Source of the DNA: a virus
Lineage: Duplodnaviria > Heunggongvirae > Uroviricota > Caudoviricetes
Direction: 5' to 3' (one strand)
DNA length: 53,871 nt
Virus record (IMG/VR): IMGVR_UViG_2718218453_000001
Span: 1-53,871 of that record
Part shown: piece by piece, positions 1 through 53,871 of the stretch
Position numbering within the stretch: position 1 is the stretch's first letter
How the letters are laid out: the number at the start of each line of letters is the position of its first letter
Position numbers and translations under genes: made by a program
The notes under the pieces: model-generated
The model's input: the letters and a program-made list of their open reading frames with translations, nothing else
What the model was told of the DNA's origin: nothing
Databases searched by the model: none

Positions 1-1374
1 ATGTTAGTTAGTAAAAGCAACGGATTTAACGCTAGCGCAGTTTTGGGTAGTGGAAGTTATAATGAAAATAAATCTTCTAAACACATGGAGCTACTAGCTC
101 ATAGTATTTTAAAATTAATTTGTAAGAAAGCTGCATCAGAGACGTATCGCGGTGCTCTTGAAACTTTACAAAAAATGATGTCTGAATGTATATATCAAGA
201 AGGCAACGCCTTTGTCATTATGGGAGCTGGAGAACAATTAAAACGTATTAAATATGAAGTTGGTGAAAATAACTTAAAGGTATTCAACGTACACTTTAAT
301 AATAATCACGAGTTAGTTAGTTCTGGTGAGCCTGACGTAATATGTTTAAGCAAGCAGGTCTGGGAAAATCTTCTCATTAAACTAAAGCTGGAAAACAATG
401 AAAATGTGTTTTCTGAAACTAAAAAATTATCGAATAAAAATAATGCCGATCAGTTTTTTGAATGCGCTAAAAGAAATGAACAGAACCTTTTCGATAATAT
501 AAGAAAAAGTGATTTTCATGTTGGTTTACTTAAGCCAAGTAGTACGCGTAGTGTTATTTTAGAAACGCCGCCAAATGTCTGTATGGAATCACGTAATTCA
601 TATGAAAACAAAATAGATGAGATTTCATCTTTGTCAGAGTCAAAGGAACACCCCATAGATATTCAAGAAAAAAAAGATGCGTTTGTGAATGAGTTCAAGG
701 GGATATTATTTGATAAAAATGGAAGGTCTTCAGAGTTTCTACTTAATTTTTATGAATGTTGCTATGAGTTTTTACCAAGAGCGCAGCCTCAGGATAAAAT
801 CGAAAGCTATAATTCAGCACTGCAAGCTTTCTCCATCTTTTGTTCATCTACGTTGATACATAATAATATAGGCTTTGATTTCAAATTATTTCCAGAAGTC
901 AAACTGTGTGGGGAAAATCTTGAAACGGTATTCAAATATAAAAATGGCGATGATGTCCGGGAGATAGCCAAAATTAACATTACTCTCCAAAAAGAAGAGG
1001 ATGGTTTATATAATTTAGGTGGATTGGATTTTAAGGGATGCTTCTTTTCTGGACAGAACTTCAGTAACTATGATATTCAATATGTGAACTGGGGAACGTC
1101 ATTGTTTGATCTTGATACTCCGTGTATTTTTAATGCGCCTGCTTACAACAAGAGTAATGAAAAATCATTAAAACCTGTGAGCGAAAACGGTTTAAGTGGA
1201 GTCTTGACTGATCGTAATAATAAAATAAAACTCATCACGGGCGTGGCACCATTCGATGATATTTTATTTATGGATGATGACTTTGATGATAGTTCCTCTG
1301 AGGATGATCCCGTTGAGAATAGTCCTGTTGTGACTAGTCCCGTTGTATCAAGTTCTAAAAGCAGTTTTCAATGA
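1..1374 (+). CDS. Hypothetical AT-rich protein (457 aa) with pentapeptide-repeat-like stretch; possible effector-like cargo
   Basis: ORF from ATG at 1 to stop at 1372-1374; visibly AT-rich; C-terminal region LGGLDFKGCFFSGQNFSNYDIQYVNWGTSLFDLD reads like irregular pentapeptide repeats; acidic Ser/Asp-rich tail. Family not recognised with certainty. Confidence 0.5.
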   Translation: MLVSKSNGFNASAVLGSGSYNENKSSKHMELLAHSILKLICKKAASETYRGALETLQKMMSECIYQEGNAFVIMGAGEQLKRIKYEVGENNLKVFNVHFNNNHELVSSGEPDVICLSKQVWENLLIKLKLENNENVFSETKKLSNKNNADQFFECAKRNEQNLFDNIRKSDFHVGLLKPSSTRSVILETPPNVCMESRNSYENKIDEISSLSESKEHPIDIQEKKDAFVNEFKGILFDKNGRSSEFLLNFYECCYEFLPRAQPQDKIESYNSALQAFSIFCSSTLIHNNIGFDFKLFPEVKLCGENLETVFKYKNGDDVREIAKINITLQKEEDGLYNLGGLDFKGCFFSGQNFSNYDIQYVNWGTSLFDLDTPCIFNAPAYNKSNEKSLKPVSENGLSGVLTDRNNKIKLITGVAPFDDILFMDDDFDDSSSEDDPVENSPVVTSPVVSSSKSSFQ

Positions 1375-1467
1375 TTAATAAATGGCTATTTTTACAAAGA
1401 GATAATAACGTAGATTGAAACAATATGTATTATTGATTGATTAAACGGGATTATTTTTTACACTACA

Positions 1468-1560
1468 ACCATTTTGCTGCCACTACCAAAGAAAAAGGGG
1501 CTACGCTTTCACGTAACCCCTTGATTTATTTGTTGAGCTGGCGGTGTCTGAATTGGTGCT
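1468..1560. repeat. att-like remnant: copy of phage-supplied ssrA terminator flank plus degenerate ssrA 3' core
   Basis: 1468-1531 matches 52750-52811 with a single mismatch seen, including the AAGGGG...CCCCTT hairpin; followed by a degenerate tmRNA 3' end (ttgagctggcggtgtctgaatt versus tggagctggcgggagttgaacc). Confidence 0.7.
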
Positions 1561-1649
1561 GTAATTGGTTGAAATATTTATTCTAATGTCTGGTTCAACT
1601 TTCCTTAGCTGCCTGAAAGTTTTTTTGATCTTACCCATCAATAATAGGG

Positions 1650-1760
1650 TTACGGTACACCACGCCTGACTGATGAACTGCGTGCTCAGGGTTACCTCTT
1701 CAACGTAAAACCGTGGCAGGAGGTCCGGACTGAAAAAACTGCTCAGGACATTATCGGCGG
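1650..1760 (+). pseudogene. Possible IS3-family transposase fragment
   Basis: Short open frame translating YGTPRLTDELRAQGYLFNVK, reminiscent of IS3-family transposase N-terminal region; no intact gene. Confidence 0.3.
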
Positions 1761-1948
1761 TGGACGCACGGGTAGTCTGTAAACCGAACCGACTGGGGCG
1801 CAGTATGTGGCATCTTGTCGTGCTGTTGGAGGAGCTGTGCAAACGTGGTATTAACTTTCGTGCTCTGGCCCAATCTATATTTGCCCAACAATGGGGGGAC
1901 GAATGCTGTAAAAGTAAAAGAATCTGCGATCTCAAAGTTATTGTGTGA
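1760..1948 (+). pseudogene. Serine recombinase (DNA invertase, Pin/Hin-like) fragment
   Basis: Translation KPNRLGRSMWHLVVLLEELCKRGINFRALAQSI matches the conserved LDRLGRS...ELRERGINFRSL block of Hin/Gin/Pin invertases, then diverges; no N-terminal catalytic region. Confidence 0.6.
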
Positions 1949-2277
1949 TTTTTATGTGAGCAGAAGATATTCATCAGAAACGATTATGTAAATCATTTTA
2001 TTTTGCCGACGACCTGATTGTCGAAAGAAAAGAATACCCCCGTATTCCCTGAATAGATTGACTTTTTTATCCAACCATACTTCAGCGCACTGCGTTTAAA
2101 AAATGCTTCTTTCTTATGTGGAATATCATCATTTCATCATGATGTCTTTGATGAGCGGTGAACACAATACACTTGCGCTGTCTCTTCAGGATGAATCCCC
2201 TGGTCTGGTGCCTGTGGGCTGATGTTGCAGCAGAGCTAAGGTCGCTTAAACGCTACTCAGTATTCACTTTTCAGAGG

Positions 2278-5187
2278 ATGAAATTTATGAACAGGACCAG
2301 TCCCCATTATTGTCGCCGCTCAGTACTTTCCTTATTGATATCTGCCTTGATATATGCCCCGCCCGGTATGGCGGCCTTCACTCCTGATGTTATTGGTGTG
2401 GTAAACGATGAGACTGTAGATGGCAACCAAAAAGTGGATGAACGAGGTACAACAAATAACACTCATATTATCAACCATGGCCAGCAGAATGTTCATGGCG
2501 GGGTATCTAATGGAAGTCTTATTGAATCTGGTGGATATCAAGATATAGGAAGTCATAACAATTTTGTGGGGCAGGCTAATAATACAACCATTAACGGTGG
2601 CAGACAGTCAATTCATGACGGGGGTATTTCCACAGGTACGACAATCGAGAGTGGCAATCAGGACGTTTATAAAGGGGGTATCAGCAATGGAACGACAATT
2701 AAGGGCGGTGCTTCACGCGTAGAGGGAGGGAGTGCGAATGGAATACTCATTGATGGTGGTAGCCAGATAGTAAAAGTTCAAGGGCATGCTGATGGTACAA
2801 CGATAAATAAGTCTGGCTCTCAGGACGTAGTACAAGGAAGTCTGGCAACGAACACAACCATAAATGGTGGTCGACAGTATGTTGAACAGAGCACAGTAGA
2901 AACAACAACCATTAAAAATGGCGGTGAGCAAAGAGTATATGAGAGCCGTGCGCTGGACACGACGATTGAAGGCGGAACTCAGTCTCTGAATAGTAAGTCA
3001 ACGGCAAAAATTACGCAGATCTATTCTGGTGGCACGCAAATTGTTGATAACACCAGCACCTCGGATGTTATTGAAGTTTATTCCGGTGGCGTGCTTGATG
3101 TTAGTGGTGGTACGGCAACAAATGTTACCCAGCACGATGGTGCAATTTTAAAAACAAACACTAACGGTACGACGGTGAGCGGTACGAATAGTGAAGGTGC
3201 ATTCTCCATCCACAATAAAGTGGAAGACAATGTGTTGCTGGAAAATGGAGGCCATTTAGAAGTATCTCATTCCGCAAACAAGACGATTATTAAAGATAAA
3301 GGAACAATGTCAGTTTTAACGAATGCTAAAGCTGATGCGACCCGAATAGATAATGGCGGGGTTATGGATGTTGCAGGAAACGCGACAAATACCATAATTA
3401 ATGGTGGCACACAGAATCTTAATAATTATGGCATAGCCACAGGCACCAATATCAACAGCGGAACGCAAAATATCAAAAGCGGTGGGAAAGCTGACACAAC
3501 AATTATATCCTCCGGGAGCCAGCAAGTTGTTGAGAAAGATGGTACGGCAATTGGCAGCAATATTAGCGCCGGAGGCTCGCTGATTGTCTATACCGGCGGT
3601 ATTGCACATGGGGTTAACCAGGAGACGGGCAGTGCTTTAGTTGCCAACACGGGCGCAGGGACTGATATTGAAGGATACAACAAGCTCTCTCACTTCACTA
3701 TTACCGGAGGGGAGGCTAATTATGTTGTGCTGGAAAATACCGGCGAACTGACGGTAGTGGCTAAAACCTCGGCGAAAAATACTACCGTTGATGCTGGCGG
3801 TAAGCTGATTGTCCAGAAGGAGGCTAAAACAGATACCACCAGACTTAATAATGGTGGCGTTCTGGAGGTTCAGGACGGTGGTGAGGCTAAGCATGTTGAG
3901 CAACAATCCGGCGGCGCATTAATTGCTTCCACAACTTCCGGAACCCTTATCGAAGGAACCAACAGTTATGGTGATGCTTTCTACATCAGGAATTCAGAAG
4001 CTAAAAATGTAGTGCTGGAAAACGCTGGCTCATTAACAGTCGTCACTGGTTCCCGGGCAGTTGATACGATTATTAATGCCAACGGCAAAATGGATGTTTA
4101 TGGAAAAGATGTTGGCACTGTACTTAATAGTGCTGGCACCCAAACAATATATGCCAGTGCCACTTCTGATAAAGCAAATATCAAAGGTGGCAAGCAAACG
4201 GTATATGGTTTAGCCACTGAGGCAAATATTGAAAGTGGTGAACAAATTGTTGATGGTGGGTCAACTGACAAAACGCACATCAATGGCGGCACACAAACCG
4301 TTCAGAATTATGGTAAGGCGATCAATACCGATATCGTCTCTGGCCTACAACAAATTATGGCAAACGGGATAGCGGAAGGTTCCATTATTAATGGGTGTTC
4401 ACAGGTAGTTAATGAGGGCGGTCTGGCTGAAAACTCGGTGCTTAATGACGGCGGCACACTCGATGTGCGGGAGAAAGGCAGCGCAACGGGGATACAGCAG
4501 AGTAGCCAGGGCGCTTTGGTTGCAACCACCAGGGCGACGCGGGTCACAGGAACACGCGCGGATGGCGTCGCGTTCAGCATCGAGCAGGGTGCGGCGAACA
4601 ATATCCTGCTGGCAAATGGCGGCGTGTTAACCGTGGAGTCAGACACCTCTTCTGACAAAACACAGGTCAATACGGGCGGACGGGAGATCGTCAAAACAAA
4701 AGCCACTGCGACAGGCACGACGCTCACCGGCGGCGAACAAATCGTCGAGGGGGTGGCGAATGAGACAACGATTAACGACGGCGGAATACAAACAGTTTCA
4801 GCTAACGGAGAGGCAATAAAAACAAAGATCAATGAAGGCGGTACGCTGACAGTTAACGATAATGGCAAAGCGACAGATATCGTCCAGAACAGCGGTGCCG
4901 CTCTCCAGACGAGCACGGCTAACGGTATTGAAATCAGCGGTACTCACCAGTACGGCACTTTTTCCATTTCCGGCAATTTAGCGACCAATATGTTGCTGGA
5001 AAATGGCGGTAATTTATTGGTATTAGCAGGTACCGAAGCTCGCGACTCCACGGTTGGCAGCGGTGGAGCCGCCAACGGCAGTTATCGCAGCTACGGGCTG
5101 GGCGGTCACATTGAAACCGGGATGCGATTTACCGATGGTAACTGGAACCTGACGCCGTATGCATCGTTAACGGGGGTTCACCGCTGA
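2278..5187 (+). CDS. AIDA-I/Ag43-type autotransporter adhesin, passenger domain (apparently disrupted gene)
   Basis: Signal-peptide-like N-terminus (MKFMNRTSPHYCRRSVLSLLISALIYAPPGMAAF); long run of about 19-residue Gly/Thr-rich repeats typical of beta-helical passengers; frame ends at TGA 5185-5187 inside beta-domain-like sequence. Confidence 0.7.
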   Translation: MKFMNRTSPHYCRRSVLSLLISALIYAPPGMAAFTPDVIGVVNDETVDGNQKVDERGTTNNTHIINHGQQNVHGGVSNGSLIESGGYQDIGSHNNFVGQANNTTINGGRQSIHDGGISTGTTIESGNQDVYKGGISNGTTIKGGASRVEGGSANGILIDGGSQIVKVQGHADGTTINKSGSQDVVQGSLATNTTINGGRQYVEQSTVETTTIKNGGEQRVYESRALDTTIEGGTQSLNSKSTAKITQIYSGGTQIVDNTSTSDVIEVYSGGVLDVSGGTATNVTQHDGAILKTNTNGTTVSGTNSEGAFSIHNKVEDNVLLENGGHLEVSHSANKTIIKDKGTMSVLTNAKADATRIDNGGVMDVAGNATNTIINGGTQNLNNYGIATGTNINSGTQNIKSGGKADTTIISSGSQQVVEKDGTAIGSNISAGGSLIVYTGGIAHGVNQETGSALVANTGAGTDIEGYNKLSHFTITGGEANYVVLENTGELTVVAKTSAKNTTVDAGGKLIVQKEAKTDTTRLNNGGVLEVQDGGEAKHVEQQSGGALIASTTSGTLIEGTNSYGDAFYIRNSEAKNVVLENAGSLTVVTGSRAVDTIINANGKMDVYGKDVGTVLNSAGTQTIYASATSDKANIKGGKQTVYGLATEANIESGEQIVDGGSTDKTHINGGTQTVQNYGKAINTDIVSGLQQIMANGIAEGSIINGCSQVVNEGGLAENSVLNDGGTLDVREKGSATGIQQSSQGALVATTRATRVTGTRADGVAFSIEQGAANNILLANGGVLTVESDTSSDKTQVNTGGREIVKTKATATGTTLTGGEQIVEGVANETTINDGGIQTVSANGEAIKTKINEGGTLTVNDNGKATDIVQNSGAALQTSTANGIEISGTHQYGTFSISGNLATNMLLENGGNLLVLAGTEARDSTVGSGGAANGSYRSYGLGGHIETGMRFTDGNWNLTPYASLTGVHR

Positions 5188-5215
5188 TAACCCTGAATAT
5201 CATTTATCCAATGGC

Positions 5216-5542
5216 ATGGAATCGAAATCAGTCGATACCCGCAGTTTATATCGTGAACTGGGTGCAACGCTGAGTTACAACATGCGTCTGGGGAACGGTA
5301 TGGAAGTTGAGCCGTGGCTGAAGGCGGCTGTGCGCAAAGAATTTGTCGATGATAACCGGGTGAAAGTGAATAGTGACGGTAATTTCGTCAATGATTTGTC
5401 GGGCAGACGTGGAATATACCAGGCAGGTATTAAAGCCTCATTCAGCAGTACGTTAAGCGGGCATCTTGGGGTGGGGTATAGCCATGGTGCCGGTGTGGAA
5501 TCCCCGTGGAACGGGGTAGCTGGTGTGAACTGGTCGTTCTGA
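5216..5542 (+). pseudogene. Autotransporter beta-barrel C-terminal fragment in a different frame
   Basis: 108-aa ORF ending ...GVNWSF (aromatic C-terminus typical of autotransporter barrels); frame-shifted relative to the passenger ORF and too short for a full translocator domain. Confidence 0.6.
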
Positions 5543-5552
5543 CCATCAACGA

Positions 5553-5577
5553 AAAAGCCCACATCTGTGGGCTTTCA
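5553..5577. terminator. Hairpin downstream of autotransporter
   Basis: Inverted repeat aaagcccaca / tgtgggcttt with 3-nt loop; the T-run is on the minus-strand side. Confidence 0.4.
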
Positions 5578-5696
5578 TGTCACCAGGAGCCGCGGCTCCT
5601 TTGCGTATCCTTTTATGTCTCTTCACCGTCTGGTCGGTGTCCTGCTGAGACTGCTAACTTCCTGTTTTTATTGGTGTTGTCCTTATACCGTCCAAT

Positions 5697-5725
5697 CATG
5701 ATTGGCTGGCGGAGTCTGAATTTGT
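5697..5725. repeat. Degenerate ssrA 3' core copy (distal att of the satellite)
   Basis: ttggctggcggagtctgaatttg resembles the tmRNA 3' end and the degenerate copy at 1532-1560. Confidence 0.35.
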
Positions 5726-5774
5726 ATGTTATATCTATGTTTTAATTGGTTATTTATTTAAGTTGTTTTTGTTT

Positions 5775-5793
5775 GTATACCTAAGCGTATACC
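5775..5793. promoter_or_regulatory. Two GTATACC direct repeats (candidate integrase arm-type sites)
   Basis: GTATACC at 5775 and 5787; the same heptamer recurs four times next to the P4-type int gene at 17968-18014. Confidence 0.4.
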
Positions 5794-5880
5794 AATAGCG
5801 GGGTGCAATACTTATTGAACTTTAAAAAAATCACGCTAAATAGGTCTTCTATATTCAAAAAAACTCTTTTTTCAATAAAT

Positions 5881-5958
5881 TGTTCACACTGTTCACTTTG
5901 GATTTTTACCATTCAAAATCAAGGAAATAGAAGTTAACTGTACGGTGAAGAGTGAACA
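5881..5958. promoter_or_regulatory. Iteron cluster (candidate satellite ori for alpha protein)
   Basis: TGTTCAC at 5881 and 5890 and the inverse GTGAACA at 5952 (variant GGTGAAG at 5944), just downstream of the alpha 3' end; P4 ori/crr are known to contain TGTTCACC-type iterons. Confidence 0.4.
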
Positions 5959-5983
5959 GATAACTCTACATTCTTGTGCCAGC

Positions 5984-6012
5984 AAAAATAAAACCCGGCA
6001 TCAGCCGGGTTA
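5984..6012 (-). terminator. Rho-independent terminator of alpha operon
   Basis: Stem aacccggc / gccgggtt with 5-nt loop, followed on the minus strand by a T-run (plus-strand aaaaataaa). Confidence 0.6.
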
Positions 6013-6019
6013 GTTGTAA

Positions 6020-8353
6020 TTATTTGATTGTTGGCTCATCGCACTTGGGTAGCCAGTCTGCATTACTTTCCTCTTTTAAAGTGAGGTTAGTCTGCATTCC
6101 CTGATTAGTTCGCCGTTTCTCATAATGTAGCCCGTACTCCTTCAGCATGACTGGCAACCCTTTGCCAAACATCGTAAGACTCAGGGTGTTTTTATATCCA
6201 TTAGCCTCCATGTATACGAGGTAGGCATGGTAAAGGTAGGTACGTGGCTGGCGTGGGACAATATTGGCGTTCCCCATAAACATGCCGTTGGTGTCAGGTA
6301 ATGCCTCAAGATAGCCACAAAAATCAAATGCTGGATCAGCATCACGCTTGATGGTGAGAGCCTCATCAGAATTCTGCTGCGACTGAAGCAATGTTCTGGC
6401 GCTCATCGGATCGCTGAAACGCTGCATGAGCTGGCGAACAATCACAGCCAGTTCTCGTGCAATTTTATCTTTCAGCTGCGGATCGCGTTCTTCCGGTGCT
6501 ATCTGCTCAGGAAAATGCAGAATAACTCTCCTGCGGGACACACCACCACTGCGATCAGTGAAGCGCATAGGATTATTATTTACGGCCAGGATAACCGCCG
6601 GAATATGTGTTGAATAAGCATTCTGATATTTGGGGTCCACCGATACCGCATCGCCACCAGTTATAGCCTTAAGCCCGGCGCCGTCGCCGCTCCACTTCTC
6701 CTGATCAGGCAGGCGAATAAGAGAAAAACCTATCAGAGCCGCACGTTCTCGCGGGGACTCCAGCGTTTCAATGGTCGCAGAGGTGGCGTTATCCTCTCCA
6801 GCAAGCATGGTCGCAATTTCAGCCAGAATACTTTTGCCACTTCCACCAGGGCCAGTCACTTCCAGAAAGAGCTGCCAGTCATAGCGATTCGCCAGCACCA
6901 TAAATAACGCCGCAAGAATAATGTCGCGTTTTTCTGGCTTGTGTCCGGCAGCCCGGTCCAGCCAGCGCCAGAATGCCGGGGCATGAGTTTCAAGCGTTTC
7001 CCCCTCTACCGGTGGCGTGAAATCGACTTCACACAGGGTACGCAGCCAGTTCTCTTTACAGTGCGGACTAAACAGCCCTGTTCGCGTATCGAGGACGCCA
7101 TTACGAAAACCGATCAGATGACGTGCCGGATTTTGCTGCTGCGGAACAATTAACTTTAATGTTTCCACCAGTGAAGCAATTTTTCCTGAGGAAAACGGTG
7201 CACCGAGGCGCTGGAAAAGGGCTGCGACATCTCGGGCAAAATCTGACTGAGAAATCACTTTCCACGCTCCAGACTCGTAGCGGGATAAAAGCTGCCCGTT
7301 CGGATCAACCGCCAGTGCATCCCTGTAATGCTCCCGAACCCTCTGAGCTTTTTCGCTGACACTCATCGCTGTGAATTCTGCTTCACTCATTGTGTCGAAA
7401 GGACTGGCGTTATGTGGCTTCAAAGCCTCAAGAATTGCCTTCCGGGTGGATTCCTCTCCGTATTGGGTAAGCGCATCATTCCAGTCACCAAAAACCGGTG
7501 GCTGCACAATGTCACACTGACACGCTTTTGCAGCAGTTTCAGCCCTGTTCTGGCCTGAACCATTCAGATCGCGGTCCGCTGCAATAATTAACTGATATCC
7601 CGGATACTTGTTATGGGCAACGCTGGCCAGAGAAAGAAAGTTGACCGACGAAAATGCCACCATGACGGCTTCTCCTGTCAGATGACGAATGGTAAGCGCC
7701 GTGGCGTAACCTTCCGCAATCCACATCCTTCTTACAGAACTCCCGCCCCCTTCTATCAGATGATAGGCCTCCTTAACCTGACCTCCTTTAAGAAAACACT
7801 TGCTACCATTGCCACTGATAAGCTGAATATTCACCAGTTCCCCGTCAGCGTTATAGAGCGGGACGATCAAATCACCGGGGTGGAACATCACCCCACCGGT
7901 TTTATGACCTGAAGTCAGCTCATGGCAAATATGCTCCGGGAAACCTTTATGTGTAAGATAAGTATTTCCGGCAGATTCACGCGAGGCTTGCAGTAGTCGC
8001 GCGGCAAGTGCTGCTGCCGCCTGTTTCCCGCCATCTGTATCTGCGGTTGACGTCCAGACTCCAGAAGAGGCTGAAGACAGACTATGTGTCAGTCCATGTA
8101 TCCTGTCTGCTGCTTCACTGATATCCACATTCAGTACCTTGCTGACAAGCGCTAAACCGTCCCCAGCCCCGCACTGGTTGCAGAACCATGTTCCACGTCC
8201 TTCCAGATCGTCGAAGCGAAAACGATCTTTACCGGCGCAGACCGGACAAGGCTGATGGCGATTTTTCAGTATGTTCATACCCAGCGCTGGCAAAATCCGC
8301 GCCCAGTGACCGCGGGCAGCCTTCACGGCCTGACTGACTTTCATTCCTGACAT
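6020..8353 (-). CDS. alpha: P4 alpha-like primase-helicase
   Basis: Zinc-binding primase motif CPVCAGKDRFRF...CNQCGAGDG, Walker A GPGGSGKS; 777 aa from the ATG at 8353 (GGGAG RBS upstream), same size as P4 alpha. Confidence 0.9.
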   Translation of the reverse strand: MSGMKVSQAVKAARGHWARILPALGMNILKNRHQPCPVCAGKDRFRFDDLEGRGTWFCNQCGAGDGLALVSKVLNVDISEAADRIHGLTHSLSSASSGVWTSTADTDGGKQAAAALAARLLQASRESAGNTYLTHKGFPEHICHELTSGHKTGGVMFHPGDLIVPLYNADGELVNIQLISGNGSKCFLKGGQVKEAYHLIEGGGSSVRRMWIAEGYATALTIRHLTGEAVMVAFSSVNFLSLASVAHNKYPGYQLIIAADRDLNGSGQNRAETAAKACQCDIVQPPVFGDWNDALTQYGEESTRKAILEALKPHNASPFDTMSEAEFTAMSVSEKAQRVREHYRDALAVDPNGQLLSRYESGAWKVISQSDFARDVAALFQRLGAPFSSGKIASLVETLKLIVPQQQNPARHLIGFRNGVLDTRTGLFSPHCKENWLRTLCEVDFTPPVEGETLETHAPAFWRWLDRAAGHKPEKRDIILAALFMVLANRYDWQLFLEVTGPGGSGKSILAEIATMLAGEDNATSATIETLESPRERAALIGFSLIRLPDQEKWSGDGAGLKAITGGDAVSVDPKYQNAYSTHIPAVILAVNNNPMRFTDRSGGVSRRRVILHFPEQIAPEERDPQLKDKIARELAVIVRQLMQRFSDPMSARTLLQSQQNSDEALTIKRDADPAFDFCGYLEALPDTNGMFMGNANIVPRQPRTYLYHAYLVYMEANGYKNTLSLTMFGKGLPVMLKEYGLHYEKRRTNQGMQTNLTLKEESNADWLPKCDEPTIK

Positions 8354-8367
8354 GATGCAGTTCTCCC

Positions 8368-8691
8368 TCAGTGTAAAACCGGCTTTATAATGTGACGGAC
8401 GCATAACTCATCCATTACGGCTATTCCGAGCTGGGAGAGTGCGGGGCAGGACATTAGAGGACCGGATTCCATCAGGTCTGAAAGCAGGGCGCAGGCGATT
8501 TCCATGCCTTTTGTTTGCCCGTGCTGTCGCAGATAAAAACCTTCAAGCTCACGGGCAATGGCGGTTTCAATTTCATCCAGAGTGAGCTGCAGGTGGCGGT
8601 TGTGCTGATGGCAGATACTCAGCCAGGCGCAGGCAACCGCGCGGCGATATAACGCCAGCCGAAGTGAGAGGGGAAGAGTGCGTGATTTCAT
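8368..8691 (-). CDS. Hypothetical protein (satellite regulatory region, Cnr-position)
   Basis: 107-aa ORF immediately upstream of alpha, co-directional; assignment by position only. Confidence 0.45.
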
Positions 8692-8915
8692 TGCACCACC
8701 TCCTTGTTCATCAGGTCATCCTGGCAACGCTGTACCACGCCATCAAGCTGTTCTGTCATCAGATAAATCAGGGAAACCAGTTGCTCACATTGAGCACCTG
8801 CAGGTTTTTCATAGCAGTCCTGAAGAACAGCCATTCCGGTGACAAATTCCCCCACGTTACGAAGATGCTTGAGGCGGACAATATCGTCATAAGAAATTGC
8901 GGCGTGATTCATCAC
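8688..8915 (-). CDS. Hypothetical small protein
   Basis: 75-aa ORF with 4-nt overlap to the next gene, same operon. Confidence 0.4.
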
Positions 8916-9463
8916 ATCACCTCCCCGGCAGGCAGCCGTGCAGAAAGGGAGAGCACATAATCACGGACCAGCGAAAGGCGTGCAAAGCGCTCATCGCAGG
9001 CCACGGTGCGAAGCATACAGATGCGGGGTTGAGTGTCAGCACGGCGGATTGCGGCAAGCACAAAGACATATTGCGGGTAAAACGGGGTGAGGGTTGTAGC
9101 CATGATGGCAGCCTCCATTGAGTAGCGGTTATTGCTACCACCGGAAACGCCAATTTCACTGGTGGCAGCCCGAACGGGGTTGGCGTAACCGGCCTCAATG
9201 GATACCGGCCAGCCCGAAGGCTGCCCCGCCCGGACTGCCATTATCTCGAAAGAACCACGGTGTACGCATAAACACCACAGCCTGGAAAATGGGTGTGCCA
9301 GAGCTTCGACGAAAAAAAAGACGCTTGGCGCGTCTGGTGTCGCCATTGAGTTTCGCGGAACGCCAATTCCGGCTGCCGATTTTGCGGCAGCGGAAAAACT
9401 ATACCTGGAAATGACTGCAGGATGCAAGCCAGAAAAATGGGGATTAATGCGTTCAGGCATCAT
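8912..9463 (-). CDS. Hypothetical protein, start uncertain
   Basis: ORF coupled to the alpA stop; N-terminal half has odd composition, so the true start may be internal (for example [10 protein letters not shown]...). Confidence 0.35.
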
Positions 9464-9723
9464 TATGCATCACATCCCCGTCCGCGGGCACTTATACGAT
9501 CCGCCATCCATGCGCTTACCTCTGACTGTGCCCAGGCAACATTTTTACCACCAAGCGGGATCTGCTTCGGGAAAGCATCGCGGCTTATCAGGTCGTATAT
9601 AGTTGAGCGGGACAAGCCGCATAAATGCATCACCTCGGGAAGACGTAAAAATCGCTCATGCTGGTTCAGCACAGGAAATAATGGCGCAGCCGGAGCTGGC
9701 GCAGAAACAGAAATATCATGCAT
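9463..9723 (-). CDS. alpA: AlpA-family transcriptional regulator / excisionase-like
   Basis: Motif [22 protein letters not shown]...[23 protein letters not shown] typical of AlpA/Vis-family HTH proteins. Confidence 0.85.
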
Positions 9724-10284
9724 TTATCTACCCTCTTTAATTCCTTCATCAGTCCGGATAAATCCCCCCGGATTCAGGTAGTTCCTTATTATGTATATAT
9801 TTCTCGCTTACGCACCCATTATTTATTTAGCGTCACATATTGATTTAATGGAATTTAAAACTATATCAAACCACATAAAATGGCATGATAGATATTATGT
9901 CTGCGAACTATAAATACAGGGACATTAATAGGAACTAACTTTCATCCAGGGGTTACTACCCCATAAGTCATAGAACTTAATGGTACTGAAACCGCAACCC
10001 ATTCAGCAGGGATGCACAATTTCTACATATGGCTTTACATTGCAAACCTAACTTCAGGATATACTCATGAATTGCATCAAGCTCAGAAGAATTAGAACCG
10101 CATAAAATCAATAACCACGCATTCTTAACCTAAAAATATATCCAAATAAATTCATAAAAGACCGAGCAGTTCTAGTTTTATAAAAATCAGATTGAAATGC
10201 AACACCAGGGAAAGGGGGGAATCATGTTATTTCCCGGCAAAGAAAAATCGTCTATTTCATCATCTGTTGAATACTACTGAAGAG

Positions 10285-10480
10285 TGGTGAATAGTTGTGA
10301 GGAACAATAATGAAATAATCATTCGGAATAAAAATTTCACTTTTGATGAAAAAAAATCATAAATCACGCTACCTTCCGATGAACACTCATGAACAGTCAC
10401 TGAATACTGCCTTGTCAACCCTTCACCTCTTAACTAGCTGTATTATCAATTTTTTTATCAAAGTGAACAGTAGTGAATAG
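10285..10480. promoter_or_regulatory. Second iteron cluster (candidate crr-like replication region)
   Basis: Repeated GTGAATAG / TGAACAG / GTGAACAG motifs (10286, 10390, 10463, 10473) in the AT-rich intergenic region; ATCACGCTA is shared with the 5831 region; about 4.5 kb from the first cluster. Confidence 0.35.
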
Positions 10481-10546
10481 TATTTATTAAAGGAAAGTTG
10501 AAGATCAGACATGACACATTTCTCTGGCTAGCCAGAACAAGGTCAT

Positions 10547-10564
10547 TGTTCTGTCACTGACACA
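10547..10564 (+). promoter_or_regulatory. Delta/Ogr-dependent late promoter dyad upstream of sid
   Basis: TGT-N12-ACA inside the perfect inverted repeat ATTGT...ACAAT, centred about 80 nt upstream of the sid start codon. Confidence 0.6.
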
Positions 10565-10636
10565 ATCCCCCTCGGTAGTGCGCTTGTATGGGCATCGGCA
10601 CAATTGACACGACAACAAAACACTACCGGAGCATTC

Positions 10637-11389
10637 ATGACTACTGTTAACCAGATCTCTGATGCAAACATTACATCCTCCCTCCCGCCGAAAATTCGCG
10701 AAGCGGTGGAAAAAGTTAAGGCAGCAAAAGCTGTCTGGCAGGAAGAACGGCGAAAACAAACTGAAGCTGCTGCAATGATTGAAACTATCCGTAAACGTCA
10801 GGAAGATACAAAAACGGAAACGCAGGCGCTTAATGATGAATGGCGAAACCTGTTTCGTGAGAATCAGGGAAATATGACACCACGCATGAAAAAACTGCGG
10901 GCAGAAATCGCCCTCGGACGCGAAACACTGGATGAGTTCGAAGATTTGCTGGCAGCTCAGGTGGCAGAAAATGAATTCCTGCCCTGGAAAACTGCGGATG
11001 CTGCAAACCACTACATCAGCGAACATAATCGCCTGATTGAAACTCATGCAGTGTGGCTCTGGAATGAGTTTATGAAGGAACACGGCCAGAAACTTATTCA
11101 GATCCTTGGACTGTTGAAAATGACTCTGGGCCGAAGCGCTTCTGCTGTTATCGGTGTAGTTCATACCGTAAACGACCCCGAAAGTGTGCTGAAGCAATTT
11201 ATCAGCGAGCAACTCACCACTCCGGCACTGTCCTGTAACGTATCTTCAACGGATGATATTACCCTGCCGGGGATCAGCATTTATGCGGACGATAAAGCCA
11301 TCCAGGATGCCAGACAATCCCCCAGCCCTGCAGCGCGTTCACGGATGCTTAAACAGCGTGACATGGTTAAAGGGGGCGAGAAGAAATGA
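10637..11389 (+). CDS. sid: Sid-like external scaffold (capsid size determination) protein
   Basis: 250 aa from ATG with GGAG RBS; highly charged alpha-helical composition; first gene after the late-promoter dyad, followed by psu and delta. Confidence 0.6.
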   Translation: MTTVNQISDANITSSLPPKIREAVEKVKAAKAVWQEERRKQTEAAAMIETIRKRQEDTKTETQALNDEWRNLFRENQGNMTPRMKKLRAEIALGRETLDEFEDLLAAQVAENEFLPWKTADAANHYISEHNRLIETHAVWLWNEFMKEHGQKLIQILGLLKMTLGRSASAVIGVVHTVNDPESVLKQFISEQLTTPALSCNVSSTDDITLPGISIYADDKAIQDARQSPSPAARSRMLKQRDMVKGGEKK

Positions 11390-11940
11390 ATGCCGGAACC
11401 ATTACTCAGGAAGCTCTCAACGATTACCGCTCGGCGATAAAAAGCTGGCTGACACTACGTAATACGCAAAGTACCTACCAGCTTCGTCTGGCGGCTCTGC
11501 TGAATACTGAAGAAAAACCGGCAGCATATGCCAGCCAGCTTGAGGAGCTTCGTGAGCGTCTTGCTGTCCTCGAATGGCAGATTAACTGTGCTGCACGGGA
11601 TGGTCTTTATGCTCACCAGATTGTGCTGGAGAGTTGTGTTACAAGCGCAACGGAAAACTTCATGAGCGAGCATGGTGATGCACTCACTGACGCACTGGCT
11701 CCTTTTCTTTGCGCTCCATACGGGCTTGAGGCGGCAATGAAAATATTACGAACCGCTGTAGCCCGACAAACGGAAGTGCGTACTCCGGTAATTTCAGCAG
11801 CATACAAGAGCATTATCGACGAAACCGGATTAACGGTGGATGCATCAATGTACGCTGATGCTTCAACCAGTTTCACCCCGGCACAACATAAAGTTTTCCT
11901 GGCCCGCCTTAACCGACTTAATGAAAAAGGAGGGTACTGA
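11386..11940 (+). CDS. psu: Psu-like polarity suppression / capsid decoration protein
   Basis: 184 aa, ATGA overlap with sid; position and size match P4 Psu. Confidence 0.6.
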   Translation: MNAGTITQEALNDYRSAIKSWLTLRNTQSTYQLRLAALLNTEEKPAAYASQLEELRERLAVLEWQINCAARDGLYAHQIVLESCVTSATENFMSEHGDALTDALAPFLCAPYGLEAAMKILRTAVARQTEVRTPVISAAYKSIIDETGLTVDASMYADASTSFTPAQHKVFLARLNRLNEKGGY

Positions 11941-11941
11941 T

Positions 11942-12214
11942 ATGGCCCTGAAGTGTCCTGAATGTGGGACGGTCGCTCACGCCAGAACCAGCGCCTATGA
12001 AGCTCCATCGGTTAAACGCTCATGGTATCAGTGCCAGAATCTGGAATGTTCCTGCACATTTACCGCTCTGGAAAGCGTGGATACGATAATTATGAAGCCT
12101 TGGCGCAATGAACAGGAATCAGACAAAGAACAAATGCCAGAAAAACAACAGCAAACTCTCAACCGCTATGGCTCCGCGTCAAAGCTGTCAAGCCGTCAGC
12201 TAATTCCTGTCTGA
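11942..12214 (+). CDS. delta: Delta/Ogr-family zinc-finger late transcription activator
   Basis: CPECGTVAHARTS...YQCQNLECSCTF matches the Ogr/Delta CxxC-N22-CxxxxC zinc finger; AGGAGGG RBS. Confidence 0.85.
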   Translation: MALKCPECGTVAHARTSAYEAPSVKRSWYQCQNLECSCTFTALESVDTIIMKPWRNEQESDKEQMPEKQQQTLNRYGSASKLSSRQLIPV

Positions 12215-12238
12215 TTAGCAAAATACGCCCACGTAGTC

Positions 12239-12262
12239 CCGGTCCAGTACCGGGATTTTTTA
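12239..12262 (+). terminator. Rho-independent terminator of sid-psu-delta operon
   Basis: Stem cccggt / accggg followed by TTTTTT. Confidence 0.65.
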
Positions 12263-12289
12263 CGCCTTTTCCCTGGCTGGCCTGAAGGC

Positions 12290-12450
12290 GTATGAGTGCA
12301 TATCTATAGCGCATGAAAACGCATGAGTCTCATGCGCCATTTTTGACGCGAAAGCCCTTGTGTGGTGGCTTCTGAGACGATTTACGGGGTGCATGAAAAC
12401 CAGTCTGTTAAGCGAAGCGGGCAGGCGGGCGGGGCAGCGCACGCTGTGTA
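12290..12450. other. cos-like region of satellite (putative cohesive-end site)
   Basis: Homologous block-by-block to 28535-28695 of the prophage (gtgcatatctatagcgcatga, ggtgcatgaaaacca, aagcgggcaggcg); GGCGGGCGGGGCAGCGCAC at 12424-12442 resembles the P2/186 19-nt cohesive end as recalled. Confidence 0.5.
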
Positions 12451-12639
12451 TGGTCAAAGTAACTTTTAACTTTCAATGAGTACCTGATTGAAAGAATCGT
12501 TTATCACGTTAAAGCGATAACAATGATTTTAAGCAGCGAGTGTGGTGTAAGTATCATTGTCGAGTAAAAATGTTGCAAGCTATTGAAATAAGTATATATT
12601 GCAAATGATGAGGAAAATAAAATATGCAAGGACCTACTC

Positions 12640-13038
12640 ATGGATGCACTGCATGTCGCGCTTGAAAATCTGATTAGAGATGATGGTCAAACACTAAATA
12701 GTTATTTTAGTGAAGTTAAAGTTAATTCATTGATTGAAAATACAAATGCAACTTGTCATTTTCATTGCCTTAATCTTGATGGCAATGGACGTCCTCGGGT
12801 AGACGCGTTAATCCAATTCTTGAACGATAAAGTAGTTGATTATGCTATTCCAAGGAAAAAAATCAATGAGGCAGTGCAATATTTTAATGAAACACAATCA
12901 ACAGCGAAAATAACAAAATTAGCAAATCAAGCAAAAAATTATTTACTAGGCTTGCAAATAGTGGCGAAGGCGGTGAATTTATTCTTTTTTTATTTGCAGA
13001 GCAATTCCTTAGATTTCCACAAATTATTTGCAAAATGA
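12640..13038 (+). CDS. Hachiman HamA-like protein, N-terminal part (possibly one gene with next ORF)
   Basis: AT-rich 132-aa ORF; ends in ATGA overlap with the next ORF; a T7 homopolymer at 12985-12991 lies where the two frames are both open. Confidence 0.45.
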   Translation: MDALHVALENLIRDDGQTLNSYFSEVKVNSLIENTNATCHFHCLNLDGNGRPRVDALIQFLNDKVVDYAIPRKKINEAVQYFNETQSTAKITKLANQAKNYLLGLQIVAKAVNLFFFYLQSNSLDFHKLFAK

Positions 13039-13580
13039 GCCTGAAAACGAGTTCTCAAATGCATTACCATGGTGCAGATGGAATACATATAGGCGTAGAT
13101 AAAGATAATAAAAAATTATGTTTATACTGGGGCGAGTCTAAACTCTATTCCAATCTGAGCAAAGGTATTTCTGAGTGTATGGATAGTATAGCTCCATTAC
13201 TTCAAAGTTCTATGGGAATAGAAGGCGCTGAGACACGTGATATGCAGTTGCTGGAGTCGCACTTAAATGTTGATGATATAGAACTAGAACAAGCGTTGAA
13301 AAGATTCTTAGATCCTGATAGCCCGGATTTTAATAAATTGGAATACAGAGGAATATGCTTAGTTGGGTTTGATCTTAAAGATTATCCACAAGGGCCCAGT
13401 TCAATTGATATCAGTGAACTAGTTGCTTTGATTAATACTAAAGTCGGGAAATGGTCAACTAGTGTGCAAGGTGGTATAGTTAATAAAAAACTTGATCGCT
13501 TTGCTATGCATGTTTTTATTCTTCCTTTTCCTTCAGTAAAAGCATTTAGGGCTAGTTTAATTAAAGCATTGGAGAGTTGA
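13035..13580 (+). CDS. Putative PD-(D/E)xK-type nuclease module (HamA-like, C-terminal part)
   Basis: 181 aa; motif GVDKD...LCLYWGESK resembles a D...ExK nuclease core; stop 2 nt before the helicase ATG. Confidence 0.5.
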   Translation: MSLKTSSQMHYHGADGIHIGVDKDNKKLCLYWGESKLYSNLSKGISECMDSIAPLLQSSMGIEGAETRDMQLLESHLNVDDIELEQALKRFLDPDSPDFNKLEYRGICLVGFDLKDYPQGPSSIDISELVALINTKVGKWSTSVQGGIVNKKLDRFAMHVFILPFPSVKAFRASLIKALES

Positions 13581-13581
13581 A

Positions 13582-16164
13582 ATGTCGTTGCGAGATTTAT
13601 CTGGGTGGTTGATTAAGAATCAAGGATTCTTAAGAAAATATCAGGCATTAGTCGCTAACTCGATAAAAGATCAATTTCCAGAGTTAAAATCAGATGTAAT
13701 CCCACAGATTAGTTCTGAGGATGTCGGCTATCTTTTAACATGTGCTAGTTCTTTGGCTTTCTCAAGTGATGAGAAATGCCAAGATGCAGCCTTAAGGATT
13801 GCACAGTATTGCTTATTGAATGAAAAAAGTGAAGCAAGAAAAGATAGTGCTGCATTAATTCTTGATTCATTATCTAATAATCCAGCAATACAACTTGCTG
13901 AAAATAGGGGGTATCTTAACCCTGATTTCGAAGAAAGATTACCCTTAAAGGCTCAGTTAGAACTAACTAAAAGAAAAATTCTATATACAATTGAAATAGA
14001 TGCTGATAAGCATATTTATGCTAATAGGTTTCAATCAGAGTTTTGGGATGCGGTACAAGAAAACTCATGGGTTAGTGTCTCTGCTCCTACCTCTGTAGGA
14101 AAATCATTTATCCTGGAATCTTGGGTGGAGCAGTTTGTAAAAAGAAATAAGAATTGCTTAGTTATTTATATCGTACCAACAAGGGCATTGATTTCAGAAG
14201 TATATTCTGAGTTGCAAAAACGTTTGGATCCTAATTTAACAAATATAGTTAATATTCAGACACTACCATTGAGTAATGTATACCAGAGCGAAAAATCTAA
14301 TGTCTTCATATTTACACAGGAAAGATTAAATTTATTCTACAATCATTTCTCACAAATTCCAAAGATAGACGTCTTAGTTGTTGATGAAGCACACAAGATC
14401 GGTGATGGTGGAAGAGGTGTTATTCTTCAACATGTAATTGAACTGACTTGTCTAAATAACCCTGATTCAAAAGTTATCTTTGCAAGTCCTTTCACCTTAA
14501 ATCCTGAAATATTGCTCAGTGATGCTCCAATATTAAAAAACAAAAGAACTATAAAAAGTGACTATGTTACAGTTAATCAAAATTTAATATGGGTAGAACA
14601 AAAACCACGCAAGACCAAAGATTGGTTGATGTATTATTTTGCAAACGGTGAAAAACGCGAGTTAGGAAACTTTTCTTTAGAAAATGCACCATCTCCTGAA
14701 AGTAAAAGATTGCCTTTTGTAGCTCTTTGTTTAGGTAAGGGGGCTTCTGGTAACGTAGTTTACGTAAATGGAGCCGCTGAAGCAGAATCTACTTCCAAGC
14801 TAATATCTGCAAGTATAGAAAATGAGACTGAGGATGAAGAAATTTTAGCTCTCGTTGAGCTTAGTGAGACAATTATACATAAAAATTTCGCATTAAATCG
14901 CACTCTAAAAAAGAGAGTCGCTTTTCATTATGGCAACATGCCTTTAATAATAAAGGGCGAGATTGAACGATTGTTTAGTAAAGGTAAGATTGATTTTTTA
15001 ATTTGTACCTCAACTTTAGTTGAGGGCGTAAACATGGCTTGTAAAAATATTTTTATAAGAGGCCCTAAAAAGGGTAATTCAACCCCGATGCGAGAAGAGG
15101 ATTTTTGGAATCTTGCTGGCAGAGCTGGTCGTTGGGGAAAAGAATTCCAAGGTAATGTCATCTGCATCGATAGCGACAATGAAAAAATTTGGAATGGAGA
15201 GCCTCCAAAAACCAAAAAAAATATATTTATAACTCGCGCCACGGATGCTATTTCCCATGACATGGATAAGTTGGTTTCCTATATTTTTTCAGAGCATCAT
15301 TTTGGTATGTCTGAGCGGAATCCTAATCTCCAGAGTCTATTTAGTTATTTATGTTCATCATTTTATTTTTATAATGGCTTGGATAATAATCCTTACATGG
15401 AAAAGTACAATATAAAAAATATCGATGTTTTAAATGAAGCAATATTTGATGTTTTTGATTCTTTAACTTTTCCACACGAATTGGTTGTGCGGCATCCTGG
15501 TATAAGCCCGCTTTTAATGCAAAACCTTTGGGATAGATTTTCGCGGGATACAAACAAACCTGTAGAGAGATTACTGCTTTCTGAACCTGGTAGTAATGAT
15601 GCGTTAGATTCATATGTATCCGCATTCTCTAGAATTAGTGATACTCTGAGTAAGAAGCTAGGTTATAATTCAAAAGGAGCTTACGTACAGGCCTTGTTAG
15701 TTTCCAAGTGGATGAAAGGTTATCCCCTAGCAAGATTGATCTCGGATAGAATAAGATATAACAAAAAGAAAAATATTGTTTTCAAAGAAGCGACTTTAAT
15801 ACGAGGGGTTATGAAGGATGTTGAAGAGATCGCTCGCTATCAAGCTCCAAGGCTTTTAGGATGTTATAATGATTTATTAAAAAGCTTTTATCTTTCGATA
15901 GATCGCACAGACTTAGCAAAAGATGTTGAAGATATCGGTGTTTATTTAGAACTGGGTGTAAGTTTAAAAACTCAGATTTCACTAATAGGGCTTGGCTTTT
16001 CAAGAACTGCTGCTGTAATGATTTCAGAGCTTATTCCTAATGATAGTTTAGATGAGGAAGAATGCATTAATTGGATTAAGGACAATAAAGTTGACATGGA
16101 AGAACTGCCACAATTAGTTCAAAACGAAATACATAATATATTTCGTAACTTTTGGGTACAATAG
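13582..16164 (+). CDS. SF2 (Ski2/Lhr-like) helicase, Hachiman HamB-like
   Basis: Walker A APTSVGKS, motif II VVDEAH, motif VI NLAGRAGRWG, C-terminal RecA-like block FHYGNMP...ICTSTLVEGVNMACKNIFI; 860 aa, AT-rich. Confidence 0.8.
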   Translation: MSLRDLSGWLIKNQGFLRKYQALVANSIKDQFPELKSDVIPQISSEDVGYLLTCASSLAFSSDEKCQDAALRIAQYCLLNEKSEARKDSAALILDSLSNNPAIQLAENRGYLNPDFEERLPLKAQLELTKRKILYTIEIDADKHIYANRFQSEFWDAVQENSWVSVSAPTSVGKSFILESWVEQFVKRNKNCLVIYIVPTRALISEVYSELQKRLDPNLTNIVNIQTLPLSNVYQSEKSNVFIFTQERLNLFYNHFSQIPKIDVLVVDEAHKIGDGGRGVILQHVIELTCLNNPDSKVIFASPFTLNPEILLSDAPILKNKRTIKSDYVTVNQNLIWVEQKPRKTKDWLMYYFANGEKRELGNFSLENAPSPESKRLPFVALCLGKGASGNVVYVNGAAEAESTSKLISASIENETEDEEILALVELSETIIHKNFALNRTLKKRVAFHYGNMPLIIKGEIERLFSKGKIDFLICTSTLVEGVNMACKNIFIRGPKKGNSTPMREEDFWNLAGRAGRWGKEFQGNVICIDSDNEKIWNGEPPKTKKNIFITRATDAISHDMDKLVSYIFSEHHFGMSERNPNLQSLFSYLCSSFYFYNGLDNNPYMEKYNIKNIDVLNEAIFDVFDSLTFPHELVVRHPGISPLLMQNLWDRFSRDTNKPVERLLLSEPGSNDALDSYVSAFSRISDTLSKKLGYNSKGAYVQALLVSKWMKGYPLARLISDRIRYNKKKNIVFKEATLIRGVMKDVEEIARYQAPRLLGCYNDLLKSFYLSIDRTDLAKDVEDIGVYLELGVSLKTQISLIGLGFSRTAAVMISELIPNDSLDEEECINWIKDNKVDMEELPQLVQNEIHNIFRNFWVQ

Positions 16165-16196
16165 TCTTATTTAGACGATTTTTTAAACAATCAATA

Positions 16197-16245
16197 GAGA
16201 AGTTTTTGAATTTTATCATTCTTCCAGTAACAAAAACTTCTCTTT
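16197..16245. terminator. Bidirectional hairpin between convergent genes
   Basis: Perfect 13-bp inverted repeat AGAGAAGTTTTTG / CAAAAACTTCTCT. Confidence 0.5.
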
Positions 16246-16256
16246 TATAACACCGC

Positions 16257-16715
16257 TCAGGCTATTCCAGAATAGGCTTTGCTTACTTCACTATGCCTTG
16301 TGCCGCAATGCCTCAAAATAACAAGGCCATGTTGCAGTAACGCCTCACTACGTTCAGGTTCAAACCATTTCCCGTTAAATTTTCCTCCGTGAAAAAGATT
16401 GTTTCTTACACGGCGGATTAACAAAAAAAGAAATTTTGCTAAATCTTTTTCTTGTGGTAAAGAATCATCCCAAACTAAAGAGTCATCTTCTATGATTTGT
16501 TTTTTGGGTGGGTGTTCTTTAAAGTAGGTGATAGCAGCAATTAGCTCTGGATCAGTTGTGTTATTTATGATTTCAGAAACTTGCTTTGCATACTCATCCC
16601 AGTTCGCTTTAGCATCTTTTATTTTATGATGAAGTCCACATGCCTTAAGGCAATATTCATAACGTGAAAACTCTCTAAAGAATTCATAACATAAATTATC
16701 TAGATTATTCTCCAT
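16257..16715 (-). CDS. HEPN-motif protein (putative RNase-type abortive-infection or toxin component)
   Basis: 152 aa, AT-rich; R-x4-H motif RNNLFH near C-terminus; GGAGAT RBS; downstream of and co-directional with int. Confidence 0.55.
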   Translation of the reverse strand: MENNLDNLCYEFFREFSRYEYCLKACGLHHKIKDAKANWDEYAKQVSEIINNTTDPELIAAITYFKEHPPKKQIIEDDSLVWDDSLPQEKDLAKFLFLLIRRVRNNLFHGGKFNGKWFEPERSEALLQHGLVILRHCGTRHSEVSKAYSGIA

Positions 16716-16744
16716 GAACTATATCTCCATGTATAACAAGTTAA

Positions 16745-17944
16745 CTAATATTGATTGCGCTCGTACACTTTTTGGCCCCACCAATTCATAAGTCCTATTC
16801 GTTGCTCAAGGTAAGTTGAACGATTATATGCTCTGCGCACTTCATTTTTATCACTATGTGCAAGAGCAGCCTCAATTACATCTGCATTAAAACCCGCTTC
16901 ATTTAATGCGGTGCTGGCAATTGAACGCAATCCATGAGCAACCAATCTACCACCAAATCCAATCCTTTTTAAAGCAGCATTTGCCGTCTGGCTATTCATT
17001 GGTTGCTTTGGGTCATTCCGACTCGGGAAAACATGTTCACGATGGGCACTGATTAGCTTCATCACATCAAGAATCTCTAATGCCTGAGGAGATAGAGGGA
17101 CTATGTGTTCCCGCTTAGCCTTCATTCGTTCAGCTGGGATAGTCCAGAGCTTTGCATCGAGATCGAGCTCAGCCCACCTAGCACCGGAAGCCTCAGAAGG
17201 ACGAACTAGAGTCAGGAGTTGCCACTCAATGAGGCAGCGAGTCGGAACAGACAAATTTGACATGACGAGAGAACGCATCAGCATAGGCAATTCTTCTGGG
17301 CGCAACGTAGGCATATTTTGTTTTTTTGGCTTCTCAAAGGCCATTCCAATGCCTGATGCTGGATTGGCATCAATAAGACCAGTATTTACGGCATAAATCA
17401 TTATCTCGTTAACACGCTGCACCAACCGGCGCACCGTCTCCAGCGCCCCACGAGCTTTGATCGGTTCAAGGGCTTCAACCAGTGTTCGGGCTTTGATTTG
17501 CTGGACAGGGATCTCCCCGATGGTGGGGAATACGTCTTTTTCCAGTGAACGCCATATATCTTTAGCGTAATCATGGGTAACGCTTTTGCTTTTGAGCTGG
17601 AACCAGTTAGCGGCGACCGTCGAAAAAATACTGTCCAGAGCGATTTGCTGCTGTTCCTCTGCAACTTCAGCTTGAATTTGCGGGTCGATTCCGTTGGCTA
17701 ATAGGGCAAGGTAATCTGCTCTTAACCCTCGGGCATCAGCAAGAGAAAGGGCAGGAAAAGCACCAAGTCCCATCATAGTCCGCTGTTTTGTTGCTGGGCG
17801 TTGATAGCGAAAGCGCCAGAGTTTCTTGCCGCTAGTTTTCACTATCAGGAAAAGCCCATCGCCATCATGCAGCGTTAGATCCTTCTCTAACGCTTTCGCG
17901 CGCAGAACTTCGGTGTTGGTCAGGGGGCGTGTTGTCCGTGCCAC
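16745..17944 (-). CDS. int: P4-type tyrosine integrase
   Basis: 399 aa; N-terminal MARTTRPLTNTEVLRAKA...DGDGLFL typical of P4/CP4-57 IntA-like integrases; adjacent to ssrA core copy. First codon is GTG. Confidence 0.9.
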   Translation of the reverse strand: MARTTRPLTNTEVLRAKALEKDLTLHDGDGLFLIVKTSGKKLWRFRYQRPATKQRTMMGLGAFPALSLADARGLRADYLALLANGIDPQIQAEVAEEQQQIALDSIFSTVAANWFQLKSKSVTHDYAKDIWRSLEKDVFPTIGEIPVQQIKARTLVEALEPIKARGALETVRRLVQRVNEIMIYAVNTGLIDANPASGIGMAFEKPKKQNMPTLRPEELPMLMRSLVMSNLSVPTRCLIEWQLLTLVRPSEASGARWAELDLDAKLWTIPAERMKAKREHIVPLSPQALEILDVMKLISAHREHVFPSRNDPKQPMNSQTANAALKRIGFGGRLVAHGLRSIASTALNEAGFNADVIEAALAHSDKNEVRRAYNRSTYLEQRIGLMNWWGQKVYERNQY

Positions 17945-17967
17945 TGTGGCCGCTCCTTCATGAATTG

Positions 17968-18014
17968 GTATACGCTTTTAGGTATACATCCTACCGTATA
18001 CCGAAACGTATACC
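17968..18014. promoter_or_regulatory. Four GTATAC(C) direct repeats (candidate integrase arm-type sites)
   Basis: GTATAC at 17968, 17982, 17996, 18008 with 12-14 bp spacing between int and att. Confidence 0.45.
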
Positions 18015-18060
18015 AATAATCATCGGATTTAGCCGGATGTTCTCGGACAACGACAAACAC

Positions 18061-18095
18061 AAAAAAGCCCGCAGGGCTTGTGCCATGCGGGCTTT
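18061..18095 (-). terminator. Rho-independent terminator following the ssrA 3' copy
   Basis: Minus-strand hairpin agcccgca...tgcgggct followed by TTTTTT. Confidence 0.55.
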
Positions 18096-18128
18096 CTGTA
18101 CTTCACCGGACGTATCCGGATCATTATT

Positions 18129-18173
18129 TGGTGGAGCTGGCGGGAGTTGAACCCGCGTCCGAAATTCCTACAT
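18129..18173 (-). repeat. 45-bp direct repeat of ssrA 3' end (att core)
   Basis: TGGTGGAGCTGGCGGGAGTTGAACCCGCGTCCGAAATTCCTACAT identical to 52812-52856. Confidence 0.9.
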
Positions 18174-18258
18174 ACTATCTTAACTATAACAAAAACAATG
18201 ATTTGCTTTTTAAAACAGTAGGTTGGTATTACTCGGTGTTTGTTCATTTTACTCGTTT

Positions 18259-19212
18259 TTAATGCTCTGCCGCCAAAGTGCCGCCAGTCTTTCTTGAATC
18301 TTCTAATGCTTCATGATCTTTAATTAGTACCTTCAACGAGTTAATTACTTTAATTTGGCATTCCTTAATTAAGTCAGGTAATTTTTCATCAATCTTTGTT
18401 TCTTTTGAATAGAATAAAGTTCTGTTAATGCAATTTTCCAGTCCTCCACTCTCATTCAAATCGGGGAATAGTACAAATCTCCCAAATGCAATGCCATTTT
18501 CCACTTCAACATATACCTTTGGGTGCTCATCTATATAACCGTGGTGAATTATATGATTTCGTAATGATGTTACAGTGTTTATAAAATTGCTATTTTCAAA
18601 TATGGTATCCGTTGTTGTCGAAAAAACTAATTCTTTATAGTTGCCGTATAATTTATTTTTGGATATTAATTTCTTGTATTTAGAGATTGGGAAGTTACTC
18701 TTTAATAATTCAAAGGAGATTTTAGTAACGTAGTCAAACAAACTATTCATTTTTATAAATAGCATGCTTAACAAAGAAAATAGCAAGCTTGTTTTTGGCG
18801 ATTTTGCTACTAAAATCCCTTTAAAATCTTTGTCTGGTGTGGTTATTAACAAATCGCTCCAGAGTATTTCATAAAATTGTTGCGCTATAACAGAGAGTTC
18901 CAAACTACACTCTGTTATATATGAAATTAAGACTTCACAGTCTTGGATGTAAAGAATGTTTGAATCAAAAAATTGCGTTAATTTATTAAAAGTGTTTTTG
19001 CAAACTTGAGATTCCGAGTTATGACCAACATCTCTGATAGTGTAAATGTTAGATTCTTCGGCGATGGAAATCCTTTCTTTTATTTTATCGAAAATTGCAT
19101 ACAGGGCTATACTTAGATTTTCGATTTCATATTGTTCGTTTGTATAGATGATGTTATTCATCAGATCACTTCCTATTTCTATAATGGAGTTAGAGGTTTT
19201 TTGTAACTGCAT
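18259..19212 (-). CDS. Hypothetical protein, partner of RES-like gene (cargo)
   Basis: 317 aa, strongly AT-rich, ATG with AAGAGG RBS, 33 nt downstream of the RES-like gene. Confidence 0.65.
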   Translation of the reverse strand: MQLQKTSNSIIEIGSDLMNNIIYTNEQYEIENLSIALYAIFDKIKERISIAEESNIYTIRDVGHNSESQVCKNTFNKLTQFFDSNILYIQDCEVLISYITECSLELSVIAQQFYEILWSDLLITTPDKDFKGILVAKSPKTSLLFSLLSMLFIKMNSLFDYVTKISFELLKSNFPISKYKKLISKNKLYGNYKELVFSTTTDTIFENSNFINTVTSLRNHIIHHGYIDEHPKVYVEVENGIAFGRFVLFPDLNESGGLENCINRTLFYSKETKIDEKLPDLIKECQIKVINSLKVLIKDHEALEDSRKTGGTLAAEH

Positions 19213-19245
19213 CCTCTTAATACTCTACCGCCAAAACGCCGCCAC

Positions 19246-20457
19246 TTAAGGCTCAAGATAATCATGCTTCATCATTTTATGAATTAACAATTGAACTTTT
19301 TTGAATGAGGTATTATTGTAATATTCCACTAGCGATTCATCAAAATCTTCAATTGTACCTGATGCTGGAGTTGGTCCTCCCATTATGAGTCTATCTTCAT
19401 CCATACCATCGGTCTTGACGTTTAAAGTGCTAAATACTTGCCATGAAACAGGTTTGGTAAATTTAAATATATTTAGTAAGTGTGGGCAGTAATCATAACC
19501 AGAATCCAAAATATTATCCATTTTAGGTGGCATGATTATATTAATACCAATATCACTATCTTTTTGATTGAGAATTTTAGTCGTGCGATAAGCGATACCG
19601 GCTATGCCCTTATTTTCATTGCTGCTGAGCCATTGCATAAGAAGGTTGGGGATTATGTACTCAGGGTTGAAACTAGAGTTTTTATGTTGTTTTGTATAAT
19701 TACAGGCTAACACAAGTGGCCAGGAAATTAAGTTCGAAATGACCCTATTCATAGTTCCTTCAGTATCATTATCTAACAGCCATGCTAAGGTGTTTATGTT
19801 CAATGCTGATCTCAAATTATAACCAAGGTTAAGTATTCTATGTGATGAACCAGACTCTGTGATGAATGAAGATACATATAATTTATCAAAGTCTGGTTTT
19901 TCCATTTCTTGCCAACATACAAAAATAGAGGTTCCTAAATATAAACAAGGAAGGCCTGAGACTGAGTATCTTTGTGCATTCACAAGATAACGTTTAGAAA
20001 AAGGAATATGAAAGATATCACGCCTTTCTTTTATTATTTGATCGCTTTTTCTTACGCGAAATAGAGGTTTTCCAGGATGACAAAACACACTTAATGGAAC
20101 GGACATATTATAGATGTGGTCATTTATATTTGTCTTGGTGATAGCGTGATCAAATGTTAGGTAAGATTCTTTGATTTTACCGTTTAAATATAATCTAAGT
20201 GTTTCTGAAATTTTATCCGAGAGTGTTTTTGTGCTTTTTATTTTTGATTTTATTTCACGAATTACAAGGTTGTGAGGGTTTTTACTGTAAATCTTGTTTA
20301 TGACTTCTAGGTAACATTTAACCCTATTGTTAAAATCTTTAATGATATTATTTCCCGCGAGATAAGGAGCTTGTAATAGTGGTTTGGACTCTATTTCGAA
20401 TAATATTTCATTAAGCATTGCTACATAATCTGTGGTACTAATTTTATTAATTTTCAT
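19246..20457 (-). CDS. RES-domain-like protein (cargo)
   Basis: 403 aa, AT-rich; segment QRYSVSGLPCLYLGTSIFVCWQEM resembles the RES-domain core (Arg ... Glu); starts 4 nt after int stop. Confidence 0.65.
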   Translation of the reverse strand: MKINKISTTDYVAMLNEILFEIESKPLLQAPYLAGNNIIKDFNNRVKCYLEVINKIYSKNPHNLVIREIKSKIKSTKTLSDKISETLRLYLNGKIKESYLTFDHAITKTNINDHIYNMSVPLSVFCHPGKPLFRVRKSDQIIKERRDIFHIPFSKRYLVNAQRYSVSGLPCLYLGTSIFVCWQEMEKPDFDKLYVSSFITESGSSHRILNLGYNLRSALNINTLAWLLDNDTEGTMNRVISNLISWPLVLACNYTKQHKNSSFNPEYIIPNLLMQWLSSNENKGIAGIAYRTTKILNQKDSDIGINIIMPPKMDNILDSGYDYCPHLLNIFKFTKPVSWQVFSTLNVKTDGMDEDRLIMGGPTPASGTIEDFDESLVEYYNNTSFKKVQLLIHKMMKHDYLEP

Positions 20458-20461
20458 TATG

Positions 20462-21481
20462 TTAAATCGCTAGTGATGATAAAGGGTTTTTTGTTACAGC
20501 ATCTTCAAGATGCTCAGGTGAAAAATGAGAATAGACCATAGTCATTTTTATATCTGAATGGCCTAAAATATCTCTTAGTACAAGAATATTCCCTCCATTC
20601 ATCATAAAGTAACTGGCGAATGTATGGCGCAAGACGTGGGTACATTGTCCCTCTGGCAAGTCGATACCAGCTCGTTTAACTGCACGCTCAAAAGCTTTTC
20701 TGCATGGGGTGAATAACTTCCCTCTGTTCTTGGGGAGTTCGTCATACAGATCCTGAGATATCGGCACGGTACGGTTTTTCTTGCCCTTCGTCTTGGTATA
20801 AGTGATGCGGTATTTTGATAACTGATGGCCCTGCAGGTTTTCTGCTTCACTCCACCGCGCACCAGTAGCTAGGCATATTTTTGCAATCATCAGCAGGCTG
20901 GGGCTTTGAGAATCCGCGCAGGCATCCAGCAGGCGTTTAATTTCTTCTGGGGTCAGGAATGCCAGTTCACCCTCTGCGATTTTGAATGTTGGCAGACCGG
21001 CGAGCGGGTTAGGGGCTGACCAGTGGCCCAGTTTTTTCAGAGTCCCAAAAACTGATGATAGGTTGCGTTGTTCGAGGTTTACCGTTCGGGGCTTAACTGG
21101 CGACATAAGCGCGCCATCTTCATTTCGCACTTCACCTTTTAATCGCGCTTCACGGTATTTCGTAAAATCTCCGGCGGTCAGCTCTGAGGCGATAGGGTCG
21201 CCCAGGCCATTACAGATAATTCTAAGTTTCGCCATCAGGCGTTTGGGGTCTGCGAGCGTCTGCCCGTATAGTGAGTGCCATTGCTCTATCACTTCTGACA
21301 GATGCCGCCGATCTTCCTTTTCCCCCAGCCATGGTTTTTTGTTTACTTCATCCATGGTGAAGTTTTCGAATGCTACGGCTTCGCCTTTCGTCGCAAATTG
21401 CTTGCGCACGCGCTTGCCGTCCCGCCCGTTAGGGTAGCACTCACACAACCATTTTCCGTTCGGCTGTTTACTGATGGTCAT
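20462..21481 (-). CDS. int: P2/186-type tyrosine integrase
   Basis: 339 aa; C-terminal HVLRHTFAS...ILGHSDIKMTMVYSH catalytic motifs; position next to the repressor gene. Confidence 0.9.
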   Translation of the reverse strand: MTISKQPNGKWLCECYPNGRDGKRVRKQFATKGEAVAFENFTMDEVNKKPWLGEKEDRRHLSEVIEQWHSLYGQTLADPKRLMAKLRIICNGLGDPIASELTAGDFTKYREARLKGEVRNEDGALMSPVKPRTVNLEQRNLSSVFGTLKKLGHWSAPNPLAGLPTFKIAEGELAFLTPEEIKRLLDACADSQSPSLLMIAKICLATGARWSEAENLQGHQLSKYRITYTKTKGKKNRTVPISQDLYDELPKNRGKLFTPCRKAFERAVKRAGIDLPEGQCTHVLRHTFASYFMMNGGNILVLRDILGHSDIKMTMVYSHFSPEHLEDAVTKNPLSSLAI

Positions 21482-21483
21482 GA

Positions 21484-22116
21484 CTAAATACTCTTGATTA
21501 CTTTAATGGCTCGCCCGACAACTTCCACATCATCAACAGAACACTCAAAGGATGAGTCGTCCTGGTGAACAACAATTCTGTTGCCTGGTATTCGGGCAAT
21601 CTTGACGATGCTTTTCACCCCATCAATATCGACAAGCCAGTAACCATTGCTAACCTGTTTGACAGATATATCCACTACAAAGCAGTCAGTAGACGTTTTT
21701 ATAAACAATGAATTGCCGGGCTCACTGTCCAGTAAGCTGCTATCAAGCAAGACTTCCCCTTCGTTATTCAACTCCCCATTCTTCAATTCGGCTTGCTTAA
21801 TGCTGGGGGCAACGATTTTGGAAAGTGGTCGAAGCGTGACGTTTGACTCGTTTACGGGATTTTTTTCTCGATCTTCTGAAGTGAACATTTCACCCTGGCC
21901 TGTGGCTAGCCATAGCAGCGAAACCCCTGTTTCAAGTGCACACTGGATGACCCACTCAGCAGGAAAGCTATCTCGTAAGTTTCTGTTTGCCATAGTGCTT
22001 TTTGAAATTTTTAAATGGTCAGCTAGTGCTTGTTTGGTGCTGAATCCATATGCCTTAAGCAATCTTTCGATCGCCTCTCTACCTCCCGTATTGGGACCTG
22101 CCTGAATGTTGATCAT
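21484..22116 (-). CDS. cI: 186 CI-like immunity repressor
   Basis: Divergent from the apl-cII operon, adjacent to int; HTH-like N-terminus; start chosen at second ATG with GGAG RBS. Confidence 0.7.
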   Translation of the reverse strand: MINIQAGPNTGGREAIERLLKAYGFSTKQALADHLKISKSTMANRNLRDSFPAEWVIQCALETGVSLLWLATGQGEMFTSEDREKNPVNESNVTLRPLSKIVAPSIKQAELKNGELNNEGEVLLDSSLLDSEPGNSLFIKTSTDCFVVDISVKQVSNGYWLVDIDGVKSIVKIARIPGNRIVVHQDDSSFECSVDDVEVVGRAIKVIKSI

Positions 22117-22235
22117 CAAATACTCCATTGACGACCACTTAAAGTGATCGTAGTATCGCGATTATCCCGCAAGGGGAATCCTGAAAAGTGAGCTAAAACG
22201 AGATAAAACTAACTTAAATCTAAGGATACTGCACT

Positions 22236-22478
22236 ATGAGCACAGATATTTCAATTCGTGTACCAAAAGAGATGGCTACGCCTGCTGAATTCGCTGAATG
22301 GGAAGGTATTTCCCGTGGGTCTGTTTACCAAAAAATTCACCATGGCCAACTCGCTAAGTACATGGTCAAGAAAGAAAAAAACAAAGGCCGCGTAAGCCTG
22401 CGTTATCTGATGTACAAAACTGATCAGGTCCGTGAATCCCTCGGTCATTCCAACTTCCGCGTCATTGTTGGTAAGTAA
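22236..22478 (+). CDS. apl: Apl/Cox-like excisionase-regulator
   Basis: 80-aa basic protein, first gene of the rightward early operon. Confidence 0.55.
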   Translation: MSTDISIRVPKEMATPAEFAEWEGISRGSVYQKIHHGQLAKYMVKKEKNKGRVSLRYLMYKTDQVRESLGHSNFRVIVGK

Positions 22479-22510
22479 CTTCAATTATGGGAACTTTCTA
22501 AGGGAGCACC

Positions 22511-23020
22511 ATGTTTGATTACAAGATTTCCAAACATCCGCATTTTGATGAAGCCTGTCGGGCTTTCGCACTGCGTCACAACATGGCGAAGCTGGCAGAA
22601 CGCGCGGGAATGAACGTCCAGACGCTGCGTAACAAGCTTAACCCGGAACAATCACATCAGCTCACGCCGTCAGAAATCTGGTTGCTTACCGATCTGACTG
22701 AAGATTCAACGCTGGTCGATGGCTTTCTGGCTCAGATTCATTGTCTGCCATGTGTACCGATTAATGAGGTGGCAAAAGAGAAACTGCCACATTACGTCAT
22801 GAGTGCAACCGCAGAGATCGGGCGTGTTGCTGCAGGTGCGGTATCTGGCGATGTAAAAACCTGTGCCGGTCGTCGTGATGCTATCAGCAGCATTAACTCT
22901 GTAACACGACTGATGGCGCTGGCGGCTGTTTCATTGCAGGCCCGTTTACAGGCTAATCCTGCGATGGCGAGTGCAGTTGATACCGTGACTGGCCTCGGTG
23001 CTTCATTCGGTTTGCTGTGA
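22511..23020 (+). CDS. cII: 186 CII-like regulator
   Basis: 169 aa; sequence (MFDYKISKHPHFDEACRAFALRHNMAKLAERAGMNVQTLRNKLNPEQ...) closely matches my recollection of phage 186 CII. Confidence 0.8.
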   Translation: MFDYKISKHPHFDEACRAFALRHNMAKLAERAGMNVQTLRNKLNPEQSHQLTPSEIWLLTDLTEDSTLVDGFLAQIHCLPCVPINEVAKEKLPHYVMSATAEIGRVAAGAVSGDVKTCAGRRDAISSINSVTRLMALAAVSLQARLQANPAMASAVDTVTGLGASFGLL

Positions 23021-23027
23021 GGTGCTT

Positions 23028-23324
23028 ATGCTGACGAAAGAACCATCATTTGCATCGCTGCTGGTAAAACAAAGCCCGGCAATGCACTACGGTCACGGCT
23101 GGATCATGGGTGAGGATGGTAAACGCTGGCATCCGTGCCGTTCACAAGATGAATTGCTGTCTGAATTGACCACGAGGAAACGGAGAAAGTCCAAATGTAT
23201 GCGGCAGAAAATAAAGTGGTTTATCACTTTCGTTACAGAGGGGAGAATTATTCAGTACCTGAAGATGATTTGCTCTGTTGTTATCCGTCGTTGTCGGGCG
23301 ATGGTAGCTACTTTTTCACGCTAA
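23028..23324 (+). CDS. Hypothetical early protein (extent uncertain)
   Basis: Open frame after cII; C-terminal part overlaps the next ORF in another frame and looks non-protein-like. Confidence 0.3.
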   Translation: MLTKEPSFASLLVKQSPAMHYGHGWIMGEDGKRWHPCRSQDELLSELTTRKRRKSKCMRQKIKWFITFVTEGRIIQYLKMICSVVIRRCRAMVATFSR

Positions 23325-23419
23325 AGGATGGAACCTTTATACGTGGTGAAAAAGTACAAGAAGTGATGCGTATAAAGACATCACCTCTTGAACGTTATCG
23401 GCGAAATATTTATCGGTAA
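23195..23419 (+). CDS. Hypothetical early protein
   Basis: 74-aa ORF with GGAG upstream; plausible composition. Confidence 0.4.
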   Translation: MYAAENKVVYHFRYRGENYSVPEDDLLCCYPSLSGDGSYFFTLKDGTFIRGEKVQEVMRIKTSPLERYRRNIYR

Positions 23420-23658
23420 CGATCTATCAGTGTCTGTATCAGATGAGTGAATTCTTGTTGTTTAACCGAACCTAAAGGAAGTTTGTTTAATTCTTCGCGG
23501 AGGAGCTCAAAAAATGCTGATTGATTTGCTGAGTCAGTTCGAAATAAGGAGTGGATCAGACCTGAAACAAGAATTCGTTGAACAGCAACCTCATCGCGAA
23601 GACTGGAGATCTCGTTTTCAAGTTGCTCTATACGCTCTCTTTCAACCGGGTTCAACAT
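23410..23658 (-). CDS. Hypothetical small protein encoded antisense to the early operon
   Basis: 82 aa, AAGGAA RBS, coiled-coil-like composition; fills a gap in plus-strand genes. Confidence 0.4.
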   Translation of the reverse strand: MLNPVERERIEQLENEISSLRDEVAVQRILVSGLIHSLFRTDSANQSAFFELLREELNKLPLGSVKQQEFTHLIQTLIDRYR

Positions 23659-23739
23659 TGATGATTCCTTCTAGCTATCAATATGTTGGTAATGGATCAT
23701 ATCAAAAATTTTTTAGTAGATGTGTTGTGGGATGCATAA

Positions 23740-24081
23740 ATGGCTATTGAAGGCACTGCGGCGACTGTTCCATTAAGCCCCGGTGAACGCCTGAATGGAC
23801 TTAATCACATTGCGGAGTTAAGGGCGAAAGTTTTTGGCCTGAATATTGAGTCAGAGCTTGAGCGGTTTATTAAAGATATGCGTGATTCACGGGATATTAA
23901 TAGCGAACAAAATAAACGGGCACTGGCTGCCATATTCTTTATGGCAAAAATTCCAGCTGAACGTCATAGCATCAGCATTAATGAGCTGACCACTGACGAA
24001 AAGCGGGAGTTGATTAAAGCAATGAATCATTTTCGTGCAGTGGTGAGCTTATTTCCCAGACGGCTAACCATGCCGAATTAA
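23740..24081 (+). CDS. Hypothetical early protein
   Basis: 113-aa ORF in early operon. Confidence 0.55.
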   Translation: MAIEGTAATVPLSPGERLNGLNHIAELRAKVFGLNIESELERFIKDMRDSRDINSEQNKRALAAIFFMAKIPAERHSISINELTTDEKRELIKAMNHFRAVVSLFPRRLTMPN

Positions 24082-24148
24082 CCAACTAATGAAATTAATG
24101 GCGTAAACCCGCCGGGCATCCCTTTATCTAAATTCAGGAGAATTGATT

Positions 24149-24382
24149 ATGCGTAATATTGAAACCCTCACGACTAAAACCGGACCGGATGATGCAGGTC
24201 TTAATCTTTTACTGACAGAGGCCCGTCTTGAAGAACGTCGGGCAAGGGCTGAGGCAATGGCTGCCCGCCTTGATAGCCTGGCGTGTCATATCACATCCCG
24301 CCAGTTAAACCACGTCGAAGCGGCAGAACTGCTGCGTGTGACTGCTGAAGCAATCCAGAACGAAGCGCAGGAGATCCACTGA
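24149..24382 (+). CDS. Small early protein (DUF2732-like)
   Basis: ATG at 24149 with AGGAG RBS; small helical protein at the P2 orf80-83 position. Confidence 0.55.
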   Translation: MRNIETLTTKTGPDDAGLNLLLTEARLEERRARAEAMAARLDSLACHITSRQLNHVEAAELLRVTAEAIQNEAQEIH

Positions 24383-24609
24383 TGGCTGATGCAATGGATC
24401 TCGTACAGCAGCGAGTTGAAGAAGAACGCCAACGTCATATCCGTGCTGCCCGTGCCAAAACACCGGGCGTGTCCCGCGTGCTTTGCGTTGAGTGTGAAGC
24501 GCCAATTCCGCCAGCACGCCGTCGTGCCATTCCGGGTGTGCAGCTTTGCATTACCTGTCAGGAAATCGCAGAGCTGAAAGGCAAACATTACAACGGAGGT
24601 GCTGTATGA
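24382..24609 (+). CDS. TraR/DksA-family C4 zinc-finger protein
   Basis: CVECEAPIPPARRRAIPGVQLCITCQ four-cysteine motif. Confidence 0.75.
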   Translation: MADAMDLVQQRVEEERQRHIRAARAKTPGVSRVLCVECEAPIPPARRRAIPGVQLCITCQEIAELKGKHYNGGAV

Positions 24610-25463
24610 GCACCATCCTGAAATGGGCGGGAAATAAAACCGCAATTATGTCCGAACTGAAAAAACACCTTCCTGCTGGCCCGCGACTGGTTGAACCTTT
24701 CGCGGGTTCCTGTGCGGTGATGATGGAGACGGATTATCCAAGCTATCTGGTTGCGGATATTAATCCTGATTTAATCAACCTCTATAAAAAGGTTGCCGCT
24801 GATTGTGAATCGTTTATATCTCGCGCCAGAGTTTTATTTGAGATCGCAAACAGGGAGGTAGCTTATTACAACATAAGGCAGGAGTTTAATTACTCAACTG
24901 AAATTACTGATTTCATGAAAGCGGTATATTTCCTGTATCTCAATCGTCACGGTTACCGTGGTTTATGTCGCTATAACAAGAGCGGGCATTTCAACATTCC
25001 CTACGGTAATTATAAAAATCCGTATTTATCTGAAAAAGAAATTCGCGCATTTGCAGAAAAAGCCCAGCGGGCAACGTTTATCTGCGCCAGCTTTGATGAA
25101 ACGCTGGCGATGTTGAAGGCGGGGGATGTGGTGTATTGCGATCCGCCGTATGACGGTACGTTTTCCGGCTATCACACTGATGGTTTCACTGAAGATGACC
25201 AGTATCACCTGGCATCCGTTCTTGAACATCGAGCATCTGAAGGACATCCGGTCATTGTTTCTAACAGTGACACATCCCTGATCCGTTCGCTGTATCGCAA
25301 TTTTACTCACCACTACATCAAGGCAAAACGCAGCATCGGCGTAGCAGCTGGTGAGAGTAAATCTGCAACAGAAATCATCGCTGTTTCCGGGGCGCGCTGC
25401 TGGGTGGGATTTGATCCTTTGCGTGGCGTGGATAGTTCTGCCGTGAACGGAGTGCGTGCATGA
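24606..25463 (+). CDS. DNA adenine methyltransferase (Dam-like, orphan)
   Basis: N-terminal KWAGNK...EPFAGSCAV and catalytic DPPY motif; no adjacent restriction gene. Confidence 0.85.
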
Positions 25464-27874
25464 GCCATGCTGATATGAACAACTGCAGCGGCTTTAACGA
25501 GGCCGCCGCAGCATTCTCATGGAACAGCCCGAAAAAGGCCATTAACCCTTATCTGGACCCGGCGGAAGTCGCGCCGGTTTCTGCGCTTTCAAACCTGATC
25601 ACTCTGTACGCTGCCGATAACGAGCAGGAACAGCTGCGCCGCGAGGCACTGAGTGCTCAGGTCTGGGAGCGTTATTTCTTTAATGAATCCCGTGATCCTG
25701 TCCAACGCGAAATGGAGCAGGATAAGCTCATTAGCTGGGCAAAGCTGGCGCATGAGCAGCAGCGTTTTAATCCAGACATGGTCATTCTGGCGGACGTTAA
25801 CGCCCAGCCTTCCCATATCAGCAAGCCGCTGATGCAACGTATTGAATACTTCAGCAGCCTGGGCAGGCCAAAGGCTTATTCCCGCTATTTGCGTGAGACG
25901 ATTAAGCCATGTCTGGAACGGCTGGAGCATGTACGCGACAGTCAGCTATCCACTTCTTTTCGCTTTATGGCAAGCCATGAAGGGCTGGATGGCCTGCTGA
26001 TTCTGCCTGAAATGAGTCAGGATCAGGTGAAACGCCTGTCCACCTTGGTAGCTGCGCATATGAGCATGTGCCTTGATGCTGCTTGTGGCGATTTGTATGC
26101 CACCGATGATGTTAAGCCAGAAGAAATCCGCAAGACATGGGAAAAGGTGGCAGCAGAAACCCTGCGACTGGATGTCATACCGCCTGCGTTTGAGCAACTC
26201 CGCCGGAAAAGAAACCGCCGTAAACCCGTGCCCTATGAACTCATTCCGGGGTCGCTGGCGCGTATGCTGTGCGCCGACTGGTGGTATCGGAAATTGTGGA
26301 AGATGCGTTGCGAATGGCGGGAAGAGCAGTTGCGTGCTGTTTGCCTGGTCAGCAAAAAAGCATCTCCCTATGTCAGCTATGAAGCCGTGATGCATAAACG
26401 TGAGCAGCGCCGCAAGTCACTGGAGTTTTTCCGTTCTCATGAACTGGTGAACGAAGACGGCGACACGCTGGACATGGAGGATGTGGTAAACGCCAGCAGC
26501 AGCAACCCTGCGCATCGCCGCAATGAGATGATGGCCTGTGTTAAAGGTCTGGAGCTTATCGCGGAAATGCGCGGTGACTGCGCCGTTTTCTACACCATCA
26601 CCTGTCCGTCACGTTTCCATTCCACGCTAAATAACGGCAGGCCCAACCCGACCTGGACAAATGCGACGGTAAGACAAAGCAGTGATTATCTGGTCGGCAT
26701 GTTTGCTGCATTTCGTAAGGCGATGCACAAAGCCGGATTGCGCTGGTATGGCGTGCGGGTGGCTGAGCCGCATCATGACGGTACAGTTCACTGGCATCTG
26801 TTGTGTTTTATGCGCAAAAAAGATCGCCGCACCATTACTGCTTTGTTGCGTAAGTTTGCCATTCGTGAAGACCGCGAGGAGCTGGGTAATAACACGGGAC
26901 CACGCTTTAAGTCTGAGCTGATAAACCCGCGCAAAGGTACGCCAACAAGCTACATCGCGAAATACATCAGTAAGAACATTGACGGGCGTGGTCTGGCTGG
27001 CGAGATCAGCAAGGAAACGGGTAAATCCCTGCGTGATAACGCTGAATACGTTAATGCCTGGGCGTCTCTGCATCGTGTTCAGCAATTCCGCTTCTTTGGC
27101 ATTCCGGGGCGTCAGGCTTACCGTGAACTGCGATTGCTGGCTGGTCAGGCGGCAAGGCAACAGGGGGACAAAAAAGCAGGTGCGCCGGTACTGGATAACC
27201 CGCGCCTTGATGCAATCCTGGCTGCTGCTGATGCTGGTTGTTTTGCCACCTACATCATGAAGCAGGGCGGCGTACTGGTTCCCCGCAAATATCACCTCAT
27301 CAGAACTGCTTATGAAATCAACGAAGAACCGACCGCCTATGGCGATCACGGTATTCGTATTTATGGCATCTGGTCACCCATTGCAGAGGGCAAGATCTGC
27401 ACTCATGCGGTGAAGTGGAAAATGGTTCGTAAGGCCGTTGACGTTCAGGAGGCGGCAGCCGACCAGGGCGCTTGCGCCCCTTGGACTCGTGACAATAACT
27501 GTCCCCTTGCTGAAAATTTGAACCAACAGGAGAAAGATAAATCAGCTGATGGGGACACCAGAACGGACATTACCCGCATGGATGACAAAGAATTGCACGA
27601 TTACCTGCACAGTATGAGCAAAAAAGAACGCCGGGAACTGGCAGCGAGGTTACTCCTGGTTAAACCGAAACGGCGTGAAGACTACAAACAGCGAATTACA
27701 GACCATCAGCGACAGCAGCTCGTGTATGAGCTGAAGTCCAGAGGATTTGATGGTAGCGAGAAAGAGGTCGATTTACTCCTTCGCGGCGGCAGTATTCCGT
27801 CAGGAGCAGGCCTGCGTATCTTCTATCGGAACCAGCGTTTGCAGGAAGATGATAAGTGGCGAAACCTGTATTAA
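25460..27874 (+). CDS. A: Replication initiation endonuclease gpA (rolling-circle)
   Basis: 804 aa; active-site tyrosine pair in YIAKYISK; position and size as P2/186 A. Confidence 0.9.
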
Positions 27875-27965
27875 TTACGCTGGTTAACAATTCGTGCTCT
27901 TAATAATACCAGGCATATCAGGCTGATAAGCGTAAAAAAACGTTTTACATCAGTAAGATTATTAT

Positions 27966-27985
27966 ATACTGTAAATATAAACAGT
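27966..27985 (+). promoter_or_regulatory. LexA box (SOS operator)
   Basis: TACTGTAAATATAAACAGTG fits CTGT-N8-ACAG (core 27968-27983), upstream of the small ORF and DinI-like gene. Confidence 0.6.
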
Positions 27986-28027
27986 GGTTATACATACAGT
28001 ATTGCGTGTGGTGTCATAGGAGGAAAG

Positions 28028-28216
28028 ATGCAGGACTATTTTTTGGAGTCTTTGAAGCTCCAGCGCATTGATTTTTTTCTTAAGCTTGTAGCGGCTAGTG
28101 AGTGTAGTGATGAAGAGAAGGGGCTGGCTTTGCAGTGGGTTTCTGAACTAACAGATGAACTCATGGCAAAAATCAGAACCCACGAATACAACCGCTCAAT
28201 GGATGTCATCAGCTGA
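28028..28216 (+). CDS. Hypothetical small protein
   Basis: 62-aa ORF downstream of the LexA box. Confidence 0.4.
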   Translation: MQDYFLESLKLQRIDFFLKLVAASECSDEEKGLALQWVSELTDELMAKIRTHEYNRSMDVIS

Positions 28217-28226
28217 GGTGACTTTT

Positions 28227-28460
28227 ATGCGCATTGAAATAATGATCGATAAAGAGCAGAAGATTAGCCAGTCTACACTGGACGCCCTTGAATCCGAGCT
28301 TTACCGCAATCTGCGCCCCCTGTATCCCAAAACGGTAATTCGTATCCGCAAAGGTAGCTCTAACGGTGTGGAACTGACCGGACTGCAACTGGACGAAGAA
28401 AGAAAACAAGTGATGAAAATTATGCAGAAGGTGTGGGAAGACGACAGCTGGCTGCATTAA
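28227..28460 (+). CDS. DinI-family protein
   Basis: MRIEIMIDKEQKISQSTLDALESELYRNLRPLYPKTVIRIRKGSSNGVELTG... DinI-like; GAGGTG RBS; LexA box upstream. Confidence 0.8.
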   Translation: MRIEIMIDKEQKISQSTLDALESELYRNLRPLYPKTVIRIRKGSSNGVELTGLQLDEERKQVMKIMQKVWEDDSWLH

Positions 28461-28534
28461 GAAACGTTGCTGGCGTCTGAACTTGCTTCTGGCGTCAGCA
28501 AGGTTGAACAACGAGCTGTGCGAGGCGTTAGCTC

Positions 28535-28695
28535 TGTGGTGCATGTCTATGCCGCATGAGATCGCATGATCGTTTGAGGATCGTTTTTGCTAAGGCCTGC
28601 CAGAACTGGCGGGCTTTTGCGTAGATCATGCAGGTGCATGAAAACCACTACATAAAGCGGGCAGGCGTGGCGGGGATACGAGCGCGCGCAAGGTA
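28535..28695. other. cos-like region of prophage (putative cohesive-end site)
   Basis: GGCGTGGCGGGGATACGAG at 28664-28682 shares its first 13 nt with the 186 cohesive end as recalled; surrounding about 150 bp homologous to satellite 12290-12450. Confidence 0.5.
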
Positions 28696-28829
28696 TAGAA
28701 ACAGTCGTTTGTTTACAAACAGATACTATGATTTTCAATGTTCTTTCAAATTGTTGCTTTAAGATAGCAGGTAGATGTTTGTAGTTGTTGCGTGAACTGA
28801 TAAGCTTCAACAACTATCGAGGAAAGGAT

Positions 28830-29897
28830 ATGAAGCGGCTAACTGAAGAACAAATTGAACATTCTTTGATCAGAGCAAGGAAGATTGCGAAGCGGGAGTC
28901 AAGAAAGCTTTCTGGTGGAAGACGGATGCTACAGCCCATGCGGGTATTCTCTCGTGTGAGAATACCCGCGCCTGCGTCATTGGACTTATTTAATACTAAA
29001 AATTACAAACTATTTATAGAGTTTATCACTTTAATCAGAGATTACATCAATGATGGTGAGAAAATTTTAATAGATTTCAGAAATACAAAATCTCTGAAAG
29101 CATGTGCAGTAATCGTATTGTATGCACATATTGACTTTTTACAAAGGCAAACAAAAGATAAAAATATAATTTCTATTACTACGTGCGGTTCACCCAGGGC
29201 AAATAACTGGTTTAAAATATGTGGTATTTGGGGGATTACAGGGTTTCAGCGTATAGCTGCAGATAAGCTTAATTCAATGGAAATTGTTTCCGCTGTTGCA
29301 GGCAAAACTAGAGATGATCATGAAAGTGCCGAAGCAAGACAAAAAATTAAAAATATTCTACGTTATATAAAAGATACCATTTATGAAGGTAAGATTTCCG
29401 CTTCGGATGGTGTGAAATTATATGCAGCATTAACTGAATCTATTAGCAATGTTGGTCTACATGCGTATTCAAATGAAGAACAGTTCTCTGAATTTATTGA
29501 GGACATTGGTAAAAGATGGTGGATATTGGCACACAAAGTCGAAGAACAACTATTTTTGATGGTGTATGATATGGGAGAAGGTATCCCAGTTACATTGGTT
29601 AAAAAAGACTTTTTCACATTTATCGCTCAGATATTTAATCCTAAGACGGATTCTGATAAAATATTCGCGGCTGTACAGTATGGTGAGACAAGAATGAATA
29701 GTCAGAAGCATGGTAAAGGATTACCTGATATGAAAAGGTATGTTGTAGATAACCCTGAGGGGCAGTTACATATTTTTAGTGGAATGGGACGATATTCTTA
29801 TGATGCTGAAAATAATGTTGAAGATAAATTTGATCTGCCATACTCCATAGGTGGAACCCTTATTCAATGGAATGTAAGTTTGAGAGGTGCTGAATGA
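28830..29897 (+). CDS. RsbW/SpoIIAB-like GHKL kinase/ATPase domain protein (cargo gene 1)
   Basis: AT-rich; GHKL motifs: N-box ESISNVGLHAY, G1 VYDMGEGIP, G2 GKGLPD; start at ATG 28830 with GAGGAAAGG RBS; inverted repeat TAGTTGTTG / CAACAACTA just upstream. Confidence 0.7.
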   Translation: MKRLTEEQIEHSLIRARKIAKRESRKLSGGRRMLQPMRVFSRVRIPAPASLDLFNTKNYKLFIEFITLIRDYINDGEKILIDFRNTKSLKACAVIVLYAHIDFLQRQTKDKNIISITTCGSPRANNWFKICGIWGITGFQRIAADKLNSMEIVSAVAGKTRDDHESAEARQKIKNILRYIKDTIYEGKISASDGVKLYAALTESISNVGLHAYSNEEQFSEFIEDIGKRWWILAHKVEEQLFLMVYDMGEGIPVTLVKKDFFTFIAQIFNPKTDSDKIFAAVQYGETRMNSQKHGKGLPDMKRYVVDNPEGQLHIFSGMGRYSYDAENNVEDKFDLPYSIGGTLIQWNVSLRGAE

Positions 29898-30214
29898 AAA
29901 TCAAAGAGATACATGTTGCTGAAGATTTTTCAGATGTTCCCTATGGCCGCTATGATGAGGATGGTCCTGATAATGGACAACGTTTCCGTGAAAAGTATCT
30001 TTTGAAAGCCATCCAAGATTATGATGAGGTGCACGTGTACCTTGATGGTGCTATGGGTTATGGTTCTTCATTCTTGGAAGAGGCGTTTGGTGGACTTTAT
30101 AGAACAAATAATATAGATAAAGCTATAATTAGGAAAAAATTAAAAATATTTACTGATTTGGATTTCCTCAAGGATAGTATATGGGGATATATTTCTGATG
30201 CTAAAAAGGAGTGA
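29894..30214 (+). CDS. STAS-like (anti-sigma-antagonist fold) small protein (cargo gene 2)
   Basis: 106 aa, ATGA overlap with gene 1; VHVYLDGAMGYGSSFLEEAFGGL resembles STAS/DUF4325-like sequences. Confidence 0.6.
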   Translation: MKIKEIHVAEDFSDVPYGRYDEDGPDNGQRFREKYLLKAIQDYDEVHVYLDGAMGYGSSFLEEAFGGLYRTNNIDKAIIRKKLKIFTDLDFLKDSIWGYISDAKKE

Positions 30215-30219
30215 TGTTC

Positions 30220-30708
30220 ATGGATGAACTTCCGGTTTATCTGCGGTTATTACAATACCTTGCTAGTTCAGGTGTGATTGCAATTCTAACAGCCTTGATT
30301 GGTTGGGTTTTTGTATATAGAAACTCCCGTGCGTTGCAAAAGAGGAGTGAAACATGGTCAATTGTAAAAAATGTTTCAGATAATTTAAAGGAAATTGAAT
30401 CTGCATCAAGAAAGTTTTGGATACCGGGAGATTCAAAAGAAATTGATGCAATGTCATTTCAAAATGAGATAACAGCACTTCTTGCGGAGACCGAGCGGTG
30501 GTTGAATCATCTAAAACAACGCATTAATATCGAAGGTGACTATAAACCTTTGATTGCTGATTTATTCAAAGATGCTACATCTAATATTGAAAAAGCACAG
30601 GAGTATGATAAAAGTCAAAGGACAAGAATTAGTGTATTAGTGTCAAAAAGGGCGAAAATAATTAAATCTCTAATTGATGAGTCTTATCAGAAAAAATTCT
30701 TAAAGTGA
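30220..30708 (+). CDS. Small membrane protein (cargo gene 3)
   Basis: N-terminal hydrophobic helix LASSGVIAILTALIGWVFVY then charged helical region; AAAGGAG RBS 8 nt upstream; overlaps gene 2 stop. Confidence 0.6.
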   Translation: MDELPVYLRLLQYLASSGVIAILTALIGWVFVYRNSRALQKRSETWSIVKNVSDNLKEIESASRKFWIPGDSKEIDAMSFQNEITALLAETERWLNHLKQRINIEGDYKPLIADLFKDATSNIEKAQEYDKSQRTRISVLVSKRAKIIKSLIDESYQKKFLK

Positions 30709-30793
30709 TAATTTGTTACGGCACGGTAGTGCCGTAGTTTTTTTTCTTATTATGTGTTGAGCGATGGATGTCCTATTAAGTGATGTAAATGTA

Positions 30794-31822
30794 TCAGAAT
30801 GAATATATTTCAAATTCTATTATTTTTTTATCAAGCCATTCATTTATCTCTCCTAAGCGTTTTTGTAATGGTATAAGTTCGTTTCGTACAAACACTTTAC
30901 TTGCTTTCTCCACATCCCCAAACCCCCCAACATTATTAGGCATAATCCCCATCATCTGAGGCGGCACGCGGTGCGCTGCCATCATGTCATCCCGACTAAC
31001 ATTTTTGATATTCAGAAATTCATCCTTCGCCGCGACTTCTGACAATGGGATGATCTGAAGCCCGTCCTTTTTGCCGTTAGGCGAGTACATAAACAGGTTG
31101 CGGAAGTTGCCTGGACCTTTGGCGCTTTTCATCGCGTTGCGGAGGTTGTTCACATCCTCCTGGTTTTGCGCGGCATCGGTCATGTACATGATAAAGCCCG
31201 CATGGCTGCCGTTAATGTAATACTTGCGACGGAACAGCGTGGCGGACTCGTTGAGCAGGGCTGACGGAATGGCAGAAAGATAGCCGGGCAGGCCGTAGAT
31301 CTCCTGGTTGATGTCCGGTTCCATCAGATGAAAAATGCTGCCTTTCGTGAACTGATACGGCTGGGTTGTCATACCGTATTGCACAAACCAGTAGGTATCC
31401 AGGTCTAATCCGCGTCGGGTGTATTTTGCCAGCGCAGGCTCAAGAGCGATAACTTCACCGAATCGGTTTGTGCGTTTCTCCAGGTAGGCGTTACCAAATA
31501 CCAGATAGTCCTGCACAAAACGCGAAAAAGCCTGCTGGCTGAGCAGCGGATGAGGGATATAGGTACTGGTCAGAATGTTGCACTTTACTGCAATCGGGGA
31601 ACTGTGATGCACGGCAGCGCGGAAGGTGCGCGCCAGTCCGTCAAAGCTGACGGGCGGCTCATACCAACGGTCCATCTGTACGCATTCCACATAGTCCAGC
31701 AGTTCTCGGCGGTCCAGAACAGGAACGGGATCGCCGAAGCTGAATGCTTCGGCTGTAGTCTGGTTTTTAAGCTGGAGCTGTTTCGTCGCCGCAGCGCGGT
31801 TCTTCTTACTCTTTCCCATCAA
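30794..31822 (-). CDS. Q: Portal protein gpQ
   Basis: 342 aa; P2 Q-like; upstream of terminase on minus strand. Confidence 0.9.
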   Translation of the reverse strand: MMGKSKKNRAAATKQLQLKNQTTAEAFSFGDPVPVLDRRELLDYVECVQMDRWYEPPVSFDGLARTFRAAVHHSSPIAVKCNILTSTYIPHPLLSQQAFSRFVQDYLVFGNAYLEKRTNRFGEVIALEPALAKYTRRGLDLDTYWFVQYGMTTQPYQFTKGSIFHLMEPDINQEIYGLPGYLSAIPSALLNESATLFRRKYYINGSHAGFIMYMTDAAQNQEDVNNLRNAMKSAKGPGNFRNLFMYSPNGKKDGLQIIPLSEVAAKDEFLNIKNVSRDDMMAAHRVPPQMMGIMPNNVGGFGDVEKASKVFVRNELIPLQKRLGEINEWLDKKIIEFEIYSF

Positions 31823-33585
31823 AAAATCTCCACAATATTGCTGGTATTGGCGGATTCGCCCTGCAGCGGTTCGTTAAACAGTGCGTGCATTGTTGCCCAG
31901 GCCAGATCGGCGTGGCTGGCTTCTTCGCTGCGGCTGGCTTCATAGGTCGGGCGGTTGCCGCTGGCGGTGGTTGCGCGACGGATTGCCATGAATGACTGCG
32001 CAATGTCGGTGTGTCCGGCGTCAAACTCCAGACGACGGTGACTGATAATGTCGTAGGCCTTGAGTACCAGAGCGTTTTTAACGTTGGGGTTGTAGACAAA
32101 CTCCCGGACGGCAGGAAAGAACGCTTTCACGTTCTCATAAACCCCGTGACCGACGCCTGTCGAGTCAATGCCGATATAGGTCACGTTGTACTGCTCGGTC
32201 AGTTTTTTGATTGCATCAGCCTGGGCGCGGAAGTCCATCCCGCGCCACTGGTGACGCTCAAGAATACGGAACTTACCGCCCGGCACCGCTGGCGGAGCCA
32301 CCACCACGCATCCGGCACTGTCGCCGTTTTGCGTACCTTTCGCCGGGTCATATCCGATCCACACTTCGCGCCAGCCAAACGGGCGCAGGGCCAGTGCATG
32401 AAAGTCGGTCCAGACTTCCCAACTGTCCACCATGCACGCCTGCAGCTCGCTGAGCGGGAACACGGACGCGAGATCGTCCACGAACTCACACATCAGCAGG
32501 TTCTGGTATTCGTCCGGGCTGTACTCCATGCGTAGCTGGTCGAGGTCGAACAGGTTACAGCCGCCGCGCACCGCATCTTCCACGGTGACTATCTGGCGGT
32601 ACTGCCCGTCTGCGCACAGCAGGCCGGGGGCCAGATTGCTGTGGGACAGGTCGATGTCCACCTTATCGGCTTTGTTGCGCCCTCGGTTGAACAGCGCACC
32701 GGACCAGAACGGATAAGCACTGTGTGTCAGGCTGGATGGCGTGGAAAAATAGGTTTGTCGCCATTTTTTGTGAATAGCCATACCGGAAGCCACTTTGCGC
32801 AGCTCCTGGAATTTCGGTATCCAGAAATATTCATCCAGATACAGGTTGCCGTGGTAACTCTGGGCCGTGCGGGCATTGGTGCCGAGGAAGTAAAGCGTGG
32901 CCCCGTTAGGAAGCACCATCGGATCGCCTTTCAGCTCCACCTCGACTTCTTTGGCGAAGTCGATGATGTACTGCTTAAAGACGTGGGCCTGTGCCTTGCT
33001 GGCGGAAAGAAAAATCTGGTTACGTCCGGTAAGCAGGGCGTCAATCAGGGCTTCACGGGCAAAGTAAAAGGTCGCGCCGATCTGGCGTGATTTCAGCAGG
33101 TTGCGGATGCGGTTGGTTTTTCCGGCTTCCCACCAGTGGCGCTGGTAGTTGAACATGGAGGAATGGAAGATTTCTTCCAGCTTCTCAATCTGTTCATCGG
33201 TGAAGACATTCTTTTCCGGTTGACGGCGCGGGCCTTTGTTGCGGTTGGCGACGTTAGGGTTTAAGTCGGCTTCGTTGCCGCCATTGTTAAACTTGCCGAT
33301 CCGCGCGTGGCGCTCCGACTGGCGCGCCAGCAGGTCAATCTCTTTGAAATCTTTCCCTTCTTTGTGCTCCTTCATAATGAGCTGGCAGTAGCGTGCGGCG
33401 GTGGTGAGCTGCATCTGATCCAGCGGCCCATAGTCACCCCACTTGTCGCGTTTTTTCCAGCTGTGAACGGTTGCAACTTTCTCGCCCAGCATTTCAGCAA
33501 TGCGGGCTACGCGGTATCCCTGAAAGTACAGCAGCATGGCCTGCCGACGGGGATCGAGATCTGCGGGTGTCAGTGTGGTGTTCAT
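31819..33585 (-). CDS. P: Terminase large subunit gpP
   Basis: 588 aa; P2 P-like size and order. Confidence 0.9.
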   Translation of the reverse strand: MNTTLTPADLDPRRQAMLLYFQGYRVARIAEMLGEKVATVHSWKKRDKWGDYGPLDQMQLTTAARYCQLIMKEHKEGKDFKEIDLLARQSERHARIGKFNNGGNEADLNPNVANRNKGPRRQPEKNVFTDEQIEKLEEIFHSSMFNYQRHWWEAGKTNRIRNLLKSRQIGATFYFAREALIDALLTGRNQIFLSASKAQAHVFKQYIIDFAKEVEVELKGDPMVLPNGATLYFLGTNARTAQSYHGNLYLDEYFWIPKFQELRKVASGMAIHKKWRQTYFSTPSSLTHSAYPFWSGALFNRGRNKADKVDIDLSHSNLAPGLLCADGQYRQIVTVEDAVRGGCNLFDLDQLRMEYSPDEYQNLLMCEFVDDLASVFPLSELQACMVDSWEVWTDFHALALRPFGWREVWIGYDPAKGTQNGDSAGCVVVAPPAVPGGKFRILERHQWRGMDFRAQADAIKKLTEQYNVTYIGIDSTGVGHGVYENVKAFFPAVREFVYNPNVKNALVLKAYDIISHRRLEFDAGHTDIAQSFMAIRRATTASGNRPTYEASRSEEASHADLAWATMHALFNEPLQGESANTSNIVEIF

Positions 33586-33631
33586 GGCACAAACCTACAG
33601 CCTTGAATGAAGGCTTTCCCCGCCTTCGGTT

Positions 33632-33649
33632 TGTGTGGTTGTCGGTACA
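33632..33649. promoter_or_regulatory. Late promoter dyad TGT-N12-ACA between divergent P and O operons
   Basis: TGTGTGGTTGTCGGTACA. Confidence 0.5.
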
Positions 33650-33727
33650 AATACCGCGCATTGTTTCACTGCCCCCATCACCGCAACCATAAGGCTCCAG
33701 TAAGTTTTTTCTAACGGAGCACGGCTC

Positions 33728-34561
33728 ATGACAGTGAAAGCAAAGCGTTTTCGCATCGGGGTGGAAGGTGCCACCACCGACGGACGCGAAATCCAGCGTG
33801 AATGGCTGGAACAGATGGCAGCCAGCTACAACCCGGCGGTGTATACCGCGCTGATTAACCTTGAGCACATCAAGTCTTATCTGCCGGACAGCACCTTTAA
33901 CCGTTACGGCAAGGTGACGGCGCTGTTTGCTGAAGAAATCACGGAGGGTCCGCTGGCGGGCAAGATGGCACTGTATGCCGACGTTGAGCCAACGGAATCA
34001 CTGGTGGAACTGGTGAAAAAAGGCCAGAAATTATTCACCTCTATGGAAGTCAGCCCGAAGTTTGCTGATACGGGCAAAGCCTACCTGGTCGGCCTGGCTG
34101 CCACTGATGACCCTGCCAGTCTGGGCACTGAAATGCTGACATTCAGCGCCAGTGCAGCCCATAACCCGCTGGCAAACCGCAAGCAGAATCCCGCCAATCT
34201 TTTTACCGCTGCAGAGGAAACGGTGATCGAACTGGAAGAAATCCAGGATGACAAACCGTCCCTGTTTGCCCGTGTCACGGCGCTGTTCACCAAAAAAGAG
34301 CAGTCCGATGATGCCCGGTTCTCTGATGTGCATAAGGCCGTGGAGCTGGTCGCCACTGAGCAGCAGAACCTGAGCGCACGCACCGAAAAATCCCTGTCTG
34401 AGCAGGAAGAACGCCTGTCTGAACTGGAGACTGCTCTGCAGGAGCAGCAAACCGCTTTTAACGAACTGGTGAATAAGCTGAGTCATGAAGACAGCCGCCA
34501 GGACTACCGCCAGCGTGCAACAGGCGGTAACGCCCCCGCTGACACTCTGACCAATTGCTGA
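33728..34561 (+). CDS. O: Capsid scaffold protein gpO
   Basis: 277 aa, P2 O position and size. Confidence 0.85.
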   Translation: MTVKAKRFRIGVEGATTDGREIQREWLEQMAASYNPAVYTALINLEHIKSYLPDSTFNRYGKVTALFAEEITEGPLAGKMALYADVEPTESLVELVKKGQKLFTSMEVSPKFADTGKAYLVGLAATDDPASLGTEMLTFSASAAHNPLANRKQNPANLFTAAEETVIELEEIQDDKPSLFARVTALFTKKEQSDDARFSDVHKAVELVATEQQNLSARTEKSLSEQEERLSELETALQEQQTAFNELVNKLSHEDSRQDYRQRATGGNAPADTLTNC

Positions 34562-34577
34562 TGGAGCACAAAACCTG

Positions 34578-35636
34578 ATGAAGAAGAATACCCGCTTTGC
34601 TTTTAACGCTTACCTGCAGCAGCTGGCGCGTCTGAACGGTGTGGCAGTTGAAGAACTGTCCAGCAAGTTCACCGTGGAGCCGTCTGTACAGCAGACGCTG
34701 GAAGACCAGATCCAGCAGTCCGCCGCTTTCCTGACGCTGATTAACGTCACGCCAGTGACTGAGCAGTCCGGTCAGCTGCTGGGGTTGGGTGTTGGCAGCA
34801 CCATTGCCGGAACCACTGATACCACCGCGAAAGAGCGTGAACCTGTCGATCCGACGCTGATGGTCGATGTGGAATACAAATGCGAGCAGACCAACTTTGA
34901 CACGGTGCTGACCTACGCGAAGCTGGACCTGTGGGCGAAATTTCAGGATTTCCAGGTGCGTATCCGTGACGCCATCGTGAAACGTCAGGCACTGGACCGC
35001 ATCATGATCGGCTTTAACGGCGTGAAGCGTGCGAAAACCTCCAACCGTAGTGAAAACCCGCTGCTGCAGGATGTGAACAAAGGCTGGCTGCAGAAAATCC
35101 GTGAGGATGCACCGGATCACGTCATGGGCAGCACCACCACAGGCGGTGAAACCACACCGGGCGCGGTGAAAGTCGGTAAAGGTGGCGAATATGTCAACCT
35201 GGACGCCGTGGTGATGGATGCCGTCAATGAGCTTATCGACGTGGTCTACCAGGACGATGACGATCTGGTGGTGATTTGCGGTCGTGAACTGTTGTCTGAC
35301 AAGTATTTCCCGCTGGTCAACAAAGAGCAGGAAAACAGTGAAAAACTCGCTGCCGATATGATCATCAGTCAGAAACGCATGGGTGGCCTGCAGGCCGTGC
35401 GTGCGCCGTTCTTCCCGCCGAATGCACTGCTGATCACCCGTCTGGATAACTTGTCCATCTACTGGCAGGAAGACACCCGCCGCCGTTCAGTTATCGACAA
35501 CCCGAAACGTGACCGGATTGAAAACTTTGAATCCGTTAATGAAGCCTATGTGGTTGAGGACTACCGCTGCGTCGCACTGGTGGAAAACATCCAGATTGGT
35601 GATTTCAGCGCCGCCGCAGCAGAAGCCGGAGCGTAA
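34578..35636 (+). CDS. N: Major capsid protein gpN
   Basis: 352 aa, GGAG RBS, P2 N position. Confidence 0.9.
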   Translation: MKKNTRFAFNAYLQQLARLNGVAVEELSSKFTVEPSVQQTLEDQIQQSAAFLTLINVTPVTEQSGQLLGLGVGSTIAGTTDTTAKEREPVDPTLMVDVEYKCEQTNFDTVLTYAKLDLWAKFQDFQVRIRDAIVKRQALDRIMIGFNGVKRAKTSNRSENPLLQDVNKGWLQKIREDAPDHVMGSTTTGGETTPGAVKVGKGGEYVNLDAVVMDAVNELIDVVYQDDDDLVVICGRELLSDKYFPLVNKEQENSEKLAADMIISQKRMGGLQAVRAPFFPPNALLITRLDNLSIYWQEDTRRRSVIDNPKRDRIENFESVNEAYVVEDYRCVALVENIQIGDFSAAAAEAGA

Positions 35637-35639
35637 ACC

Positions 35640-36290
35640 ATGAGCCTGAGTCCCGCACGGCAGCATCGCCTGCGCGTTCAGGCTGAACAGGCCGCCCGTG
35701 AGGGCGGCAGTGTTCGCCACGCGTCGGGCTATGACCTGATGCTGCTGCAGCTGGCGGAAGACCGCCGCCGTCTCAAGGGCGTTCAGTCCACGGTGAAAAA
35801 AGCGGAAATAAAGGTGGAGCTGCTGCCGAAATATGCCGCCTGGGCGGAGGGCGTCCTGGCTGCCGGAGGCGCTCAACAGGATGACGTGCTGATGTACGTG
35901 ATGCTGTGGCGCATTGATGCCGGAGATTATTCCGGGGCGCTGGAGATCGGGCGTCATGCCCTGCGTCATGGCTGGGTGATGCCGCTGGGTAACCGCAACG
36001 TGCAGACCGTGCTGGCAGAGGAAATGGCAGATGCAGCGCAGAGCGCAATGCTTGCCGCTACCGGCTTTGATGCCGATCTGTTGCTGCAGACGCTGGAGCT
36101 GACAGACGGTCTGGATATGCCGGACCAGTCACGGGCGCGTCTGCATAAAGCGATTGGCGCGGTCCTGAGTGAAAGCAATCCGGCGTCCGCCCTTAATCAT
36201 CTCAACCATGCGTTACAGCTCGATCCCCGCTGTGGCGTGAAAAAAGACAAACAGCAGCTGGAGCGCAGACTGCGCAATGACAGCCGCTGA
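35640..36290 (+). CDS. M: Terminase small (endonuclease) subunit gpM
   Basis: 216 aa, follows N. Confidence 0.85.
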   Translation: MSLSPARQHRLRVQAEQAAREGGSVRHASGYDLMLLQLAEDRRRLKGVQSTVKKAEIKVELLPKYAAWAEGVLAAGGAQQDDVLMYVMLWRIDAGDYSGALEIGRHALRHGWVMPLGNRNVQTVLAEEMADAAQSAMLAATGFDADLLLQTLELTDGLDMPDQSRARLHKAIGAVLSESNPASALNHLNHALQLDPRCGVKKDKQQLERRLRNDSR

Positions 36291-36385
36291 CAGAACGTGC
36301 CCCCGCGCACGGGCGGCACGGGGTGGCGAAAGGCATAGCCACATCAAAATCCCGTCCACCGCCCTCTATTTCAGGAGAAAGCAGC

Positions 36386-36850
36386 ATGAAGTTTGTTGCG
36401 CCAGAACAGGCACCGGAACAGGCGGAAATCATCAGAAATACGCCGTTCTGGCCTGATGTGGACCTGTCGGAGTTCCGCAGTGTGATGCGCACTGACGGCA
36501 CGGTGACGCAGCCGCGTTTAAAGCAGGTTGCGCTGTCGGCAATTTCGGAGGTCAACGCAGAGCTGTATGAGTTTCGCAGACGCCAGCAGATGCTGGGATA
36601 TGCCTCGCTGGCAGAGGTTCCGGCGGAACAGCTGGACGGCAAAAGTGAGCGCATTCAGCACTATTTCAACGCGGTTTACTGCTGGGCACGCGCCATGCTC
36701 AACGAACGATACCAGGACTATGACGCCACGGCATCCGGTGTGAAGCGGGGCGAAGAACTGGCAGAAGCCAGCGGTGATTTGTGGCGTGACGCCCGCTGGG
36801 CCATCAGCCGGGTACAGGATGCGCCGCACTGCACAGTGGAGCTTATCTGA
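36386..36850 (+). CDS. L: Head completion protein gpL
   Basis: Start at ATG 36386 with AGGAGA RBS. Confidence 0.8.
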   Translation: MKFVAPEQAPEQAEIIRNTPFWPDVDLSEFRSVMRTDGTVTQPRLKQVALSAISEVNAELYEFRRRQQMLGYASLAEVPAEQLDGKSERIQHYFNAVYCWARAMLNERYQDYDATASGVKRGEELAEASGDLWRDARWAISRVQDAPHCTVELI

Positions 36851-37053
36851 TGAAAGTGCGTGCGCATCAGTATGACACGGTGGACGCGCTTTGCTGGCGT
36901 CATTACGGGCGCACGCAGGGTGTCACGGAGCAGGTACTGAAGGCAAATCCGGGGCTTGCCGAATACAGCCCCTTTTTACCTCACGGGCTGCAGGTGGAGC
37001 TGCCGGACATTCCGACCACCACCACCGTGCAGACCGTCCAGCTATGGGACTGA
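36850..37053 (+). CDS. X: Tail protein X
   Basis: 67 aa, P2 X position. Confidence 0.75.
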   Translation: MKVRAHQYDTVDALCWRHYGRTQGVTEQVLKANPGLAEYSPFLPHGLQVELPDIPTTTTVQTVQLWD

Positions 37054-37056
37054 ATT

Positions 37057-37272
37057 ATGACGCTTGAGCGAATCAGCGCCTTTATCACGTATTGCATCGC
37101 CGTCGTGCTGGCCTGGCTGGGCGATTTGTCCATCAAGGATGCCTCAACGCTGGGCGGCCTGATGATTGGTGTGCTGATGCTGGCTATCAACTGGTACTAC
37201 AAACACAAAGCCTACCAGCTTCTGCGCGACGGGCAGATCTCGCGGGAGGACTATGAATCCATCAATCGTTAA
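37057..37272 (+). CDS. Putative holin
   Basis: 71 aa with two hydrophobic segments and a charged C-terminus, immediately before the endolysin. Confidence 0.6.
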   Translation: MTLERISAFITYCIAVVLAWLGDLSIKDASTLGGLMIGVLMLAINWYYKHKAYQLLRDGQISREDYESINR

Positions 37273-37765
37273 ACGCTGCCTTATCGGGACCGTGCTGGCT
37301 ATTGCTGCCACGCTGCCGGGTTTTCAGCAGCTTCACACCTCCGTGGAGGGGCTGAAACTGATTGCCGATTACGAAGGCTGTCGTCTGCAGCCGTATCAGT
37401 GCAGCGCGGGTGTCTGGACCGACGGCATTGGTAATACATCGGGCGTCATTCCCGGCAAAACAATCACGGAGCGACAGGCAGCAGAAGGGCTGATCTCCAA
37501 CGTGCTGCGTGTGGAGCGGGCGCTGGAAAGGTGTGTGAAGCAACAGCCGCCGCAGAAGGTGTATGACGCTGCGGTGTCGTTTGCCTTCAACGTGGGTACG
37601 GGCAATGCCTGCAGTTCCACGCTGGTGAAATTACTCAATCAGCGGCGCTGGGCGGATGCATGCCGACAGTTGCCGCGCTGGGTTTATGTGAAAGGTGTTT
37701 TTAATCAGGGGCTGGATAACCGCCGTGCGCGGGAGATGGCCTGGTGCTTACAGGGAGCAAACTGA
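37253..37765 (+). CDS. K: Endolysin (lysozyme-like)
   Basis: LIADYEGCRLQPYQCSAGVWTDGIGNT catalytic-region motif; GGGAGGA RBS. Confidence 0.85.
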   Translation: MNPSIVKRCLIGTVLAIAATLPGFQQLHTSVEGLKLIADYEGCRLQPYQCSAGVWTDGIGNTSGVIPGKTITERQAAEGLISNVLRVERALERCVKQQPPQKVYDAAVSFAFNVGTGNACSSTLVKLLNQRRWADACRQLPRWVYVKGVFNQGLDNRRAREMAWCLQGAN

Positions 37766-37766
37766 A

Positions 37767-38144
37767 ATGAAAAAGAAATTAATCAGCTGGCTGTTTCTGA
37801 TGTTATGGATGGCGCTGTTAATCGCAGCAATGATGTATCCGCAGGGAATTTTTCCGGTACTGGCAGCATCCGGCGTTTGGGTAGCCTGTCTGCTGACATG
37901 GGCAGTAATTCCGGTAGCACTGGCTGCGTTAATTAAGAACGACCCGCTCTGGCAGGAGTTGAGGGCATCTTTGCTGAAGAGCATTACCCGAAAAGAAAAC
38001 GTATTTATCAGCTGGATGATGCGATTGCTGATTGTCGTAAGTCTCGCCTGGACGGGGTGGGCTATTACCCTGGTCTTTTATCTGCTGACCGTTATTGCCT
38101 TCTGGATCACCCGTAATCAGATGGCGCAACAGGTAGCAGCATGA
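37767..38144 (+). CDS. LysA-like membrane protein
   Basis: Four hydrophobic helices; ATG at 37767. Confidence 0.6.
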   Translation: MKKKLISWLFLMLWMALLIAAMMYPQGIFPVLAASGVWVACLLTWAVIPVALAALIKNDPLWQELRASLLKSITRKENVFISWMMRLLIVVSLAWTGWAITLVFYLLTVIAFWITRNQMAQQVAA

Positions 38145-38569
38145 ACCGGTTACTGCTGGTTGTGCTGGCTTTATTACTGGCGGCGCTGGGCTGGCAGACG
38201 TGGCGGCTGGCTGATGCCAGCCAGACCATAAGCACGCAGGCAGACGAGCTGCAGAGCAAAAGCCAGGCGCTGGCAAAGAGCAACAACCAGCTTATCAGCC
38301 TGTCCATTCTGACTGAAACTAACAACTGGGAGCAGGCGCGGCTCTATGCCGAAGCAGAACAGACCAGTGCACTGCTGAGACAACGACAACGCCGGATTGA
38401 GGAACTGAAACGTGAGAACGAGGATTTACGCCGCTGGGCTGATACTCCTTTGCCTGCTGACATTATCCGGCTGCGAAAACGTCCGGCATTCACCGGAGGT
38501 GCAGCTTACCGTCAGTGGTTGTCCGCGAGTGACGCCGTGTCGGCTGGATCAGGCCGCGCCGCACACTAA
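38141..38569 (+). CDS. lysB: LysB / Rz-like i-spanin
   Basis: N-terminal TM helix then coiled coil. Confidence 0.7.
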   Translation: MNRLLLVVLALLLAALGWQTWRLADASQTISTQADELQSKSQALAKSNNQLISLSILTETNNWEQARLYAEAEQTSALLRQRQRRIEELKRENEDLRRWADTPLPADIIRLRKRPAFTGGAAYRQWLSASDAVSAGSGRAAH

Positions 38570-38702
38570 CGGTGATCTGAGCGCATTGCTGGATGAAACG
38601 GAAGCCGCCTGGGCGGTCTGTGCAGATAAAGTGGACATGATTATTGCGTGTCAGGAGCGAAACAGTGAACAAACCACAATCCCTGCGCCACGCCCTCAAT
38701 AA
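38412..38702 (+). CDS. lysC: LysC / Rz1-like o-spanin (overlapping frame)
   Basis: Lipobox LTLSGC; embedded in and extending beyond lysB; start codon uncertain (GTG). Confidence 0.55.
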   Translation: MRTRIYAAGLILLCLLTLSGCENVRHSPEVQLTVSGCPRVTPCRLDQAAPHTNGDLSALLDETEAAWAVCADKVDMIIACQERNSEQTTIPAPRPQ

Positions 38703-39096
38703 AGCGGTGCCTTATGTCCGCAATAACCCGGACAAACTGCATCTGTTTGTGGATAACGGTTCGCTGGTTGCTACAGGGGCCAGCTCCATGTCATGGGAGT
38801 ATCGTTACACCCTGAACGTGGTGGTTGAGGATTTCAGCGGCGACCAGAATCTGTTGATGGCCCCGGTTTTGCTGTGGCTGCGGGATAACCAGCCCGATGC
38901 CATCAATAACCCGGCGTTACGGGAAAAGCTATTCACCTTTGAGGTGGATATTCTGCGCAACGATGTCTGTGATATCAGCCTTAACCTGCAACTGACGGAA
39001 CGTGTGCTGGTCAGCACTAACGGCAGTGTGTCGAGCGTTGAAGCTGTAGCAGAACCCGATGAACCTGAAGAAATGTGGACGGTGAAACGTGGCTGA
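38665..39096 (+). CDS. R: Tail completion protein gpR
   Basis: GTG start with AGGAG RBS; P2 R position. Confidence 0.75.
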   Translation: MNKPQSLRHALNKAVPYVRNNPDKLHLFVDNGSLVATGASSMSWEYRYTLNVVVEDFSGDQNLLMAPVLLWLRDNQPDAINNPALREKLFTFEVDILRNDVCDISLNLQLTERVLVSTNGSVSSVEAVAEPDEPEEMWTVKRG

Positions 39097-39538
39097 ACTG
39101 CAGAAGGTGGACGACTGGCTGAGTGCCTTGCTGGCGAATCTGGAACCAGCCACGAGAAGCCGCATGATGCGCCAGCTGGCGCAGGAACTGCGCCGGACAC
39201 AGCAGCAGAATATCAGGATGCAGCGCAATCCAGATGGCAGCAGTTATGAACCGCGCAGGGTAACAGCACGCAGCAAAAAAGGCCGCATCAAACGTCAGAT
39301 GTTTGCAAAGCTGCGCACCACAAAATACCTGAAAACTGCCGCCAGCGCCGGCTCTGCCAGCGTACAGTTTGAAGGCAAGGTGCAGCGTATTGCCCGTGTT
39401 CACCATTACGGCCTGCGCGATCGCGTTAGCCGTAACGGCCCAGAAGTGCGCTATGCGGTGAGGAAGTTGTTGGGTATCAACGAAGAAGTGGAAACTTTAA
39501 CTCAAGACATATTATTAATGTGGATATCCAGGAAGTAA
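39089..39538 (+). CDS. S: Tail completion protein gpS
   Basis: 149 aa; P2 S position. Confidence 0.8.
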   Translation: MAELQKVDDWLSALLANLEPATRSRMMRQLAQELRRTQQQNIRMQRNPDGSSYEPRRVTARSKKGRIKRQMFAKLRTTKYLKTAASAGSASVQFEGKVQRIARVHHYGLRDRVSRNGPEVRYAVRKLLGINEEVETLTQDILLMWISRK

Positions 39539-39650
39539 TATTAGGTGATAAGGGAATGCGTAGACTCTTGCTAATTCCATGATCTTTCTCTTATTTTTTA
39601 ATGCCGTGATCTGATACATTGCCCTCTAGAGTTTGAGTTAGGAGGGTGTT

Positions 39651-40451
39651 ATGTCTGAAAAGTTAATTTTTTTATCCCATATAACAGAAGAAAAAGAATT
39701 AGCGAAAATAATCAAAGATGCAATTGAAGACGAGTTTTCTGGATTCGTTGAAGTGTTTGTATCGTCAGATGGGAATACAATTAAAGCCGGTCAAAATTTC
39801 TTAAATGTTATTGAAAATGGGTTAGTAAATTGTATTGCTGCTATTTATCTGATAAGCCCAGAATCTGTCCAGAGAAGCTGGATTAGTTTTGAGTTAGGGG
39901 CTGTATGGGTTAGAAATGCTATCAGCCGGCAAAACGGCGGGCCAGAAATCCCTGCTATTCCTTTTTGCCACTCGGATATGACGTTTAGAGACTTGCCCCA
40001 ACCTATCTGTAATCTAAATGGTATTGAAGCAAACCGATCTCATTCCTTGGAGTTTGCATTTAAGTCGATTCAGACCGCTGTTGGAGGAAAAGGACGATTG
40101 AGAACTGATTTTGATGTTCTTGCCGAGAAAGTTAACATTTTTGAGAGAGATTATACAGTCTTCAAAAGTATAGGCGAAATTCTCGGTTTAATTGGTGTAG
40201 ATAGCCAGCGTCGCGCACAATTAGTTCAGCTTGTTAATAGTTCAGCAGAGAATGAAGTTATAATTAAAACTGATACTAGGCAGGATTCAGCAGATATAAT
40301 ATTTAAATTAGTTGATACTAAGTTAAGTCATTTCGCTAAATATAAAGTAACATCTTCTGGTTTAGGTATGGGACTTCAAGGCGCTTCTCCTTTCTGTGAA
40401 TTTGAATTGAGAATGGATCGGAAAATACTCAGTGATTACTTGGCTCGATAG
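39651..40451 (+). CDS. TIR-domain-like protein (cargo in S-V slot)
   Basis: AT-rich 266 aa; N-terminal IFLSHITEEKELAKIIKDAIED...VEVFVSS...ISPESVQRSWISFELG resembles TIR motifs including a conserved Glu; AGGAGGG RBS. Confidence 0.65.
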   Translation: MSEKLIFLSHITEEKELAKIIKDAIEDEFSGFVEVFVSSDGNTIKAGQNFLNVIENGLVNCIAAIYLISPESVQRSWISFELGAVWVRNAISRQNGGPEIPAIPFCHSDMTFRDLPQPICNLNGIEANRSHSLEFAFKSIQTAVGGKGRLRTDFDVLAEKVNIFERDYTVFKSIGEILGLIGVDSQRRAQLVQLVNSSAENEVIIKTDTRQDSADIIFKLVDTKLSHFAKYKVTSSGLGMGLQGASPFCEFELRMDRKILSDYLAR

Positions 40452-40463
40452 TTTCTATTACCT

Positions 40464-40481
40464 TGTGTGAGGTGCCACACA
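40464..40481 (+). promoter_or_regulatory. Late promoter dyad TGT-N12-ACA upstream of V
   Basis: TGTGTGAGGTGCCACACA; a hairpin gcctgcca/tggcaggc with T-run follows at 40500-40524. Confidence 0.45.
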
Positions 40482-40527
40482 ATTCCCTATATTACTAAAG
40501 CCTGCCAATTTCTGGCAGGCTTTTTCT

Positions 40528-41106
40528 ATGAACGCACAATTAACCGAAATCATGCGCCTTATCACCAACCTGATCCGCACTGGGGTAGTCACCGAAGTGG
40601 ACAGGGAAAACTGGCTTTGCCGGGTGAAAACGGGCGAGCTTGAAACCAACTGGATCAGCTGGCTGACGCTGCGTGCCGGGAATGCCCGCACATGGTGGCG
40701 ACCATCGGAAGGTGAGCAGGTGGTGCTGCTGAGTCTGGGCGGAAATCTGGAAACCGCCTTTGCGTTGCCCGCTGTCTATTCGAATCAGTTCGCGCCACCG
40801 TCGACGTCGGCAGACGCCTGCGTGACAGAACATCCTGACGGCGGCTGGTTTGAATACGAGCCCACCACCGGGCGCTGGTATGTCAGAGGCATCAAATCCA
40901 TGGTCATTGAGGCTGCCGACAACATCACCCTGAAAACCTGTGAGTTTGTGCTGGAGGCTGACCGCACGCGTATTAACAGCGAAGTGGTGATCAATGGTGG
41001 CGTTACCCAGGGCGGCGGTGCGATGAGTTCTAACGGGATTGTGGTTGATGCGCATCAGCATACTGGCGTCCTGAAAGGCGGCGATACAACCGGAGGCCCG
41101 GTATGA
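40528..41106 (+). CDS. V: Baseplate spike gpV
   Basis: Strong similarity to P2 gpV as recalled (WISWLTLRAGNARTWWRPSEGEQV). Confidence 0.9.
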   Translation: MNAQLTEIMRLITNLIRTGVVTEVDRENWLCRVKTGELETNWISWLTLRAGNARTWWRPSEGEQVVLLSLGGNLETAFALPAVYSNQFAPPSTSADACVTEHPDGGWFEYEPTTGRWYVRGIKSMVIEAADNITLKTCEFVLEADRTRINSEVVINGGVTQGGGAMSSNGIVVDAHQHTGVLKGGDTTGGPV

Positions 41107-41462
41107 CGCTTTATAGCGGGATGAACAATACCAGCGGCAAAGTCATTACTGATATTGATCATCTGCGCCAGTCGGTGCGGGACATTCTGCTGACACCGCA
41201 GGGTAGCCGCATTGCCCGCCGGGAATATGGTTCCCTCCTGTCGGTTTTAATAGATCAGCCACAAAATCCGGCATTACGCCTGCAGGTCATGTCGGCAGTG
41301 TATGTGGCGCTGAGTCGCTGGGAGCCACGGCTGACGCTGGATTCCATCACCATCAACAGCAACTTTGACGGTTCTATGGTGGTGGAGCTGACCGGGCGGC
41401 GGAATAACGGTGTGCCTGTGTCCCTTTCCGTATCAACAGGAGCAGAGAATGGCAGTGATTGA
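41103..41462 (+). CDS. W: Baseplate protein gpW
   Basis: 119 aa; P2 W position. Confidence 0.85.
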   Translation: MTLYSGMNNTSGKVITDIDHLRQSVRDILLTPQGSRIARREYGSLLSVLIDQPQNPALRLQVMSAVYVALSRWEPRLTLDSITINSNFDGSMVVELTGRRNNGVPVSLSVSTGAENGSD

Positions 41463-42357
41463 CCTTTCGCAGTTGCCTGCACCGCAGATTGTGGATGTGC
41501 CGGACTTTGAGACGCTGCTTGCCGAACGCAAAGCAGAATTTGTGGCGCTTCATCCGAAAGATGAGCAGGAAGCCGTGATCCGCACGCTGGAACTGGAATC
41601 TGAACCCGTCACTAAATTGTTGCAGGAGAACGCTTACCGTGAGTTGCTTCTGCGCCAGCGCATTAACGAAGCCGCGCAGGCGGTGATGGTGGCTTACGCG
41701 ATGGGCGGCGATCTTGACCAGCTCGCTGCTAACTACAACGTGACACGCCTGACGGTGACGCCTGCTGATAATGATGCTGTGCCGCCCGTTGCAGCTGTGA
41801 TGGAAAGCGATGAAGCGTTACGCCTGCGTGTGCCTGCAGCCTTTGAAGGGCTTTCTGTTGCGGGGCCCACTGCAGCTTATGAATTTCATGCCCGAAGCGC
41901 CGACGGTCGGGTGGCGGATGCCAGTGCAACCAGTCCGGCTCCTGCAGAGGTGGTGCTTACGGTCCTAAGCCGTGAAGGCGACGGAACAGCAGAAAAAGAC
42001 TTGCTGGATGTGGTGGAGAAAGCTCTGAACAGTGAGAACGTCCGCCCGGTTGCTGACCGTCTTACGGTTCGCAGCGCAGAAATCATCCCGTATCGCGTGG
42101 AAGCCACCATTTTTCTCTATCCGGGACCGGAAGCAGAGCCGGTAATGGCAGCGGCAAAAGCCAGTCTGCAGAAGTACATTGCCAGCCAGACGAGGCTTGG
42201 TCGGGATATTCGCCGTAGCGCCATCTTTGCTGCTCTGCATGTTGAGGGTGTTCAACGTGTGGAACTGGCTTCTCCGCTGGCGGATGTGGTCCTGAACAAA
42301 ACACAGGCGGCATCATGTACGCAGTGGAGCGTAACCAACGGAGGAACGGATGAATAG
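41449..42357 (+). CDS. J: Baseplate protein gpJ
   Basis: 302 aa from ATG 41449 with AGGAG RBS, same size as P2 J. Confidence 0.9.
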   Translation: MAVIDLSQLPAPQIVDVPDFETLLAERKAEFVALHPKDEQEAVIRTLELESEPVTKLLQENAYRELLLRQRINEAAQAVMVAYAMGGDLDQLAANYNVTRLTVTPADNDAVPPVAAVMESDEALRLRVPAAFEGLSVAGPTAAYEFHARSADGRVADASATSPAPAEVVLTVLSREGDGTAEKDLLDVVEKALNSENVRPVADRLTVRSAEIIPYRVEATIFLYPGPEAEPVMAAAKASLQKYIASQTRLGRDIRRSAIFAALHVEGVQRVELASPLADVVLNKTQAASCTQWSVTNGGTDE

Positions 42358-42955
42358 TCTGCTGCCACCGGGTTCAACTTCACTGGAGCGCCGACTGGCG
42401 CAAACCTGTAGCGGGATTTCTGATCTGCAGGTGCCGCTGCGTGACTTGTGGAATCCGGCTGCCTGTCCGGTCAGCTTCCTGCCTTATCTCGCCTGGGCGT
42501 TCTCTGTGGATCGCTGGGACGAGGGCTGGACAGAAAGCGTCAAACGCCAGGTGGTGAAGGATGCTTTTTATATTCATCAGCATAAAGGAACCACCAGTGC
42601 CGTGCGGCGGGTGGTGGAACCGTTCGGATTCCTGATCCGCATTATTGAGTGGTGGCAGACCGGAGAAACACCGGGCACGTTTCGCCTGGATATCGGCGTG
42701 CAGGACCAGGGCATCACTGAAGATACCTATCTGGAACTTGAGCGGCTGATAAGCGATGCCAAACCATGTAGCCGTCACATGATCGGCATGTCCATCAATC
42801 TGCAGACCAGCGGTCCGCATTGGGTGGGGGCCGCCAGCTATCTTGGCGAAGAAATCACGATCTATCCGTATATCAACGAAACAATTATTTCTGGCGGCAC
42901 CGCGCATGAAGGCGGGGCGGTCCATGTTATTGACACAATGAGAGTGAATCCATGA
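42350..42955 (+). CDS. I: Baseplate protein gpI
   Basis: 201 aa; P2 I position. Confidence 0.85.
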   Translation: MNSLLPPGSTSLERRLAQTCSGISDLQVPLRDLWNPAACPVSFLPYLAWAFSVDRWDEGWTESVKRQVVKDAFYIHQHKGTTSAVRRVVEPFGFLIRIIEWWQTGETPGTFRLDIGVQDQGITEDTYLELERLISDAKPCSRHMIGMSINLQTSGPHWVGAASYLGEEITIYPYINETIISGGTAHEGGAVHVIDTMRVNP

Positions 42956-44535
42956 GCACAAAATTTTATACCCTGCTGACGGATATTGGCGCGGCGAAAC
43001 TTGCCAGCGCCGCCGCACTCGGTGTGCCGTTAAAAATTACCCATATGGCGGTAGGCGATGGCGGCGGAACATTACCAACGCCGGATGCAAAGCAGACTGC
43101 ACTGGTAAATGAGAAACGCCGGGCTGCGCTGAATATGCTCTATATCGACCCGCAAAACAGCAGCCAGATTATTGCTGAACAGGTGATCCCTGAAAACGAG
43201 GGTGGTTGGTGGATACGTGAAGTGGGCCTGTTTGATGAATCCGGGGCATTAATTGCCGTGGGCAACTGCCCGGAAAGCTATAAGCCGCAACTGGCTGAAG
43301 GCAGCGGGCGCACCCAGACCGTGCGCATGGTGCTGATTACCAGCAGTACGGACAATATCACCCTGAAAATTGACCCTGCCGTAGTGCTGTCAACCCGCAA
43401 GTATGTGGATGACAAAATATCAGAGCACGAACAGTCACGACGTCACCCGGACGCCTCGCTGACCGCAAAAGGTTTTACTCAGTTAAGCAGTGCGACCAAC
43501 AGTGAATCCGAAATACTGGCCGCAACACCGAAGGCTGTGAAGGCTGCATATGATCTTGCAGCAGGTAAAGCATCCGCCAGTCACACACACCCGTGGAGCC
43601 AGATAACGGATGTGCCTGCAGCTTCACTGACGGTAAAAGGTACCGTGCAACTCAGCAGCGCCACTAACAGCACGTCAGAAACGCAGGCTGCCACACCAAA
43701 AGCTGTGAAGGCTGTATATGACCTTGCCAATGGAAAACAACCTGCCGACGCCACACTGACCGCACTGGCAGGCCTTGCCACTGCGGCAGACAAACTTCCG
43801 TATTTTACGGGGAATGATACAGCCAGCCTGACAACCCTGACTAACGTTGGACGGAATATTCTGGATAAAGCAAGCACACAGGCGGTTATTCAATATCTTG
43901 GTCTGAGCGATGCAAGTGGATACGTTGGACGCTGGCTGAATACCCGGGTTTTCACCTCATCAGGTACGTACACACCGACGCCAGGAACAAAACGGATCAG
44001 GGTTACAATAACGGGCGGCGGTGGCGGAGGGGGCGGCTGCAAGGCTACATCCAATAATGAAACGTTTTTCGGTGCTGGCGGTGGGGCCGGTGGAACAATA
44101 ATTTCAATAATGACCCCGACACAGAATAGTTATCCAGTCACTATCGGCGCAGGTGGGGCCGGTGGTGTTAGTGCGACGAACGGCACCAGTGGCGGGAATA
44201 GCGTATTCGCATCGTTAATTGCTCCTGGTGGCGCAGGTGGCGGGAAAGTGGGAGTTACAAACACAAACGGCGGTAACGGAGGTGTGCCGAGTACTGGCGA
44301 TATCCGCATCACTGGTGGAAATGGAGGCGACGGTCAGTCCGGAAATATCGGCGTCAGCGGTGAAGGCGGAACATCGCACTGGGGCGGCGGTGGACGCGCA
44401 GGCGCTGGCGGTGGTGTTAGTGGTAAGGCATATGGTTCAGGTGGCGGTGGCGCATACGATGCCGGTTATAGCGGAACCAGTATGACAGGCGGGAAAGGTG
44501 CCGCTGGGATTTGTATTATCGAGGAGTTTGCATAA
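42952..44535 (+). CDS. H: Tail fibre protein gpH with Gly-rich C-terminal tip
   Basis: 527 aa; tandem SSATNS...AATPKAVKA.YDLA repeats; C-terminal poly-Gly motifs. Confidence 0.85.
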   Translation: MSTKFYTLLTDIGAAKLASAAALGVPLKITHMAVGDGGGTLPTPDAKQTALVNEKRRAALNMLYIDPQNSSQIIAEQVIPENEGGWWIREVGLFDESGALIAVGNCPESYKPQLAEGSGRTQTVRMVLITSSTDNITLKIDPAVVLSTRKYVDDKISEHEQSRRHPDASLTAKGFTQLSSATNSESEILAATPKAVKAAYDLAAGKASASHTHPWSQITDVPAASLTVKGTVQLSSATNSTSETQAATPKAVKAVYDLANGKQPADATLTALAGLATAADKLPYFTGNDTASLTTLTNVGRNILDKASTQAVIQYLGLSDASGYVGRWLNTRVFTSSGTYTPTPGTKRIRVTITGGGGGGGGCKATSNNETFFGAGGGAGGTIISIMTPTQNSYPVTIGAGGAGGVSATNGTSGGNSVFASLIAPGGAGGGKVGVTNTNGGNGGVPSTGDIRITGGNGGDGQSGNIGVSGEGGTSHWGGGGRAGAGGGVSGKAYGSGGGGAYDAGYSGTSMTGGKGAAGICIIEEFA

Positions 44536-44948
44536 TGAATGCGTCATATGCAGTTATTGAAAATGGGATGGTTGTGAATGTCATTGTCTGGGATGGCGAG
44601 GCTGAATTCACAGTGCCGGATAATCAGCAGCTCATTAATATTTCTGATATCAGTGAGCAGCCCGGAATCGGCTGGGCGTATTCAGACGGGGTATTTACTG
44701 CGCCGCTCCCTCCGGAACGTTCTCATGATGAACTGGTAGCTGACGCTGAACAGAAAAAACAGTCGCTGATAGACGCAGCAATGGTCAATATCAGCGTGAT
44801 TCAGTTAAAGCTGCAGGCCGGGCGCAAACTGACGCAAGAGGAAACTACCCGACTTAACGTTGTGCTGGATTATATCGAGGCTGTGACGGCAACAAATACC
44901 AGCACCGCACCTGATATTATTTGGCCTGTTTTCCCTGCAAGCAGATAA
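44535..44948 (+). CDS. G: Tail fibre assembly chaperone gpG
   Basis: ATG 44535 with GAGGAG RBS overlapping H stop. Confidence 0.8.
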   Translation: MNASYAVIENGMVVNVIVWDGEAEFTVPDNQQLINISDISEQPGIGWAYSDGVFTAPLPPERSHDELVADAEQKKQSLIDAAMVNISVIQLKLQAGRKLTQEETTRLNVVLDYIEAVTATNTSTAPDIIWPVFPASR

Positions 44949-44960
44949 ATACCGTCATTT

Positions 44961-44978
44961 TGTGTGAATAACGGTACA
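44961..44978 (+). promoter_or_regulatory. Late promoter dyad TGT-N12-ACA upstream of FI
   Basis: TGTGTGAATAACGGTACA, centre about 85 nt upstream of the FI ATG. Confidence 0.5.
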
Positions 44979-45054
44979 ACTGCGCTTAGCTGCTTGTCAG
45001 ACACAATCACTTCAACATAGGGCGAAGCCTAATCCAATCAGGAGGTTCGCCACT

Positions 45055-46227
45055 ATGGCTCAGGATTACCACCACGGAGTGCGCGTTGTTGAAGTCAACG
45101 AAGGCACTCGATCCATTACCACGGTGAGCACCGCCATCGTGGGCATGGTCTGCACGGGCGATGATGCCGATGCAAAAATGTTCCCTCTTAATAAACCCGT
45201 GCTGATCACTGATGTGCTTACTGCCAGCGGTAAGGCGGGTGAATCCGGTACGCTGGCCCGTTCGCTGGATGCCATCGCTGACCAGGCAAAACCCGTGACC
45301 GTTGTTGTGCGTGTGCCGCAGGGTGAAACGGAAGAAGAAACCACGACCAATATCATCGGCGCAGTGACTGCTGAAGGTAAAAAAACTGGTATGAAAGCCC
45401 TGTTATCTGCCCAGTCACAGCTCGGTGTTAAACCGCGCATTCTCGGCGTGCCGGGGCACGATAATAAAGCCGTTGCTACTGAGTTGCTGGGCGTGGCGCA
45501 AAGCCTGCGTGGGTTTGCTTACCTGTCAGCGTATGGCTGCAAGACGGTGCAGGAGGCGATCACTTACCGTAAAAACTTCAGTCAGCGTGAAGGGATGCTG
45601 ATTTGGCCTGACTTTACTGGCTGGGACACGGTGCTGAATGCCGACGCAACGGCATATGCCACCGCCCGTGCGCTTGGTCTGCGTGCCAAAATTGATGAGC
45701 AGACCGGATGGCACAAAAGCCTGTCCAACGTGGGCGTGAACGGTGTCACCGGAATTTCTGCTGATGTGTTCTGGGATCTGCAGGACCCGGCAACTGATGC
45801 GGGACTACTTAACCAGAACGATGTTACCACACTTATCCGCAAAGACGGCTTTCGCTTCTGGGGTTCCCGCTGCCTGAGTGATGACCCACTCTTTGCCTTC
45901 GAAAACTACACCCGCACGGCGCAGGTGCTGATGGACACGATGGCAGAAGCGCCAATGTGGGCGGTCGACAAACCGCTGAATCCGTCGCTGGCCCGCGACA
46001 TTATCGAAGGTATCCGCGCCAAAATGCGCAGCCTGATCAGTCAGGGCTATCTCATTGGTGGCGATTGCTGGCTGGATGAGTCGGTGAACGACAAAGACAC
46101 TCTGAAAGCTGGAAAACTCACCATCGACTACGACTACACACCAGTGCCGCCACTTGAAAACCTGATGCTGCGTCAGCGCATCACCGATCAGTACCTGGTG
46201 AATTTCTCCAGCCAGGTCAGCGCGTAA
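45055..46227 (+). CDS. FI: Tail sheath protein FI
   Basis: 390 aa, AGGAGG RBS. Confidence 0.9.
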
Positions 46228-46236
46228 GGGGACAAC

Positions 46237-46752
46237 ATGGCTTTACCACGCAAATTAAAACACCTCAACCTGTTTAACGACGGGAACAACTGGCAGGGGA
46301 TCGTTGAGTCGCTGACGCTGCCGAAATTCACCCGCAAATATGAGAAGTATCGCGGTGGCGGAATGCCGGGTGCAGTGGATGTGGATTTGGGGCTGGATGA
46401 TAGTGCGCTGGACACAGAATTTTCCATTGGTGGTACTGAACTGCTGCTGTTTAAGCAGATGGGCAAAGTCACGGTGGATGGTATCCAGTTGCGCTTTACC
46501 GGCTCTATTCAGCGTGACGATACCGGGGAAGTGCAGGCCGTGGAGCTTGTGGTGCGTGGACGTCACAAAGAAGTGGATTCCGGCGAGTGGAAGACGGGCG
46601 AAAGCAACACCACCAAAGTGACCAGTACCAACAGCTACGCGAAGCTGACTATCAATGGTGAGGTGCTCTATGAAGTGGACCTTATCAACATGGTGGAAAT
46701 TGTGGACGGCGTGGACCTGATGGAAGCGCACCGCAACGCCCTCGGCCTCTGA
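46237..46752 (+). CDS. FII: Tail tube protein FII
   Basis: 171 aa. Confidence 0.9.
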   Translation: MALPRKLKHLNLFNDGNNWQGIVESLTLPKFTRKYEKYRGGGMPGAVDVDLGLDDSALDTEFSIGGTELLLFKQMGKVTVDGIQLRFTGSIQRDDTGEVQAVELVVRGRHKEVDSGEWKTGESNTTKVTSTNSYAKLTINGEVLYEVDLINMVEIVDGVDLMEAHRNALGL

Positions 46753-46806
46753 TGTATCTGAACGGCGCGGGATTCCGCGCCAGAACCCAATTGACAGGAC
46801 AGAAAA

Positions 46807-47109
46807 ATGAGCGATAAGCAGACTGAAAAGACTATTCAACTGGATACCCCTATCAAGCGCGGTAAAACGGAAATCACCGAAATTGTGCTGCGTAAACCGC
46901 AGTCCGGTGCGCTGCGCGGTACACGCCTGCAGGCCATTATGGATATGGATGTGAACGCGATGATGACCGTGATCCCCCGCATCTCCAGTCCGGCACTGAC
47001 TGCACAGGAAATTGCAGAGATGGACCCGGCAGATCTCACTGCCATGTCGGTTGAGGTTGTTACTTTTTTGTTGAAGAAGTCGGTGCTTGCCGGTTTACCG
47101 ACAGCCTGA
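46807..47109 (+). CDS. E: Tail assembly chaperone gpE
   Basis: 100 aa upstream of the tape measure gene. Confidence 0.85.
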   Translation: MSDKQTEKTIQLDTPIKRGKTEITEIVLRKPQSGALRGTRLQAIMDMDVNAMMTVIPRISSPALTAQEIAEMDPADLTAMSVEVVTFLLKKSVLAGLPTA

Positions 47110-47243
47110 CGGTTGACGATCTGGTGGCTGATATCGCCACCATCTTTCACTGGCCGCCATCCGTTACTGACGTTATGCCGCTGACCGAAGTGCTGGAATG
47201 GCGGTATAAAGCGATTCAGAGAAGCGGGGCCAACGATGAGTGA
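46807..47243 (+). CDS. gpE+E' produced by -1 programmed frameshift
   Basis: Slippery heptamer T TTT TTG at 47064-47070; the -1 frame stays open to TGA 47241-47243 (extension ...LTEVLEWRYKAIQRSGANDE). Confidence 0.65.
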
Positions 47244-50200
47244 TAATAACCTGCGCCTGCAGGTCATTCTTAATGCGGTTGACAAACTCACCCGCCCATT
47301 CCGTGCTGCACAGGCCAGTTCGAAAGAGTTGGTTGGCGCAATTCAGAATACCCGAAACAGCCTCAAAGAACTGAATAAGCAGGCTGGCAGAATTGATGAA
47401 TTTCGCAAGACGCGCTCGCAACTAGCCATAACAGCCAACAACCTGAACGCAGCCCGCGAAGAGGCGGCAAAACTCGCCACACAATTTGCTGCCACTAACA
47501 GGCCAACCGCCGCGCAGGCAAAGTTATTCAGTCAGGCCAAAACACGAGTACAGGAACTTCAGCAGACCTATAACGGCTTGTTGGGTGCGGTCCAGAGACA
47601 ACGTCAGGCACTTAAAGAATCAGGGATTGATACCAGACAACTCAGTAGTGCCCAGCGAGAACTTAAGAAAAATGCTGAAGAAACAAGGCAGGCACTGGAG
47701 GGCCAGCAAAAAGCACTTAAACGTCTGGGTGAACAACAGGCACGGATGAACGCTGCCAGAGAACAATACTCAAGACGGCTTGAAGTGCGCGATCGCATCG
47801 CAGGAGCCGGAGCCACTACCACGGCTGCAGGGCTGGCAATGGGTGCGACAGTGATGGCGGCAGTAAAAAGCTATACCAGCATGGAAGATGCCATGAAAGG
47901 TGTGGCAAAGCAGGTCAATGGTCTGCGTGACGATAATGGCAACCGCACTGCACGTTTTTATGAAATGCAGGATGCCATCAAGGCTGCCAGCGAACAGTTG
48001 CCGATGGAAAACGGTGCGGTGGACTTCGCTGCACTGGTTGAAGGAGGTGCGCGCATGAACGTCGCAAACCCTGACGACAGCTGGGAAGACCAGAAACGTG
48101 ACCTGCTGGCCTTCGCCAGTACGGCAGCAAAGGCGGCAACAGCCTTTGAGCTGCCAGCGGATGAACTGTCAGAAAGTCTGGGGAAAATCGCCCAGCTCTA
48201 CAAAATACCTACCCGCAATATTGAACAGCTCGGCGATGCGCTGAACTATCTGGATGATAACGCCATGTCGAAAGGGGCGGACATCATTGATGTGATGCAA
48301 CGTCTGGGCGGTGTGGCTGACCGTCTGGATTATCGTAAAGCGGCGGCATTGGGTTCCACCTTTCTGACACTGGGCGCTGCGCCGGAGGTTGCAGCCAGTG
48401 CAGCAAACGCGATGGTGCGTGAATTGTCCATTGCCACCATGCAAAGCAAGAGTTTCTTTGAAGGGATGAATCTGCTGAAACTCAATCCTGAAGTGATTGA
48501 AAAGCAGATGACGAAGGATGCGATGGGAACTATCCAGCGTGTGCTGGAGAAGGTGAACGCACTGCCGCAGGACAAGCGTCTGTCTGCCATGACCATGTTG
48601 TTTGGTAAAGAGTTTGGTGATGATGCGGCGAAACTGGCAAACAACCTTCCGGAACTGCAGCGCCAGCTAAAACTGACAGCGGGCAATGATGCGCTCGGTT
48701 CCATGCAGAAAGAATCCGACATCAACAAAGACTCACTTTCCGCTCAGTGGTTGCTGGTCAAAACCGGAACGCAGAACACCTTCAGCAGCCTGGGCGAAAC
48801 GCTGCGCCAGCCGCTGATGGATATTCTGTACACGGTGAAAAGCATTACGGGGGCGTTGCGCCGCTGGGTGGAAGCTAACCCGGAACTGACAGGCACACTG
48901 ATGAAAGTAGCGGCTGTTGTGGCTGCGGTTACCGTAGGCCTCGGCACCTTAGCGGTGGCGCTGGCTGCAGTGCTGGGGCCGCTGGCAGTGATCCGTCTGG
49001 GATTCTCTGTGCTGGGTATCAAAACGTTACCTTCCGTTACGGCAGCAGTAACTCGAACCAGCAGCGCGTGGTCCTGGCTGGCTGAAGCACCACTGGCACT
49101 GCTGCGACGCGGGCTTGCTTCATCAGGCAACGCCGCAGGTTTACTTACTGCGCCGTTGTCGTCTTTGCGCCGCACGGCATCACTGACGGGAAATGTCCTG
49201 AAAACTGTAGCTGGTGCGCCGGTTGCACTGTTGCGGTCTGGATTATCCGGTTTACGTGCGGTTGCTGTGATGTTTATGAATCCACTGGCAGCACTACGCG
49301 GCGGGCTGGCTGCCGCAGGCACGGTGCTGCGAGTACTGGCATCTGGTCCACTGGCGATGTTGCGCGTTGCCCTGTATGCCGTATCTGGTCTGTTAGGTGC
49401 TCTGCTTAGTCCGATAGGTCTTGTGGTTACTGCACTGGCGGGTGTGGCACTGGTTGTCTGGAAATACTGGCAACCCATCACCGCATTTCTCGGTGGCGTG
49501 GTGGAAGGATTCAAAGCGGCGGCAGGTCCCATCAGTGCAGCGTTCGAACCGCTTAAGCCTGTGTTCCAGTGGATTGGCGACAAAGTGCAGGCGCTATGGG
49601 GCTGGTTTACTGATCTGCTGACTCCCGTTAAGTCGACCTCTGCCGAACTGCAGAGCGCAGCGGCAATGGGGCGACGATTCGGGGAGGCACTGGCGGAAGG
49701 GCTGAATATGGTTATGCATCCGCTGGACTCCCTGAAATCCGGCGTTTCCTGGTTGCTGGATAAACTCGGCATTGTCAGTAAAGAGGCTGCAAAGGCGAAA
49801 CTGCCGGAAAGCGTGACGCGTCAGCAACCTGCGACGGTGAATGCAGACGGTAAAGTGATGATGCCATCGGGTGGTTTTCCGTCATGGGGATATGGCTTTG
49901 CGGGGATGTATGACAGCGGCGGCTATATCCCGCGCGGGCAGTTTGGCATCGTCGGTGAAAACGGGCCGGAAATTGTTAACGGCCCGGCAAATGTGACCAG
50001 CCGGAGAAATACAGCTGCACTGGCTGCCGTTGTTGCCGGAATGATGGGCGTTGCTGCCGCGCCTGCAGAGCTTCCACCGTTGCATCCTTTGGCACTTCCC
50101 GCGAAAGGCGGCGAAGCGATGGTGAGTCGTGCAGCCACTGTGCCGCCCGTTCAACGGATTGAGGCACCGATGCAGATCATCATTCAGACGCAGCCAGGAC

Positions 50201-50313
50201 AAAGTGCGCAGGATATTGCGCGGGAGGTGGCCCGCCAGCTTGATGAGCGTGAACGCAGGCTGAAGGCAAAAGCCAGGAGTAACTACAGCGATCAGGGGGG
50301 ATACGAAGCATGA
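47236..50313 (+). CDS. T: Tail tape measure protein gpT
   Basis: 1025 aa, Ala-rich helical, hydrophobic central region. Confidence 0.9.
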   Translation: MSDNNLRLQVILNAVDKLTRPFRAAQASSKELVGAIQNTRNSLKELNKQAGRIDEFRKTRSQLAITANNLNAAREEAAKLATQFAATNRPTAAQAKLFSQAKTRVQELQQTYNGLLGAVQRQRQALKESGIDTRQLSSAQRELKKNAEETRQALEGQQKALKRLGEQQARMNAAREQYSRRLEVRDRIAGAGATTTAAGLAMGATVMAAVKSYTSMEDAMKGVAKQVNGLRDDNGNRTARFYEMQDAIKAASEQLPMENGAVDFAALVEGGARMNVANPDDSWEDQKRDLLAFASTAAKAATAFELPADELSESLGKIAQLYKIPTRNIEQLGDALNYLDDNAMSKGADIIDVMQRLGGVADRLDYRKAAALGSTFLTLGAAPEVAASAANAMVRELSIATMQSKSFFEGMNLLKLNPEVIEKQMTKDAMGTIQRVLEKVNALPQDKRLSAMTMLFGKEFGDDAAKLANNLPELQRQLKLTAGNDALGSMQKESDINKDSLSAQWLLVKTGTQNTFSSLGETLRQPLMDILYTVKSITGALRRWVEANPELTGTLMKVAAVVAAVTVGLGTLAVALAAVLGPLAVIRLGFSVLGIKTLPSVTAAVTRTSSAWSWLAEAPLALLRRGLASSGNAAGLLTAPLSSLRRTASLTGNVLKTVAGAPVALLRSGLSGLRAVAVMFMNPLAALRGGLAAAGTVLRVLASGPLAMLRVALYAVSGLLGALLSPIGLVVTALAGVALVVWKYWQPITAFLGGVVEGFKAAAGPISAAFEPLKPVFQWIGDKVQALWGWFTDLLTPVKSTSAELQSAAAMGRRFGEALAEGLNMVMHPLDSLKSGVSWLLDKLGIVSKEAAKAKLPESVTRQQPATVNADGKVMMPSGGFPSWGYGFAGMYDSGGYIPRGQFGIVGENGPEIVNGPANVTSRRNTAALAAVVAGMMGVAAAPAELPPLHPLALPAKGGEAMVSRAATVPPVQRIEAPMQIIIQTQPGQSAQDIAREVARQLDERERRLKAKARSNYSDQGGYEA

Positions 50314-50795
50314 TGATGGTGCTGGGATTGTACGTGTTTATGCTGCGCACTGTGCCGTATCAGGAACTGCAGTATCAACGCAGCTGGCGACATGCGGCAA
50401 ACAGCCGGGTCAACCGACGTCCGTCCACGCAGTTTCTGGGACCAGACAACGACATGCTGACGCTTTCTGGTGTTCTTATGCCGGAGATAACGGGCGGCAG
50501 GCTGTCGTTGCTGGCTCTGGAGCAGATGGCAGAACAGGGAAAAGCATGGCCCCTGATTGAAGGCAGCGGCACGATTTACGGCATGTATGTGATTGAGGGA
50601 CTGAATCAGACTAAAACGGAGTTTTTCCGCGATGGTATGCCGCGCCGGATTGAGTTCACCCTGTCGCTCAAACGGGTGGATGAATCCCTGTCCGATATGT
50701 TCGGTGATCTCAGTGCGCAGCTGAATAATTTGCAGGATACGACAACGTCTGCCTTAAGCGATATCAGTAAAACGGTGGGAGGGCTGCTGTCGTGA
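50310..50795 (+). CDS. U: Tail protein gpU
   Basis: 161 aa. Confidence 0.85.
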   Translation: MMMVLGLYVFMLRTVPYQELQYQRSWRHAANSRVNRRPSTQFLGPDNDMLTLSGVLMPEITGGRLSLLALEQMAEQGKAWPLIEGSGTIYGMYVIEGLNQTKTEFFRDGMPRRIEFTLSLKRVDESLSDMFGDLSAQLNNLQDTTTSALSDISKTVGGLLS

Positions 50796-51892
50796 ATTTC
50801 AGCTCTGAACTGCTTAACAAAGGAAACAAAACTCCCGCATTCAGCATCAGTATTGAGGGGAAGGATATCACCACTGTGCTGGATAACCGCCTGATGAGTC
50901 TGACGCTGACGGACAATCGGGGCTTTGAAGCAGACCAGCTTGATCTGGAGCTGGACGACGCCGACGGAAAAATCGTGCTGCCGCGCCGTGGTGCGGTCAT
51001 TACGCTGGCGCTGGGGTGGAAGGGGCAGCCGCTTTTCCCGAAAGGGGCATTCACGGTGGACGAGATTGAACACACTGGCGCACCGGACCGCCTGACTATC
51101 CGGGCGCGAAGTGCTGATTTTCGGGAAACGCTGAATACCCGCCGCGAAAAATCGTGGCACAAGACCACTGTCGGGGAAGTGGTGAAGGAAATAGCCGTAC
51201 GTCACAAGCTGAAGATGGCACTGGGTAAAGACCTGTCGGATAAGCCCGTGGAGCATATAGACCAGACTAATGAGAGTGACGGTAGTTTTTTGATGCGGCT
51301 GGCGCGCCAGTACGGTGCTATTGCGTCGGTGAAAAATGGCAATCTGTTATTCATCCGGCAGGGACAGGGCAAAAGCGCCAGCGGTAAACCACTGCCGGTG
51401 ATCACTATCACGCGTAAGGACGGCGACAGTCACCGCTTTACCCTGGCAGATCGCGGAGCCTATACGGGCGTAATTGCCAGCTGGTTGCATACCCGCGAAC
51501 CCGCGAAGAAAGAAAGCACCACGGTGAAGCGTAAGCGCAGGACTAAGAAGCAGAAGAAAGAGCCGGAAGCGAAGCAGGGCGATTACCTGGTGGGTACGGA
51601 TGAAAACGTGCTGGTACTTAATCGCACTTATGCCAACCGGAGCAACGCCGAACGAGCGGCGAAAATGCAGTGGGAACGTCTGCAACGCGGTGTTGCGGCA
51701 TTCTCGCTACAACTGGCGGAAGGGCGGGCAGATCTCTACACGGAAATGCCAGTGAAAGTCAGTGGCTTTAAACAGCCGATAGATGATGCGGAATGGACCA
51801 TTACCACCCTGACACATACCGTCAGCCCGGATAACGGTTTTACAACCAGTATTGAACTCGAAGTGAGGATAAGTGATCTTGAAATGGAATAA
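50792..51892 (+). CDS. D: Tail protein gpD
   Basis: 366 aa. Confidence 0.9.
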   Translation: MNFSSELLNKGNKTPAFSISIEGKDITTVLDNRLMSLTLTDNRGFEADQLDLELDDADGKIVLPRRGAVITLALGWKGQPLFPKGAFTVDEIEHTGAPDRLTIRARSADFRETLNTRREKSWHKTTVGEVVKEIAVRHKLKMALGKDLSDKPVEHIDQTNESDGSFLMRLARQYGAIASVKNGNLLFIRQGQGKSASGKPLPVITITRKDGDSHRFTLADRGAYTGVIASWLHTREPAKKESTTVKRKRRTKKQKKEPEAKQGDYLVGTDENVLVLNRTYANRSNAERAAKMQWERLQRGVAAFSLQLAEGRADLYTEMPVKVSGFKQPIDDAEWTITTLTHTVSPDNGFTTSIELEVRISDLEME

Positions 51893-51963
51893 TGTGCTCT
51901 CAATATTGATATTTTGTGTATCATTGCAATGATTCTGATAGCAAAGGTAGGGATCTGGATATG

Positions 51964-52179
51964 ATGAATTGTCCAAAGTGTGGTCATGCGGCACACACAA
52001 GGAGCAGTTTTCAAGTAACTGAAAGCACCAAAGAGCGTTACTGCCAGTGCCAAAATATTAACTGCGGGAGCACTTTTGTTACCCATGAAACAGTGGTCCG
52101 GTTTATTGTGACACCCGCACTGATTGCTACTGCTCCTCCACATCCATTGCCAGGTGGTCAGGGGCATATGAATTTCTGA
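51964..52179 (+). CDS. ogr: Ogr-family zinc-finger late gene activator
   Basis: MNCPKCGHAAHTRSS...YCQCQNINCGSTF matches the Ogr zinc finger. Confidence 0.85.
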   Translation: MNCPKCGHAAHTRSSFQVTESTKERYCQCQNINCGSTFVTHETVVRFIVTPALIATAPPHPLPGGQGHMNF

Positions 52180-52205
52180 GAAAGAGAACCTGCTACGGCA
52201 GGTTT

Positions 52206-52688
52206 TTATTCATCTGGGATCTCACCCGTTTCAAGAAAATGTATAAAGCCAGGCTCATCTATGATGATCGTGCCTTTCATCCTGGCTGCCGATACTTTCG
52301 ATGGGCCTGCATTGTAACCGCAACAGAGCATCTGAAGGCTTTGGGTTACAGAGGCTCTTACCGTTAATCCTTGTTCATTCGCCTTATCAACCAATCTTTC
52401 TTTATCTGCTTTCTTAAATCCGGTGAAACACACATCGAATGTATTTTTTTTCGGACCAGACTGCTTAGTGAGATGTGAGTAGTTTTCGGGGAGGAATGAC
52501 GCGCATTCCTGAATGGCTTGTTCTGGTGAATCGTACTGTTTAAGAATGCGGTCTTTTCGGAAGGTTTTTATTCGATCGGTGTTCTTACAAATGCCCTGTA
52601 TATGATTTTCGCTATAACTGATGCTCTGTATTGAGTGAACACCGATACGACCATTTGCATTGATGTAAACAAAGTGAAGTTCTTCCAT
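52206..52688 (-). CDS. WYL-like plus BRCT-like domain protein (cargo between ogr and att)
   Basis: 160 aa; N-terminal HIQGICKNTDRIKTFRKDRI resembles WYL motif; C-terminal FDVCFTGFKKADKERL...GLTVRASVTQSLQMLCCG...IIIDEPGFIHFL resembles BRCT; AAGAGG RBS. Confidence 0.6.
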   Translation of the reverse strand: MEELHFVYINANGRIGVHSIQSISYSENHIQGICKNTDRIKTFRKDRILKQYDSPEQAIQECASFLPENYSHLTKQSGPKKNTFDVCFTGFKKADKERLVDKANEQGLTVRASVTQSLQMLCCGYNAGPSKVSAARMKGTIIIDEPGFIHFLETGEIPDE

Positions 52689-52714
52689 GTGAAACCTCTT
52701 TGCATGATTTCAAG

Positions 52715-52753
52715 ATGGCGACAGGCAAGATGGACGCAATAGTCTGTCGCCAT
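52715..52753. promoter_or_regulatory. Palindromic operator-like element upstream of WYL/BRCT gene
   Basis: Perfect 10-bp inverted repeat ATGGCGACAG / CTGTCGCCAT with 19-bp spacer, 27-65 nt upstream of the start codon. Confidence 0.4.
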
Positions 52754-52764
52754 TTTGCCGCCAC

Positions 52765-52803
52765 TACCAAAGAAAAAGGGGCTACGCTTTCACGTAACCC
52801 CTT
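52765..52803 (-). terminator. Rho-independent terminator of ssrA (phage-supplied)
   Basis: Minus-strand hairpin AAGGGG...CCCCTT followed by TTTTTCTTT; the same element is copied at 1483-1521. Confidence 0.7.
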
Positions 52804-52811
52804 GATTTATT

Positions 52812-53174
52812 TGGTGGAGCTGGCGGGAGTTGAACCCGCGTCCGAAATTCCTACATCCTCGGTACTACATGCTTAGTCAGTCTTTACATTCGCTTGCCAG
52901 CTGCGGACGGACACGCCACTAACAAACTAGCCTGATTAAGTTTTAACGCTTCAACCCCAGGCAGGGCTTCCACGCGATCTCTTTTGGGTTTGACCTCTCT
53001 TGATCCCCGTCCTAAGAGCGGAGGCTAGGGAGAGAGGGCTCTAAGCAGGTTATTAAGCTGCTAAAGCGTAGTTTTCGTCGTTTGCGACTATTTTTTGCGG
53101 CTTTTTACGAGGCCAACCGCCCCTCGGCATGCACCTTGGGTTTCGCAAATCCCGTCGAATCCAGAATCAGCCCC
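52812..53174 (-). ncRNA. ssrA: tmRNA (SsrA)
   Basis: Reverse complement gives GGGGCTGATTCTGGATTCGACGGG at the 5' end and ...GGACGCGGGTTCAACTCCCGCCAGCTCCACCA at the 3' end, matching the enterobacterial tmRNA sequence as recalled; 363 nt. Confidence 0.95.
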
Positions 53175-53388
53175 AATGTGTAAAGGTAAGTATACCAGAT
53201 TTATGAGCGCCATGACCAGCCTCAATGGCGTTATCGTTAAAGATTTAGCACCCATGTAGCCTGATTTTTATTCGATTAAGCAATGGGATGGCAACATTTG
53301 TGTCGGATGTGATAGCCAATAAGATGTTCATTCGCGCCGCCGGAGAGGGAGGCGCGGTGAGGAACTGGTCAATAATTGGAGTGCAGGT

Positions 53389-53871
53389 TTAACGGTGGGC
53401 GTTTTTCATGATACGTGCTTTATCCACCTGCCATTCGCGTTCTTTGATATCTGAACGTTTATCGTGCTGTTTTTTACCTTTGGCGACGCCGATTTTCACT
53501 TTGCACCAGGCATTTTTCCAGTACAGGGAGAGCGCCACTACGGTATAGCCTTCTCGATTGACGCGACCGTACAATGAGTCCAGTTCGCGTTGGTTGAGAA
53601 GTAACTTGCGGGTACGGGTAGGATCGCACACCACATGCGTGGAGGCCACGGCCATTGGCGTGATGTTAGCGCCAAACAGAAATGCCTCTCCGTCACGCAG
53701 AAGGACGTAGCTGTCGCTGATATTGGCTTTTCCTGCGCGCAGGGATTTAACCTCCCAGCCTTGCAGGGCAAGTCCCGCTTCGAACTCTTCTTCGATAAAG
53801 TATTCGTGACGGGCGCGCTTGTTAAGCGCGATGGTCGCTGAACCAGGTTTATGTGCTTTTTTCTTCGTCAT
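53389..53871 (-). CDS. smpB: SsrA-binding protein SmpB
   Basis: 160 aa, [51 protein letters not shown]... matches SmpB; upstream of ssrA on the same strand. Confidence 0.95.

Follow-up and report, generated by a model that had tools for sequence, protein, structure and literature searches.

Repeats of the ssrA 3' end

This locus raises the question of how several mobile elements came to lie in tandem at one tmRNA gene (ssrA), and in what order they arrived. We analysed a stretch of 53,871 nucleotides as a whole (the window), which is the E. coli interval between ypjCB and smpB. Comparison of its sequence with phage records and other genomes argues that the window is very probably explained by four generations of site-specific integration at the 3' end of ssrA. 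Tandem islands at a tmRNA gene are a well-documented form of integration hot spot, and the array belongs to this known kind; it is not a new system. The flanks, the gene and its long displaced fragment are:

1-1374, plus strand: ypjCB, left chromosomal flank (RefSeq annotation of identical strain 4012; Pfam)
18124-18173: displaced ssrA 3' fragment (45 nt from ssrA and 5 nt more), identical over 50 bp to 52807-52856
52812-53174, minus strand: functional ssrA (ARAGORN; Rfam, 295.8 bits)
53389-53871, minus strand: smpB, right chromosomal flank (annotation)

The ypjCB flank has a low GC content and carries DUF5507 and DUF5508 domains (Pfam). Every base of the final 45 nt of ssrA (52812-52856) is repeated at 18129-18173, as the first-pass annotation had reported, and the identity extends to 50 bp. 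The same annotation placed a copy of the flank 52750-52811 at the left end. The copy is real, about 62-63 nt with one mismatch (61 of 62 positions identical over 1469-1530), but it begins at 1469 and not at 1468. Where flank runs into core, the repeat family spans 67 nt and is 97% identical, and a chance origin of such long repeats in 54 kb is excluded. Two further copies had been proposed near 5697-5725 and 1532-1560. By sequence alone they are not significant (local alignment of 5660-5760 with the ssrA 3' region scored 11), and they are closer to each other (GCTGGCGGnGTCTGAATTnGT) than to ssrA, but genome comparison validates both. Each consists of a short displaced piece of ssrA and the far arm of an island with a P4-type integrase.

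The 186-type prophage

The element next to ssrA is complete, of the P2/186 type and, including one core, 34.7 kb long. Its features are:

18174-52811: 186-type P2-family prophage (annotation of identical strain, phage identity, Pfam)
18259-20457, minus strand: cargo ORFs (annotation of identical strain)
18269-18286, plus strand: P-arm Int arm-type repeats, GCCGCCA twice, 11 bp apart
20462-21481, minus strand: int (annotation of identical strain)
21484-22128, minus strand: CI (annotation; Pfam)
22236-22478: apl/cox
22511-23020: cII
25460-27874: A
about 28633-28690: cos
28785-30708: cargo
30794-33585, minus strand: Q and P
33728-39538: O through S
39651-40451: TIR-domain protein
40528-51892: V through D
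51916-52179: ogr
52206-52688, minus strand: BRCT-like ORF
52746-52811, minus strand: P' arm, Int arm-type repeats and intrinsic terminator for ssrA

At the DNA level the prophage is about 94% identical to records of phages that include Escherichia phage Cartapus (Int 93% and gpN 99% identical), and its CI is of the 186 type (Pfam); together with the annotation and the arm repeats, this bears out the earlier reading of this element as 186-like. The arm consensus of 186-type Int is tgccGCCActt (PMC3448106), and repeats of this type lie on both sides of the prophage core, those of the P' arm being GTCGCCA at 52746 and GCCGCCA at 52757. The terminator combines a 12-bp stem (52776-52803) with a GAAA loop and a U run. 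In the free phage Cartapus the attP is uninterrupted, running through right arm, hairpin, core and left arm within the order ogr-ORF-attP-cargo-int-cI, and the same attP was found in two IMG/VR contigs. The flank 52750-52811 sits within this uninterrupted attP and, by this sequence match, is phage-supplied, as had been suggested. The last 45 nt of ssrA and the terminator are supplied by the prophage.

The P4-like satellite

The second element, 12.4 kb with one core included (5703-18128), has the following features:

5703-5712: far att core, TGGCTGGCGG (breakpoint against the empty-site sequence)
5713-18128: satellite body (Pfam; Rfam; BLAST)
6020-8404, minus strand: alpha primase-helicase (Pfam; 74% identical to P4 alpha)
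8368-8691, minus strand: DUF5375 protein
8912-9463, minus strand: Ash/CI-region ORF
9158-9245, minus strand: C4/CI RNA (Rfam)
9314-9391, minus strand: isrK (Rfam)
9463-9723, minus strand: AlpA/Vis (Vis 64% identical to P4)
10604-11389, plus strand: Sid-like protein
11386-11940, plus strand: Psu
11942-12214, plus strand: Delta
12388-12446: cos region, GGTGCATGAAAACCA ... GGCAGGCGGGCGGGGCAGCGCACGC (collinear BLAST matches to prophage cos)
12640-16164, plus strand: Hachiman defence cassette in the satellite hotspot (PADLOC)
12640-13038 and 13035-13580, plus strand: hamA, split by a frameshift
13582-16164, plus strand: hamB
16745-17944, minus strand: integrase (61% identical to K-12 IntA)

Pfam, Rfam and BLAST agree with the P4-like nature claimed for it, and its replication and immunity half has about 71% DNA identity to P4. 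The window leaves the empty-site sequence of 1,385 E. coli genomes exactly at 5703-5712, a stretch whose K-12 counterpart is the annotated ssrA fragment psaA. This far core reproduces the final 15 nt of ssrA imperfectly, as CGCCAGC-----CA, a form that is listed for P4-integrase ssrA islands (PMC10107115, Table 1). The copy at 5697-5725 is therefore the satellite's own far att, and its reading as a degenerate relic was rejected. At the other end, the fragment at 18124-18173 has a double role, being the left att core of the prophage and containing the Int-proximal core of the satellite (18129-18143). The frameshift in hamA is a run of six A against seven at 12933-12938; in strain 789 hamA is intact.

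The left end of the array

The remaining features lie between ypjCB and the satellite:

1469-1531: scar of an older 186-type phage P' arm, one difference from 52750-52811
1531-1571: oldest junction, mutated ssrA 3' piece and island far arm
1572-5702, plus strand: integrase-less island remnant (annotation; directly abuts ssrA in 1,385 genomes)
1712-1879: pinH', recombinase pseudogene
2158-5187: ypjA autotransporter, truncated
5216-5542: ypjA beta-barrel fragment

The scar keeps the terminator hairpin (1496-1519) and one decayed Int arm repeat (GCTGCCA, 1476-1482) that fits the 186-type consensus (PMC3448106), and it was also found, more decayed, in K-12 and other E. coli. An older P2-family remnant had been proposed for the left end; only this 63-bp arm-plus-terminator scar is P2-family, the neighbouring 4 kb being the pinH'/ypjA block, a conserved E. 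coli segment that starts with a P4-integrase-type island arm. At the oldest junction, TGTTGAGCTGGCGG (1531-1544, unchanged in position in K-12 and other strains) is joined to the P4-integrase-type far arm TGTCTGAATTGGTGCTGTAATTGGTTG, in a form resembling the K-12 psaA junction and junctions in Citrobacter and Kosakonia. The Citrobacter, Kosakonia and IMG/VR loci share one geometry, phage arm with hairpin, short ssrA piece, island arm, and one Citrobacter locus has intact U-D-ogr genes on the left. By this geometry the body of the older phage would once have lain left of 1469, and the history proposed for the integrase-less pinH'/ypjA block is the one its junction sequences alone suggest.

Occupancy of the site in E. 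coli

We compared the window with 5,426 complete E. coli genomes. The empty site, with ypjA directly joined to ssrA, was present in 1,385, many of them 100% identical to the predicted junction. The satellite occurred in 17 genomes, 11 of which lack the prophage junction; in strain 789 the same satellite directly abuts ssrA without a prophage. Conversely, in XJW9B263 a related prophage lies directly between ypjA and ssrA, with no satellite and with the 45-nt left core intact. The right end of the prophage was found at ssrA in 164 genomes, while its left end with the cargo was confined to six, all satellite-bearing. The satellite-prophage junction of the window was likewise found in 6 of the 5,426, and these six vary elsewhere (an IS1 insertion, tail-fibre repeat number). 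Genomes with an empty site, satellite alone, prophage alone and both confirm the independent boundaries and successive integrations proposed earlier. At the level of sequence, these comparisons establish the structure, the boundaries, the independent natural occupancy and the phage attP.

Proposed order of integration

We infer the following order, in which each new integration would displace earlier elements away from ssrA. A 186-type P2-family phage would have integrated first, a later deletion sparing only its P' arm and terminator (1469-1531). An island with a P4-type integrase would then have entered, of which only pinH'/ypjA persist as a remnant now fixed in E. coli. The 12.4-kb satellite would have followed, its IntA-type integrase recombining within the last ~15 nt of ssrA and leaving the imperfect far-end copy at 5703-5712. 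Finally, the 34.7-kb Cartapus-like prophage would have entered through a 186-type integrase and a 45-50-bp core, rebuilding the ssrA 3' end, bringing in arm sites and an intrinsic terminator of its own, and shifting the former 45 nt of ssrA to 18129-18173. Since the satellite and the prophage each retain an integrase of their own and two att sites, each is expected to excise separately and may still be mobile.

That the satellite preceded the prophage, as first proposed, is plausible and agrees with the 11 satellite-only genomes, but the displaced 45-nt fragment could itself have served as a secondary attB for a satellite arriving after a prophage had entered the empty site. The resulting structure would be indistinguishable from the observed one, and in XJW9B263 the fragment with its left context (…caatcatgat followed by TGGTGGAGCTGGCGG…CCTACAT) equals the empty-site target across the P4-type integrase region (identity over 45 nt). 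We nevertheless consider this reverse order unlikely: the satellite backbone of the 11 genomes without the prophage is identical, the left-end cargo of the prophage is restricted to satellite-bearing genomes, and integrases normally prefer the full-length target.

The oldest step depends on the scar being of phage origin. The flank at 1469-1531 occurs in all E. coli examined and lies outermost in the array beside a displaced ssrA piece, where native downstream sequence is expected, so it could instead be the ancestral E. coli ssrA terminator, which stayed behind at the first insertion and was captured by a phage. This is distinctly improbable, because the homology takes in the 186-type Int arm repeat region (CCATTTTGCYGCCACTACC) besides the hairpin (PMC3448106), and the same hairpin is found in free-phage attP with 186-type and P2-type arm repeats and adjoins other tRNA genes in distant bacteria. 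The Citrobacter locus (L019) with intact phage genes left of the same junction also speaks against it, and ypjCB, flank and ssrA were contiguous in none of the 5,426 genomes. The idea of one composite island, or of an artefact of assembly from collapsed or duplicated repeats, has nothing in its favour except the repeats and is scarcely credible; it was refuted by other complete genomes that have each sub-element on its own at this site and by the junction in six complete genomes that differ elsewhere.

The prophage as a possible helper

The satellite and prophage cos regions are collinear (BLAST) and share an identical 15-nt block, although the cohesive-end core of the satellite differs from that of the prophage by indels and substitutions. 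The prophage cos core equals that of Cartapus; P4 was also included in the alignment. Because the satellite is equipped with the P4 hijacking set (Sid-like, Psu, Delta, alpha and CI RNA) and with a cos homologous to the one in the resident prophage, it may use this prophage, a plausible helper in trans. Compatibility is uncertain, since BLAST found no P4 epsilon homologue in the satellite. Nothing assigns a role to the adjacency itself, since interaction between P4 and P2 in trans is known.

Relation to known systems

Islander records 125 tandems that combine at least two islands, and no target is more enriched than the tmRNA gene. The window does not differ in kind: the intact target gene lies at one end with the newest element beside it, and every island has its own integrase and displaced 3' fragment. 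The pairing of a Cartapus-like prophage with this Hachiman satellite is rare (6/5,426 complete E. coli).

Like CP4-57 of K-12, the satellite has an IntA-type integrase and an AlpA-family regulator, and its site, the very 3' end of ssrA, is the one used by CP4-57, Stm27X and other P4-integrase islands. The far-end fragment is imperfect in each, CGCCAGC-CCACCA in K-12 psaA and the shorter form of the window in Stm27X. The P4 genes for replication and hijacking are missing from CP4-57, whereas in the window alpha, Sid-like, Psu, Delta, CI RNA and cos make up a full P4-like satellite. A tmRNA-inactivating deletion has been described for CP4-57 excision (PMC10107115); the satellite abuts the displaced fragment and not the working gene, and its excision should therefore not cause such a deletion.

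P4 and the satellite are collinear across the block of alpha, DUF5375, CI region and Vis. As in the P4-like family (Moura de Sousa & Rocha 2021, PMC8628076; Rousset et al. 2022, PMC9122126), Psu, Sid-like, Delta and cos are present and a defence hotspot, here holding Hachiman, adjoins cos. Unlike P4, which lies at leuX, the satellite uses ssrA through an integrase 36% identical to P4 Int, has the order sid-psu-delta and a single-domain Delta of 90 aa, and its cos flank fits the Cartapus type, not P2/P4.

The prophage shares P2 gene order and ssrA integration with Cartapus (Elveevirus) and with Fels-2 and SopEPhi of Salmonella, and has in common with ssrA-integrating P2-family phages the 186-type CI/Apl/CII switch, the Int arm repeats and a long perfect core restoring the ssrA 3' end; its attP layout is that of Cartapus. 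It differs from these phages in cargo at three loci (att-int, beside cos, and S-V) and has no invertible tail-fibre segment. In the identical strain, PGAP flags the Fil gene and the tail-fibre assembly gene as partial; the tail-fibre assembly ORF in the window reads through, with 136 aa.

The ssrA gene and its displaced fragments

An intact ssrA bounds the array on one side: the tmRNA gene at 52812-53174 (minus strand) is full-length (ARAGORN; Rfam 295.8 bits), and smpB follows beyond it. As the first-pass annotation had noted, the final 45 nt of ssrA (52812-52856) are repeated without mismatch at 18129-18173; the perfect identity even spans 50 bp. The copying of the phage flank of ssrA at the left end was likewise borne out, with 52750-52811 matched at 1469-1530 with one mismatch. 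Read in the ssrA sense, this flank folds into a hairpin (12-bp stem, GAAA loop) with a U run behind it, an intrinsic terminator located 8 nt past the CCA end of ssrA.

Two further copies of the ssrA 3' end, near 5697-5725 and 1532-1560, had been described as degenerate. Their sequence by itself is insufficient evidence: the region 5660-5760 gave a local alignment score of 11 against the ssrA 3' region, and the two weak copies are more like each other (GCTGGCGGnGTCTGAATTnGT) than either is like ssrA. Comparison with other genomes showed that both are real junctions. The core of the satellite, the P4-like element, comprises only the last ~15 nt of ssrA, and its far-end copy is imperfect, with TGGCTGGCGG corresponding to CGCCAGC-----CA in the ssrA sense. 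Exactly this form is given for ssrA islands, Stm27X with its P4-type integrase among them, while phages with a P2 integrase have a perfect ssrA copy instead (PMC10107115, Table 1). The weak copy at 5697-5725 is therefore an att site belonging to the satellite, not the degraded remains of an earlier element.

Occupancy of the ssrA site in E. coli

Site occupancy was compared across 5,426 complete genomes of E. coli. The window itself is E. coli DNA, and its left 18.2 kb was 100% identical to several complete genomes. The predicted empty site, in which the sequence downstream of ypjA is fused directly to an intact ssrA, was present in 1,385 of the 5,426, often with 100% identity to the predicted junction. 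The satellite of the window (at least 80% of 1-18200 covered) was present in 17 genomes, and in 11 of these it abutted ssrA or lacked the prophage junction (strain 789 was inspected directly). The junction between satellite and prophage occurred in six genomes, and the right end of the prophage abutted ssrA in 164. In strain XJW9B263, the one genome examined for this state, a related prophage lies directly between ypjA and ssrA, with the 45-nt left core intact and without the satellite. This strain led us to recognise the true empty site, ypjA joined to ssrA; a synthetic ypjCB-flank-ssrA site, found in 0 of the 5,426 genomes, had at first pointed to the absence of any empty site. The results showed that empty, satellite-only, prophage-only and double states all occur, as expected from the proposed successive, independent integrations at the tmRNA site. 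Among the array strains, an IS1 insertion is a point of difference, as is a tail-fibre repeat expansion of 504 bp; this variation excludes both faulty assembly and a single composite island.

Islands stacked in tandem at a tRNA or tmRNA gene, each with its own fragment and integrase, have been defined and counted as a class, with the tmRNA gene as the most enriched target (PMC4383910). Each feature of the Islander definition was found here, namely an intact target gene, displaced fragments, integrases and independent occupancy. The ssrA 3' fragments lie in the same orientation, an exact one of 45-50 bp for the prophage (18124-18173) and an imperfect one of 10/15 nt for the satellite (5703-5712), the latter validated against the empty-site sequence. 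The two integrases are at 16745-17944 (Arm-DNA-bind_3, Phage_int_M and Phage_integrase) and 20462-21481 (Int_N and Phage_integrase). Neither the 63-bp scar nor the pinH'/ypjA remnant carries an integrase, so only two members of the array count as islands by that definition.

The P4-like satellite

The element at 5.7-18.1 kb was identified as a P4-like satellite by its core genes and RNAs (Pfam, Rfam and BLAST); the alpha gene, late operon, CI RNA and Vis are all present.

Features of the satellite
Alpha primase-helicase: Zn_Ribbon_Prim, Toprim, D5_N and Pox_D5 domains; 74% identity to P4 alpha
DUF5375 protein: core gene
Ash/CI-region ORF: Ash family; aligns with the P4 cI/ash region, not with epsilon
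AlpA/Vis: AlpA Pfam match; 64% identity to P4 Vis
Psu paralogue in the Sid position, upstream of Psu: Psu-fold match, 1.8e-7; 23% identity to P4 Sid
Psu: Psu family match, 2e-35
Delta, single-domain: Ogr_Delta match, 1.7e-16
16745-17944, integrase: 61% identity to K-12 IntA, only 36% to P4 Int
9158-9245, minus strand, C4/CI RNA: full-length Rfam match, 84.6 bits
9314-9391, minus strand, isrK: full-length Rfam match, 76.7 bits

The immunity region holds Rfam matches to both the C4 antisense RNA and isrK, an Hfq-binding sRNA that was first reported from a Salmonella island. No satellite ORF gave a BLAST match to P4 epsilon. A Hachiman cassette (PADLOC) adjoins the satellite cos region, a position known as a P4 defence hotspot (PMC9122126). 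Its hamA gene (12640-13580) is split into two ORFs, with A6 at 12933-12938, whereas the intact hamA of strain 789 has A7; strain 4012, an array strain, shows an additional T6/T7 difference near this homopolymer. The split reflects either real inactivation or a homopolymer sequencing error.

The 186-type prophage

The region at 18.2-52.8 kb is a complete P2-family prophage with a 186-type CI/Apl/CII switch, in which CI was recognised by Phage_CI_repr and Phage_CI_C (Pfam) and Apl/Cox and CII by annotation. The P2 structural genes are present in the P2 order, Q P O N M L … V W J I H … FI FII E T U D ogr, according to the annotation of an identical strain. The prophage shares ~94% DNA identity with phage records. 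Of the named phages, Escherichia phage Cartapus (Elveevirus) is closest to it (~94% DNA identity, with 93% for Int and 99% for gpN). Its att core, perfect over a long 45-50 bp, is bordered on both sides by 186-type Int arm repeats that match the consensus tgccGCCActt (PMC3448106).

Int arm repeats and cargo of the prophage
18269 and 18280, GCCGCCA: arm repeats on the left
52746, GTCGCCA, and 52757, GCCGCCA: arm repeats on the right
18259-20457, between att and int: two ORFs with no family match
28785-30708, beside cos: three genes, with a weak HATPase_c match, a STAS-like DUF4325 domain and an ORF without known family
39651-40451, between S and V: TIR-domain protein
52206-52688, next to attP: BRCT-like 160-aa ORF

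Gene order, switch and arm repeats together support the 186-like prophage that had been proposed next to ssrA. When right arm, flank, core and left arm were joined into a synthetic attP, the sequence aligned in one piece to Cartapus 23008-23576 with 94.4% identity, where the layout is ogr-ORF-attP-cargo-int-cI, and an exact attP 60-mer was present in two IMG/VR contigs.

The four cargo positions likely hold defence or exclusion cargo of unassigned type. At 18259-20457 and 28785-30708, there was no PADLOC match and, except for the STAS-like domain, nothing over the Pfam curated cut-offs; relatives carry GapS1 or a RES-domain protein at the att-int position. The prophage of the window has no disrupting IS, while strain 4012 has IS1 in the TIR gene. 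The Gly-rich tail-fibre gene H (42952-44535) contains 168-bp tandem units at 43518-43727, and strain 4012 has three more units, adding 504 bp in frame. A suspected tail-fibre frameshift proved to be this difference in repeat number, and the tail-fibre assembly ORF reads through. Cartapus and XJW9B263 have an invertible tail-fibre segment and an invertase, whereas the window has neither.

Order of integration and the helper question

The first-pass annotation placed the satellite first and the prophage second. Parsimony favours this order, since the satellite occurs without the prophage in 11 genomes and the left-end cargo of the prophage was found only alongside the satellite. Later entry of the satellite, into the displaced ssrA fragment, is less likely but would also fit the structure alone. 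The proposed order therefore agrees with parsimony but is not fixed by the structure.

The cos regions were located by collinear short BLAST matches and alignment with P4 and Cartapus. The cos regions of satellite and prophage are collinear and share an identical 15-nt block, GGTGCATGAAAACCA, unlike the P4 equivalent. The satellite cos region is also homologous to and collinear with those of P4 and Cartapus, and the cos core of the prophage is the annotated Cartapus cos. The cohesive-end cores of the two elements differ (GGCG-GGCGGGGCAGCGCAC versus GGCGTGGCGGGGATACGAG), and the P2/P4 cohesive-end 19-mer was absent from the window even with up to 3 mismatches allowed. The homology of the cos regions makes it plausible that the prophage could serve as helper for the satellite, although the differing cores and the lack of an epsilon match make this uncertain. 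Nothing indicates a role for their physical adjacency.

With the prophage present, the working ssrA 3' end and terminator come from the phage, and the satellite adjoins a dead fragment. Excision of CP4-57-type islands gives a 3' deletion that inactivates tmRNA (PMC10107115); in contrast, excision of this satellite, next to a dead fragment, should no longer do so. Such excision would leave the predicted chromosomal scar …catgat-TGG(…)CTGGCGGGAGTTGAACC…CCTACAT, followed by ACTATC.

The left end and a probable older phage scar

The first 5.7 kb contains ypjCB, a pinH' recombinase pseudogene and a truncated ypjA autotransporter gene, according to annotation in an identical strain and K-12. In ypjA (2158-5542), a 1009-aa ORF and a 108-aa beta-barrel fragment stand against 1526 aa in K-12, and many genomes whose ssrA site is empty share this truncated or split allele. 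By this annotation, the genes of 1-5.7 kb are conserved E. coli genes and not P2-family DNA, so the older P2-family remnant proposed for the left end does not extend to them; what stands of it is a probable phage scar at 1469-1531.

We initially favoured a native ssrA terminator at 1469-1531, a reading that is now weakened. The homology extends past the hairpin into the phage arm-repeat region (CCATTTTGCTGCCACTACC versus phage GCCGCCA), the hairpin also occurs in the attP of free phage, and ypjCB, flank and ssrA are contiguous in none of the 5,426 E. coli genomes. On the arm-repeat match and the distribution of the hairpin, we dropped it. In a hairpin scan using one genome per species, Citrobacter and Kosakonia showed the same geometry as the left end of the window, with phage arm and hairpin, a short ssrA piece and a P4-integrase-type island arm in succession; at the Citrobacter junction, the phage U-D-ogr genes are still present on the left. 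Given this geometry and the arm-repeat homology, we interpret 1469-1531 as a scar left by an older 186-type phage, with the phage body formerly to the left of 1469. From 1545 onward, the pinH'/ypjA region reads as a putative remnant of a later P4-integrase-type island. Versions of 1469-1531 in other E. coli are decayed further.

Relation to known ssrA elements

P4-like satellites are frequently found together with P2-like phages (PMC13586616), and SopEPhi and Fels-2 integrate in ssrA (PMC3448106). Each ingredient has been described before: islands in tandem at ssrA, defence hotspots in P4-like satellites, and P2-family phages that integrate at ssrA. The window is a new, rare pairing of known kinds and does not change current understanding. 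The locus offers a clean, fully bounded case of mobile-element build-up at the tmRNA gene. With every intermediate occupancy state in public genomes, it is a convenient natural system for asking whether a Cartapus-type (186-like) prophage mobilises an ssrA-resident P4-like satellite and how stacked elements affect each other's excision.

The terminator hairpin at other loci

The 24-nt hairpin GGGGCTACGYTTTCAYGTAACCCC, found in the window at 52777-52800 and 1496-1519, has conserved AAAAA and TTGwTTT flanks. We collected hairpin loci from genomes (L010-L053) and IMG/VR (L054-L170). In many enterics, the exact hairpin directly follows tmRNA on its 3' side, accompanied by 186-type (GCCGCCA) or P2-type (GTGGAC) arm repeats. 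Outside enterics, distant Proteobacteria carry it beside tRNA genes (tRNA-Asn, tRNA-Thr, tRNA-Met and tRNA-Leu), 8-20 nt past the gene; these are Comamonadaceae, Chitinimonas, Janthinobacterium, Spongiibacter, Allopusillimonas and a Desulfovibrio MAG. A perfect IHF consensus (WATCAANNNNTTR) overlaps the hairpin in 19 of 44 loci. From the pattern length, 596 Gb of sequence should contain ~0.3 exact matches by chance. Because only exact matches were sought, the apparent invariance is partly a selection effect; the conservation of the flanks and the constant position beside a tRNA gene are not artefacts of that kind. An Rfam E-value search of the flank returned no family for the hairpin.

The non-enteric loci contained no P2-like genes next to the hairpin and, within 8 kb, no second tRNA fragment; the tRNA-Asn version gave 0 matches among the viral contigs scanned. 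That the hairpin is a portable att-site module, and not a feature of one phage lineage, is a tentative and rather doubtful proposal. If true, integrative elements of differing target specificity would have a single terminator/IHF unit in common and pass it on, each time giving a new terminator to the tRNA or tmRNA gene that is rebuilt, and this unit would outlast decay of the element as the resident terminator of the gene, as at 1496-1519.

At IMG/VR loci L063, L136, L116, L100, L087 and L095, junctions beside the same phage arm cut the ssrA 3' end at differing depths. The break points fall after GCTGGCGG, GAACCCGCG, GTCCGAAAT and CCTACAT, showing that at least four integrase site classes are stacked at enteric ssrA genes.

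Follow-up and report, generated by a model that had tools for sequence, protein, structure and literature searches.

A type I Hachiman operon in the cargo region of a satellite

The window, that is, the whole stretch of 53,871 nucleotides that was analysed, contains at 12.5-16.7 kb an AT-rich block of 33 to 37% GC, against about 50% in the core of the satellite that carries it. The first-pass annotation had described an AT-rich operon next to the satellite cos site, and this description holds: a cos-like region, recognised by its similarity to cos of the neighbouring P2-like prophage, is found about 200 bp upstream, at 12390..12450. The motifs GGTGCATGAAAACCA and AAGCGGGCAGGCG..GGCGGGG..AGCGC.CGC are common to this region and to positions 28630-28700 of the prophage. 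A terminator-like hairpin, read from the sequence and missing from the listing of the consensus scan, lies on the plus strand 3' of the delta gene (12237..12261; stem TCCCGGT/ACCGGGA, 5-nt loop, then T6), and probably corresponds to the end of the sid-psu-delta operon. The consensus scan suggested a promoter-like site, TTGCAA-16-TATATT (12573..12600, plus strand, about 40 nt upstream of hamA), whose 9 matches out of 12 to the consensus are not above shuffle expectation. A putative Shine-Dalgarno sequence, AAGGA, can be read at 12628-12632 ahead of hamA.

Judged by its sequence, the segment 12640-16164 encodes Hachiman, as had been proposed, and more precisely a type I operon, hamA-hamB: PADLOC HamA1 and HamB1 and Pfam HamA profiles match, and so does the predicted fold. 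The second gene, hamB (13582..16164, plus strand), starts with an ATG placed 1 nt past the hamA stop codon. It is intact and encodes an SF2 (Ski2-like) helicase of 860 residues, in which the motifs reported earlier (APTSVGKS, VVDEAH and NLAGRAGRWG) are all present. The PADLOC HamB1 profile PDLC00186 matches residues 1-856 (E = 0), Pfam DEAD and Helicase_C match as well, and the exact sequence occurs on 682 contigs. Its relatives in the PDB are 9wh1_B, 8zue_B (AbpB) and 8vx9_B (HamB).

The first gene, hamA (12640..13580, plus strand), codes for a DUF1837 nuclease and is frameshifted. It is read as ORF1 (12640-13038, plus strand; 132 aa, of which 99 are native and 33 out of frame) and ORF2 (13035-13580, plus strand; 181 aa, native residues 133-313). 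The two small ORFs are parts of one HamA and not a chance pairing, since they match consecutive parts of a single PADLOC HamA1 profile, PDLC00163: positions 3-133 for ORF1 (E = 9e-35) and 134-312 for ORF2 (E = 2e-75). ORF2 also matches Pfam PF08878 (139.5 bits, cut-off 25). The D...ExK motif that had been noticed in the second ORF is D147...E166-S-K168 in the numbering of the intact protein, and D147, E166 and K168 are invariant across 36 homologues. An AlphaFold model of P0004, a 98%-identical protein (pLDDT 82.5), had a sole significant match in the PDB, namely 8vxy_A, the HamA of E. coli ECOR31 (E = 4.7e-4, probability 1.00, TM-score 0.55 normalised to the target). This relative was reached by the fold search; a single-sequence HamA search of the PDB was empty, and a profile search returned weak AbpA matches alone.

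Convergent with hamB is an AT-rich gene of 152 aa (16257..16715, minus strand) with an RNNLFH motif (Rx4H, HEPN-like). Its UniRef name is 'Apea-like HEPN domain-containing protein'; it is present on at least 1000 contigs and has no match in Pfam or PADLOC. It was considered as a third Hachiman component and rejected, being missing beside the HamAB pairs of Klebsiella and Acinetobacter and from a satellite with AbpAB-like cargo; it is neighbouring cargo that Hachiman does not require. The satellite integrase (16745..17944, minus strand; annotation of identical loci and Pfam Phage_integrase) forms the right border of the defence hotspot. In identical loci, the gene order of the satellite is alpha, ash, alpA, two Psu-family genes, Ogr/Delta, cos-like site, cargo and integrase. 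The att repeats are at 18124-18176 and 52807-52859, and a search of 9400-18300 against Rfam matched zero families.

The hotspot of P4 elements is situated between the integrase and psu-delta-sid/cos, and Hachiman is listed among the P4-borne systems (PMC13586616). The operon studied here, in a P4-like element, likewise has psu/delta(/sid) plus cos on one side and the integrase on the other, and it resembles the published hotspot in position, gene order and AT-rich swappable cargo (PMC13586616 and its ref. 10). As one part of the overall explanation given below, positions 12640-16164 very likely make up the cargo that a P4-like satellite, integrated at ssrA, carries in its main defence hotspot. 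Both the Hachiman system and the satellite hotspot are already known, and the intact proteins are already annotated in RefSeq.

The lesion lies in an A tract

The first-pass annotation had located the split at a T7 run. This run is exactly at 12985-12991 (plus strand), and both reading frames are open there (frame 0 over 12888-13580, frame 1 over 12640-13038). However, when the locus is aligned with strain 190 and with ten further intact loci, T7 proves to be the wild-type length and the lesion falls at 12933..12938 (plus strand), where the window has A6 and the intact copies have A7. This 1-nt deletion, which interrupts the frame that a complete system would have, is the sole difference from the intact copies over 3.85 kb. 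When one A was inserted, the product was the exact 313-aa RefSeq protein WP_016809718.1, which matches PADLOC HamA1 end to end with 450 bits (E = 9.5e-136). A +1 change at the T7 run would fuse the two ORFs, as had been claimed, but residues 100-116 would then remain out of frame: this patch of 17 residues spans the invariant GEGGE motif, and the fusion scores 412 bits, against 450 for the A7 repair. The T7 run as lesion is ruled out by the alignment and by these profile scores. In other strains the same run is a frameshift hot spot, and an A7 tract at 12856..12862 (plus strand), intact here, is a third one.

Recurrent frameshifts of hamA among carriers

Exact-sequence cluster look-ups revealed at least nine distinct frameshift alleles of hamA on about 111 contigs, compared to 823 contigs with an identical intact protein; about one carrier in eight (about 12% of the contigs with this hamA) is therefore frameshifted and about 88% are intact, these figures being counts of contigs and not of independent events, in which clonal sampling could inflate single alleles. 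At the tract at 12933, we found A6 on 19 contigs, a deletion of C12932 on 18, A8 on 14, and A6 combined with T6 on 2. The tract at 12985 gave T8 (24 contigs) and T6 (4), the one at 12856 gave A6 (27) and A8 (1), and the one at 13110 gave A5 (2). Control tracts yielded 2 and 0 variant contigs for the A8 of hamB, 1 and 0 for the T7 of the integrase, 5 and 0 for the A7 of the 152-aa gene, and 0 and 0 for the A8 of ash. The hamA tracts vary more than control tracts of similar or greater length, the controls being four in number and open to gene-calling differences that could hide some fragments.

The A6 allele occurs on at least two satellite SNP backgrounds. One is 7503T/9399C/17133G, whose A7 siblings are locus L022 and, by full-length match, strain 1-62; the other is 7503A/9399A/17133A (locus L003), with loci L015 and L019 as A7 siblings. 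As part of the same overall explanation, we consider it highly probable that the homopolymer frameshifts of hamA, at least nine in number, are independent and segregate in Enterobacteriaceae. What deserves to be retained is this population pattern, in which the nuclease gene is repeatedly frameshifted while the helicase and the neighbouring genes are not. Such recurrent inactivation of an effector gene is the modestly interesting part of the locus; the Hachiman system itself is ordinary. The frameshift showed no apparent tie to the neighbouring P2-like prophage, which is present in some carriers of either allele and missing from others.

Probable loss of a costly nuclease

We hold it to be very probable that A6 is a segregating allele with loss of function, generated at mutational hot spots, and that the abortive-infection nuclease concerned is a costly one. 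In intact copies, HamA, a PD-(D/E)xK-type DNase, and HamB, a Ski2-like helicase, would form a heterodimer, as in the published mechanism. HamB would restrain HamA and, during infection, act as a sensor of damaged DNA or 3' single-stranded ends; once released, HamA would degrade DNA, and the infection would be aborted. The literature on abortive infection by Hachiman comes from other Hachiman subfamilies alone.

With the A6 allele, the native frame would be lost past residue 99, translation would stop at 13038, and residues 100-132 would be absent from every product. This segment contains nine of the 41 invariant columns (F102, G109, E110, G112, E113, L124, P127, Q128 and K132) and includes the first core helix of the nuclease fold. 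Because these residues would not be made, and because ORF2 has neither a Shine-Dalgarno sequence nor the segment, the Hachiman system of the source strain is most likely defence-null, with hamB intact. 'Null' might nevertheless be 'strongly reduced': slippage by -1 at A_AAA_AAT could yield traces of a near-wild-type K100N protein, and some reinitiation could occur where the stop of ORF1 and the start of ORF2 overlap as ATGA.

The alleles are probably products of slipped-strand mutation at A/T tracts, with loss of the effector of a self-damaging system being either favoured by selection or tolerated. In ECOR31, deletion of hamA abolishes defence (PMC12278908). Wild-type Hachiman increases toxicity under bleomycin and mitomycin C, and mutants of HamB show greater sensitivity than those of HamA (PMC12278908). 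The pattern described here fits both the published triggering of Hachiman by host DNA damage and the poorer fate of HamB mutants, and recurrent inactivation of hamA may be regarded as a natural measure of what an abortive-infection effector costs in fitness. The presumed advantage of losing hamA is extrapolated from a distantly related system, 14% identical over the structural alignment.

Among the pseudogenes of P4, fewer than 1% are reported to look like defence genes (PMC13586616). In contrast, a defence gene is pseudogenised here, and the proportion of carriers concerned qualifies the recent conclusion that defence genes of P4 satellites are swapped before they decay. Defence-system callers will score the strain as Hachiman-positive, even though it is probably defence-null.

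An unlikely phase-variable switch

The first-pass annotation had also suggested a phase-variable switch, and we regard this as unlikely, if weakly possible. In its first third, hamA has 7-nt A/T tracts, and these would form a reversible contingency switch, toggling the nuclease at elevated frequency; lineages would, with the same small likelihood, escape Hachiman autoimmunity and later regain defence by a reverse slip. Natural +1 and -1 length variants, as expected of a contingency locus, exist at all three 7-nt coding tracts, and A6 arose at least twice. In the fetched A6 loci, hamA is otherwise unchanged and hamB differs by one base at most, and the events are therefore recent. A precedent is the short 5' poly(A) tract of Listeria monocytogenes inlA (PMC2831843), where recurrent 1-nt frameshifts likewise give truncated products and have at least two independent origins.

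However, for inlA the rate of switching has been measured and reversion demonstrated, while the data for hamA are population alleles, and the hamA tracts are not conserved among homologues: at the corresponding positions, the hamA genes of Klebsiella and Acinetobacter have no such tracts. The tracts are just 7 nt long. Three tracts of at least 7 nt are observed compared to 1.63 expected after synonymous-codon shuffling, which is not significant (P = 0.06). A large majority of carriers is intact, no demonstrated revertant was found, and a compensated A6+T8 fused protein was not found in a collection of 15 billion proteins. A K100R haplotype interrupts the A tract of hamA. A literature search on homopolymers or phase variation in Hachiman retrieved nothing. 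Should this improbable reading be true, the locus would be a de facto on/off switch of a satellite-borne abortive-infection nuclease, in which the effector and never the restraining helicase is repeatedly silenced, allowing escape from autoimmunity triggered by DNA damage. It would also be a natural case of effector-first, reversible tuning of defence, and would depart from the report that P4 satellites lack defence pseudogenes.

Split or recoded HamA, and sequencing error, as improbable readings

We see very little room for a functional HamA encoded by the split gene, whether as two polypeptides forming an active nuclease or as a full-length protein restored by programmed -1 frameshifting. 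The ATGA overlap would allow translational coupling, and a slippery heptamer A_AAA_AAT is in the phase of ORF1 at 12933-12939, where a -1 shift would give a HamA changed solely at K100N. Yet residues 100-132, with their nine invariant positions, are in neither fragment, and ORF2 is not preceded by a Shine-Dalgarno sequence. A downstream stimulatory RNA structure was not found (fold z = +0.36) and the two-frame arrangement is not conserved, and programmed frameshifting was rejected on these grounds. Only 2 of the 120 homologues listed, among 973 found, are shorter than 200 aa, and the split is therefore not the normal form of the family. Nor does the proposal of a real two-protein variant agree with the 823 contigs that carry the identical intact protein: carriers elsewhere that are also split are only a minority of those with an otherwise identical gene.

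A homopolymer sequencing or assembly error hiding an intact hamA, which had been another proposal, is equally hard to accept, even though a 1-nt homopolymer change is a classic class of error and two deletions of this kind, A6 and T6, are present in a related complete genome, that of strain 4012. The A6+T6 product was found in a second assembly too, and an artefact should strike all tracts equally, whereas the A8 of hamB and the 7-8-nt tracts of neighbouring genes are nearly free of variants. The exact 132-aa product of ORF1 was recovered from 19 contigs in independent assemblies (SPAdes-named NODE_..._cov_ and Logan among them; NCBI, Logan and ENA samples), and all ten fetched A6 loci are A6 + T7. 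Positions 1-25000 of the window align in a single piece, with 100.0% identity, to the nearest complete genome, that of strain 1-62. The corresponding span of that genome is longer by exactly 1 nt, and there is no other difference in length. A6 is a genuine allele.

The data on A6 are assembled sequences.

Comparison with ECOR31 HamAB and AbpAB

The mechanistic reference for type I is HamAB of E. coli ECOR31 (PDB 8VX9/8VXY; Tuck et al., Cell 2024, PMC12278908). Both systems are two-gene operons with a DUF1837 nuclease gene upstream of an SF2 Ski2-like helicase gene. They share the D...ExK residues (D147, E166, K168 here) and helicase motifs I, II (DEAH) and VI, the predicted HamA fold matches 8vxy_A, and the PADLOC type I profiles match end to end. 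The present system nevertheless belongs to a different subfamily: the identity given above concerns HamA, and HamB is 860 aa long compared to 1174 aa in ECOR31, its sequence match to ECOR31 HamB (E = 5e-12) being best within the C-terminal helicase domain. Unlike in ECOR31, hamA is frameshifted and the system probably inactive.

The closest solved relative of HamB is chain 9wh1_B (E = 4e-58, residues 115-815) of AbpAB, the anti-bacteriophage proteins A and B of E. coli (PDB 8ZUE, 9WH1). Chain A, labelled AbpA/HamA C-terminal domain protein, matches the HamA profile weakly (E = 0.023). AbpA carries a further nuclease domain at its N terminus, and its HamA-like domain is catalytically inactive (PMC12278908), whereas the intact form of the present protein is a plain HamA of 313 aa with its D-ExK motif preserved. 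In strain LAU-OXA, a related satellite carries at this hotspot an AbpAB-like pair, consisting of a 546-aa nuclease and a 709-aa helicase.

The cargo block of the satellite encodes a Hachiman system

The P4-like satellite spans ~5.7 to 18.17 kb of the window and carries an alpha primase gene, Ash, AlpA, two Psu-family genes, an Ogr/Delta gene, a cos-like site, a cargo block and an integrase. The cargo block is AT-rich (33-37% GC, versus ~50% in the satellite core). It contains ORF1 (12640-13038, 132 aa), ORF2 (13035-13580, 181 aa), the hamB helicase ORF (13582-16164, 860 aa), in which the helicase motifs quoted by the first-pass annotation are indeed present, and, convergent with hamB, a 152-aa AT-rich gene on the minus strand (16257-16715).

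ORF1 and ORF2 occupy successive parts of the PADLOC HamA1 profile (PDLC00163; positions 3-133 and 134-312, respectively), and HamB1 (PDLC00186) matches helicase residues 1-856 (E = 0). With Pfam, ORF2 matches HamA (PF08878), and the helicase DEAD and Helicase_C. A search with the repaired HamA found 973 homologues; of the best 120, 2 are shorter than 200 aa and most are 312-404 aa long. When 36 of these were aligned, D147, E166 and K168 did not vary. The AlphaFold model of P0004, an intact homologue with 98% identity (pLDDT 82.5), has one significant PDB match, the ECOR31 HamA (8vxy_A). Among solved structures, HamB is most closely related to 9wh1_B, whose partner is an AbpA/HamA-C chain, and to AbpB (8zue_B), and more distantly to the ECOR31 HamB. 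From these profile, homologue, motif, fold and HamB-relative matches, we conclude that the cargo operon is a Hachiman system, of a subfamily other than the structurally studied one. Hachiman has already been reported in the P4 hotspot (PMC13586616), and RefSeq already annotates the intact HamA and HamB proteins. This is a known system at a known location, in which hamA bears a frameshift that is real, recurrent and, in all likelihood, inactivating.

The solved structure nearest to this HamB (E = 4e-58), PDB 9wh1 chain B, was deposited as 'DNA polymerase theta (Helicase domain only)'. With an AbpA/HamA C-terminal domain protein as the other chain, this entry evidently represents an AbpAB or Hachiman-type complex.

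Position of the frameshift

The DNA of this locus was found in 19 complete E. coli genomes, at 99.8% identity or more. In 18 of the 19, the genomic match exceeds the query by 1 nt, and the annotation there has a single HamA-family CDS; the intact HamA is 313 aa long, as confirmed in the annotated regions that were fetched. Over 3.85 kb aligned, the sole difference between intact copies and the window is A7 versus A6 at 12933-12938, and inserting one A produces the exact RefSeq HamA protein. The first-pass annotation had placed the split at a T7 run (12985-12991) with both frames open across it. The run and the open frames are as described, but the T run is T7 in the window and in the intact copies alike: the wrong homopolymer had been chosen. 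One extra T would fuse the two ORFs, as was stated, but it is not the true repair. Residues 100-116 stay out of frame, which ruins the invariant G109-E110-G-G112-E113 motif; the HamA profile score of the fusion is 412 bits, versus 450 bits for the A-restored protein, and an exact-sequence look-up in the protein collection did not find the fusion product.

Recurrence of hamA frameshifts

At least two SNP backgrounds of the satellite carry the A6 allele, with intact siblings on each: that of the window, 7503T/9399C/17133G (intact sibling L022; strain 1-62, 100.0% identical over the first 25 kb), and that of locus L003, 7503A/9399A/17133A (intact siblings L015 and L019).

Alleles were counted by predicting the N-terminal products of a +1 or -1 change at each tract, followed by exact-sequence look-up; additional hamA alleles were picked out among cluster members. 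The gene was intact on 823 contigs. At tract 12856, A6 was found on 27 contigs and A8 on 1; at tract 12933, the A6 of the window was found on 19, loss of C12932 on 18 and A8 on 14; at tract 12985, T8 was found on 24 and T6 on 4; and at tract 13110, A6 had become A5 on 2. A6 plus T6 was present on 2 further contigs (strain 4012 and one other assembly). Frameshifted hamA thus amounts to ~111 contigs versus 823 intact, or ~12%, where contigs are not independent events. More hamA variants exist on Klebsiella and K100R haplotypes. The control set consisted of four tracts, with denominators of ~680 to at least 1000 contigs. Changes of -1 were seen on 2 contigs for the hamB A8, 1 for the integrase T7, 5 for the A7 of the 152-aa gene and 0 for the ash A8, and +1 changes on none, although gene-calling differences may conceal some control fragments. 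That hamA shows such an excess speaks against a technical artefact and favours selection on, or tolerance of, nuclease loss in particular. According to PMC13586616, P4 satellites seldom contain defence pseudogenes (<1% of pseudogenes); for one cargo type, the hamA locus is a counter-example.

Occasional loss of hamB takes other forms. In strains AH02, AH04 and CT01, for example, it is interrupted by an IS5-like ISKpn26 insertion, with hamA intact (strain AH04, NZ_CP081706.1, 5634-9415), which represents an alternative route to inactivation of the same system.

The hamA tracts might constitute a designed switch, for which the poly(A) tract of Listeria inlA is a precedent (PMC2831843). This is weakly indicated: hamA has 3 tracts of at least 7 nt versus 1.63 expected from synonymous shuffles (P = 0.06), the tracts are not conserved in Klebsiella or Acinetobacter homologues, and exact-sequence look-ups found no revertant or compensated hamA allele. 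Sequencing error, also raised in the first-pass annotation, is very unlikely as the source of A6, as the exact 132-aa ORF1 is present on 19 contigs (27 index blocks) drawn from NCBI, ENA and Logan assemblies that represent different samples, SPAdes-named metagenome contigs (NODE_..._cov_) included, A6 accompanies T7 in 10 of 10 fetched loci, one of which (GCA_006231975.1) matches the window without a single difference over 12.4 kb, and the first 25 kb align with strain 1-62 in a single piece whose span there is longer by exactly 1 nt, so that there is no general homopolymer-error signature.

Consequences for HamA

The ORF1 product consists of 99 native residues followed by 33 out-of-frame ones. 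ORF2 begins at native M133, with an ATGA overlap with the ORF1 stop, and no Shine-Dalgarno was seen before it on reading the sequence. Residues 100-132, missing from both products, account for 9 of 41 invariant positions. In the P0004 model they comprise the last part of helix 89-103, all of helix 112-123 and strand 128-131, directly preceding the strands of D147 and E166-x-K168. In ECOR31, deletion of hamA or mutation of E138/K140 abolishes defence (PMC12278908), and the S. thermophilus HamA nuclease is inactive alone, DNA being cleaved only in complex with HamB (PMC13064477). The A6 frameshift is therefore predicted to inactivate hamA. An in-phase A_AAA_AAT heptamer could, by -1 slippage, give a near-wild-type HamA (K100N); because no stimulatory structure was found 3' of it (fold z = +0.36), at most a trace of this protein is expected from the A6 allele.

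Why hamA should be the gene affected may relate to the cost of the system. Hachiman is triggered by DNA damage, the wild-type system makes bleomycin and mitomycin C more toxic, and sensitivity is greater in HamB mutants than in HamA mutants (PMC12278908). Given this, loss of the effector would be the safe way to shed a costly Hachiman system, which would fit the asymmetry seen here.

Other cargo, and the adjacent prophage

The product of the 152-aa gene has an RNNLFH (Rx4H, HEPN-like) motif and the UniRef name 'Apea-like HEPN domain-containing protein', with no match in Pfam or PADLOC; at least 1000 contigs carry its exact sequence. The gene accompanies this HamAB cargo, but neither the HamAB loci of Klebsiella and Acinetobacter nor a satellite with AbpAB cargo contains it, and it may be a small toxin or defence gene in its own right. 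The latter satellite (strain LAU-OXA, NZ_CP045277.1), related to that of the window (~96% identity over shared parts) and at the same chromosomal site, has in the same hotspot (13915-17681) an AbpAB-like pair, namely a 546-aa dsDNA nuclease-domain protein and a 709-aa DEAD/DEAH helicase, without the 152-aa gene, which illustrates how cargo is swapped.

A P2/186-like prophage (18.2-52.8 kb) adjoins the satellite, followed by the ssrA tmRNA (52812-53174) and smpB. It is flanked by a 53-nt direct repeat of the ssrA 3' end (18124-18176 and 52807-52859). The prophage is inserted between satellite and ssrA, so that a single attachment site holds the satellite and a potential helper in tandem; in other strains this satellite directly abuts ssrA. 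The cos-region motifs GGTGCATGAAAACCA and AAGCGGGCAGGCG..GGCGGGG are common to the satellite (12390-12450) and the prophage (28630-28700), which is consistent with packaging of the satellite by a helper of the adjacent prophage's type.

The interval from the att repeat to the P2-like integrase (20462-21481) holds two AT-rich minus-strand ORFs (GC ~29-34%) of 317 aa (18259-19212) and 403 aa (19246-20457), with no Pfam or PADLOC match. As P2 has a minor defence hotspot here (PMC13586616), both are candidates for uncharacterised cargo. Near the prophage cos-like site (~28655), plus-strand ORFs of 370 aa (28785-29897) and 165 aa (30211-30708) occupy the P2 hotspot that is bounded by the replication gene and the portal gene. 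Neither has a PADLOC match; the 165-aa ORF has no domain match, and the sole match of the 370-aa ORF is a sub-threshold HATPase_c (18.9 bits).

One locus with the A6 allele (GCA_958312345.1) has a second 1-nt deletion, equivalent to window position 17446, which splits the satellite integrase into ORFs of 218 aa and 180 aa.

Follow-up and report, generated by a model that had tools for sequence, protein, structure and literature searches.

Two regions of about 150 bp in the window (the whole 53,871-nt stretch of DNA analysed here) are very probably cos (cohesive-end packaging) sites, one belonging to a P4-like satellite and the other to a Fels-2/186-like prophage of the P2 family; the two elements lie in tandem at ssrA. 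This reading is based on computed evidence, namely sequence homology, the spacing of short boxes, genomic position, conservation in hundreds of genomes and the turnover of cargo at fixed borders. The finding is real but ordinary, and belongs to known biology: a shared P2/P4 cos core and adjacent defence hotspots.

The window comes from E. coli strain 4012, and both elements occupy the 3' end of its ssrA gene. We classed an element as a P4-like satellite if it has int, psu, delta, sid, alpha and ash together with a CI/C4 immunity RNA and lacks structural genes. The satellite in the window encodes a Pox_D5/Toprim primase, Phage_ASH, Psu (two genes), Ogr_Delta and an integrase (Pfam), as well as the C4 and isrK RNAs (Rfam). 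From left to right it carries the sid-like gene, psu, delta, cos, cargo and int; the order sid-psu-delta differs from that of P4, which has sid-delta-psu. The prophage has the hallmarks of P2-like phages (Peduoviridae), i.e., a Q-to-L capsid/terminase operon, a gpA replicase, an integrase and Ogr. Its gpP is 63-64% identical to gpP of P2 and 186, and its gpM shares 42% identity with P2 gpM. The main features of the two elements are as follows.

5600-18123, forward strand: P4-like satellite (Pfam, Rfam; left end approximate, right end adjoining the ssrA 3' repeat)
6020-8404, reverse strand: satellite alpha primase
8912-9463, reverse strand: satellite Ash
9158-9245, reverse strand: satellite C4/CI RNA (Rfam)
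9314-9391, reverse strand: satellite isrK (Rfam)
10604-11389: satellite sid-like gene
11386-11940: satellite psu
about 11942-12214: satellite delta
16745-17944, reverse strand: satellite int
18124-18176, forward strand: displaced copy of the ssrA 3' end (53-nt direct repeat) beside the satellite int, the prophage attL
18177-52806, forward strand: Fels-2/186-like (P2 family) prophage (Pfam; RefSeq annotation of strain 4012; ssrA repeat at both ends)
20462-21481, reverse strand: prophage int
21484-22128, reverse strand: prophage CI (186-type)
24546-25463: prophage Dam
25460-27874: prophage gpA
28227-28460: prophage DinI/Tum-like gene
30794-31819, reverse strand: prophage portal Q
31819-33585, reverse strand: prophage terminase gpP (Terminase_5/6N/6C, Pfam)
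35640-36290: prophage gpM (Phage_term_smal, Pfam)
51916-52179: prophage ogr

The 53-nt direct repeat at 18124-18176 is 98% identical to 52807-52859 within ssrA. No repeat of at least 10 bp that could represent a left att copy of the satellite was found near 5,600-6,000. A possible integrase arm-site repeat occurs in the satellite at 5775-5797 and 17996-18018, and a degenerate ssrA-like 19-mer lies at 1526-1544. Over 12.8 kb the satellite is present at 100% identity in 6 E. coli genomes, and it reaches at least 99% coverage in 17. Fels-2 sits at ssrA in Salmonella, and tandem islands have reportedly been described at the tmRNA gene by Williams 2003; the arrangement seen here resembles them in that an element with a P4-type integrase and a Fels-2-like prophage share ssrA, with duplication of its 3' end. 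It differs in pairing a satellite with a potential helper; their cos sites have the same orientation and are separated by 16.24 kb.

The initial annotation had proposed that about 150 bp of each element are homologous block by block, and alignment of 12290-12450 with 28535-28695 bears this out. The Smith-Waterman score of the pair is 46, against 15.9 +/- 2.4 (maximum 31) for 2000 shuffles (z = 12.5), and the similarity resolves into two collinear blocks on the same strand, one distal (12296-12326 and 28539-28569) and one in the core (12388-12434 and 28633-28675). The distal block has the form GCAT-N9-GCATGA-N3-CGCATGA, which occurs exactly twice in the window where 0 occurrences are expected by chance. 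Comparison of the whole satellite with the whole prophage by blastn at word size 7 returned these two blocks as the top matches, with all others at chance level; it revealed no DNA homology beyond the cos regions and no second tract on the far side of either cargo. The longest exact identities between the two regions are 15 bp and 13 bp. MAFFT misaligned the 3' end of the raw pair, and local alignment together with ungapped comparison of the cores was more informative. A blastn search of the satellite region against 50,697 phage records gave nothing at E <= 1e-5 because what the region shares with P2, P4 and 186 is too short and blocky; the reference P2, 186 and P4 genomes were aligned at their circular junctions instead.

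The cos sites of P2, 186 and P4 have 19-nt 5' cohesive ends, according to Wang et al. 1973 and Ziermann and Calendar 1990 as cited in PMC9594776 and PMC9122126, and a conserved 55-bp cos is the only homology between P2 and P4 (PMC9594776; PMC9122126). Alignment to these references supports the earlier suggestion that the two regions are cos-like, with a match in sequence, spacing and genomic position. The cos features are the following.

12290-12444, forward strand: satellite cos region with a variant ('type B') core, aligned to the prophage, P2, 186 and P4
12298-12326, forward strand: satellite distal GCAT-box cluster (GCAT at -126, -113 and -103 from the assumed nick)
12390-12444, forward strand: satellite 55-bp cos core, TGCATGAAAACCAGTCTGTTAAGCGAAGCGGGCAGGCGGGCGGGGCAGCGCACGC
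12424-12442, forward strand: satellite candidate 19-nt cohesive end in register 1, GGCGGGCGGGGCAGCGCAC, anchored on the GGCG motif
12419-12437: satellite candidate 19-nt cohesive end in register 2, GGGCAGGCGGGCGGGGCAG, anchored on the flanking boxes
28535-28689, forward strand: prophage cos region, with a 'type A' core as in P2, 186 and P4
28541-28569, forward strand: prophage distal GCAT-box cluster (GCAT at -123, -110 and -100)
28635-28689, forward strand: prophage 55-bp cos core, TGCATGAAAACCACTACATAAAGCGGGCAGGCGTGGCGGGGATACGAGCGCGCGC
28664-28682, forward strand: prophage candidate 19-nt cohesive end, GGCGTGGCGGGGATACGAG, extrapolated from the match to 186

In both sites, three GCAT boxes stand some 100-125 bp to the left of the nick and are followed by a T-tract and a 55-bp core (TGCATGAAAACC ... 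GGCG.GGCGGGG ... CGCGCGC). Common to them and to P2, 186 and P4 is the frame TGCAT(T/G)AAAACC ... AAGCGGGC(G/A), directly followed by GGCG.GGCGGGG ... (C/T)GCGCGC. GCAT boxes stand at -122/-123, -110, -100 and -28 in P2, P4, 186 and the prophage, and at -126, -113, -103 and -33 in the satellite; the distal boxes are spaced by 13 and 10 bp in the satellite, the prophage, 186 and P4, and by 12 and 10 bp in P2. The upstream flank of GCAT boxes as a family trait is our own description, drawn from five references (P2, P4, 186, the prophage and the satellite). Genomic positions also fit the two families, since the prophage site lies between gpA/DinI and portal Q and the satellite site between sid-psu-delta and int.

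For the prophage region, identity to its counterparts in Fels-2, RE2010 and Klebsiella/Escherichia P2-like phages is 94-98%, and the homology stops at 28690-28692. Ungapped identity of the prophage core is 44/55 to 186, 43/55 to P4 and 42/55 to P2, with 0 occurrences of the pattern expected by chance; the cores of P2 and P4 are identical at 52 of the 55 positions. The motif GGCGTGGCGGGG at 28664-28675 is identical to nucleotides 1-12 of the phage 186 cohesive end, and this start of the candidate 19-mer, together with the context immediately to its left (AAAGCGGGCA), matches the mapped 186 end GGCGTGGCGGGGAAAGCAT. Over its full length, the prophage 19-mer differs from that of 186 at 5/19 positions.

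The satellite core is more divergent, with 36/55 ungapped identity to each of the prophage, P2 and P4 cores and with both end motifs at the same distance. The motif GGCG.GGCGGGG, which the initial annotation had assigned to both elements, is present as such in the prophage, whereas the satellite copy (GGCGGGCGGGG, 12424-12434) is one base shorter. Relative to the P2, 186 and P4 cores, the satellite has a duplication of AAGCG left of the GGCG motif and 5 nt less to the right. A 5-nt offset between the motif and the flanking boxes leaves two possible overhang registers; depending on the register, the satellite 19-mer is identical to the P2 overhang at 13/19 or 12/19 positions, and the 55-bp frame is retained. 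Among 5,426 E. coli genomes, 853 have this type B region (88-100% identity), and the homology stops at 12438-12446. A set of 33 distinct type B sequences from several genera, 32 from satellites and one from the prophage L010, shows near-invariant boxes and a near-invariant TGCATGAAAAC motif, and similarity collapses immediately right of the core. The cos sites are under purifying selection, as seen in their retention across the 853 genomes and in the near-invariant boxes of the 33 sequences, and also in the presence of the prophage-type site in 1,293 genomes.

Terminator-like hairpins overlap both regions (12320-12336 on the forward strand and 28660-28645 on the reverse strand), and both regions directly follow terminators, of delta and of the DinI-like gene, as would be expected if the similarity reflected a shared regulatory element (a terminator or promoter); chance in G-rich DNA could be another source. 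Either origin is extremely improbable given the alignment score (z = 12.5), the 0 chance matches to the box pattern, and a cos region that stays constant while the cargo downstream changes completely. We rejected the terminator/promoter reading because the hairpins are not kept between type A and type B cores and because the sequence and position of the region match the experimentally mapped cos ends of P2, 186 and P4.

If the two regions are cos sites, the functional unit would span about 155 bp, almost wholly left of the cut. It would consist of the three GCAT boxes (13- and 10-bp spacing; about 100-125 bp upstream), the T-tract and the 55-bp core, the latter ordered as TGCATGAAAACC, a spacer, AAGCGGGCA, the G-rich 19-nt cut region and CGC(G/A)CGC. 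The helper terminase (gpM and gpP, both encoded in the window) would bind the GCAT boxes, which are putative cosB-like elements on the basis of their conservation, and would make staggered nicks 19 nt apart, at positions that are predicted in both elements. The satellite, which encodes no terminase, would keep the boxes and spacing of its helper and be packaged by the helper's enzyme, and such a shared packaging constraint would account for otherwise unrelated elements being alike only at cos. Recognition would need nothing right of the core, leaving the right side free to vary and to hold a cos-adjacent accessory/defence hotspot. The cos of phage lambda is organised into cosQ, cosN and cosB, with R sites and an IHF bend. 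The likeness to it is a functional analogy only, without sequence similarity: both have a nicking site, spaced repeats of a short motif on one side, an A/T tract and a two-subunit terminase, but the overhang is 19 nt here and 12 nt in lambda. The repeats here are on the flank that forms the right end of the mature genome, and circular monomers are reportedly the packaging substrate of P2.

The prophage in the window may well be able to package the satellite beside it. The 19-mers of the two elements do differ, as the initial annotation had observed (10/19 identical in either register), and this had led to the suggestion that the prophage might not be the optimal helper. A stronger form of this idea, in which the satellite cos is incompatible or poorly compatible with the neighbour's terminase and the neighbour is not its helper, draws on the core identity of 36/55 compared with 52/55 between P2 and P4, on the 5-nt shift of the GGCG motif, and on the 42% identity of the window gpM to P2 gpM, which means that specificity could differ between phage lineages. 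We consider it rather unlikely. Type B cores are found in satellites of the 853 E. coli genomes and are essentially absent from P2-like phages (0 of 34 IMG/VR loci, 0 of 6 enterobacterial GTDB species representatives and none in the phage collection), and thus the usual helpers of type B satellites must carry a standard core; the difference between the 19-mers stands, but for this reason it says little about which helper is optimal. Only one E. coli prophage with a type B core was found (NZ_CP148268.1), and its terminase is near-identical to that of the window prophage (gpP at 588/588 and gpM at 215/216 positions). Moreover, the satellite retains all box elements and their spacing, and several P2 relatives with different ends, e.g., 186, package P4. 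The O157 Sakai prophage-pool paper contains no packaging data for a satellite with a type B core. The existence of a large satellite class with a non-helper overhang suggests that the terminase may recognise its site by the flanking boxes and their spacing, and not by the 19-mer.

The main use of recognising these regions as cos sites is the correct annotation of the locus. Two small additions could interest builders of P2/P4 cosmid delivery systems and students of helper-satellite specificity: a nearly one-sided cos unit of about 155 bp can be recognised, with three upstream GCAT boxes conserved from P2 to distant satellites, and a large class of satellites has an overhang unlike that of nearly all potential helpers.

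An AT-rich cargo was said to start within about 200 bp of each cos-like region, and this holds: the first cargo genes begin at 12640 and 28830, 198 and 148 bp beyond the respective candidate 19-mers. AT-rich sequence itself begins within about 10 bp of each core, and homology to relatives ends a few bases to the right of it. Moving rightward, G+C falls from about 0.50 to 0.34-0.36 at the satellite site and from about 0.53 to 0.35-0.39 at the prophage site. The cassettes contain the following genes.

12640-16164, forward strand: satellite cargo, Hachiman system (PADLOC; G+C 0.34-0.36)
12640-13580, forward strand: hamA, frameshifted by loss of 1 nt from an A7 run at 12932
13582-16164, forward strand: hamB helicase (PADLOC HamB1, E = 0, full length)
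16257-16715, reverse strand: 152-aa ORF between Hachiman and int, inside the satellite hotspot (phrog_19013)
28830-30708, forward strand: prophage cargo, three-gene cassette (G+C 0.35-0.39)
prophage cargo gene 1: 355-aa protein, with two UniRef relatives named 'ATP-binding protein'
29894-30214: prophage cargo gene 2, 106-aa STAS-like DUF4325 protein (Pfam)
prophage cargo gene 3: protein of about 163 aa (the cassette falls in PHROG families without assigned function)

A Hachiman system comprises HamA (DUF1837) and HamB, both intact; here hamA is frameshifted, and the PADLOC HamA1 profile is split over two ORFs (profile positions 3-133 and 134-312). The deletion could be a sequencing error in a homopolymer. 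In the IMG/VR copies L004-L006, hamA is intact. Pfam, NCBIfam and PADLOC gave no match for the 152-aa ORF. At >=99.9% identity, the Hachiman cassette is present in 19 of the 5,426 E. coli genomes, apparently inside the same satellite every time (17 full-length matches to the satellite were found). The same satellite backbone elsewhere carries a dsDNA nuclease, DUF262 with a methyltransferase, retron St85, an ABC-three-component system or Hachiman. For the prophage cassette there was no PADLOC or NCBIfam match and no functional PHROG assignment. In P2-like phages from five genera the three genes stay together in the interval from cos to the portal gene, and relatives of the cassette (53-87% identity; Klebsiella, Pantoea, Serratia and Enterobacter) always occupy the gpA/DinI-to-portal interval of P2-like phages. 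The prophage-type cos site with its flanks was found in 1,293 genomes, only 19 of which have the same cargo; the others found within these flanks include PIN, HNH, AIPR, retron, TIR and DprA genes. Both elements thus have a cos-adjacent hotspot, that is, conserved flanks enclosing unrelated cassettes across genomes.

Since both hotspots begin a few bp from the core, cos marks one recombination end point in each family, and the initial annotation had proposed that the shared cos-proximal homology is a route by which helper and satellite swap cassettes. As a frequent process, such exchange is largely refuted. No exact match exceeds 15 bp, whereas efficient RecA-dependent exchange in E. coli needs roughly 23-27 bp, there is no second homology tract, and the cargos are confined to their own element type: Hachiman to 19 genomes and apparently one satellite, and the prophage cassette with its relatives to the gpA-Q hotspots of P2-like phages. 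Nor could the ends of the two elements anneal, as the overhangs are identical at 10/19 positions. Some type B satellites (L035, L036, L039 and L049) hold a homologue of the P2-type portal gene in the cos-adjacent hotspot, so that cos-adjacent DNA of a helper can end up beside a satellite cos. In these satellites, however, homology to phages covers the portal gene body only (<=88.9% at the nucleotide level among the top matches) and stops short of cos; the spacer up to cos has no phage homology, which rules them out as direct evidence of cos-anchored recombination. Cos-end recombination and possible P2-P4 exchange were proposed, with a few shared systems mentioned, by Rousset et al. 2022 (PMC9122126), and so the swap idea is not novel; at large scale cos-linked exchange is rare, with a single P2-P4 case in a 2026 survey (Moura de Sousa et al. 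2026, PMC13586616). Overall, we regard it as very unlikely that helper and satellite swap their adjacent cassettes through the cos-proximal homology or through the cos cut.

A different relation between cos and exchange can be imagined for the type B satellites. About 40% of E. coli P4-like satellites, the one in the window among them, would have a satellite-specific core in which the boxes and the 55-bp frame are kept by compensating changes of +5 and -5 nt while the cohesive end is rewritten; if cargo turnover runs via joining of cos ends, a speculation of Rousset et al., an overhang unable to anneal to that of the helper would act as a recombination barrier. We consider this distinctly unlikely. 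If true, it could help to explain the near-absence of P2-P4 exchange while still allowing terminase piracy.

Hotspots of anti-phage genes adjacent to cos have already been described in P2-like and P4-like elements (Rousset et al. 2022, PMC9122126), and Hachiman is listed as a P4-borne system in published surveys (PMC9122126; PMC13586616). The two loci in the window resemble the published hotspots (PMC9122126; Moura de Sousa et al. 2026, PMC13586616) in having AT-rich variable cassettes beside cos; the satellite cassette is flanked by psu/delta and int, the phage cassette by gpA and gpQ. There is no essential difference from them. The prophage cassette matches no known defence family in PADLOC. 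In the window prophage the cargo lies between cos and Q, whereas P2 has old and tin between gpA and cos. The window prophage also has extra cargo sites between int and att and within the tail genes, and these likewise appear in the published hotspot lists (PMC9122126; PMC13586616).

The window matches E. coli strain 4012 (NZ_CP103626.1) at 100% identity and carries a satellite and its potential helper in tandem at ssrA, with cos-like sites 16.24 kb apart in identical orientation. The elements are as follows:

roughly 5,600-18,123, P4-like satellite directly left of the displaced ssrA end (P4-type integrase, alpha primase, Ash, sid, psu, delta, C4/CI immunity RNA, isrK)
18124-18176, duplicate of the final 53 nt of ssrA (partner copy 52807-52859)
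18177-52806, P2-family prophage of 34.6 kb, bracketed by the ssrA repeat (integrase, 186-type CI, Dam, gpA, DinI/Tum-like protein, portal Q, terminase gpP and gpM, tail genes, Ogr)
52812-53174, minus strand, ssrA (tmRNA gene)

The 53 nt repeated from the 3' end of ssrA show that the prophage integrated between this gene and an already-resident satellite, and the satellite-prophage junction is common to at least six E. coli genomes. The satellite has the gene order sid-psu-delta, whereas P4 has sid-delta-psu. Its immunity region includes a C4 antisense RNA (P4 CI-type immunity RNA; 9158-9245, minus) and isrK (9314-9391, minus), both identified with Rfam and both within the Ash ORF as called (8912-9463). 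A 23-nt repeat (GTATACC.AA.CGTATACCAATA) near both satellite ends (5775-5797 and 17996-18018) may be an integrase arm site, and a degenerate 19-mer resembling the 3' end of ssrA lies at 1526-1544, possibly as the distal boundary of an older island at ssrA.

The initial annotation described the two cos-like stretches as homologous block by block, and this holds. Aligned locally, 12290-12450 and 28535-28695 score 46, against 15.9 +/- 2.4 (maximum 31) in 2000 shuffles (z = 12.5). The similarity lies in two collinear, same-strand blocks. The distal block, GCAT-N9-GCATGA-N3-CGCATGA, occupies 12298-12326 in the satellite and 28541-28569 in the prophage, and its pattern occurs in the window at only these two sites (0 expected by chance). 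The core block pairs satellite positions 12388-12434 with prophage positions 28633-28675. When the complete satellite was compared with the complete prophage by blastn (word size 7), the distal and core blocks were the two best matches, and no other similarity exceeded the chance level. Immediately right of both sites, G+C falls from ~0.5 to ~0.35.

The likeness to P2-type cohesive ends was likewise borne out when both regions and their relatives were aligned with the circular cos junctions of P2, 186 and P4, assembled from genome records. All share one architecture, which lies almost wholly left of the cut. In P2, P4, 186 and the prophage, four GCAT boxes stand at -122/-123, -110, -100 and -28; in the satellite they stand at -126, -113, -103 and -33. 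A T-tract separates the distal from the proximal boxes. The proximal part of this architecture is the 55-bp core described as the sole homology between P2 and P4 (PMC9594776; PMC9122126).

Ungapped identity between 55-bp cos cores
P2 and P4: 52/55
prophage and 186: 44/55
prophage and P4: 43/55
satellite and prophage: 36/55

The prophage has the standard core (type A), and its candidate cohesive end is:

28664-28682, candidate 19-mer GGCGTGGCGGGGATACGAG

The mapped end of 186 has the same first 12 nt and left context as this 19-mer, and the region is 94-98% identical in Fels-2, RE2010 and many Klebsiella and Escherichia P2-like phages. Homology to P2-like phages ends at 28690-28692, about 8-10 bp past the 19-mer.

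The satellite has a variant core (type B), in which AAGCG is duplicated left of the GGCG motif and the part right of the motif is 5 nt shorter than in type A. Because these changes compensate, the outer motifs TGCATGAAAACC and CGC(A/G)CGC are still exactly 55 bp apart. Judging from the sequence, the satellite overhang could lie in either of two registers:

12424-12442, candidate overhang GGCGGGCGGGGCAGCGCAC, if the position of the cut follows the GGCG motif
12419-12437, candidate overhang GGGCAGGCGGGCGGGGCAG, if it follows the flanking boxes

Among 5,426 complete E. coli genomes, 853 contain the type B region (88-100% identity, homology stopping at 12438-12446); the P4-type satellite cos region was found in 1,173 genomes, which puts type B at roughly 40% of satellite cos sites in E. 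coli. A search with a degenerate type B pattern retrieved 34 IMG/VR loci and six enterobacterial species representatives (members of Scandinavium, Citrobacter, Pseudocitrobacter, Enterobacter and Pantoea), all of them satellites. In a comparison of 33 different type B sequences, 32 from satellites and one from the prophage L010, almost no variation is seen in the GCAT boxes or in the TGCATGAAAAC motif, the core portion used as the search pattern being invariant by construction, and similarity is gone immediately past the core. One satellite relative (L011; IMG/VR 2923272612_000005) keeps the proximal type B core next to its alpha gene, without the distal GCAT boxes or the sid-psu-delta genes, and is probably a decayed element.

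Both cos-adjacent loci behave as hotspots. The satellite's cargo, right of its core, is a Hachiman system with a full-length HamB, followed by a 152-aa ORF of no assigned function. Its hamA (12640-13580) is frameshifted by contraction of A7 to A6 at 12932, compared with an intact 313-aa hamA in the IMG/VR copies L004-L006; the shift reflects either true inactivation of the gene or a sequencing error in the homopolymer. In sister genomes RefSeq names the gene either HamA C-terminal fragment or DUF1837 protein, thus some copies may be intact. The satellite backbone carries different cassettes in other strains. Right of the prophage core are genes for a 355-aa protein (named 'ATP-binding protein' in a few relatives), a STAS-like DUF4325 protein and a protein of roughly 163 aa, none of which received a defence-family assignment. 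Of the 1,293 genomes with the prophage flanks, only 19 share the window's cargo; other cargos between these flanks include PIN, HNH, AIPR, retron, TIR, DprA and DUF262.

That the shared cos homology lets helper and satellite swap cassettes, as the initial annotation proposed and as Rousset et al. 2022 (PMC9122126) had already put forward, appears very improbable here. The longest exact match between the two cos sites is 15 bp, and blastn of the entire elements found no second homology tract for a double crossover. Efficient RecA-dependent exchange in E. coli needs roughly 23-27 bp, which 15 bp falls below. The overhangs are identical at 10 of 19 positions and so could not anneal to each other. 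Cargos also seem confined by element type. The Hachiman DNA is present in 19 E. coli genomes, every copy at least 99.9% identical, and these together with 17 full-length satellite matches place it apparently always in the same satellite. Relatives of the prophage cassette (53-87% identical; Klebsiella, Pantoea, Serratia, Enterobacter) always lie, as in the window, in the interval from gpA/DinI to the portal gene of P2-like phages; a type A cos stands about 100-130 bp upstream in all four loci read (L054, L056, L059, L061). Exchange is favoured by an intact-looking P2-type portal homologue in the type B satellites L035, L036 and L039 (IMG/VR) and L049 (Pantoea stewartii ATCC 8199, NZ_CP046558.1), and probably also L045. 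This gpQ homologue sits in the cos-adjacent hotspot, oriented as in phages; it matches Pfam Phage_portal, is 86% identical in amino acids to the window's Q over residues 21-340, and is near full-length with a differing N-terminus. However, its homology to phages covers the gene body only (up to 88.9% nucleotide identity among the top matches) and stops short of cos. The P4 papers searched make no mention of satellite-borne portal genes.

The two cores do differ, as had been noted of their candidate 19-mers, but it does not follow that the prophage is a poor helper: since type B occurs in hundreds of satellites and is nearly absent from P2-like phages, the normal helpers must carry type A cores. 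The sole P2-like prophage found with type B (L010/L042; E. coli Z1323PEC0014, NZ_CP148268.1, 4,018,554-4,018,759) has a terminase nearly identical to the window's (gpP 588/588, gpM 215/216) and a 19-mer matching that of the window's satellite at 17 of 19 positions. Together these points suggest that the terminase reads boxes and spacing rather than the 19-mer, although an argument from a single prophage of uncertain viability is weak alone. In this prophage the type B core could stem from a short patch transfer out of a satellite, and the cargo genes, for a GTPase-domain protein and a hypothetical protein, are left of cos, like old and tin in P2.

The best-supported mechanism is one in which helper gpM/gpP terminase would bind the GCAT boxes and core and nick 19 nt apart, with the satellite mimicking these recognition elements. 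The comparisons show the homology, box spacing, genomic position, conservation and turnover of cargo, from which terminase binding, the nick positions and the prophage's competence as helper are inferred. The cos side without needed recognition sequence would then be free to accept accessory cassettes, which would place the conserved/variable border at the core edge. Between them, Ziermann and Calendar 1990 (as cited in later work), Rousset et al. 2022 and Moura de Sousa et al. 2026 already cover the whole finding. Our modest additions are a one-sided ~155-bp unit with conserved upstream GCAT boxes and a widespread satellite-specific core with compensating indels, neither found described in the papers searched, a set that excludes the original cos paper.

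Additional prophage cargo sites in the window are also covered by earlier literature (PMC13586616). Two AT-rich ORFs of 317 and 403 aa (18259-20457, minus; phrog_31026 and phrog_7835, function-unassigned PHROGs) lie between the integrase and attL, at the 'int-att' position described in PMC13586616 as a minor site of cargo in P2-like phages. An AT-rich gene among the late genes (39651-40451, plus; G+C 0.37), in the position of P2 orf30, encodes a 266-aa protein with an N-terminal TIR domain and weak matches to ThsB, SpbK and PDC-S66, and is likely further defence cargo. Between ogr and attR, inside the prophage att repeats, a 160-aa ORF (52206-52688, minus) matches phrog_2561 ('DNA ligase') and, within models of NAD-dependent ligases, their C-terminal BRCT-like part. 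An AIDA-type autotransporter (2158-5187 and 5216-5542, plus) appears interrupted: the 1009-aa passenger ORF stops at 5187, and a separate ORF of 108 aa encodes the final portion of the beta-barrel domain.

Follow-up and report, generated by a model that had tools for sequence, protein, structure and literature searches.

ORF152, a small protein encoded beside the integrase of a P4-like satellite, represents an undescribed family that very probably belongs to the HEPN superfamily

Introduction

What is the role of a 152-amino-acid protein that is encoded between the integrase gene of a P4-like satellite and a Hachiman operon, with no evident partner gene at its side? The main hotspot for defence genes in P4-like satellites is the interval from the psu-delta-sid operon to int (PMC9122126; PMC13586616), and uncharacterised cargo of this hotspot is often defensive, as found for six of eight randomly chosen unknown P4 loci in PMC13586616. 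The gene considered here, ORF152, lies in a stretch of 53,871 nucleotides of DNA that is called the window below. An initial annotation had noticed an R-x4-H motif in the protein and proposed that it is a HEPN protein. According to Anantharaman et al. (2013; PMC3710099), HEPN domains are four-helix bundles, often with an insert between helices 2 and 3, that carry an R-x4-6-H motif with a polar residue (N, D or H) right after the arginine; the motif is placed at the end of helix 3, entering the loop to helix 4, and an acidic residue further upstream, usually within E-x3-[KR], lies in helix 2. The locus thus raises two questions, namely whether ORF152 belongs to this superfamily and whether it acts by itself, with a partner, or as part of the neighbouring Hachiman system.

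Results and discussion

ORF152 is hotspot cargo of a P4-like satellite

The host element is a P4-like satellite integrated at ssrA. Its genes follow the order alpha primase (6020..8404), DUF5375, an Icd/Ash-like gene, and C4 RNA plus isrK, and then sid, psu, delta, hamA, hamB, ORF152, int and att(ssrA). The C4 antisense RNA (9158-9245, 84.6 bits) and isrK (9314-9391, 76.7 bits), both found on the minus strand with Rfam, mark the satellite immunity region, while the int-proximal end of the satellite is marked by an att core at 18130..18174 (plus strand), in which 45 nt from the ssrA 3' end are duplicated. The P4-type tyrosine integrase (16745..17944, minus strand; domains Arm-DNA-bind_3, Phage_int_M and Phage_integrase) is directly upstream of ORF152 and co-oriented with it. 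ORF152 accordingly falls within the psu-delta-sid to int interval of a P4-like satellite, and the placement given in the initial annotation, between a P4-type integrase gene and a Hachiman-like operon, is correct.

ORF152 occupies 16257..16715 on the minus strand, begins with ATG and encodes 152 amino acids. As described initially, it is AT-rich: its GC content is 0.359 versus 0.484 for int and 0.48 for the whole window, and in this respect it is like hamA and hamB (0.35). The stop codon of int and the start of ORF152 are 29 nt apart on the same strand, and this spacer holds a Shine-Dalgarno sequence, GGAGA (16723..16727, minus strand), 7 nt before the ATG, which is kept in loci L001 and L005. 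A promoter scan near ORF152 was negative, and the gene is probably transcribed with int or just after it.

The window protein is exactly RefSeq WP_016809720.1, named "hypothetical protein", and carries the automatic UniRef name "Apea-like HEPN domain-containing protein". The exact protein is present on at least 1000 contigs of Escherichia, Klebsiella and Salmonella, and ORF152 occurs in 19 of 5426 complete E. coli genomes. In a rough comparison with a 92%-identical copy we counted 18 synonymous and 14 non-synonymous codon differences, which would fit purifying selection.

Identical copies of ORF152 were always arranged as int-ORF152-hamB-hamA in ten sampled contexts. Between the window and a Raoultella satellite, identity is 95% for hamA/hamB, 91.3% for int and 91.7% for ORF152, whereas psu, sid and delta gave only fragmentary alignments of 73-83%, so the block of cargo plus int moves between otherwise divergent satellites. 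ORF152 is like int in its divergence and like hamAB in its base composition. It shares its location, its low GC content and rapid swapping among satellites, phages and islands with other cargo of the P4 psu-int hotspot (Rousset et al., 2022; PMC13586616). The family was not found among the systems listed or tested in the available text of Rousset et al. (2022) and PMC13586616, and our literature search found no report of phage protection for it. Two entries of Rousset et al. (2022) that are similar in name, 'Putative HEPN' and 'HEPN-TPR', are different, larger proteins.

Conservation and predicted fold make ORF152 a probable member of the HEPN superfamily

Shuffling ORF152 produced an R-x4-H in 31% and an RN-x3-H in 2% of the shuffled sequences, so an R-x4-H in a single sequence proves little, and its meaning comes from conservation. 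We therefore looked at the family. A word-indexed search detected 696 homologues, and a profile search of a library of 50%-identity representatives returned 2027 clusters at E <= 1e-3, 1518 of them at E <= 1e-10. They come from Gamma-, Beta- and Alphaproteobacteria, Acidobacteria, Binatia, Deinococcota, Nitrospinota and others. Nearly all members are 150-170 aa long, and the domain is therefore the whole protein; longer forms are rare, and one of these is a real fusion to an Mrr_cat restriction-endonuclease domain.

The putative catalytic R-x4-H of ORF152 is RNNLFH (R104-N105-N106-L107-F108-H109; codons at 16389..16406, minus strand), in which the arginine is followed by a polar asparagine. 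The second HEPN signature, E-x3-K, is formed by E20-Y-C-L-K24 (codons at 16644..16658, minus strand; motif definition in PMC3710099). Among the positions that are invariant in 30 diverse members are F16, R18, E20, L23, K24, W39, P70, Q73 and W82 in the first part of the protein, and R102, R104, N105, L107, F108, H109, G110, G111, K112, F113, N114, W117, P120 and S123 further on. Across 134 cluster representatives with 29-50% identity to the window protein, R104 and P70 are invariant, and E20, K24, N105, H109, G110, G111, K112 and R122 are at least 90% conserved. The family signature can be written as E-x3-K ... RRVRNNLFHGGKFNG-WFEP-RS. The R-x4-H noticed initially is thus a near-invariant R-N-x3-H of the family.

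A confident AlphaFold2 model built on the family alignment (pLDDT 88.9, pTM 0.87) predicts a helix at 92-108 with RNNLFH at its C-terminal end, a loop at 109-119 and a further helix at 120-140, as would be expected for the position of a HEPN motif. Short helices and a beta-hairpin are inserted between the first long helix and helix 92-108. E20-x3-K24 agrees with E-x3-[KR]; since the model places it in its first long helix, the numbering of the helices is uncertain, and the canonical first alpha-hairpin of the HEPN bundle is not evident.

Searches of curated collections were less telling. Pfam, NCBIfam and PADLOC gave no usable match for ORF152 (matches to PADLOC Cas8c at E ~0.01 are noise), and the only PHROGs match was phrog_19013, of unknown function. 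Foldseek found no matches for the model in PDB and BFVD, a profile of the 30-member alignment found nothing relevant in PDB, and hhalign of the family against three HEPN-bearing neighbours, each as a single sequence, returned nothing informative. With the profile of the 134 representatives, the best PDB matches were to the HEPN domain of Csx1-Crn2, with E values of 0.19-0.33 that are not significant and cover the motif region only. In that alignment ("vrrVRNNLFHGGKfn / VKGWRNSVAHGGRAN"), R104 and H109 fall on R401 and H406 of Csx1-Crn2, which coordinate a phosphate-mimicking acetate in the catalytic centre (PMC11317161). ORF152 very probably belongs to the HEPN superfamily: the initial proposal is supported by the conserved R-N-x3-H and E-x3-K and by the position of the motif in the model, but not by Pfam, NCBIfam, PADLOC or Foldseek, and in PDB only below threshold.

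The lack of a significant match to a curated family and the negative Foldseek search would also suit a non-enzymatic protein, in which a helical fold with a conserved basic patch binds nucleic acid or a nucleotide, or helps integration or excision, and the R-x4-H is structural. The gene directly follows recombinase genes in several elements, and non-catalytic HEPN binders exist (PMC3710099). Such binders, however, typically lose R-x4-6-H (PMC3710099), whereas R, N and H are nearly invariant in the ORF152 family, and the model shows no helix-turn-helix or excisionase-like fold. Integrases, moreover, account for merely 4 of the 110 immediate neighbours described below. We consider a non-enzymatic role improbable, and the more specific role of excisionase or integration helper was rejected on the fold, the GC content and the rarity of integrase neighbours.

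The family is distinct from known HEPN systems

The UniRef name points to ApeA (PF18739), a single-protein HEPN tRNase that, like ORF152, is a single gene and is found in P4 hotspots (HEPN_Apea in Table S1 of Rousset et al., 2022). ApeA, however, has an N-terminal domain of ~300 aa (ApeA-NTD1), for which ORF152 has no room. Pfam HEPN_Apea (PF18739) matched one of the 30 diverse members, at E 0.044, its gathering score was reached by none of the 30, and the window protein had no match at E <= 10. With the Pfam threshold unmet and a length of 152 aa that is too short for a 300-aa N-terminal domain, we rejected ORF152 as an ApeA or Apea-like HEPN protein. Another single-protein HEPN defence, DARNA (PD-T7-3), has a 300-aa C-terminal domain by which it assembles into a dodecamer and senses SSB-bound ssDNA; ORF152 lacks a domain of this kind and had no match in PADLOC.

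HepT (HEPN-MNT; PDB 5yep, 7ae2 and 8xdj) is always paired with an AMPylating MNT antitoxin, and the ORF152 family is not. The family also differs from HepT in having no Pfam HEPN/HepT match, an extra insert of its own (small helices and a beta-hairpin with PPKKQ) and a long conserved HGGKFNG-WFEP-RS loop. With CARF-HEPN effectors (Csx1/Csm6; Csx1-Crn2, PDB 8y6z), R-N-x3-H-G-G-[KR]-x-N aligns residue for residue, although the match is not significant. Unlike Csx1-Crn2, the family has no CARF sensor, HTH, Crn2 domain or CRISPR context, and ORF152 has 152 aa as against 444-563 aa. The ORF152 family is a distinct, undescribed one that falls outside the Apea, HepT and CARF-HEPN families. The superfamily, the hotspot and the automatic HEPN label in UniRef were already known; what is new is an uncharacterised family within a known superfamily.

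The likeness to the HEPN domain of the type III CRISPR protein Csx1-Crn2 bears on one further reading, in which ORF152 is a counter-defence HEPN protein: by destroying cyclic-oligonucleotide immune signals or a defence RNA of the host, it would shield the element or its helper rather than the host. Depletion of cyclic oligoadenylates is stated for some HEPN domains (DARNA preprint), and the carriers of the family are phages, satellites and plasmids. Against this, the PDB match is the non-significant one described above, confined to the motif region, and there is no CARF or ring-nuclease domain; the neighbours are defence genes rather than anti-defence clusters, and the slots are documented for defence cargo. 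A counter-defence role of this kind appears highly improbable to us.

No conserved partner accompanies the family

For the genomic context we took 80 loci from one-genome-per-species collections and added closer homologues, giving 88 loci in which the ORFs within 6 kb were clustered. No neighbour family was present in more than five of the 78 non-redundant loci, and the initial observation that ORF152 has no obvious adjacent partner thus applies to the family as well. The 110 immediate neighbours, annotated with Pfam and PADLOC, are heterogeneous: they include integrases (4), ResIII helicases (3), a resolvase, an IS66 transposase and GIY-YIG, as well as GmrSD, type IV restriction enzymes, Drt8, HEC-05, PDC candidates and housekeeping genes. 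A nucleotidyltransferase was absent from the 25 most frequent of 97 neighbour Pfam families, and the neighbours in the window are int and hamB. A HepT-MntA pair was rejected, as there is no adjacent MNT gene and no conserved neighbour in the 78 loci.

The elements that carry homologues are just as varied. In 12 E. coli genomes, a P2-like prophage carries a homologue between its genes for tail-fibre assembly and for the tail sheath; a defence hotspot within P2-like tail genes is reported in PMC13586616. A resolvase-DUF2188-ORF island by ybaA holds a homologue in E. coli, Pantoea and Phytobacter. A lambdoid prophage at icd has one in its att-int region, and in an Enterobacter prophage the homologue follows a serine recombinase gene and a DUF2971 gene. 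Others are in the tail module of Mu-like E. coli phages (29% identity) and on 4.9-6.1-kb plasmids of Citrobacter, Enterobacter and Klebsiella. On the Citrobacter plasmid pNFYY328-6 (4942 bp), rep is followed by a gene for a 157-aa hypothetical protein and, last, by a 49%-identical homologue, and ccdAB is present on this plasmid as well. The 157-aa protein shows no relation to the ORF152 family and no Pfam match.

In 53 of 74 loci the homologue and the gene upstream of it point the same way, and in 33 the two are within 60 nt of each other or overlap; these counts are approximate owing to longest-ORF calling. This arrangement could be expected if ORF152 were a partner-dependent HEPN subunit, relying on the upstream gene or on a protein encoded elsewhere, for example as a heterodimer with a HEPN-bearing Abi protein in which it is co-effector or brake. 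The tightly coupled upstream genes include Abi_C, AbiJ_NTD4, HATPase_c_3 plus Hypoth_Ymh (with an RNPISH motif of its own), AbiEii+WYL, an AAA_13 ABC ATPase, DUF4365, DUF2971, a DNA methylase and an unannotated family of 485-525 aa. The first three of these, which are HEPN-type proteins, and the rare Mrr_cat fusion are further points for a partner. However, the upstream genes are mutually unrelated, and co-orientation of about 70% is unremarkable in bacterial genomes. The sole co-oriented upstream gene in the window is the integrase gene, and in the P2-like prophage tail-gene locus and on a Klebsiella plasmid the homologue forms a unit by itself. That the catalytic residues are strictly conserved, in addition, opposes a reading in which ORF152 is a mere inhibitor. 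Dependence on a partner therefore seems unlikely to us, albeit not negligibly so.

Two sets of loci are worth recording here. In several Alpha- and Betaproteobacteria (L024-L026, L022, L053/L059), the homologue overlaps or closely follows a larger gene that has a HEPN-type domain of its own (AbiJ_NTD4, Abi_C, or HATPase_c_3 plus Hypoth_Ymh); these loci are possible HEPN-HEPN two-gene modules, and with three upstream types that carry HEPN-type domains no general rule emerges. The uncharacterised 485-525-aa family is the most frequent single neighbour family; it occurs in Rhodobacterales and relatives, and in five loci (L040, L041, L044, L052 and L055) it ends 1-4 nt before the start of the homologue or overlaps it. 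Its member in L044 has no Pfam match.

The same survey bears on whether ORF152 could be an addiction or stabilisation toxin that serves the mobile element rather than acting against phages, held in check by an unrecognised antitoxin in the form of a small RNA, a tiny ORF or a factor in trans. Neither an MNT gene nor any other conserved neighbour was found, the gene has merely 29 nt upstream and 92 nt downstream, and the 4.9-kb Citrobacter plasmid already has ccdAB. Between 15800 and 18300 there are no tandem repeats and no Rfam RNA, which speaks against an RNA antitoxin near the gene and led us to reject a type III toxin-antitoxin or AbiF-like system. We regard an addiction role as rather improbable.

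ORF152 is probably insulated from the neighbouring Hachiman operon

The operon next to ORF152 is a true type I Hachiman. The helicase gene hamB (13582..16164, plus strand, 860 aa) is convergent with ORF152, and its product matches PADLOC HamB1 at E = 0; hamA (12640..13580, plus strand), encoding the DUF1837 nuclease of Hachiman, is split into two ORFs by a 1-nt deletion, and HamA was matched in two consecutive pieces. It is a different system from the structurally studied ECOR31 HamAB, with which we compared it.

Between the convergent stop codons of hamB and ORF152, the initial annotation had placed a bidirectional hairpin. An inverted repeat is indeed found in the 92-nt spacer, at 16193..16246 (no strand), with a 13-bp perfect stem, 16-nt arms that are 94% complementary and a 22-nt loop. 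Compared with shuffled sequence, the fold has z = -2.7 and -3.6 on the two strands. Between the window and the Raoultella copy the stem is fully conserved and the loop varies, in a spacer that as a whole is only 83.5% identical. The hairpin is not a canonical intrinsic terminator: its loop is longer than such a terminator allows, G-C pairs are few in the stem, and it is absent from the terminator scan output. It is likely a two-way transcription stop or an RNA-stabilising element, and ORF152, insulated by it from the convergent operon, is not part of Hachiman.

We nevertheless weighed whether ORF152 could be a third component or regulator of the window Hachiman. An accessory module that modulates Hachiman has a precedent in PezAT with streptococcal Hachiman (PMC13064477), the hamA-hamB-ORF152-int block is 91-95% identical between E. 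coli and Raoultella/Enterobacter satellites, and the GC content of ORF152 is as low as that of hamAB. But the orientation is convergent with the hairpin in between, ORF152 has no PADLOC Hachiman match, and HamB adjoins the family in one island type only among the 78 loci. Other P4 hotspots hold DUF1837 plus DEAD/Helicase_C/ResIII alone (table in Rousset et al., 2022), and ORF152 has diverged like int (91.7% versus 91.3%) and unlike hamAB (95%). An extra Hachiman component was rejected on the orientation, the PADLOC result and the single island type, and we judge an accessory role of any kind to be extremely doubtful.

The state of the Hachiman genes provides a further argument. In the window, the two hamA ORFs (12640..13038 and 13035..13580) result from the loss of one A from an A7 run at about 12933-12938; in E. 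coli strain 190, hamA is intact (313 aa) and otherwise identical over the aligned 1 kb. The split is either a real inactivation of Hachiman or a homopolymer sequencing error. Other loci with an identical ORF152 have an IS (DDE_Tnp_1) in hamB (L111), an IS1 truncating hamA (L113), a hamA truncated to 227 aa (L114) or a hamB of 851 instead of 860 aa (L106 and L114). Since HamAB is damaged beside an intact ORF152, HamAB is not needed for cells to tolerate ORF152, and this tolerance argues against a toxin-antitoxin relation between the two. Defence pseudogenes have been reported to be rare in P4 elements, which makes the repeated damage unexpected and suggests a fitness cost of Hachiman beside ORF152. 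P4 elements with more than one defence system have likewise been reported to be rare, about 1%, and the satellite can be flagged as unusual in having two cargo modules in its P4 hotspot.

A proposed model for ORF152 as a minimal HEPN effector

Starting from the gene, its conservation, its motifs and predicted fold, its mobile-element context and the absence of a conserved partner, we propose that ORF152 is an autonomous minimal HEPN RNase with a dimeric composite site, carried as independent cargo of a defence slot and acting as an abortive-infection or exclusion effector; we give this proposal about an even chance of being right. By analogy with HEPN proteins that keep the motif, the activity would be metal-independent RNA cleavage. 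Two copies of ORF152 would dimerise so that their R104/N105/H109 motifs form a composite site, with E20 and K24 nearby. The enzyme would damage RNA upon phage infection, as an effector of the abortive-infection or exclusion type. Its gene is independently mobile cargo and belongs neither to Hachiman nor to the integration machinery. A role in defence is plausible.

The weak point of this proposal is regulation. The single-protein HEPN defences that are known have large domains for sensing, and the minimal HEPN toxins are paired with MNT antitoxins, whereas the ORF152 family has neither a sensor domain nor an antitoxin. One solution would be a narrow substrate: a HEPN protein without sensor and partner might spare bulk host RNA and cut an immune signal, or a particular RNA of a defence system or a phage, which would explain why no antitoxin is needed. 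Such a substrate could be, for example, a cyclic oligonucleotide, or else a tRNA or sRNA that a rival element uses, and ORF152 would then be a portable tool of counter-defence or of warfare between elements. We regard this variant, including the example substrates, as very improbable.

If active, ORF152 would rank among the smallest known HEPN effectors that are mobile with neither antitoxin nor sensor domain, and the means by which such a protein is restrained, or its narrow substrate, would be a new regulatory solution in HEPN biology. The catalogue of P2/P4 hotspot cargo would likewise gain a very compact module. What lifts the family above routine cargo is the combination of an intact catalytic signature without any control element, and its abundance and promiscuous mobility.

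A second HEPN-like motif in the window

A P2-family prophage lies at 18175-52811, flanked by the duplicated att core on one side and by the true ssrA (tmRNA, 52812-53174) on the other. With P2-like phages of E. coli and Klebsiella it shares ~94% identity across 76-79% of a 24-kb probe, and a potential helper phage and a P4-like satellite are therefore in tandem at one attachment site. Directly after the P2-like integrase gene (20462..21481) and before the att core, the prophage has a two-gene cargo of low GC content (30-36%) at 18259-20457 on the minus strand. Its products, of 403 aa (phrog_7835) and 317 aa (phrog_31026), were matched in neither Pfam nor PADLOC. The location of this pair matches the minor int-att defence hotspot described for P2, and with SLRNHIIHHG the 317-aa product supplies the window with a second RN-x3-H (HEPN-like) motif.

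Follow-up and report, generated by a model that had tools for sequence, protein, structure and literature searches.

Antiphage RES-domain proteins (aRES) were recently described as proteins that, standing alone, can defend through NAD+ depletion; mutations in their active site abolish defense, and their detection rule demands an N-terminal PF18870 domain (HEPN_RES_NTD1) (Osterman et al., bioRxiv 2026, doi 10.64898/2026.01.28.702374). Defense genes of P2 phages have been located at published hotspots between the replication gene A and the portal gene Q (tin/old) and at Z/fun (Rousset et al. 2022, PMC9122126; Vassallo et al. 2022, doi 10.1101/2022.05.12.491691), and in this literature Vibrio K139-like phages were the only ones reported to have a hotspot at cI-int. 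A literature search for a hotspot between int and att in P2-like phages returned nothing specific. The locus analyzed here bears on both subjects, since it places a RES-like gene, together with a second gene, between the integrase and the attachment site of a prophage.

The window, the whole stretch of 53,871 nucleotides that was analyzed, carries a Fels-2/186-like E. coli prophage integrated at ssrA, the tmRNA gene (52812-53174, minus strand). The 3' end of ssrA is present as a 53-nt direct repeat, 98% identical, which forms the att core at the int-proximal prophage end (18124-18176, minus strand) and a second core copy within the intact ssrA (52807-52859, minus strand). Because the att cores lie at these positions, the prophage measures ~34.7 kb and both cargo genes are found at its int end. 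A co-oriented string on the minus strand is headed by cI, encoding a 186-type CI repressor (21484-22128), and continues with the tyrosine integrase gene int (20462-21481; product 94.7% identical to Fels-2 Int) and the cargo. The stop codon of int occupies 20462-20464 and the ATG of the first cargo gene (gene 1, 19246-20457, minus strand, 403 aa) lies at 20457, which leaves a gap of 4 nt; the second open reading frame (18259-19212, minus strand) would encode 317 aa. GC content is 0.28-0.35 over 18200-20400 vs 0.46-0.52 for int and cI. The original prediction of two AT-rich minus-strand genes beginning 4 nt after int, inserted between int and att, is thus borne out by the reading frames, the composition and the flanking features.

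The right boundary of the cargo slot is a tandem repeat, TGGCGGCA-CTT-TGGCGGCA (18268-18286, minus strand), a putative Int arm-type site that opens a P arm conserved across genera; another copy of the arm-type repeat, TGGCGGCAAAATGGCGACA, is located on the P' arm (52745-52763, minus strand). In related loci the same att core follows ~132 nt downstream of the arm repeat. The slot extends from the 3' end of int to the putative Int arm-type repeats of attP. The segment first singled out, starting at 18174, does contain true cargo, but it takes in part of the att core and the P arm as well. A promoter and terminator scan from int to the att end yielded no terminator-like site, and promoter-like sites were not above those in shuffles; co-transcription of int and cargo appears plausible because of these scan results and the 4-nt gap after int.

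The variability of the slot was assessed in a census of 60 related viral contigs with a readable slot and an int at least 94% identical. The slot was empty in 18 of them (30%), with the arm repeat 4 nt past the int stop, in agreement with the earlier view that attP abutting int is the normal state. It held the RES-like gene alone in 21, the RES-like gene plus the 317-aa reading frame in one, and five other families in 20. Seven cargo configurations were distinguished among the non-empty slots, the arm repeat and core were conserved throughout, and the last ~9 Int codons vary according to the cargo. A dCTP deaminase, a known defense gene, occurs in the same slot of relatives (PADLOC E 5e-141), and other slot cargo includes a 352-aa membrane protein, proteins of 477-509, 291 and 216 aa, and the 300-aa, possibly HEPN-like protein of the second gene. 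The 352-aa protein (E. coli BE2-5) was considered as a divergent RES protein and rejected (hhalign probability 0.4%). Location in a hotspot amounts to guilt by association, and function is unassigned for most slot cargo families. With conserved flanks, unrelated alternative cargo and an empty state, the locus behaves as a phage cargo hotspot in the general sense. It resembles the P2/P4 antiviral hotspots as a small, high-turnover locus between conserved phage anchors, in the single- or few-gene anti-phage systems it may hold and in the conserved flanks that permit exchange, but differs from them in position, since it is bounded by the 3' end of int and the arm repeat of attP and is found neither at A-Q nor at Z/fun. 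The window prophage also possesses a cos-adjacent hotspot (28830-30708).

Gene 1 comprises an N-terminal helical domain (~1-120), for which no relative was detected, a RES core (~125-345) and a C-terminal helical region. Its AlphaFold2 model (pLDDT 85.5) had MbcT as best Foldseek match (E 4.7e-3), and the profile of its family aligned with aRES UC5 (hhalign probability 87.9%, E 3e-6, 169 columns), matching aRES 176-358 to window residues 128-315. In this alignment R182, R184 and R215 of aRES, the arginines replaced by alanine in the aRES study, correspond to R134, R136 and R163 of gene 1, and Y58 and E69 of MbcT align with Y173 and E184. Together with T292 and N306 these are the candidate catalytic residues, so that the arginine pair, Tyr, Glu and Asn positions of the RES active site are all occupied; at the position of the eponymous Ser of the RES family gene 1 has Thr292, where most relatives have Ser. 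R136, R163, Y173 and E184 do not vary among 58 diverse family members and R134 and N306 hardly do, over sequence identities of 25-55%.

Conventional profile searches did not reach this assignment. Gene 1 gave no match to Pfam RES (PF08808) even at E 10, and neither cargo gene matched Pfam, NCBIfam or PADLOC, while PHROGs returned unknown-function families only; the gene 1 family is likewise absent from PADLOC v2. Sub-threshold PF08808 matches were obtained for other members of the family (25 of 42 at E<=10; 20 of 58 at E<=0.01; best E 3.3e-5). Family profiles, full-length (A1, A2) or limited to the RES region (A3), retrieved no RES chain from PDB, only helical-bundle noise or nothing, and the RES link consequently rests on the fold search and the profile-profile alignment. 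The original prediction was to be abandoned if no RES/ART-like fold emerged on profile or structure comparison; such a fold emerged in both, and its reading of the 403-aa protein, in which a RES/ART-type catalytic domain is set within a larger chain, gains support from the fold search, the aRES alignment and the conserved arginines. Gene 1 is accordingly predicted to be a stand-alone RES enzyme of the NAD+-degrading type.

As judged from sequence comparison, gene 1 is a member of a large family made up of stand-alone RES-domain proteins, ~360-420 aa in length, with their own N-terminal helical domain. Two database searches grouped the homologs into 315 clusters and, at 50% identity, 2732 clusters, respectively. 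SPbeta YopC, Cartapus CARTA_33 and the int-adjacent ORFs of RE2010 and SopEPhi (phrog_7835) are members at 32-42% identity, some of which already carry the annotation "RES domain-containing" or "putative RES protein", and a literature search found no published function for these proteins. The members in P2-like phages occupy the same slot as gene 1; the family is not tied to it, because SPbeta is an unrelated phage.

The likeness to aRES extends beyond the RES cores and the three mutated arginines. Gene 1 also stands alone, with no operon partner, falls in the same 300-600 aa size class and, like aRES, is found in defense contexts; by analogy, infection-triggered NAD+ loss and growth arrest would be expected for it too. 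The two differ in that aRES has a Cys-rich PF18870 N-terminus whereas gene 1 has the helical domain, and in that the window protein is unrecognized by Pfam RES. In hhalign only the RES halves align and the N-termini do not, and PF18870 had no match in gene 1 at E 10, a search in which aRES UC5 did match (E 3.6e-4), the authors' own rule using HHsearch. All 12 IMG taxa with the gene 1 family beside int are missing from the aRES list, which draws on a 2017 database that may not include those genomes.

Gene 1 also departs from the RES-Xre, MbcT-MbcA, ParT-ParS and NatT-NatR type II toxin-antitoxin systems. It has no adjacent HTH/DUF2384 antitoxin, is twice as long, carries extra N- and C-terminal domains, and its family is solitary in every context examined; no conserved neighbor was found at 80 loci from diverse species. 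This bears directly on the two-gene toxin/immunity cassette that had been proposed for the window, in which the 317-aa protein would neutralize or regulate a RES toxin in the manner of a type II toxin-antitoxin or two-component abortive-infection module. The two genes are indeed adjacent, co-oriented and similarly AT-rich, classical RES toxins need a partner, and the exact pair is present in 11 of 5426 genomes, all 11 being complete E. coli genomes. Yet other prophages have one or the other gene by itself in this slot, so that the reading as a pair is unsupported. A 95%-identical copy of gene 1 is solitary in one related contig (L015), and in the 21 loci with a lone RES-like gene a second reading frame would not fit, the slot measuring 1193-1276 nt in 20 of them (L091 yielded only a 335-aa ORF). 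Lone homologs directly after int are very abundant in Salmonella (P0083, 6108 index blocks) and also occur in Klebsiella and many viral contigs, and homologs of gene 2 follow int without any RES gene. The families differ in size as well, with 4 clusters for gene 2 vs the 315 to 2732 of gene 1, and the only homology between them lies in a tail that the arm site encodes. The distribution thus largely refutes the pair model, which is regarded as extremely improbable: the window genes are unrelated accessory genes, and gene 1 is not half of a toxin/antidote pair.

The sequence between the two genes records how they came to be neighbors. Directly 3' of the gene 1 stop lies a degenerate relic of the tandem arm repeat, TGGCGGCGTTTTGGCGGTA (19226-19244, minus strand), followed by a relic of the int 3' end (19178-19216, minus strand), where the second cassette has its left boundary. 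The latter reads EDAVTKNL-stop and, with one C restored, EDAVTKNPLTPL-stop; its local alignment to the int 3' end of a related contig (L083) scored 47, compared with a mean of 16.7 (sd 3.0, max 29) for shuffles. Because an arm-repeat relic and an int relic sit between them, the window genes are recognized as two stacked, independent single-gene cassettes. Recombination between related phages, acting at the arm repeats and in the conserved 3' end of int, would swap cassettes, and an unequal event of this kind could have left the two relic boundaries.

The stacking also explains the length of the second reading frame. Gene 2 is real, but probably not at 317 aa: its start is most likely 19161, giving 300 aa (18259-19161, minus strand), as this is the RefSeq start, homologs align from it and AGGAAG lies 7 nt upstream, and the 17 extra N-terminal codons of the longer frame belong to the int 3'-end relic. 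Its last 9 codons run through the Int arm repeat. The protein matches phrog_31026, is 49-53% identical to its homologs across genera with long invariant blocks, and contains the conserved motif SLR[ND]HIIHHGYIDE, with R201-x4-H206. Its model, built from 4 sequences (pLDDT 72), gave HEPN matches mixed with generic helical bundles, and no HEPN or Abi match was found in Pfam, NCBIfam or PADLOC. Gene 2 is therefore best described as a rare protein that is possibly HEPN-like; compared with the HEPN abortive-infection and toxin RNases, its model is of moderate confidence and the helical-bundle matches are non-specific. An N-terminal sensor domain common to genes 1 and 2, on the analogy of "HEPN/RES NTD", was considered and rejected, only the arm-site-encoded tail being held in common.

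The best explanation of the locus, judged a little better than even, is an int-attP cargo slot with two stacked cassettes, in which gene 1 is an aRES-like, infection-triggered NAD+ depleter and gene 2 is separate. The role in defense or abortive infection first suggested for the locus is still the best reading, given the likeness to aRES, the dCTP deaminase in the slot and the neighborhoods of relatives rich in restriction-modification genes: among ten large neighbors of distant gene 1 family members, five are of restriction-modification or nuclease type and one is a STAND-like ATPase. By analogy with aRES, gene 1 probably protects the host from other phages. It would be transcribed with cI and int in the lysogen and held inactive by its own non-catalytic domains until another phage infects, whereupon it would cleave NAD+, probably by phosphorolysis to nicotinamide and ADPR-1''-phosphate like MbcT and aRES; the loss of NAD+ would then arrest growth and abort the infection. 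Gene 2, unrelated and possibly a HEPN-type RNase, would work alone.

An active RES/ART-type enzyme might instead serve the phage, by ADP-ribosylating a target in the host or in a satellite (as ParT acts on Prs), by destroying NAD-derived immune signals, or by destroying NAD+ itself to manipulate the host in lysogeny or induction. Viable phages (RE2010, SopEPhi and Cartapus) carry the gene, the gene lies within the lysogenic operon, and prophages of related loci are often in tandem with P4-like satellites, all of which would suit such a role. It is nevertheless considered unlikely, as distant family members reside in non-phage neighborhoods rich in restriction-modification genes, aRES, which among functionally tested proteins is nearest to the catalytic domain, is a defense NADase, a defense gene shares the slot, and the empty slots indicate that the gene is dispensable for the phage. 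That the cargo genes are passengers at present without function, whether as decaying morons or as catalytically inert scaffolds, is very improbable. Their unassigned function, low GC and the patchy distribution of the exact pair fit this idea; against it, thousands of clusters show intact reading frames, residues of catalytic type do not vary among gene 1 homologs, gene 2 keeps long invariant blocks across genera, and, as an empty slot exists, the genes that are present are presumably held by selection.

Under the preferred reading of gene 1 as a defense NADase, its family would constitute a second, unrecognized clade of stand-alone anti-phage RES enzymes, and the slot from the 3' end of int to the arm of attP a third, previously undescribed defense hotspot of the P2 family, a joint proposal put forward tentatively, at slightly less than even confidence. 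At 50% identity the family numbers at least 2700 clusters, with members in Proteobacteria, Bacteroidota, Bacillota and Planctomycetota. Its putative helical sensor domain may sense a trigger other than that of aRES, and its members may be insensitive to known aRES inhibitors. The slot cassettes may be shuffled by recombination in Int's own coding end and putative binding sites, so that the 3' end and arm sites of an integrase could serve as handles for cargo exchange, and the other slot cargo families may include new single-gene defense systems, which the sharp slot boundaries and the empty reference state would allow to be harvested by a simple anchor-based search. The locus also illustrates how gene adjacency can tempt to annotation as a toxin-antitoxin pair, a reading corrected here. 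Should the predicted defense by gene 1 hold, RES immunity through NAD+ depletion would reach beyond the just-described aRES family into a large, phage-borne family that Pfam does not see and that is very common among prophages of Salmonella and Klebsiella. This would bear on the host range of phages used in therapy and on how many bacteria are estimated to use NAD+ depletion.

The window corresponds to the ssrA locus of E. coli, where ARAGORN places a minus-strand tmRNA gene at 52812-53174. The region matches, at 100% identity, E. coli D3 as well as six further complete genomes. The 3' end of ssrA occurs twice as a 53-nt direct repeat (18124-18176 and 52807-52859), and between the two copies lies a 34.7-kb prophage with 186-type CI, CII and Fil, a P2-type structural module and an integrase sharing 94.7% identity with that of Fels-2. 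On the minus strand, ssrA is followed by the prophage through to cI (21484-22128) and int (20462-21481), and then by a 403-aa ORF (gene 1, 19246-20457), a 317-aa ORF (gene 2, 18259-19212), the att core (18124-18176), a P4-like satellite integrase (16745-17944) and the Hachiman genes. The originally noted arrangement, two AT-rich minus-strand genes between int and att beginning 4 nt after the int stop, was found with all the features described, and GC content falls there to 0.28-0.35. The start of gene 2 is more likely at 19161, giving a 300-aa protein, since this is the RefSeq start, homologues align from it and it is preceded by a properly spaced Shine-Dalgarno sequence.

The proposal that the two genes form a toxin/immunity pair is refuted by their distribution and by the anatomy of their junction. 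The gene 1 homologues P0083 (Salmonella; the assembly collection lists it in 6108 index blocks) and P0014 (Klebsiella) each stand alone immediately behind an int of this type, and are followed by the att core and then by a different island. Likewise, the gene 2 homologues P0124 (Klebsiella) and P0122 (Enterobacter) are solitary at the same post-int position, with no RES gene. The gene 2 family comprises four clusters, against 315 for gene 1 in a word-indexed search; an exhaustive HMM search put the gene 1 family at 2732 clusters at 50% identity.

The space between int and the attP arm repeat was surveyed in viral contigs chosen for int similarity (the top 80, identity at least 94%). In each, three landmarks were located: the stop codon of int, a conserved tandem repeat (TGGCGRCA-n3-TGGCGRCA) and the att core. 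Sixty loci allowed this slot to be resolved; they were not de-replicated, so that proportions are indicative only. The slot was empty in 18, with the repeat starting 4 nt after the int stop, and was filled by a lone RES-like gene in 21; the RES-like gene together with the 317-aa ORF occurred in a single locus, of the window's type. In contig L015 the lone RES-like gene is 95% identical to gene 1 and adjoins a 99%-identical int. Other cargos were a 352-aa membrane-protein family (10 loci), a 477-509-aa family (three), a 216-aa protein (three), a 291-aa protein (two) and a 584-aa protein (two), the last being a known anti-phage dCTP deaminase (PADLOC E 5e-141). The 352-aa family, which is that of E. 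coli BE2-5, was considered as a RES relative and rejected, having no relation to RES. Klebsiella phage ST437-OXA245phi4.1 (L174) carries in the same slot a 516-aa hypothetical protein (5023-6573) with a 4-nt overlap with the int stop; its size makes membership of the 477-509-aa family (loci L034, L048 and L054) probable. Two P2 hotspots, A/Q and Z/fun, have been published (PMC9122126; doi 10.1101/2022.05.12.491691), and our literature search found no description of the int-attP slot, an undescribed cargo site of Fels-2/186-like phages.

When E. coli, Salmonella, Klebsiella and Enterobacter loci with three unrelated cargos were aligned, att-proximal conservation started exactly at the tandem repeat (18268-18286) and ran through to the core, and on the other side of the slot the last ~9 codons of int varied with the cargo. 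The repeats are interpreted as putative Int arm-type sites because a third copy lies on the opposite prophage arm (52745-52763). Between gene 1 and gene 2 lie a degenerate arm repeat (19226-19244) and a 39-nt relic of the int 3' end (19178-19216) that reads EDAVTKNL* (alignment score 47 vs 16.7 ± 3.0 for shuffles). From these two relics, each gene would have arrived as a separate int-3'-to-arm cassette, and unequal recombination would then have stacked them. Several unrelated cargo ORFs share a G-x-LAAE(H) tail (G-x-LAAEH in full; L034, L077, P0044, P0050, P0070 and window 18259-18285) because they run into the conserved arm repeat, and this repeat-encoded tail could mislead homology searches. 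The P'-arm-type repeat TGGCGGCAAAATGGCGACA lies within a 67-nt repeat (97% identical; 1469-1535 and 52750-52816), so that a copy of a Fels-2/186-like P' arm is present at the extreme left of the composite ssrA island. This copy may have been left behind by an earlier integration, or may be the stretch with which this phage family replaces the ssrA terminator.

The tandem placement of a P4-like satellite integrase with a Fels-2/186-like prophage, both at one ssrA att core (window 16745-18176; loci L002, L004, L006 and L008, from Salmonella and Klebsiella), recurs across genera, and the defence-type cargo differs per satellite: SIR2-like plus DUF87, NACHT, methylase or Hachiman. The window's Hachiman system (12640-16164) occupies the hotspot of the P4-like satellite. 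HamB (13582-16164) is intact (PADLOC E=0); hamA is probably frameshifted, since its reading frame is divided between two ORFs (12640-13038 and 13035-13580) and the match of the annotated 227-aa fragment is confined to positions 94-312 of the HamA profile, which has 314; the system may therefore be inactive. A 152-aa ORF between HamB and the satellite integrase (16257-16715, minus strand) had no Pfam, NCBIfam or PADLOC match; its RRVRNNLFHGG is of R-x4-H type, reminiscent of HEPN. The published cos-adjacent P2 hotspot, from replication gene A/DinI to portal Q, holds at 28830-30708 three genes of 355, 106 (STAS-like per RefSeq) and 162 aa which, having no PADLOC match, are a candidate uncharacterised three-gene system. 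At another moron site, between the virion-morphogenesis gene and baseplate gene V, a 266-aa TIR-domain protein (39651-40451) weakly matches the TIR regions of PDC-S66 and SpbK in PADLOC.

Gene 2 is best described as independent single-gene cargo, possibly HEPN-like: all four family sequences share the invariant motif SLR[ND]HIIHHG, of R-x4-H form, and assignment as a HEPN-type nuclease is reasonable, although unproven.

The RES resemblance originally noted for gene 1 was upheld. Its segment QRYSVSGLPCLYLGTSIFVCWQEM is present and is the most conserved portion of the protein. Profile searches with gene 1 itself gave no match in Pfam, NCBIfam or PADLOC; its relatives recurrently matched a single family, PF08808, in 25 of 42 and in 20 of 58 members, but no match reached threshold (best E 3.3e-5). 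AF2 modelling from 42 homologues gave a confident structure (pLDDT 85.5, pTM 0.87), for which MbcT, a RES-type toxin, was the sole significant PDB match in Foldseek. By hhalign, MbcT 54-74 aligned with gene 1 residues 169-189, and residues 176-358 of the antiphage RES protein (aRES) of E. coli UC5 with residues 128-315 (probability 87.9%). In the latter alignment R134, R136 and R163 correspond to aRES R182, R184 and R215, which are listed as alanine mutants in a study reporting that active-site mutations abolish defence (doi 10.64898/2026.01.28.702374). Y173, E184 and N306 fill the Y, E and N positions of RES, of which Y and N were described as RES-typical by Aravind's group (PMC9503650). Across 58 family members (23-55% identity) R136, R163, Y173 and E184 do not vary, and R134 and N306 are almost invariant. 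Fold match, alignments and conserved catalytic-type residues thus support gene 1 as a predicted RES-fold enzyme.

A scan of one genome per species returned 162 relatives of gene 1, in Enterobacterales, Aeromonas, Marinomonas, many Bacteroidota, Paenibacillus, Bacillus, Planctomycetota and Clostridia, and the family also occurs in phages RE2010, SopEPhi, Cartapus (annotated 'putative RES protein') and SPbeta (YopC). No recurring neighbour family was found among 80 loci, the biggest neighbour cluster being integrases (9/80). Half of the ten large neighbours scanned had R-M or nuclease-type domains (type I/III helicase subunits, PLD-ResIII-DUF3427, DUF2357-PDDEXK_7, Eco57I/MmeI-type methylase), and one was a STAND-like TPR ATPase.

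According to a preprint of the Sorek laboratory (January 2026), aRES are stand-alone RES proteins of defence islands that defend E. coli: they turn NAD+ into nicotinamide and ADPR-1P, and growth arrest results (doi 10.64898/2026.01.28.702374). The gene 1 protein is also stand-alone and has a homologous catalytic half. PF18870, the N-terminal domain required by the aRES authors, is missing from it, and 12 genomes with the gene 1 family are all absent from their gene list. Gene 1 represents a distinct stand-alone RES family. The best mechanism we can offer, and one we hold to be somewhat more probable than an even chance, is that gene 1 would be expressed from the lysogenic operon as a self-restrained single protein, and that infection would trigger aRES-like destruction of NAD+.
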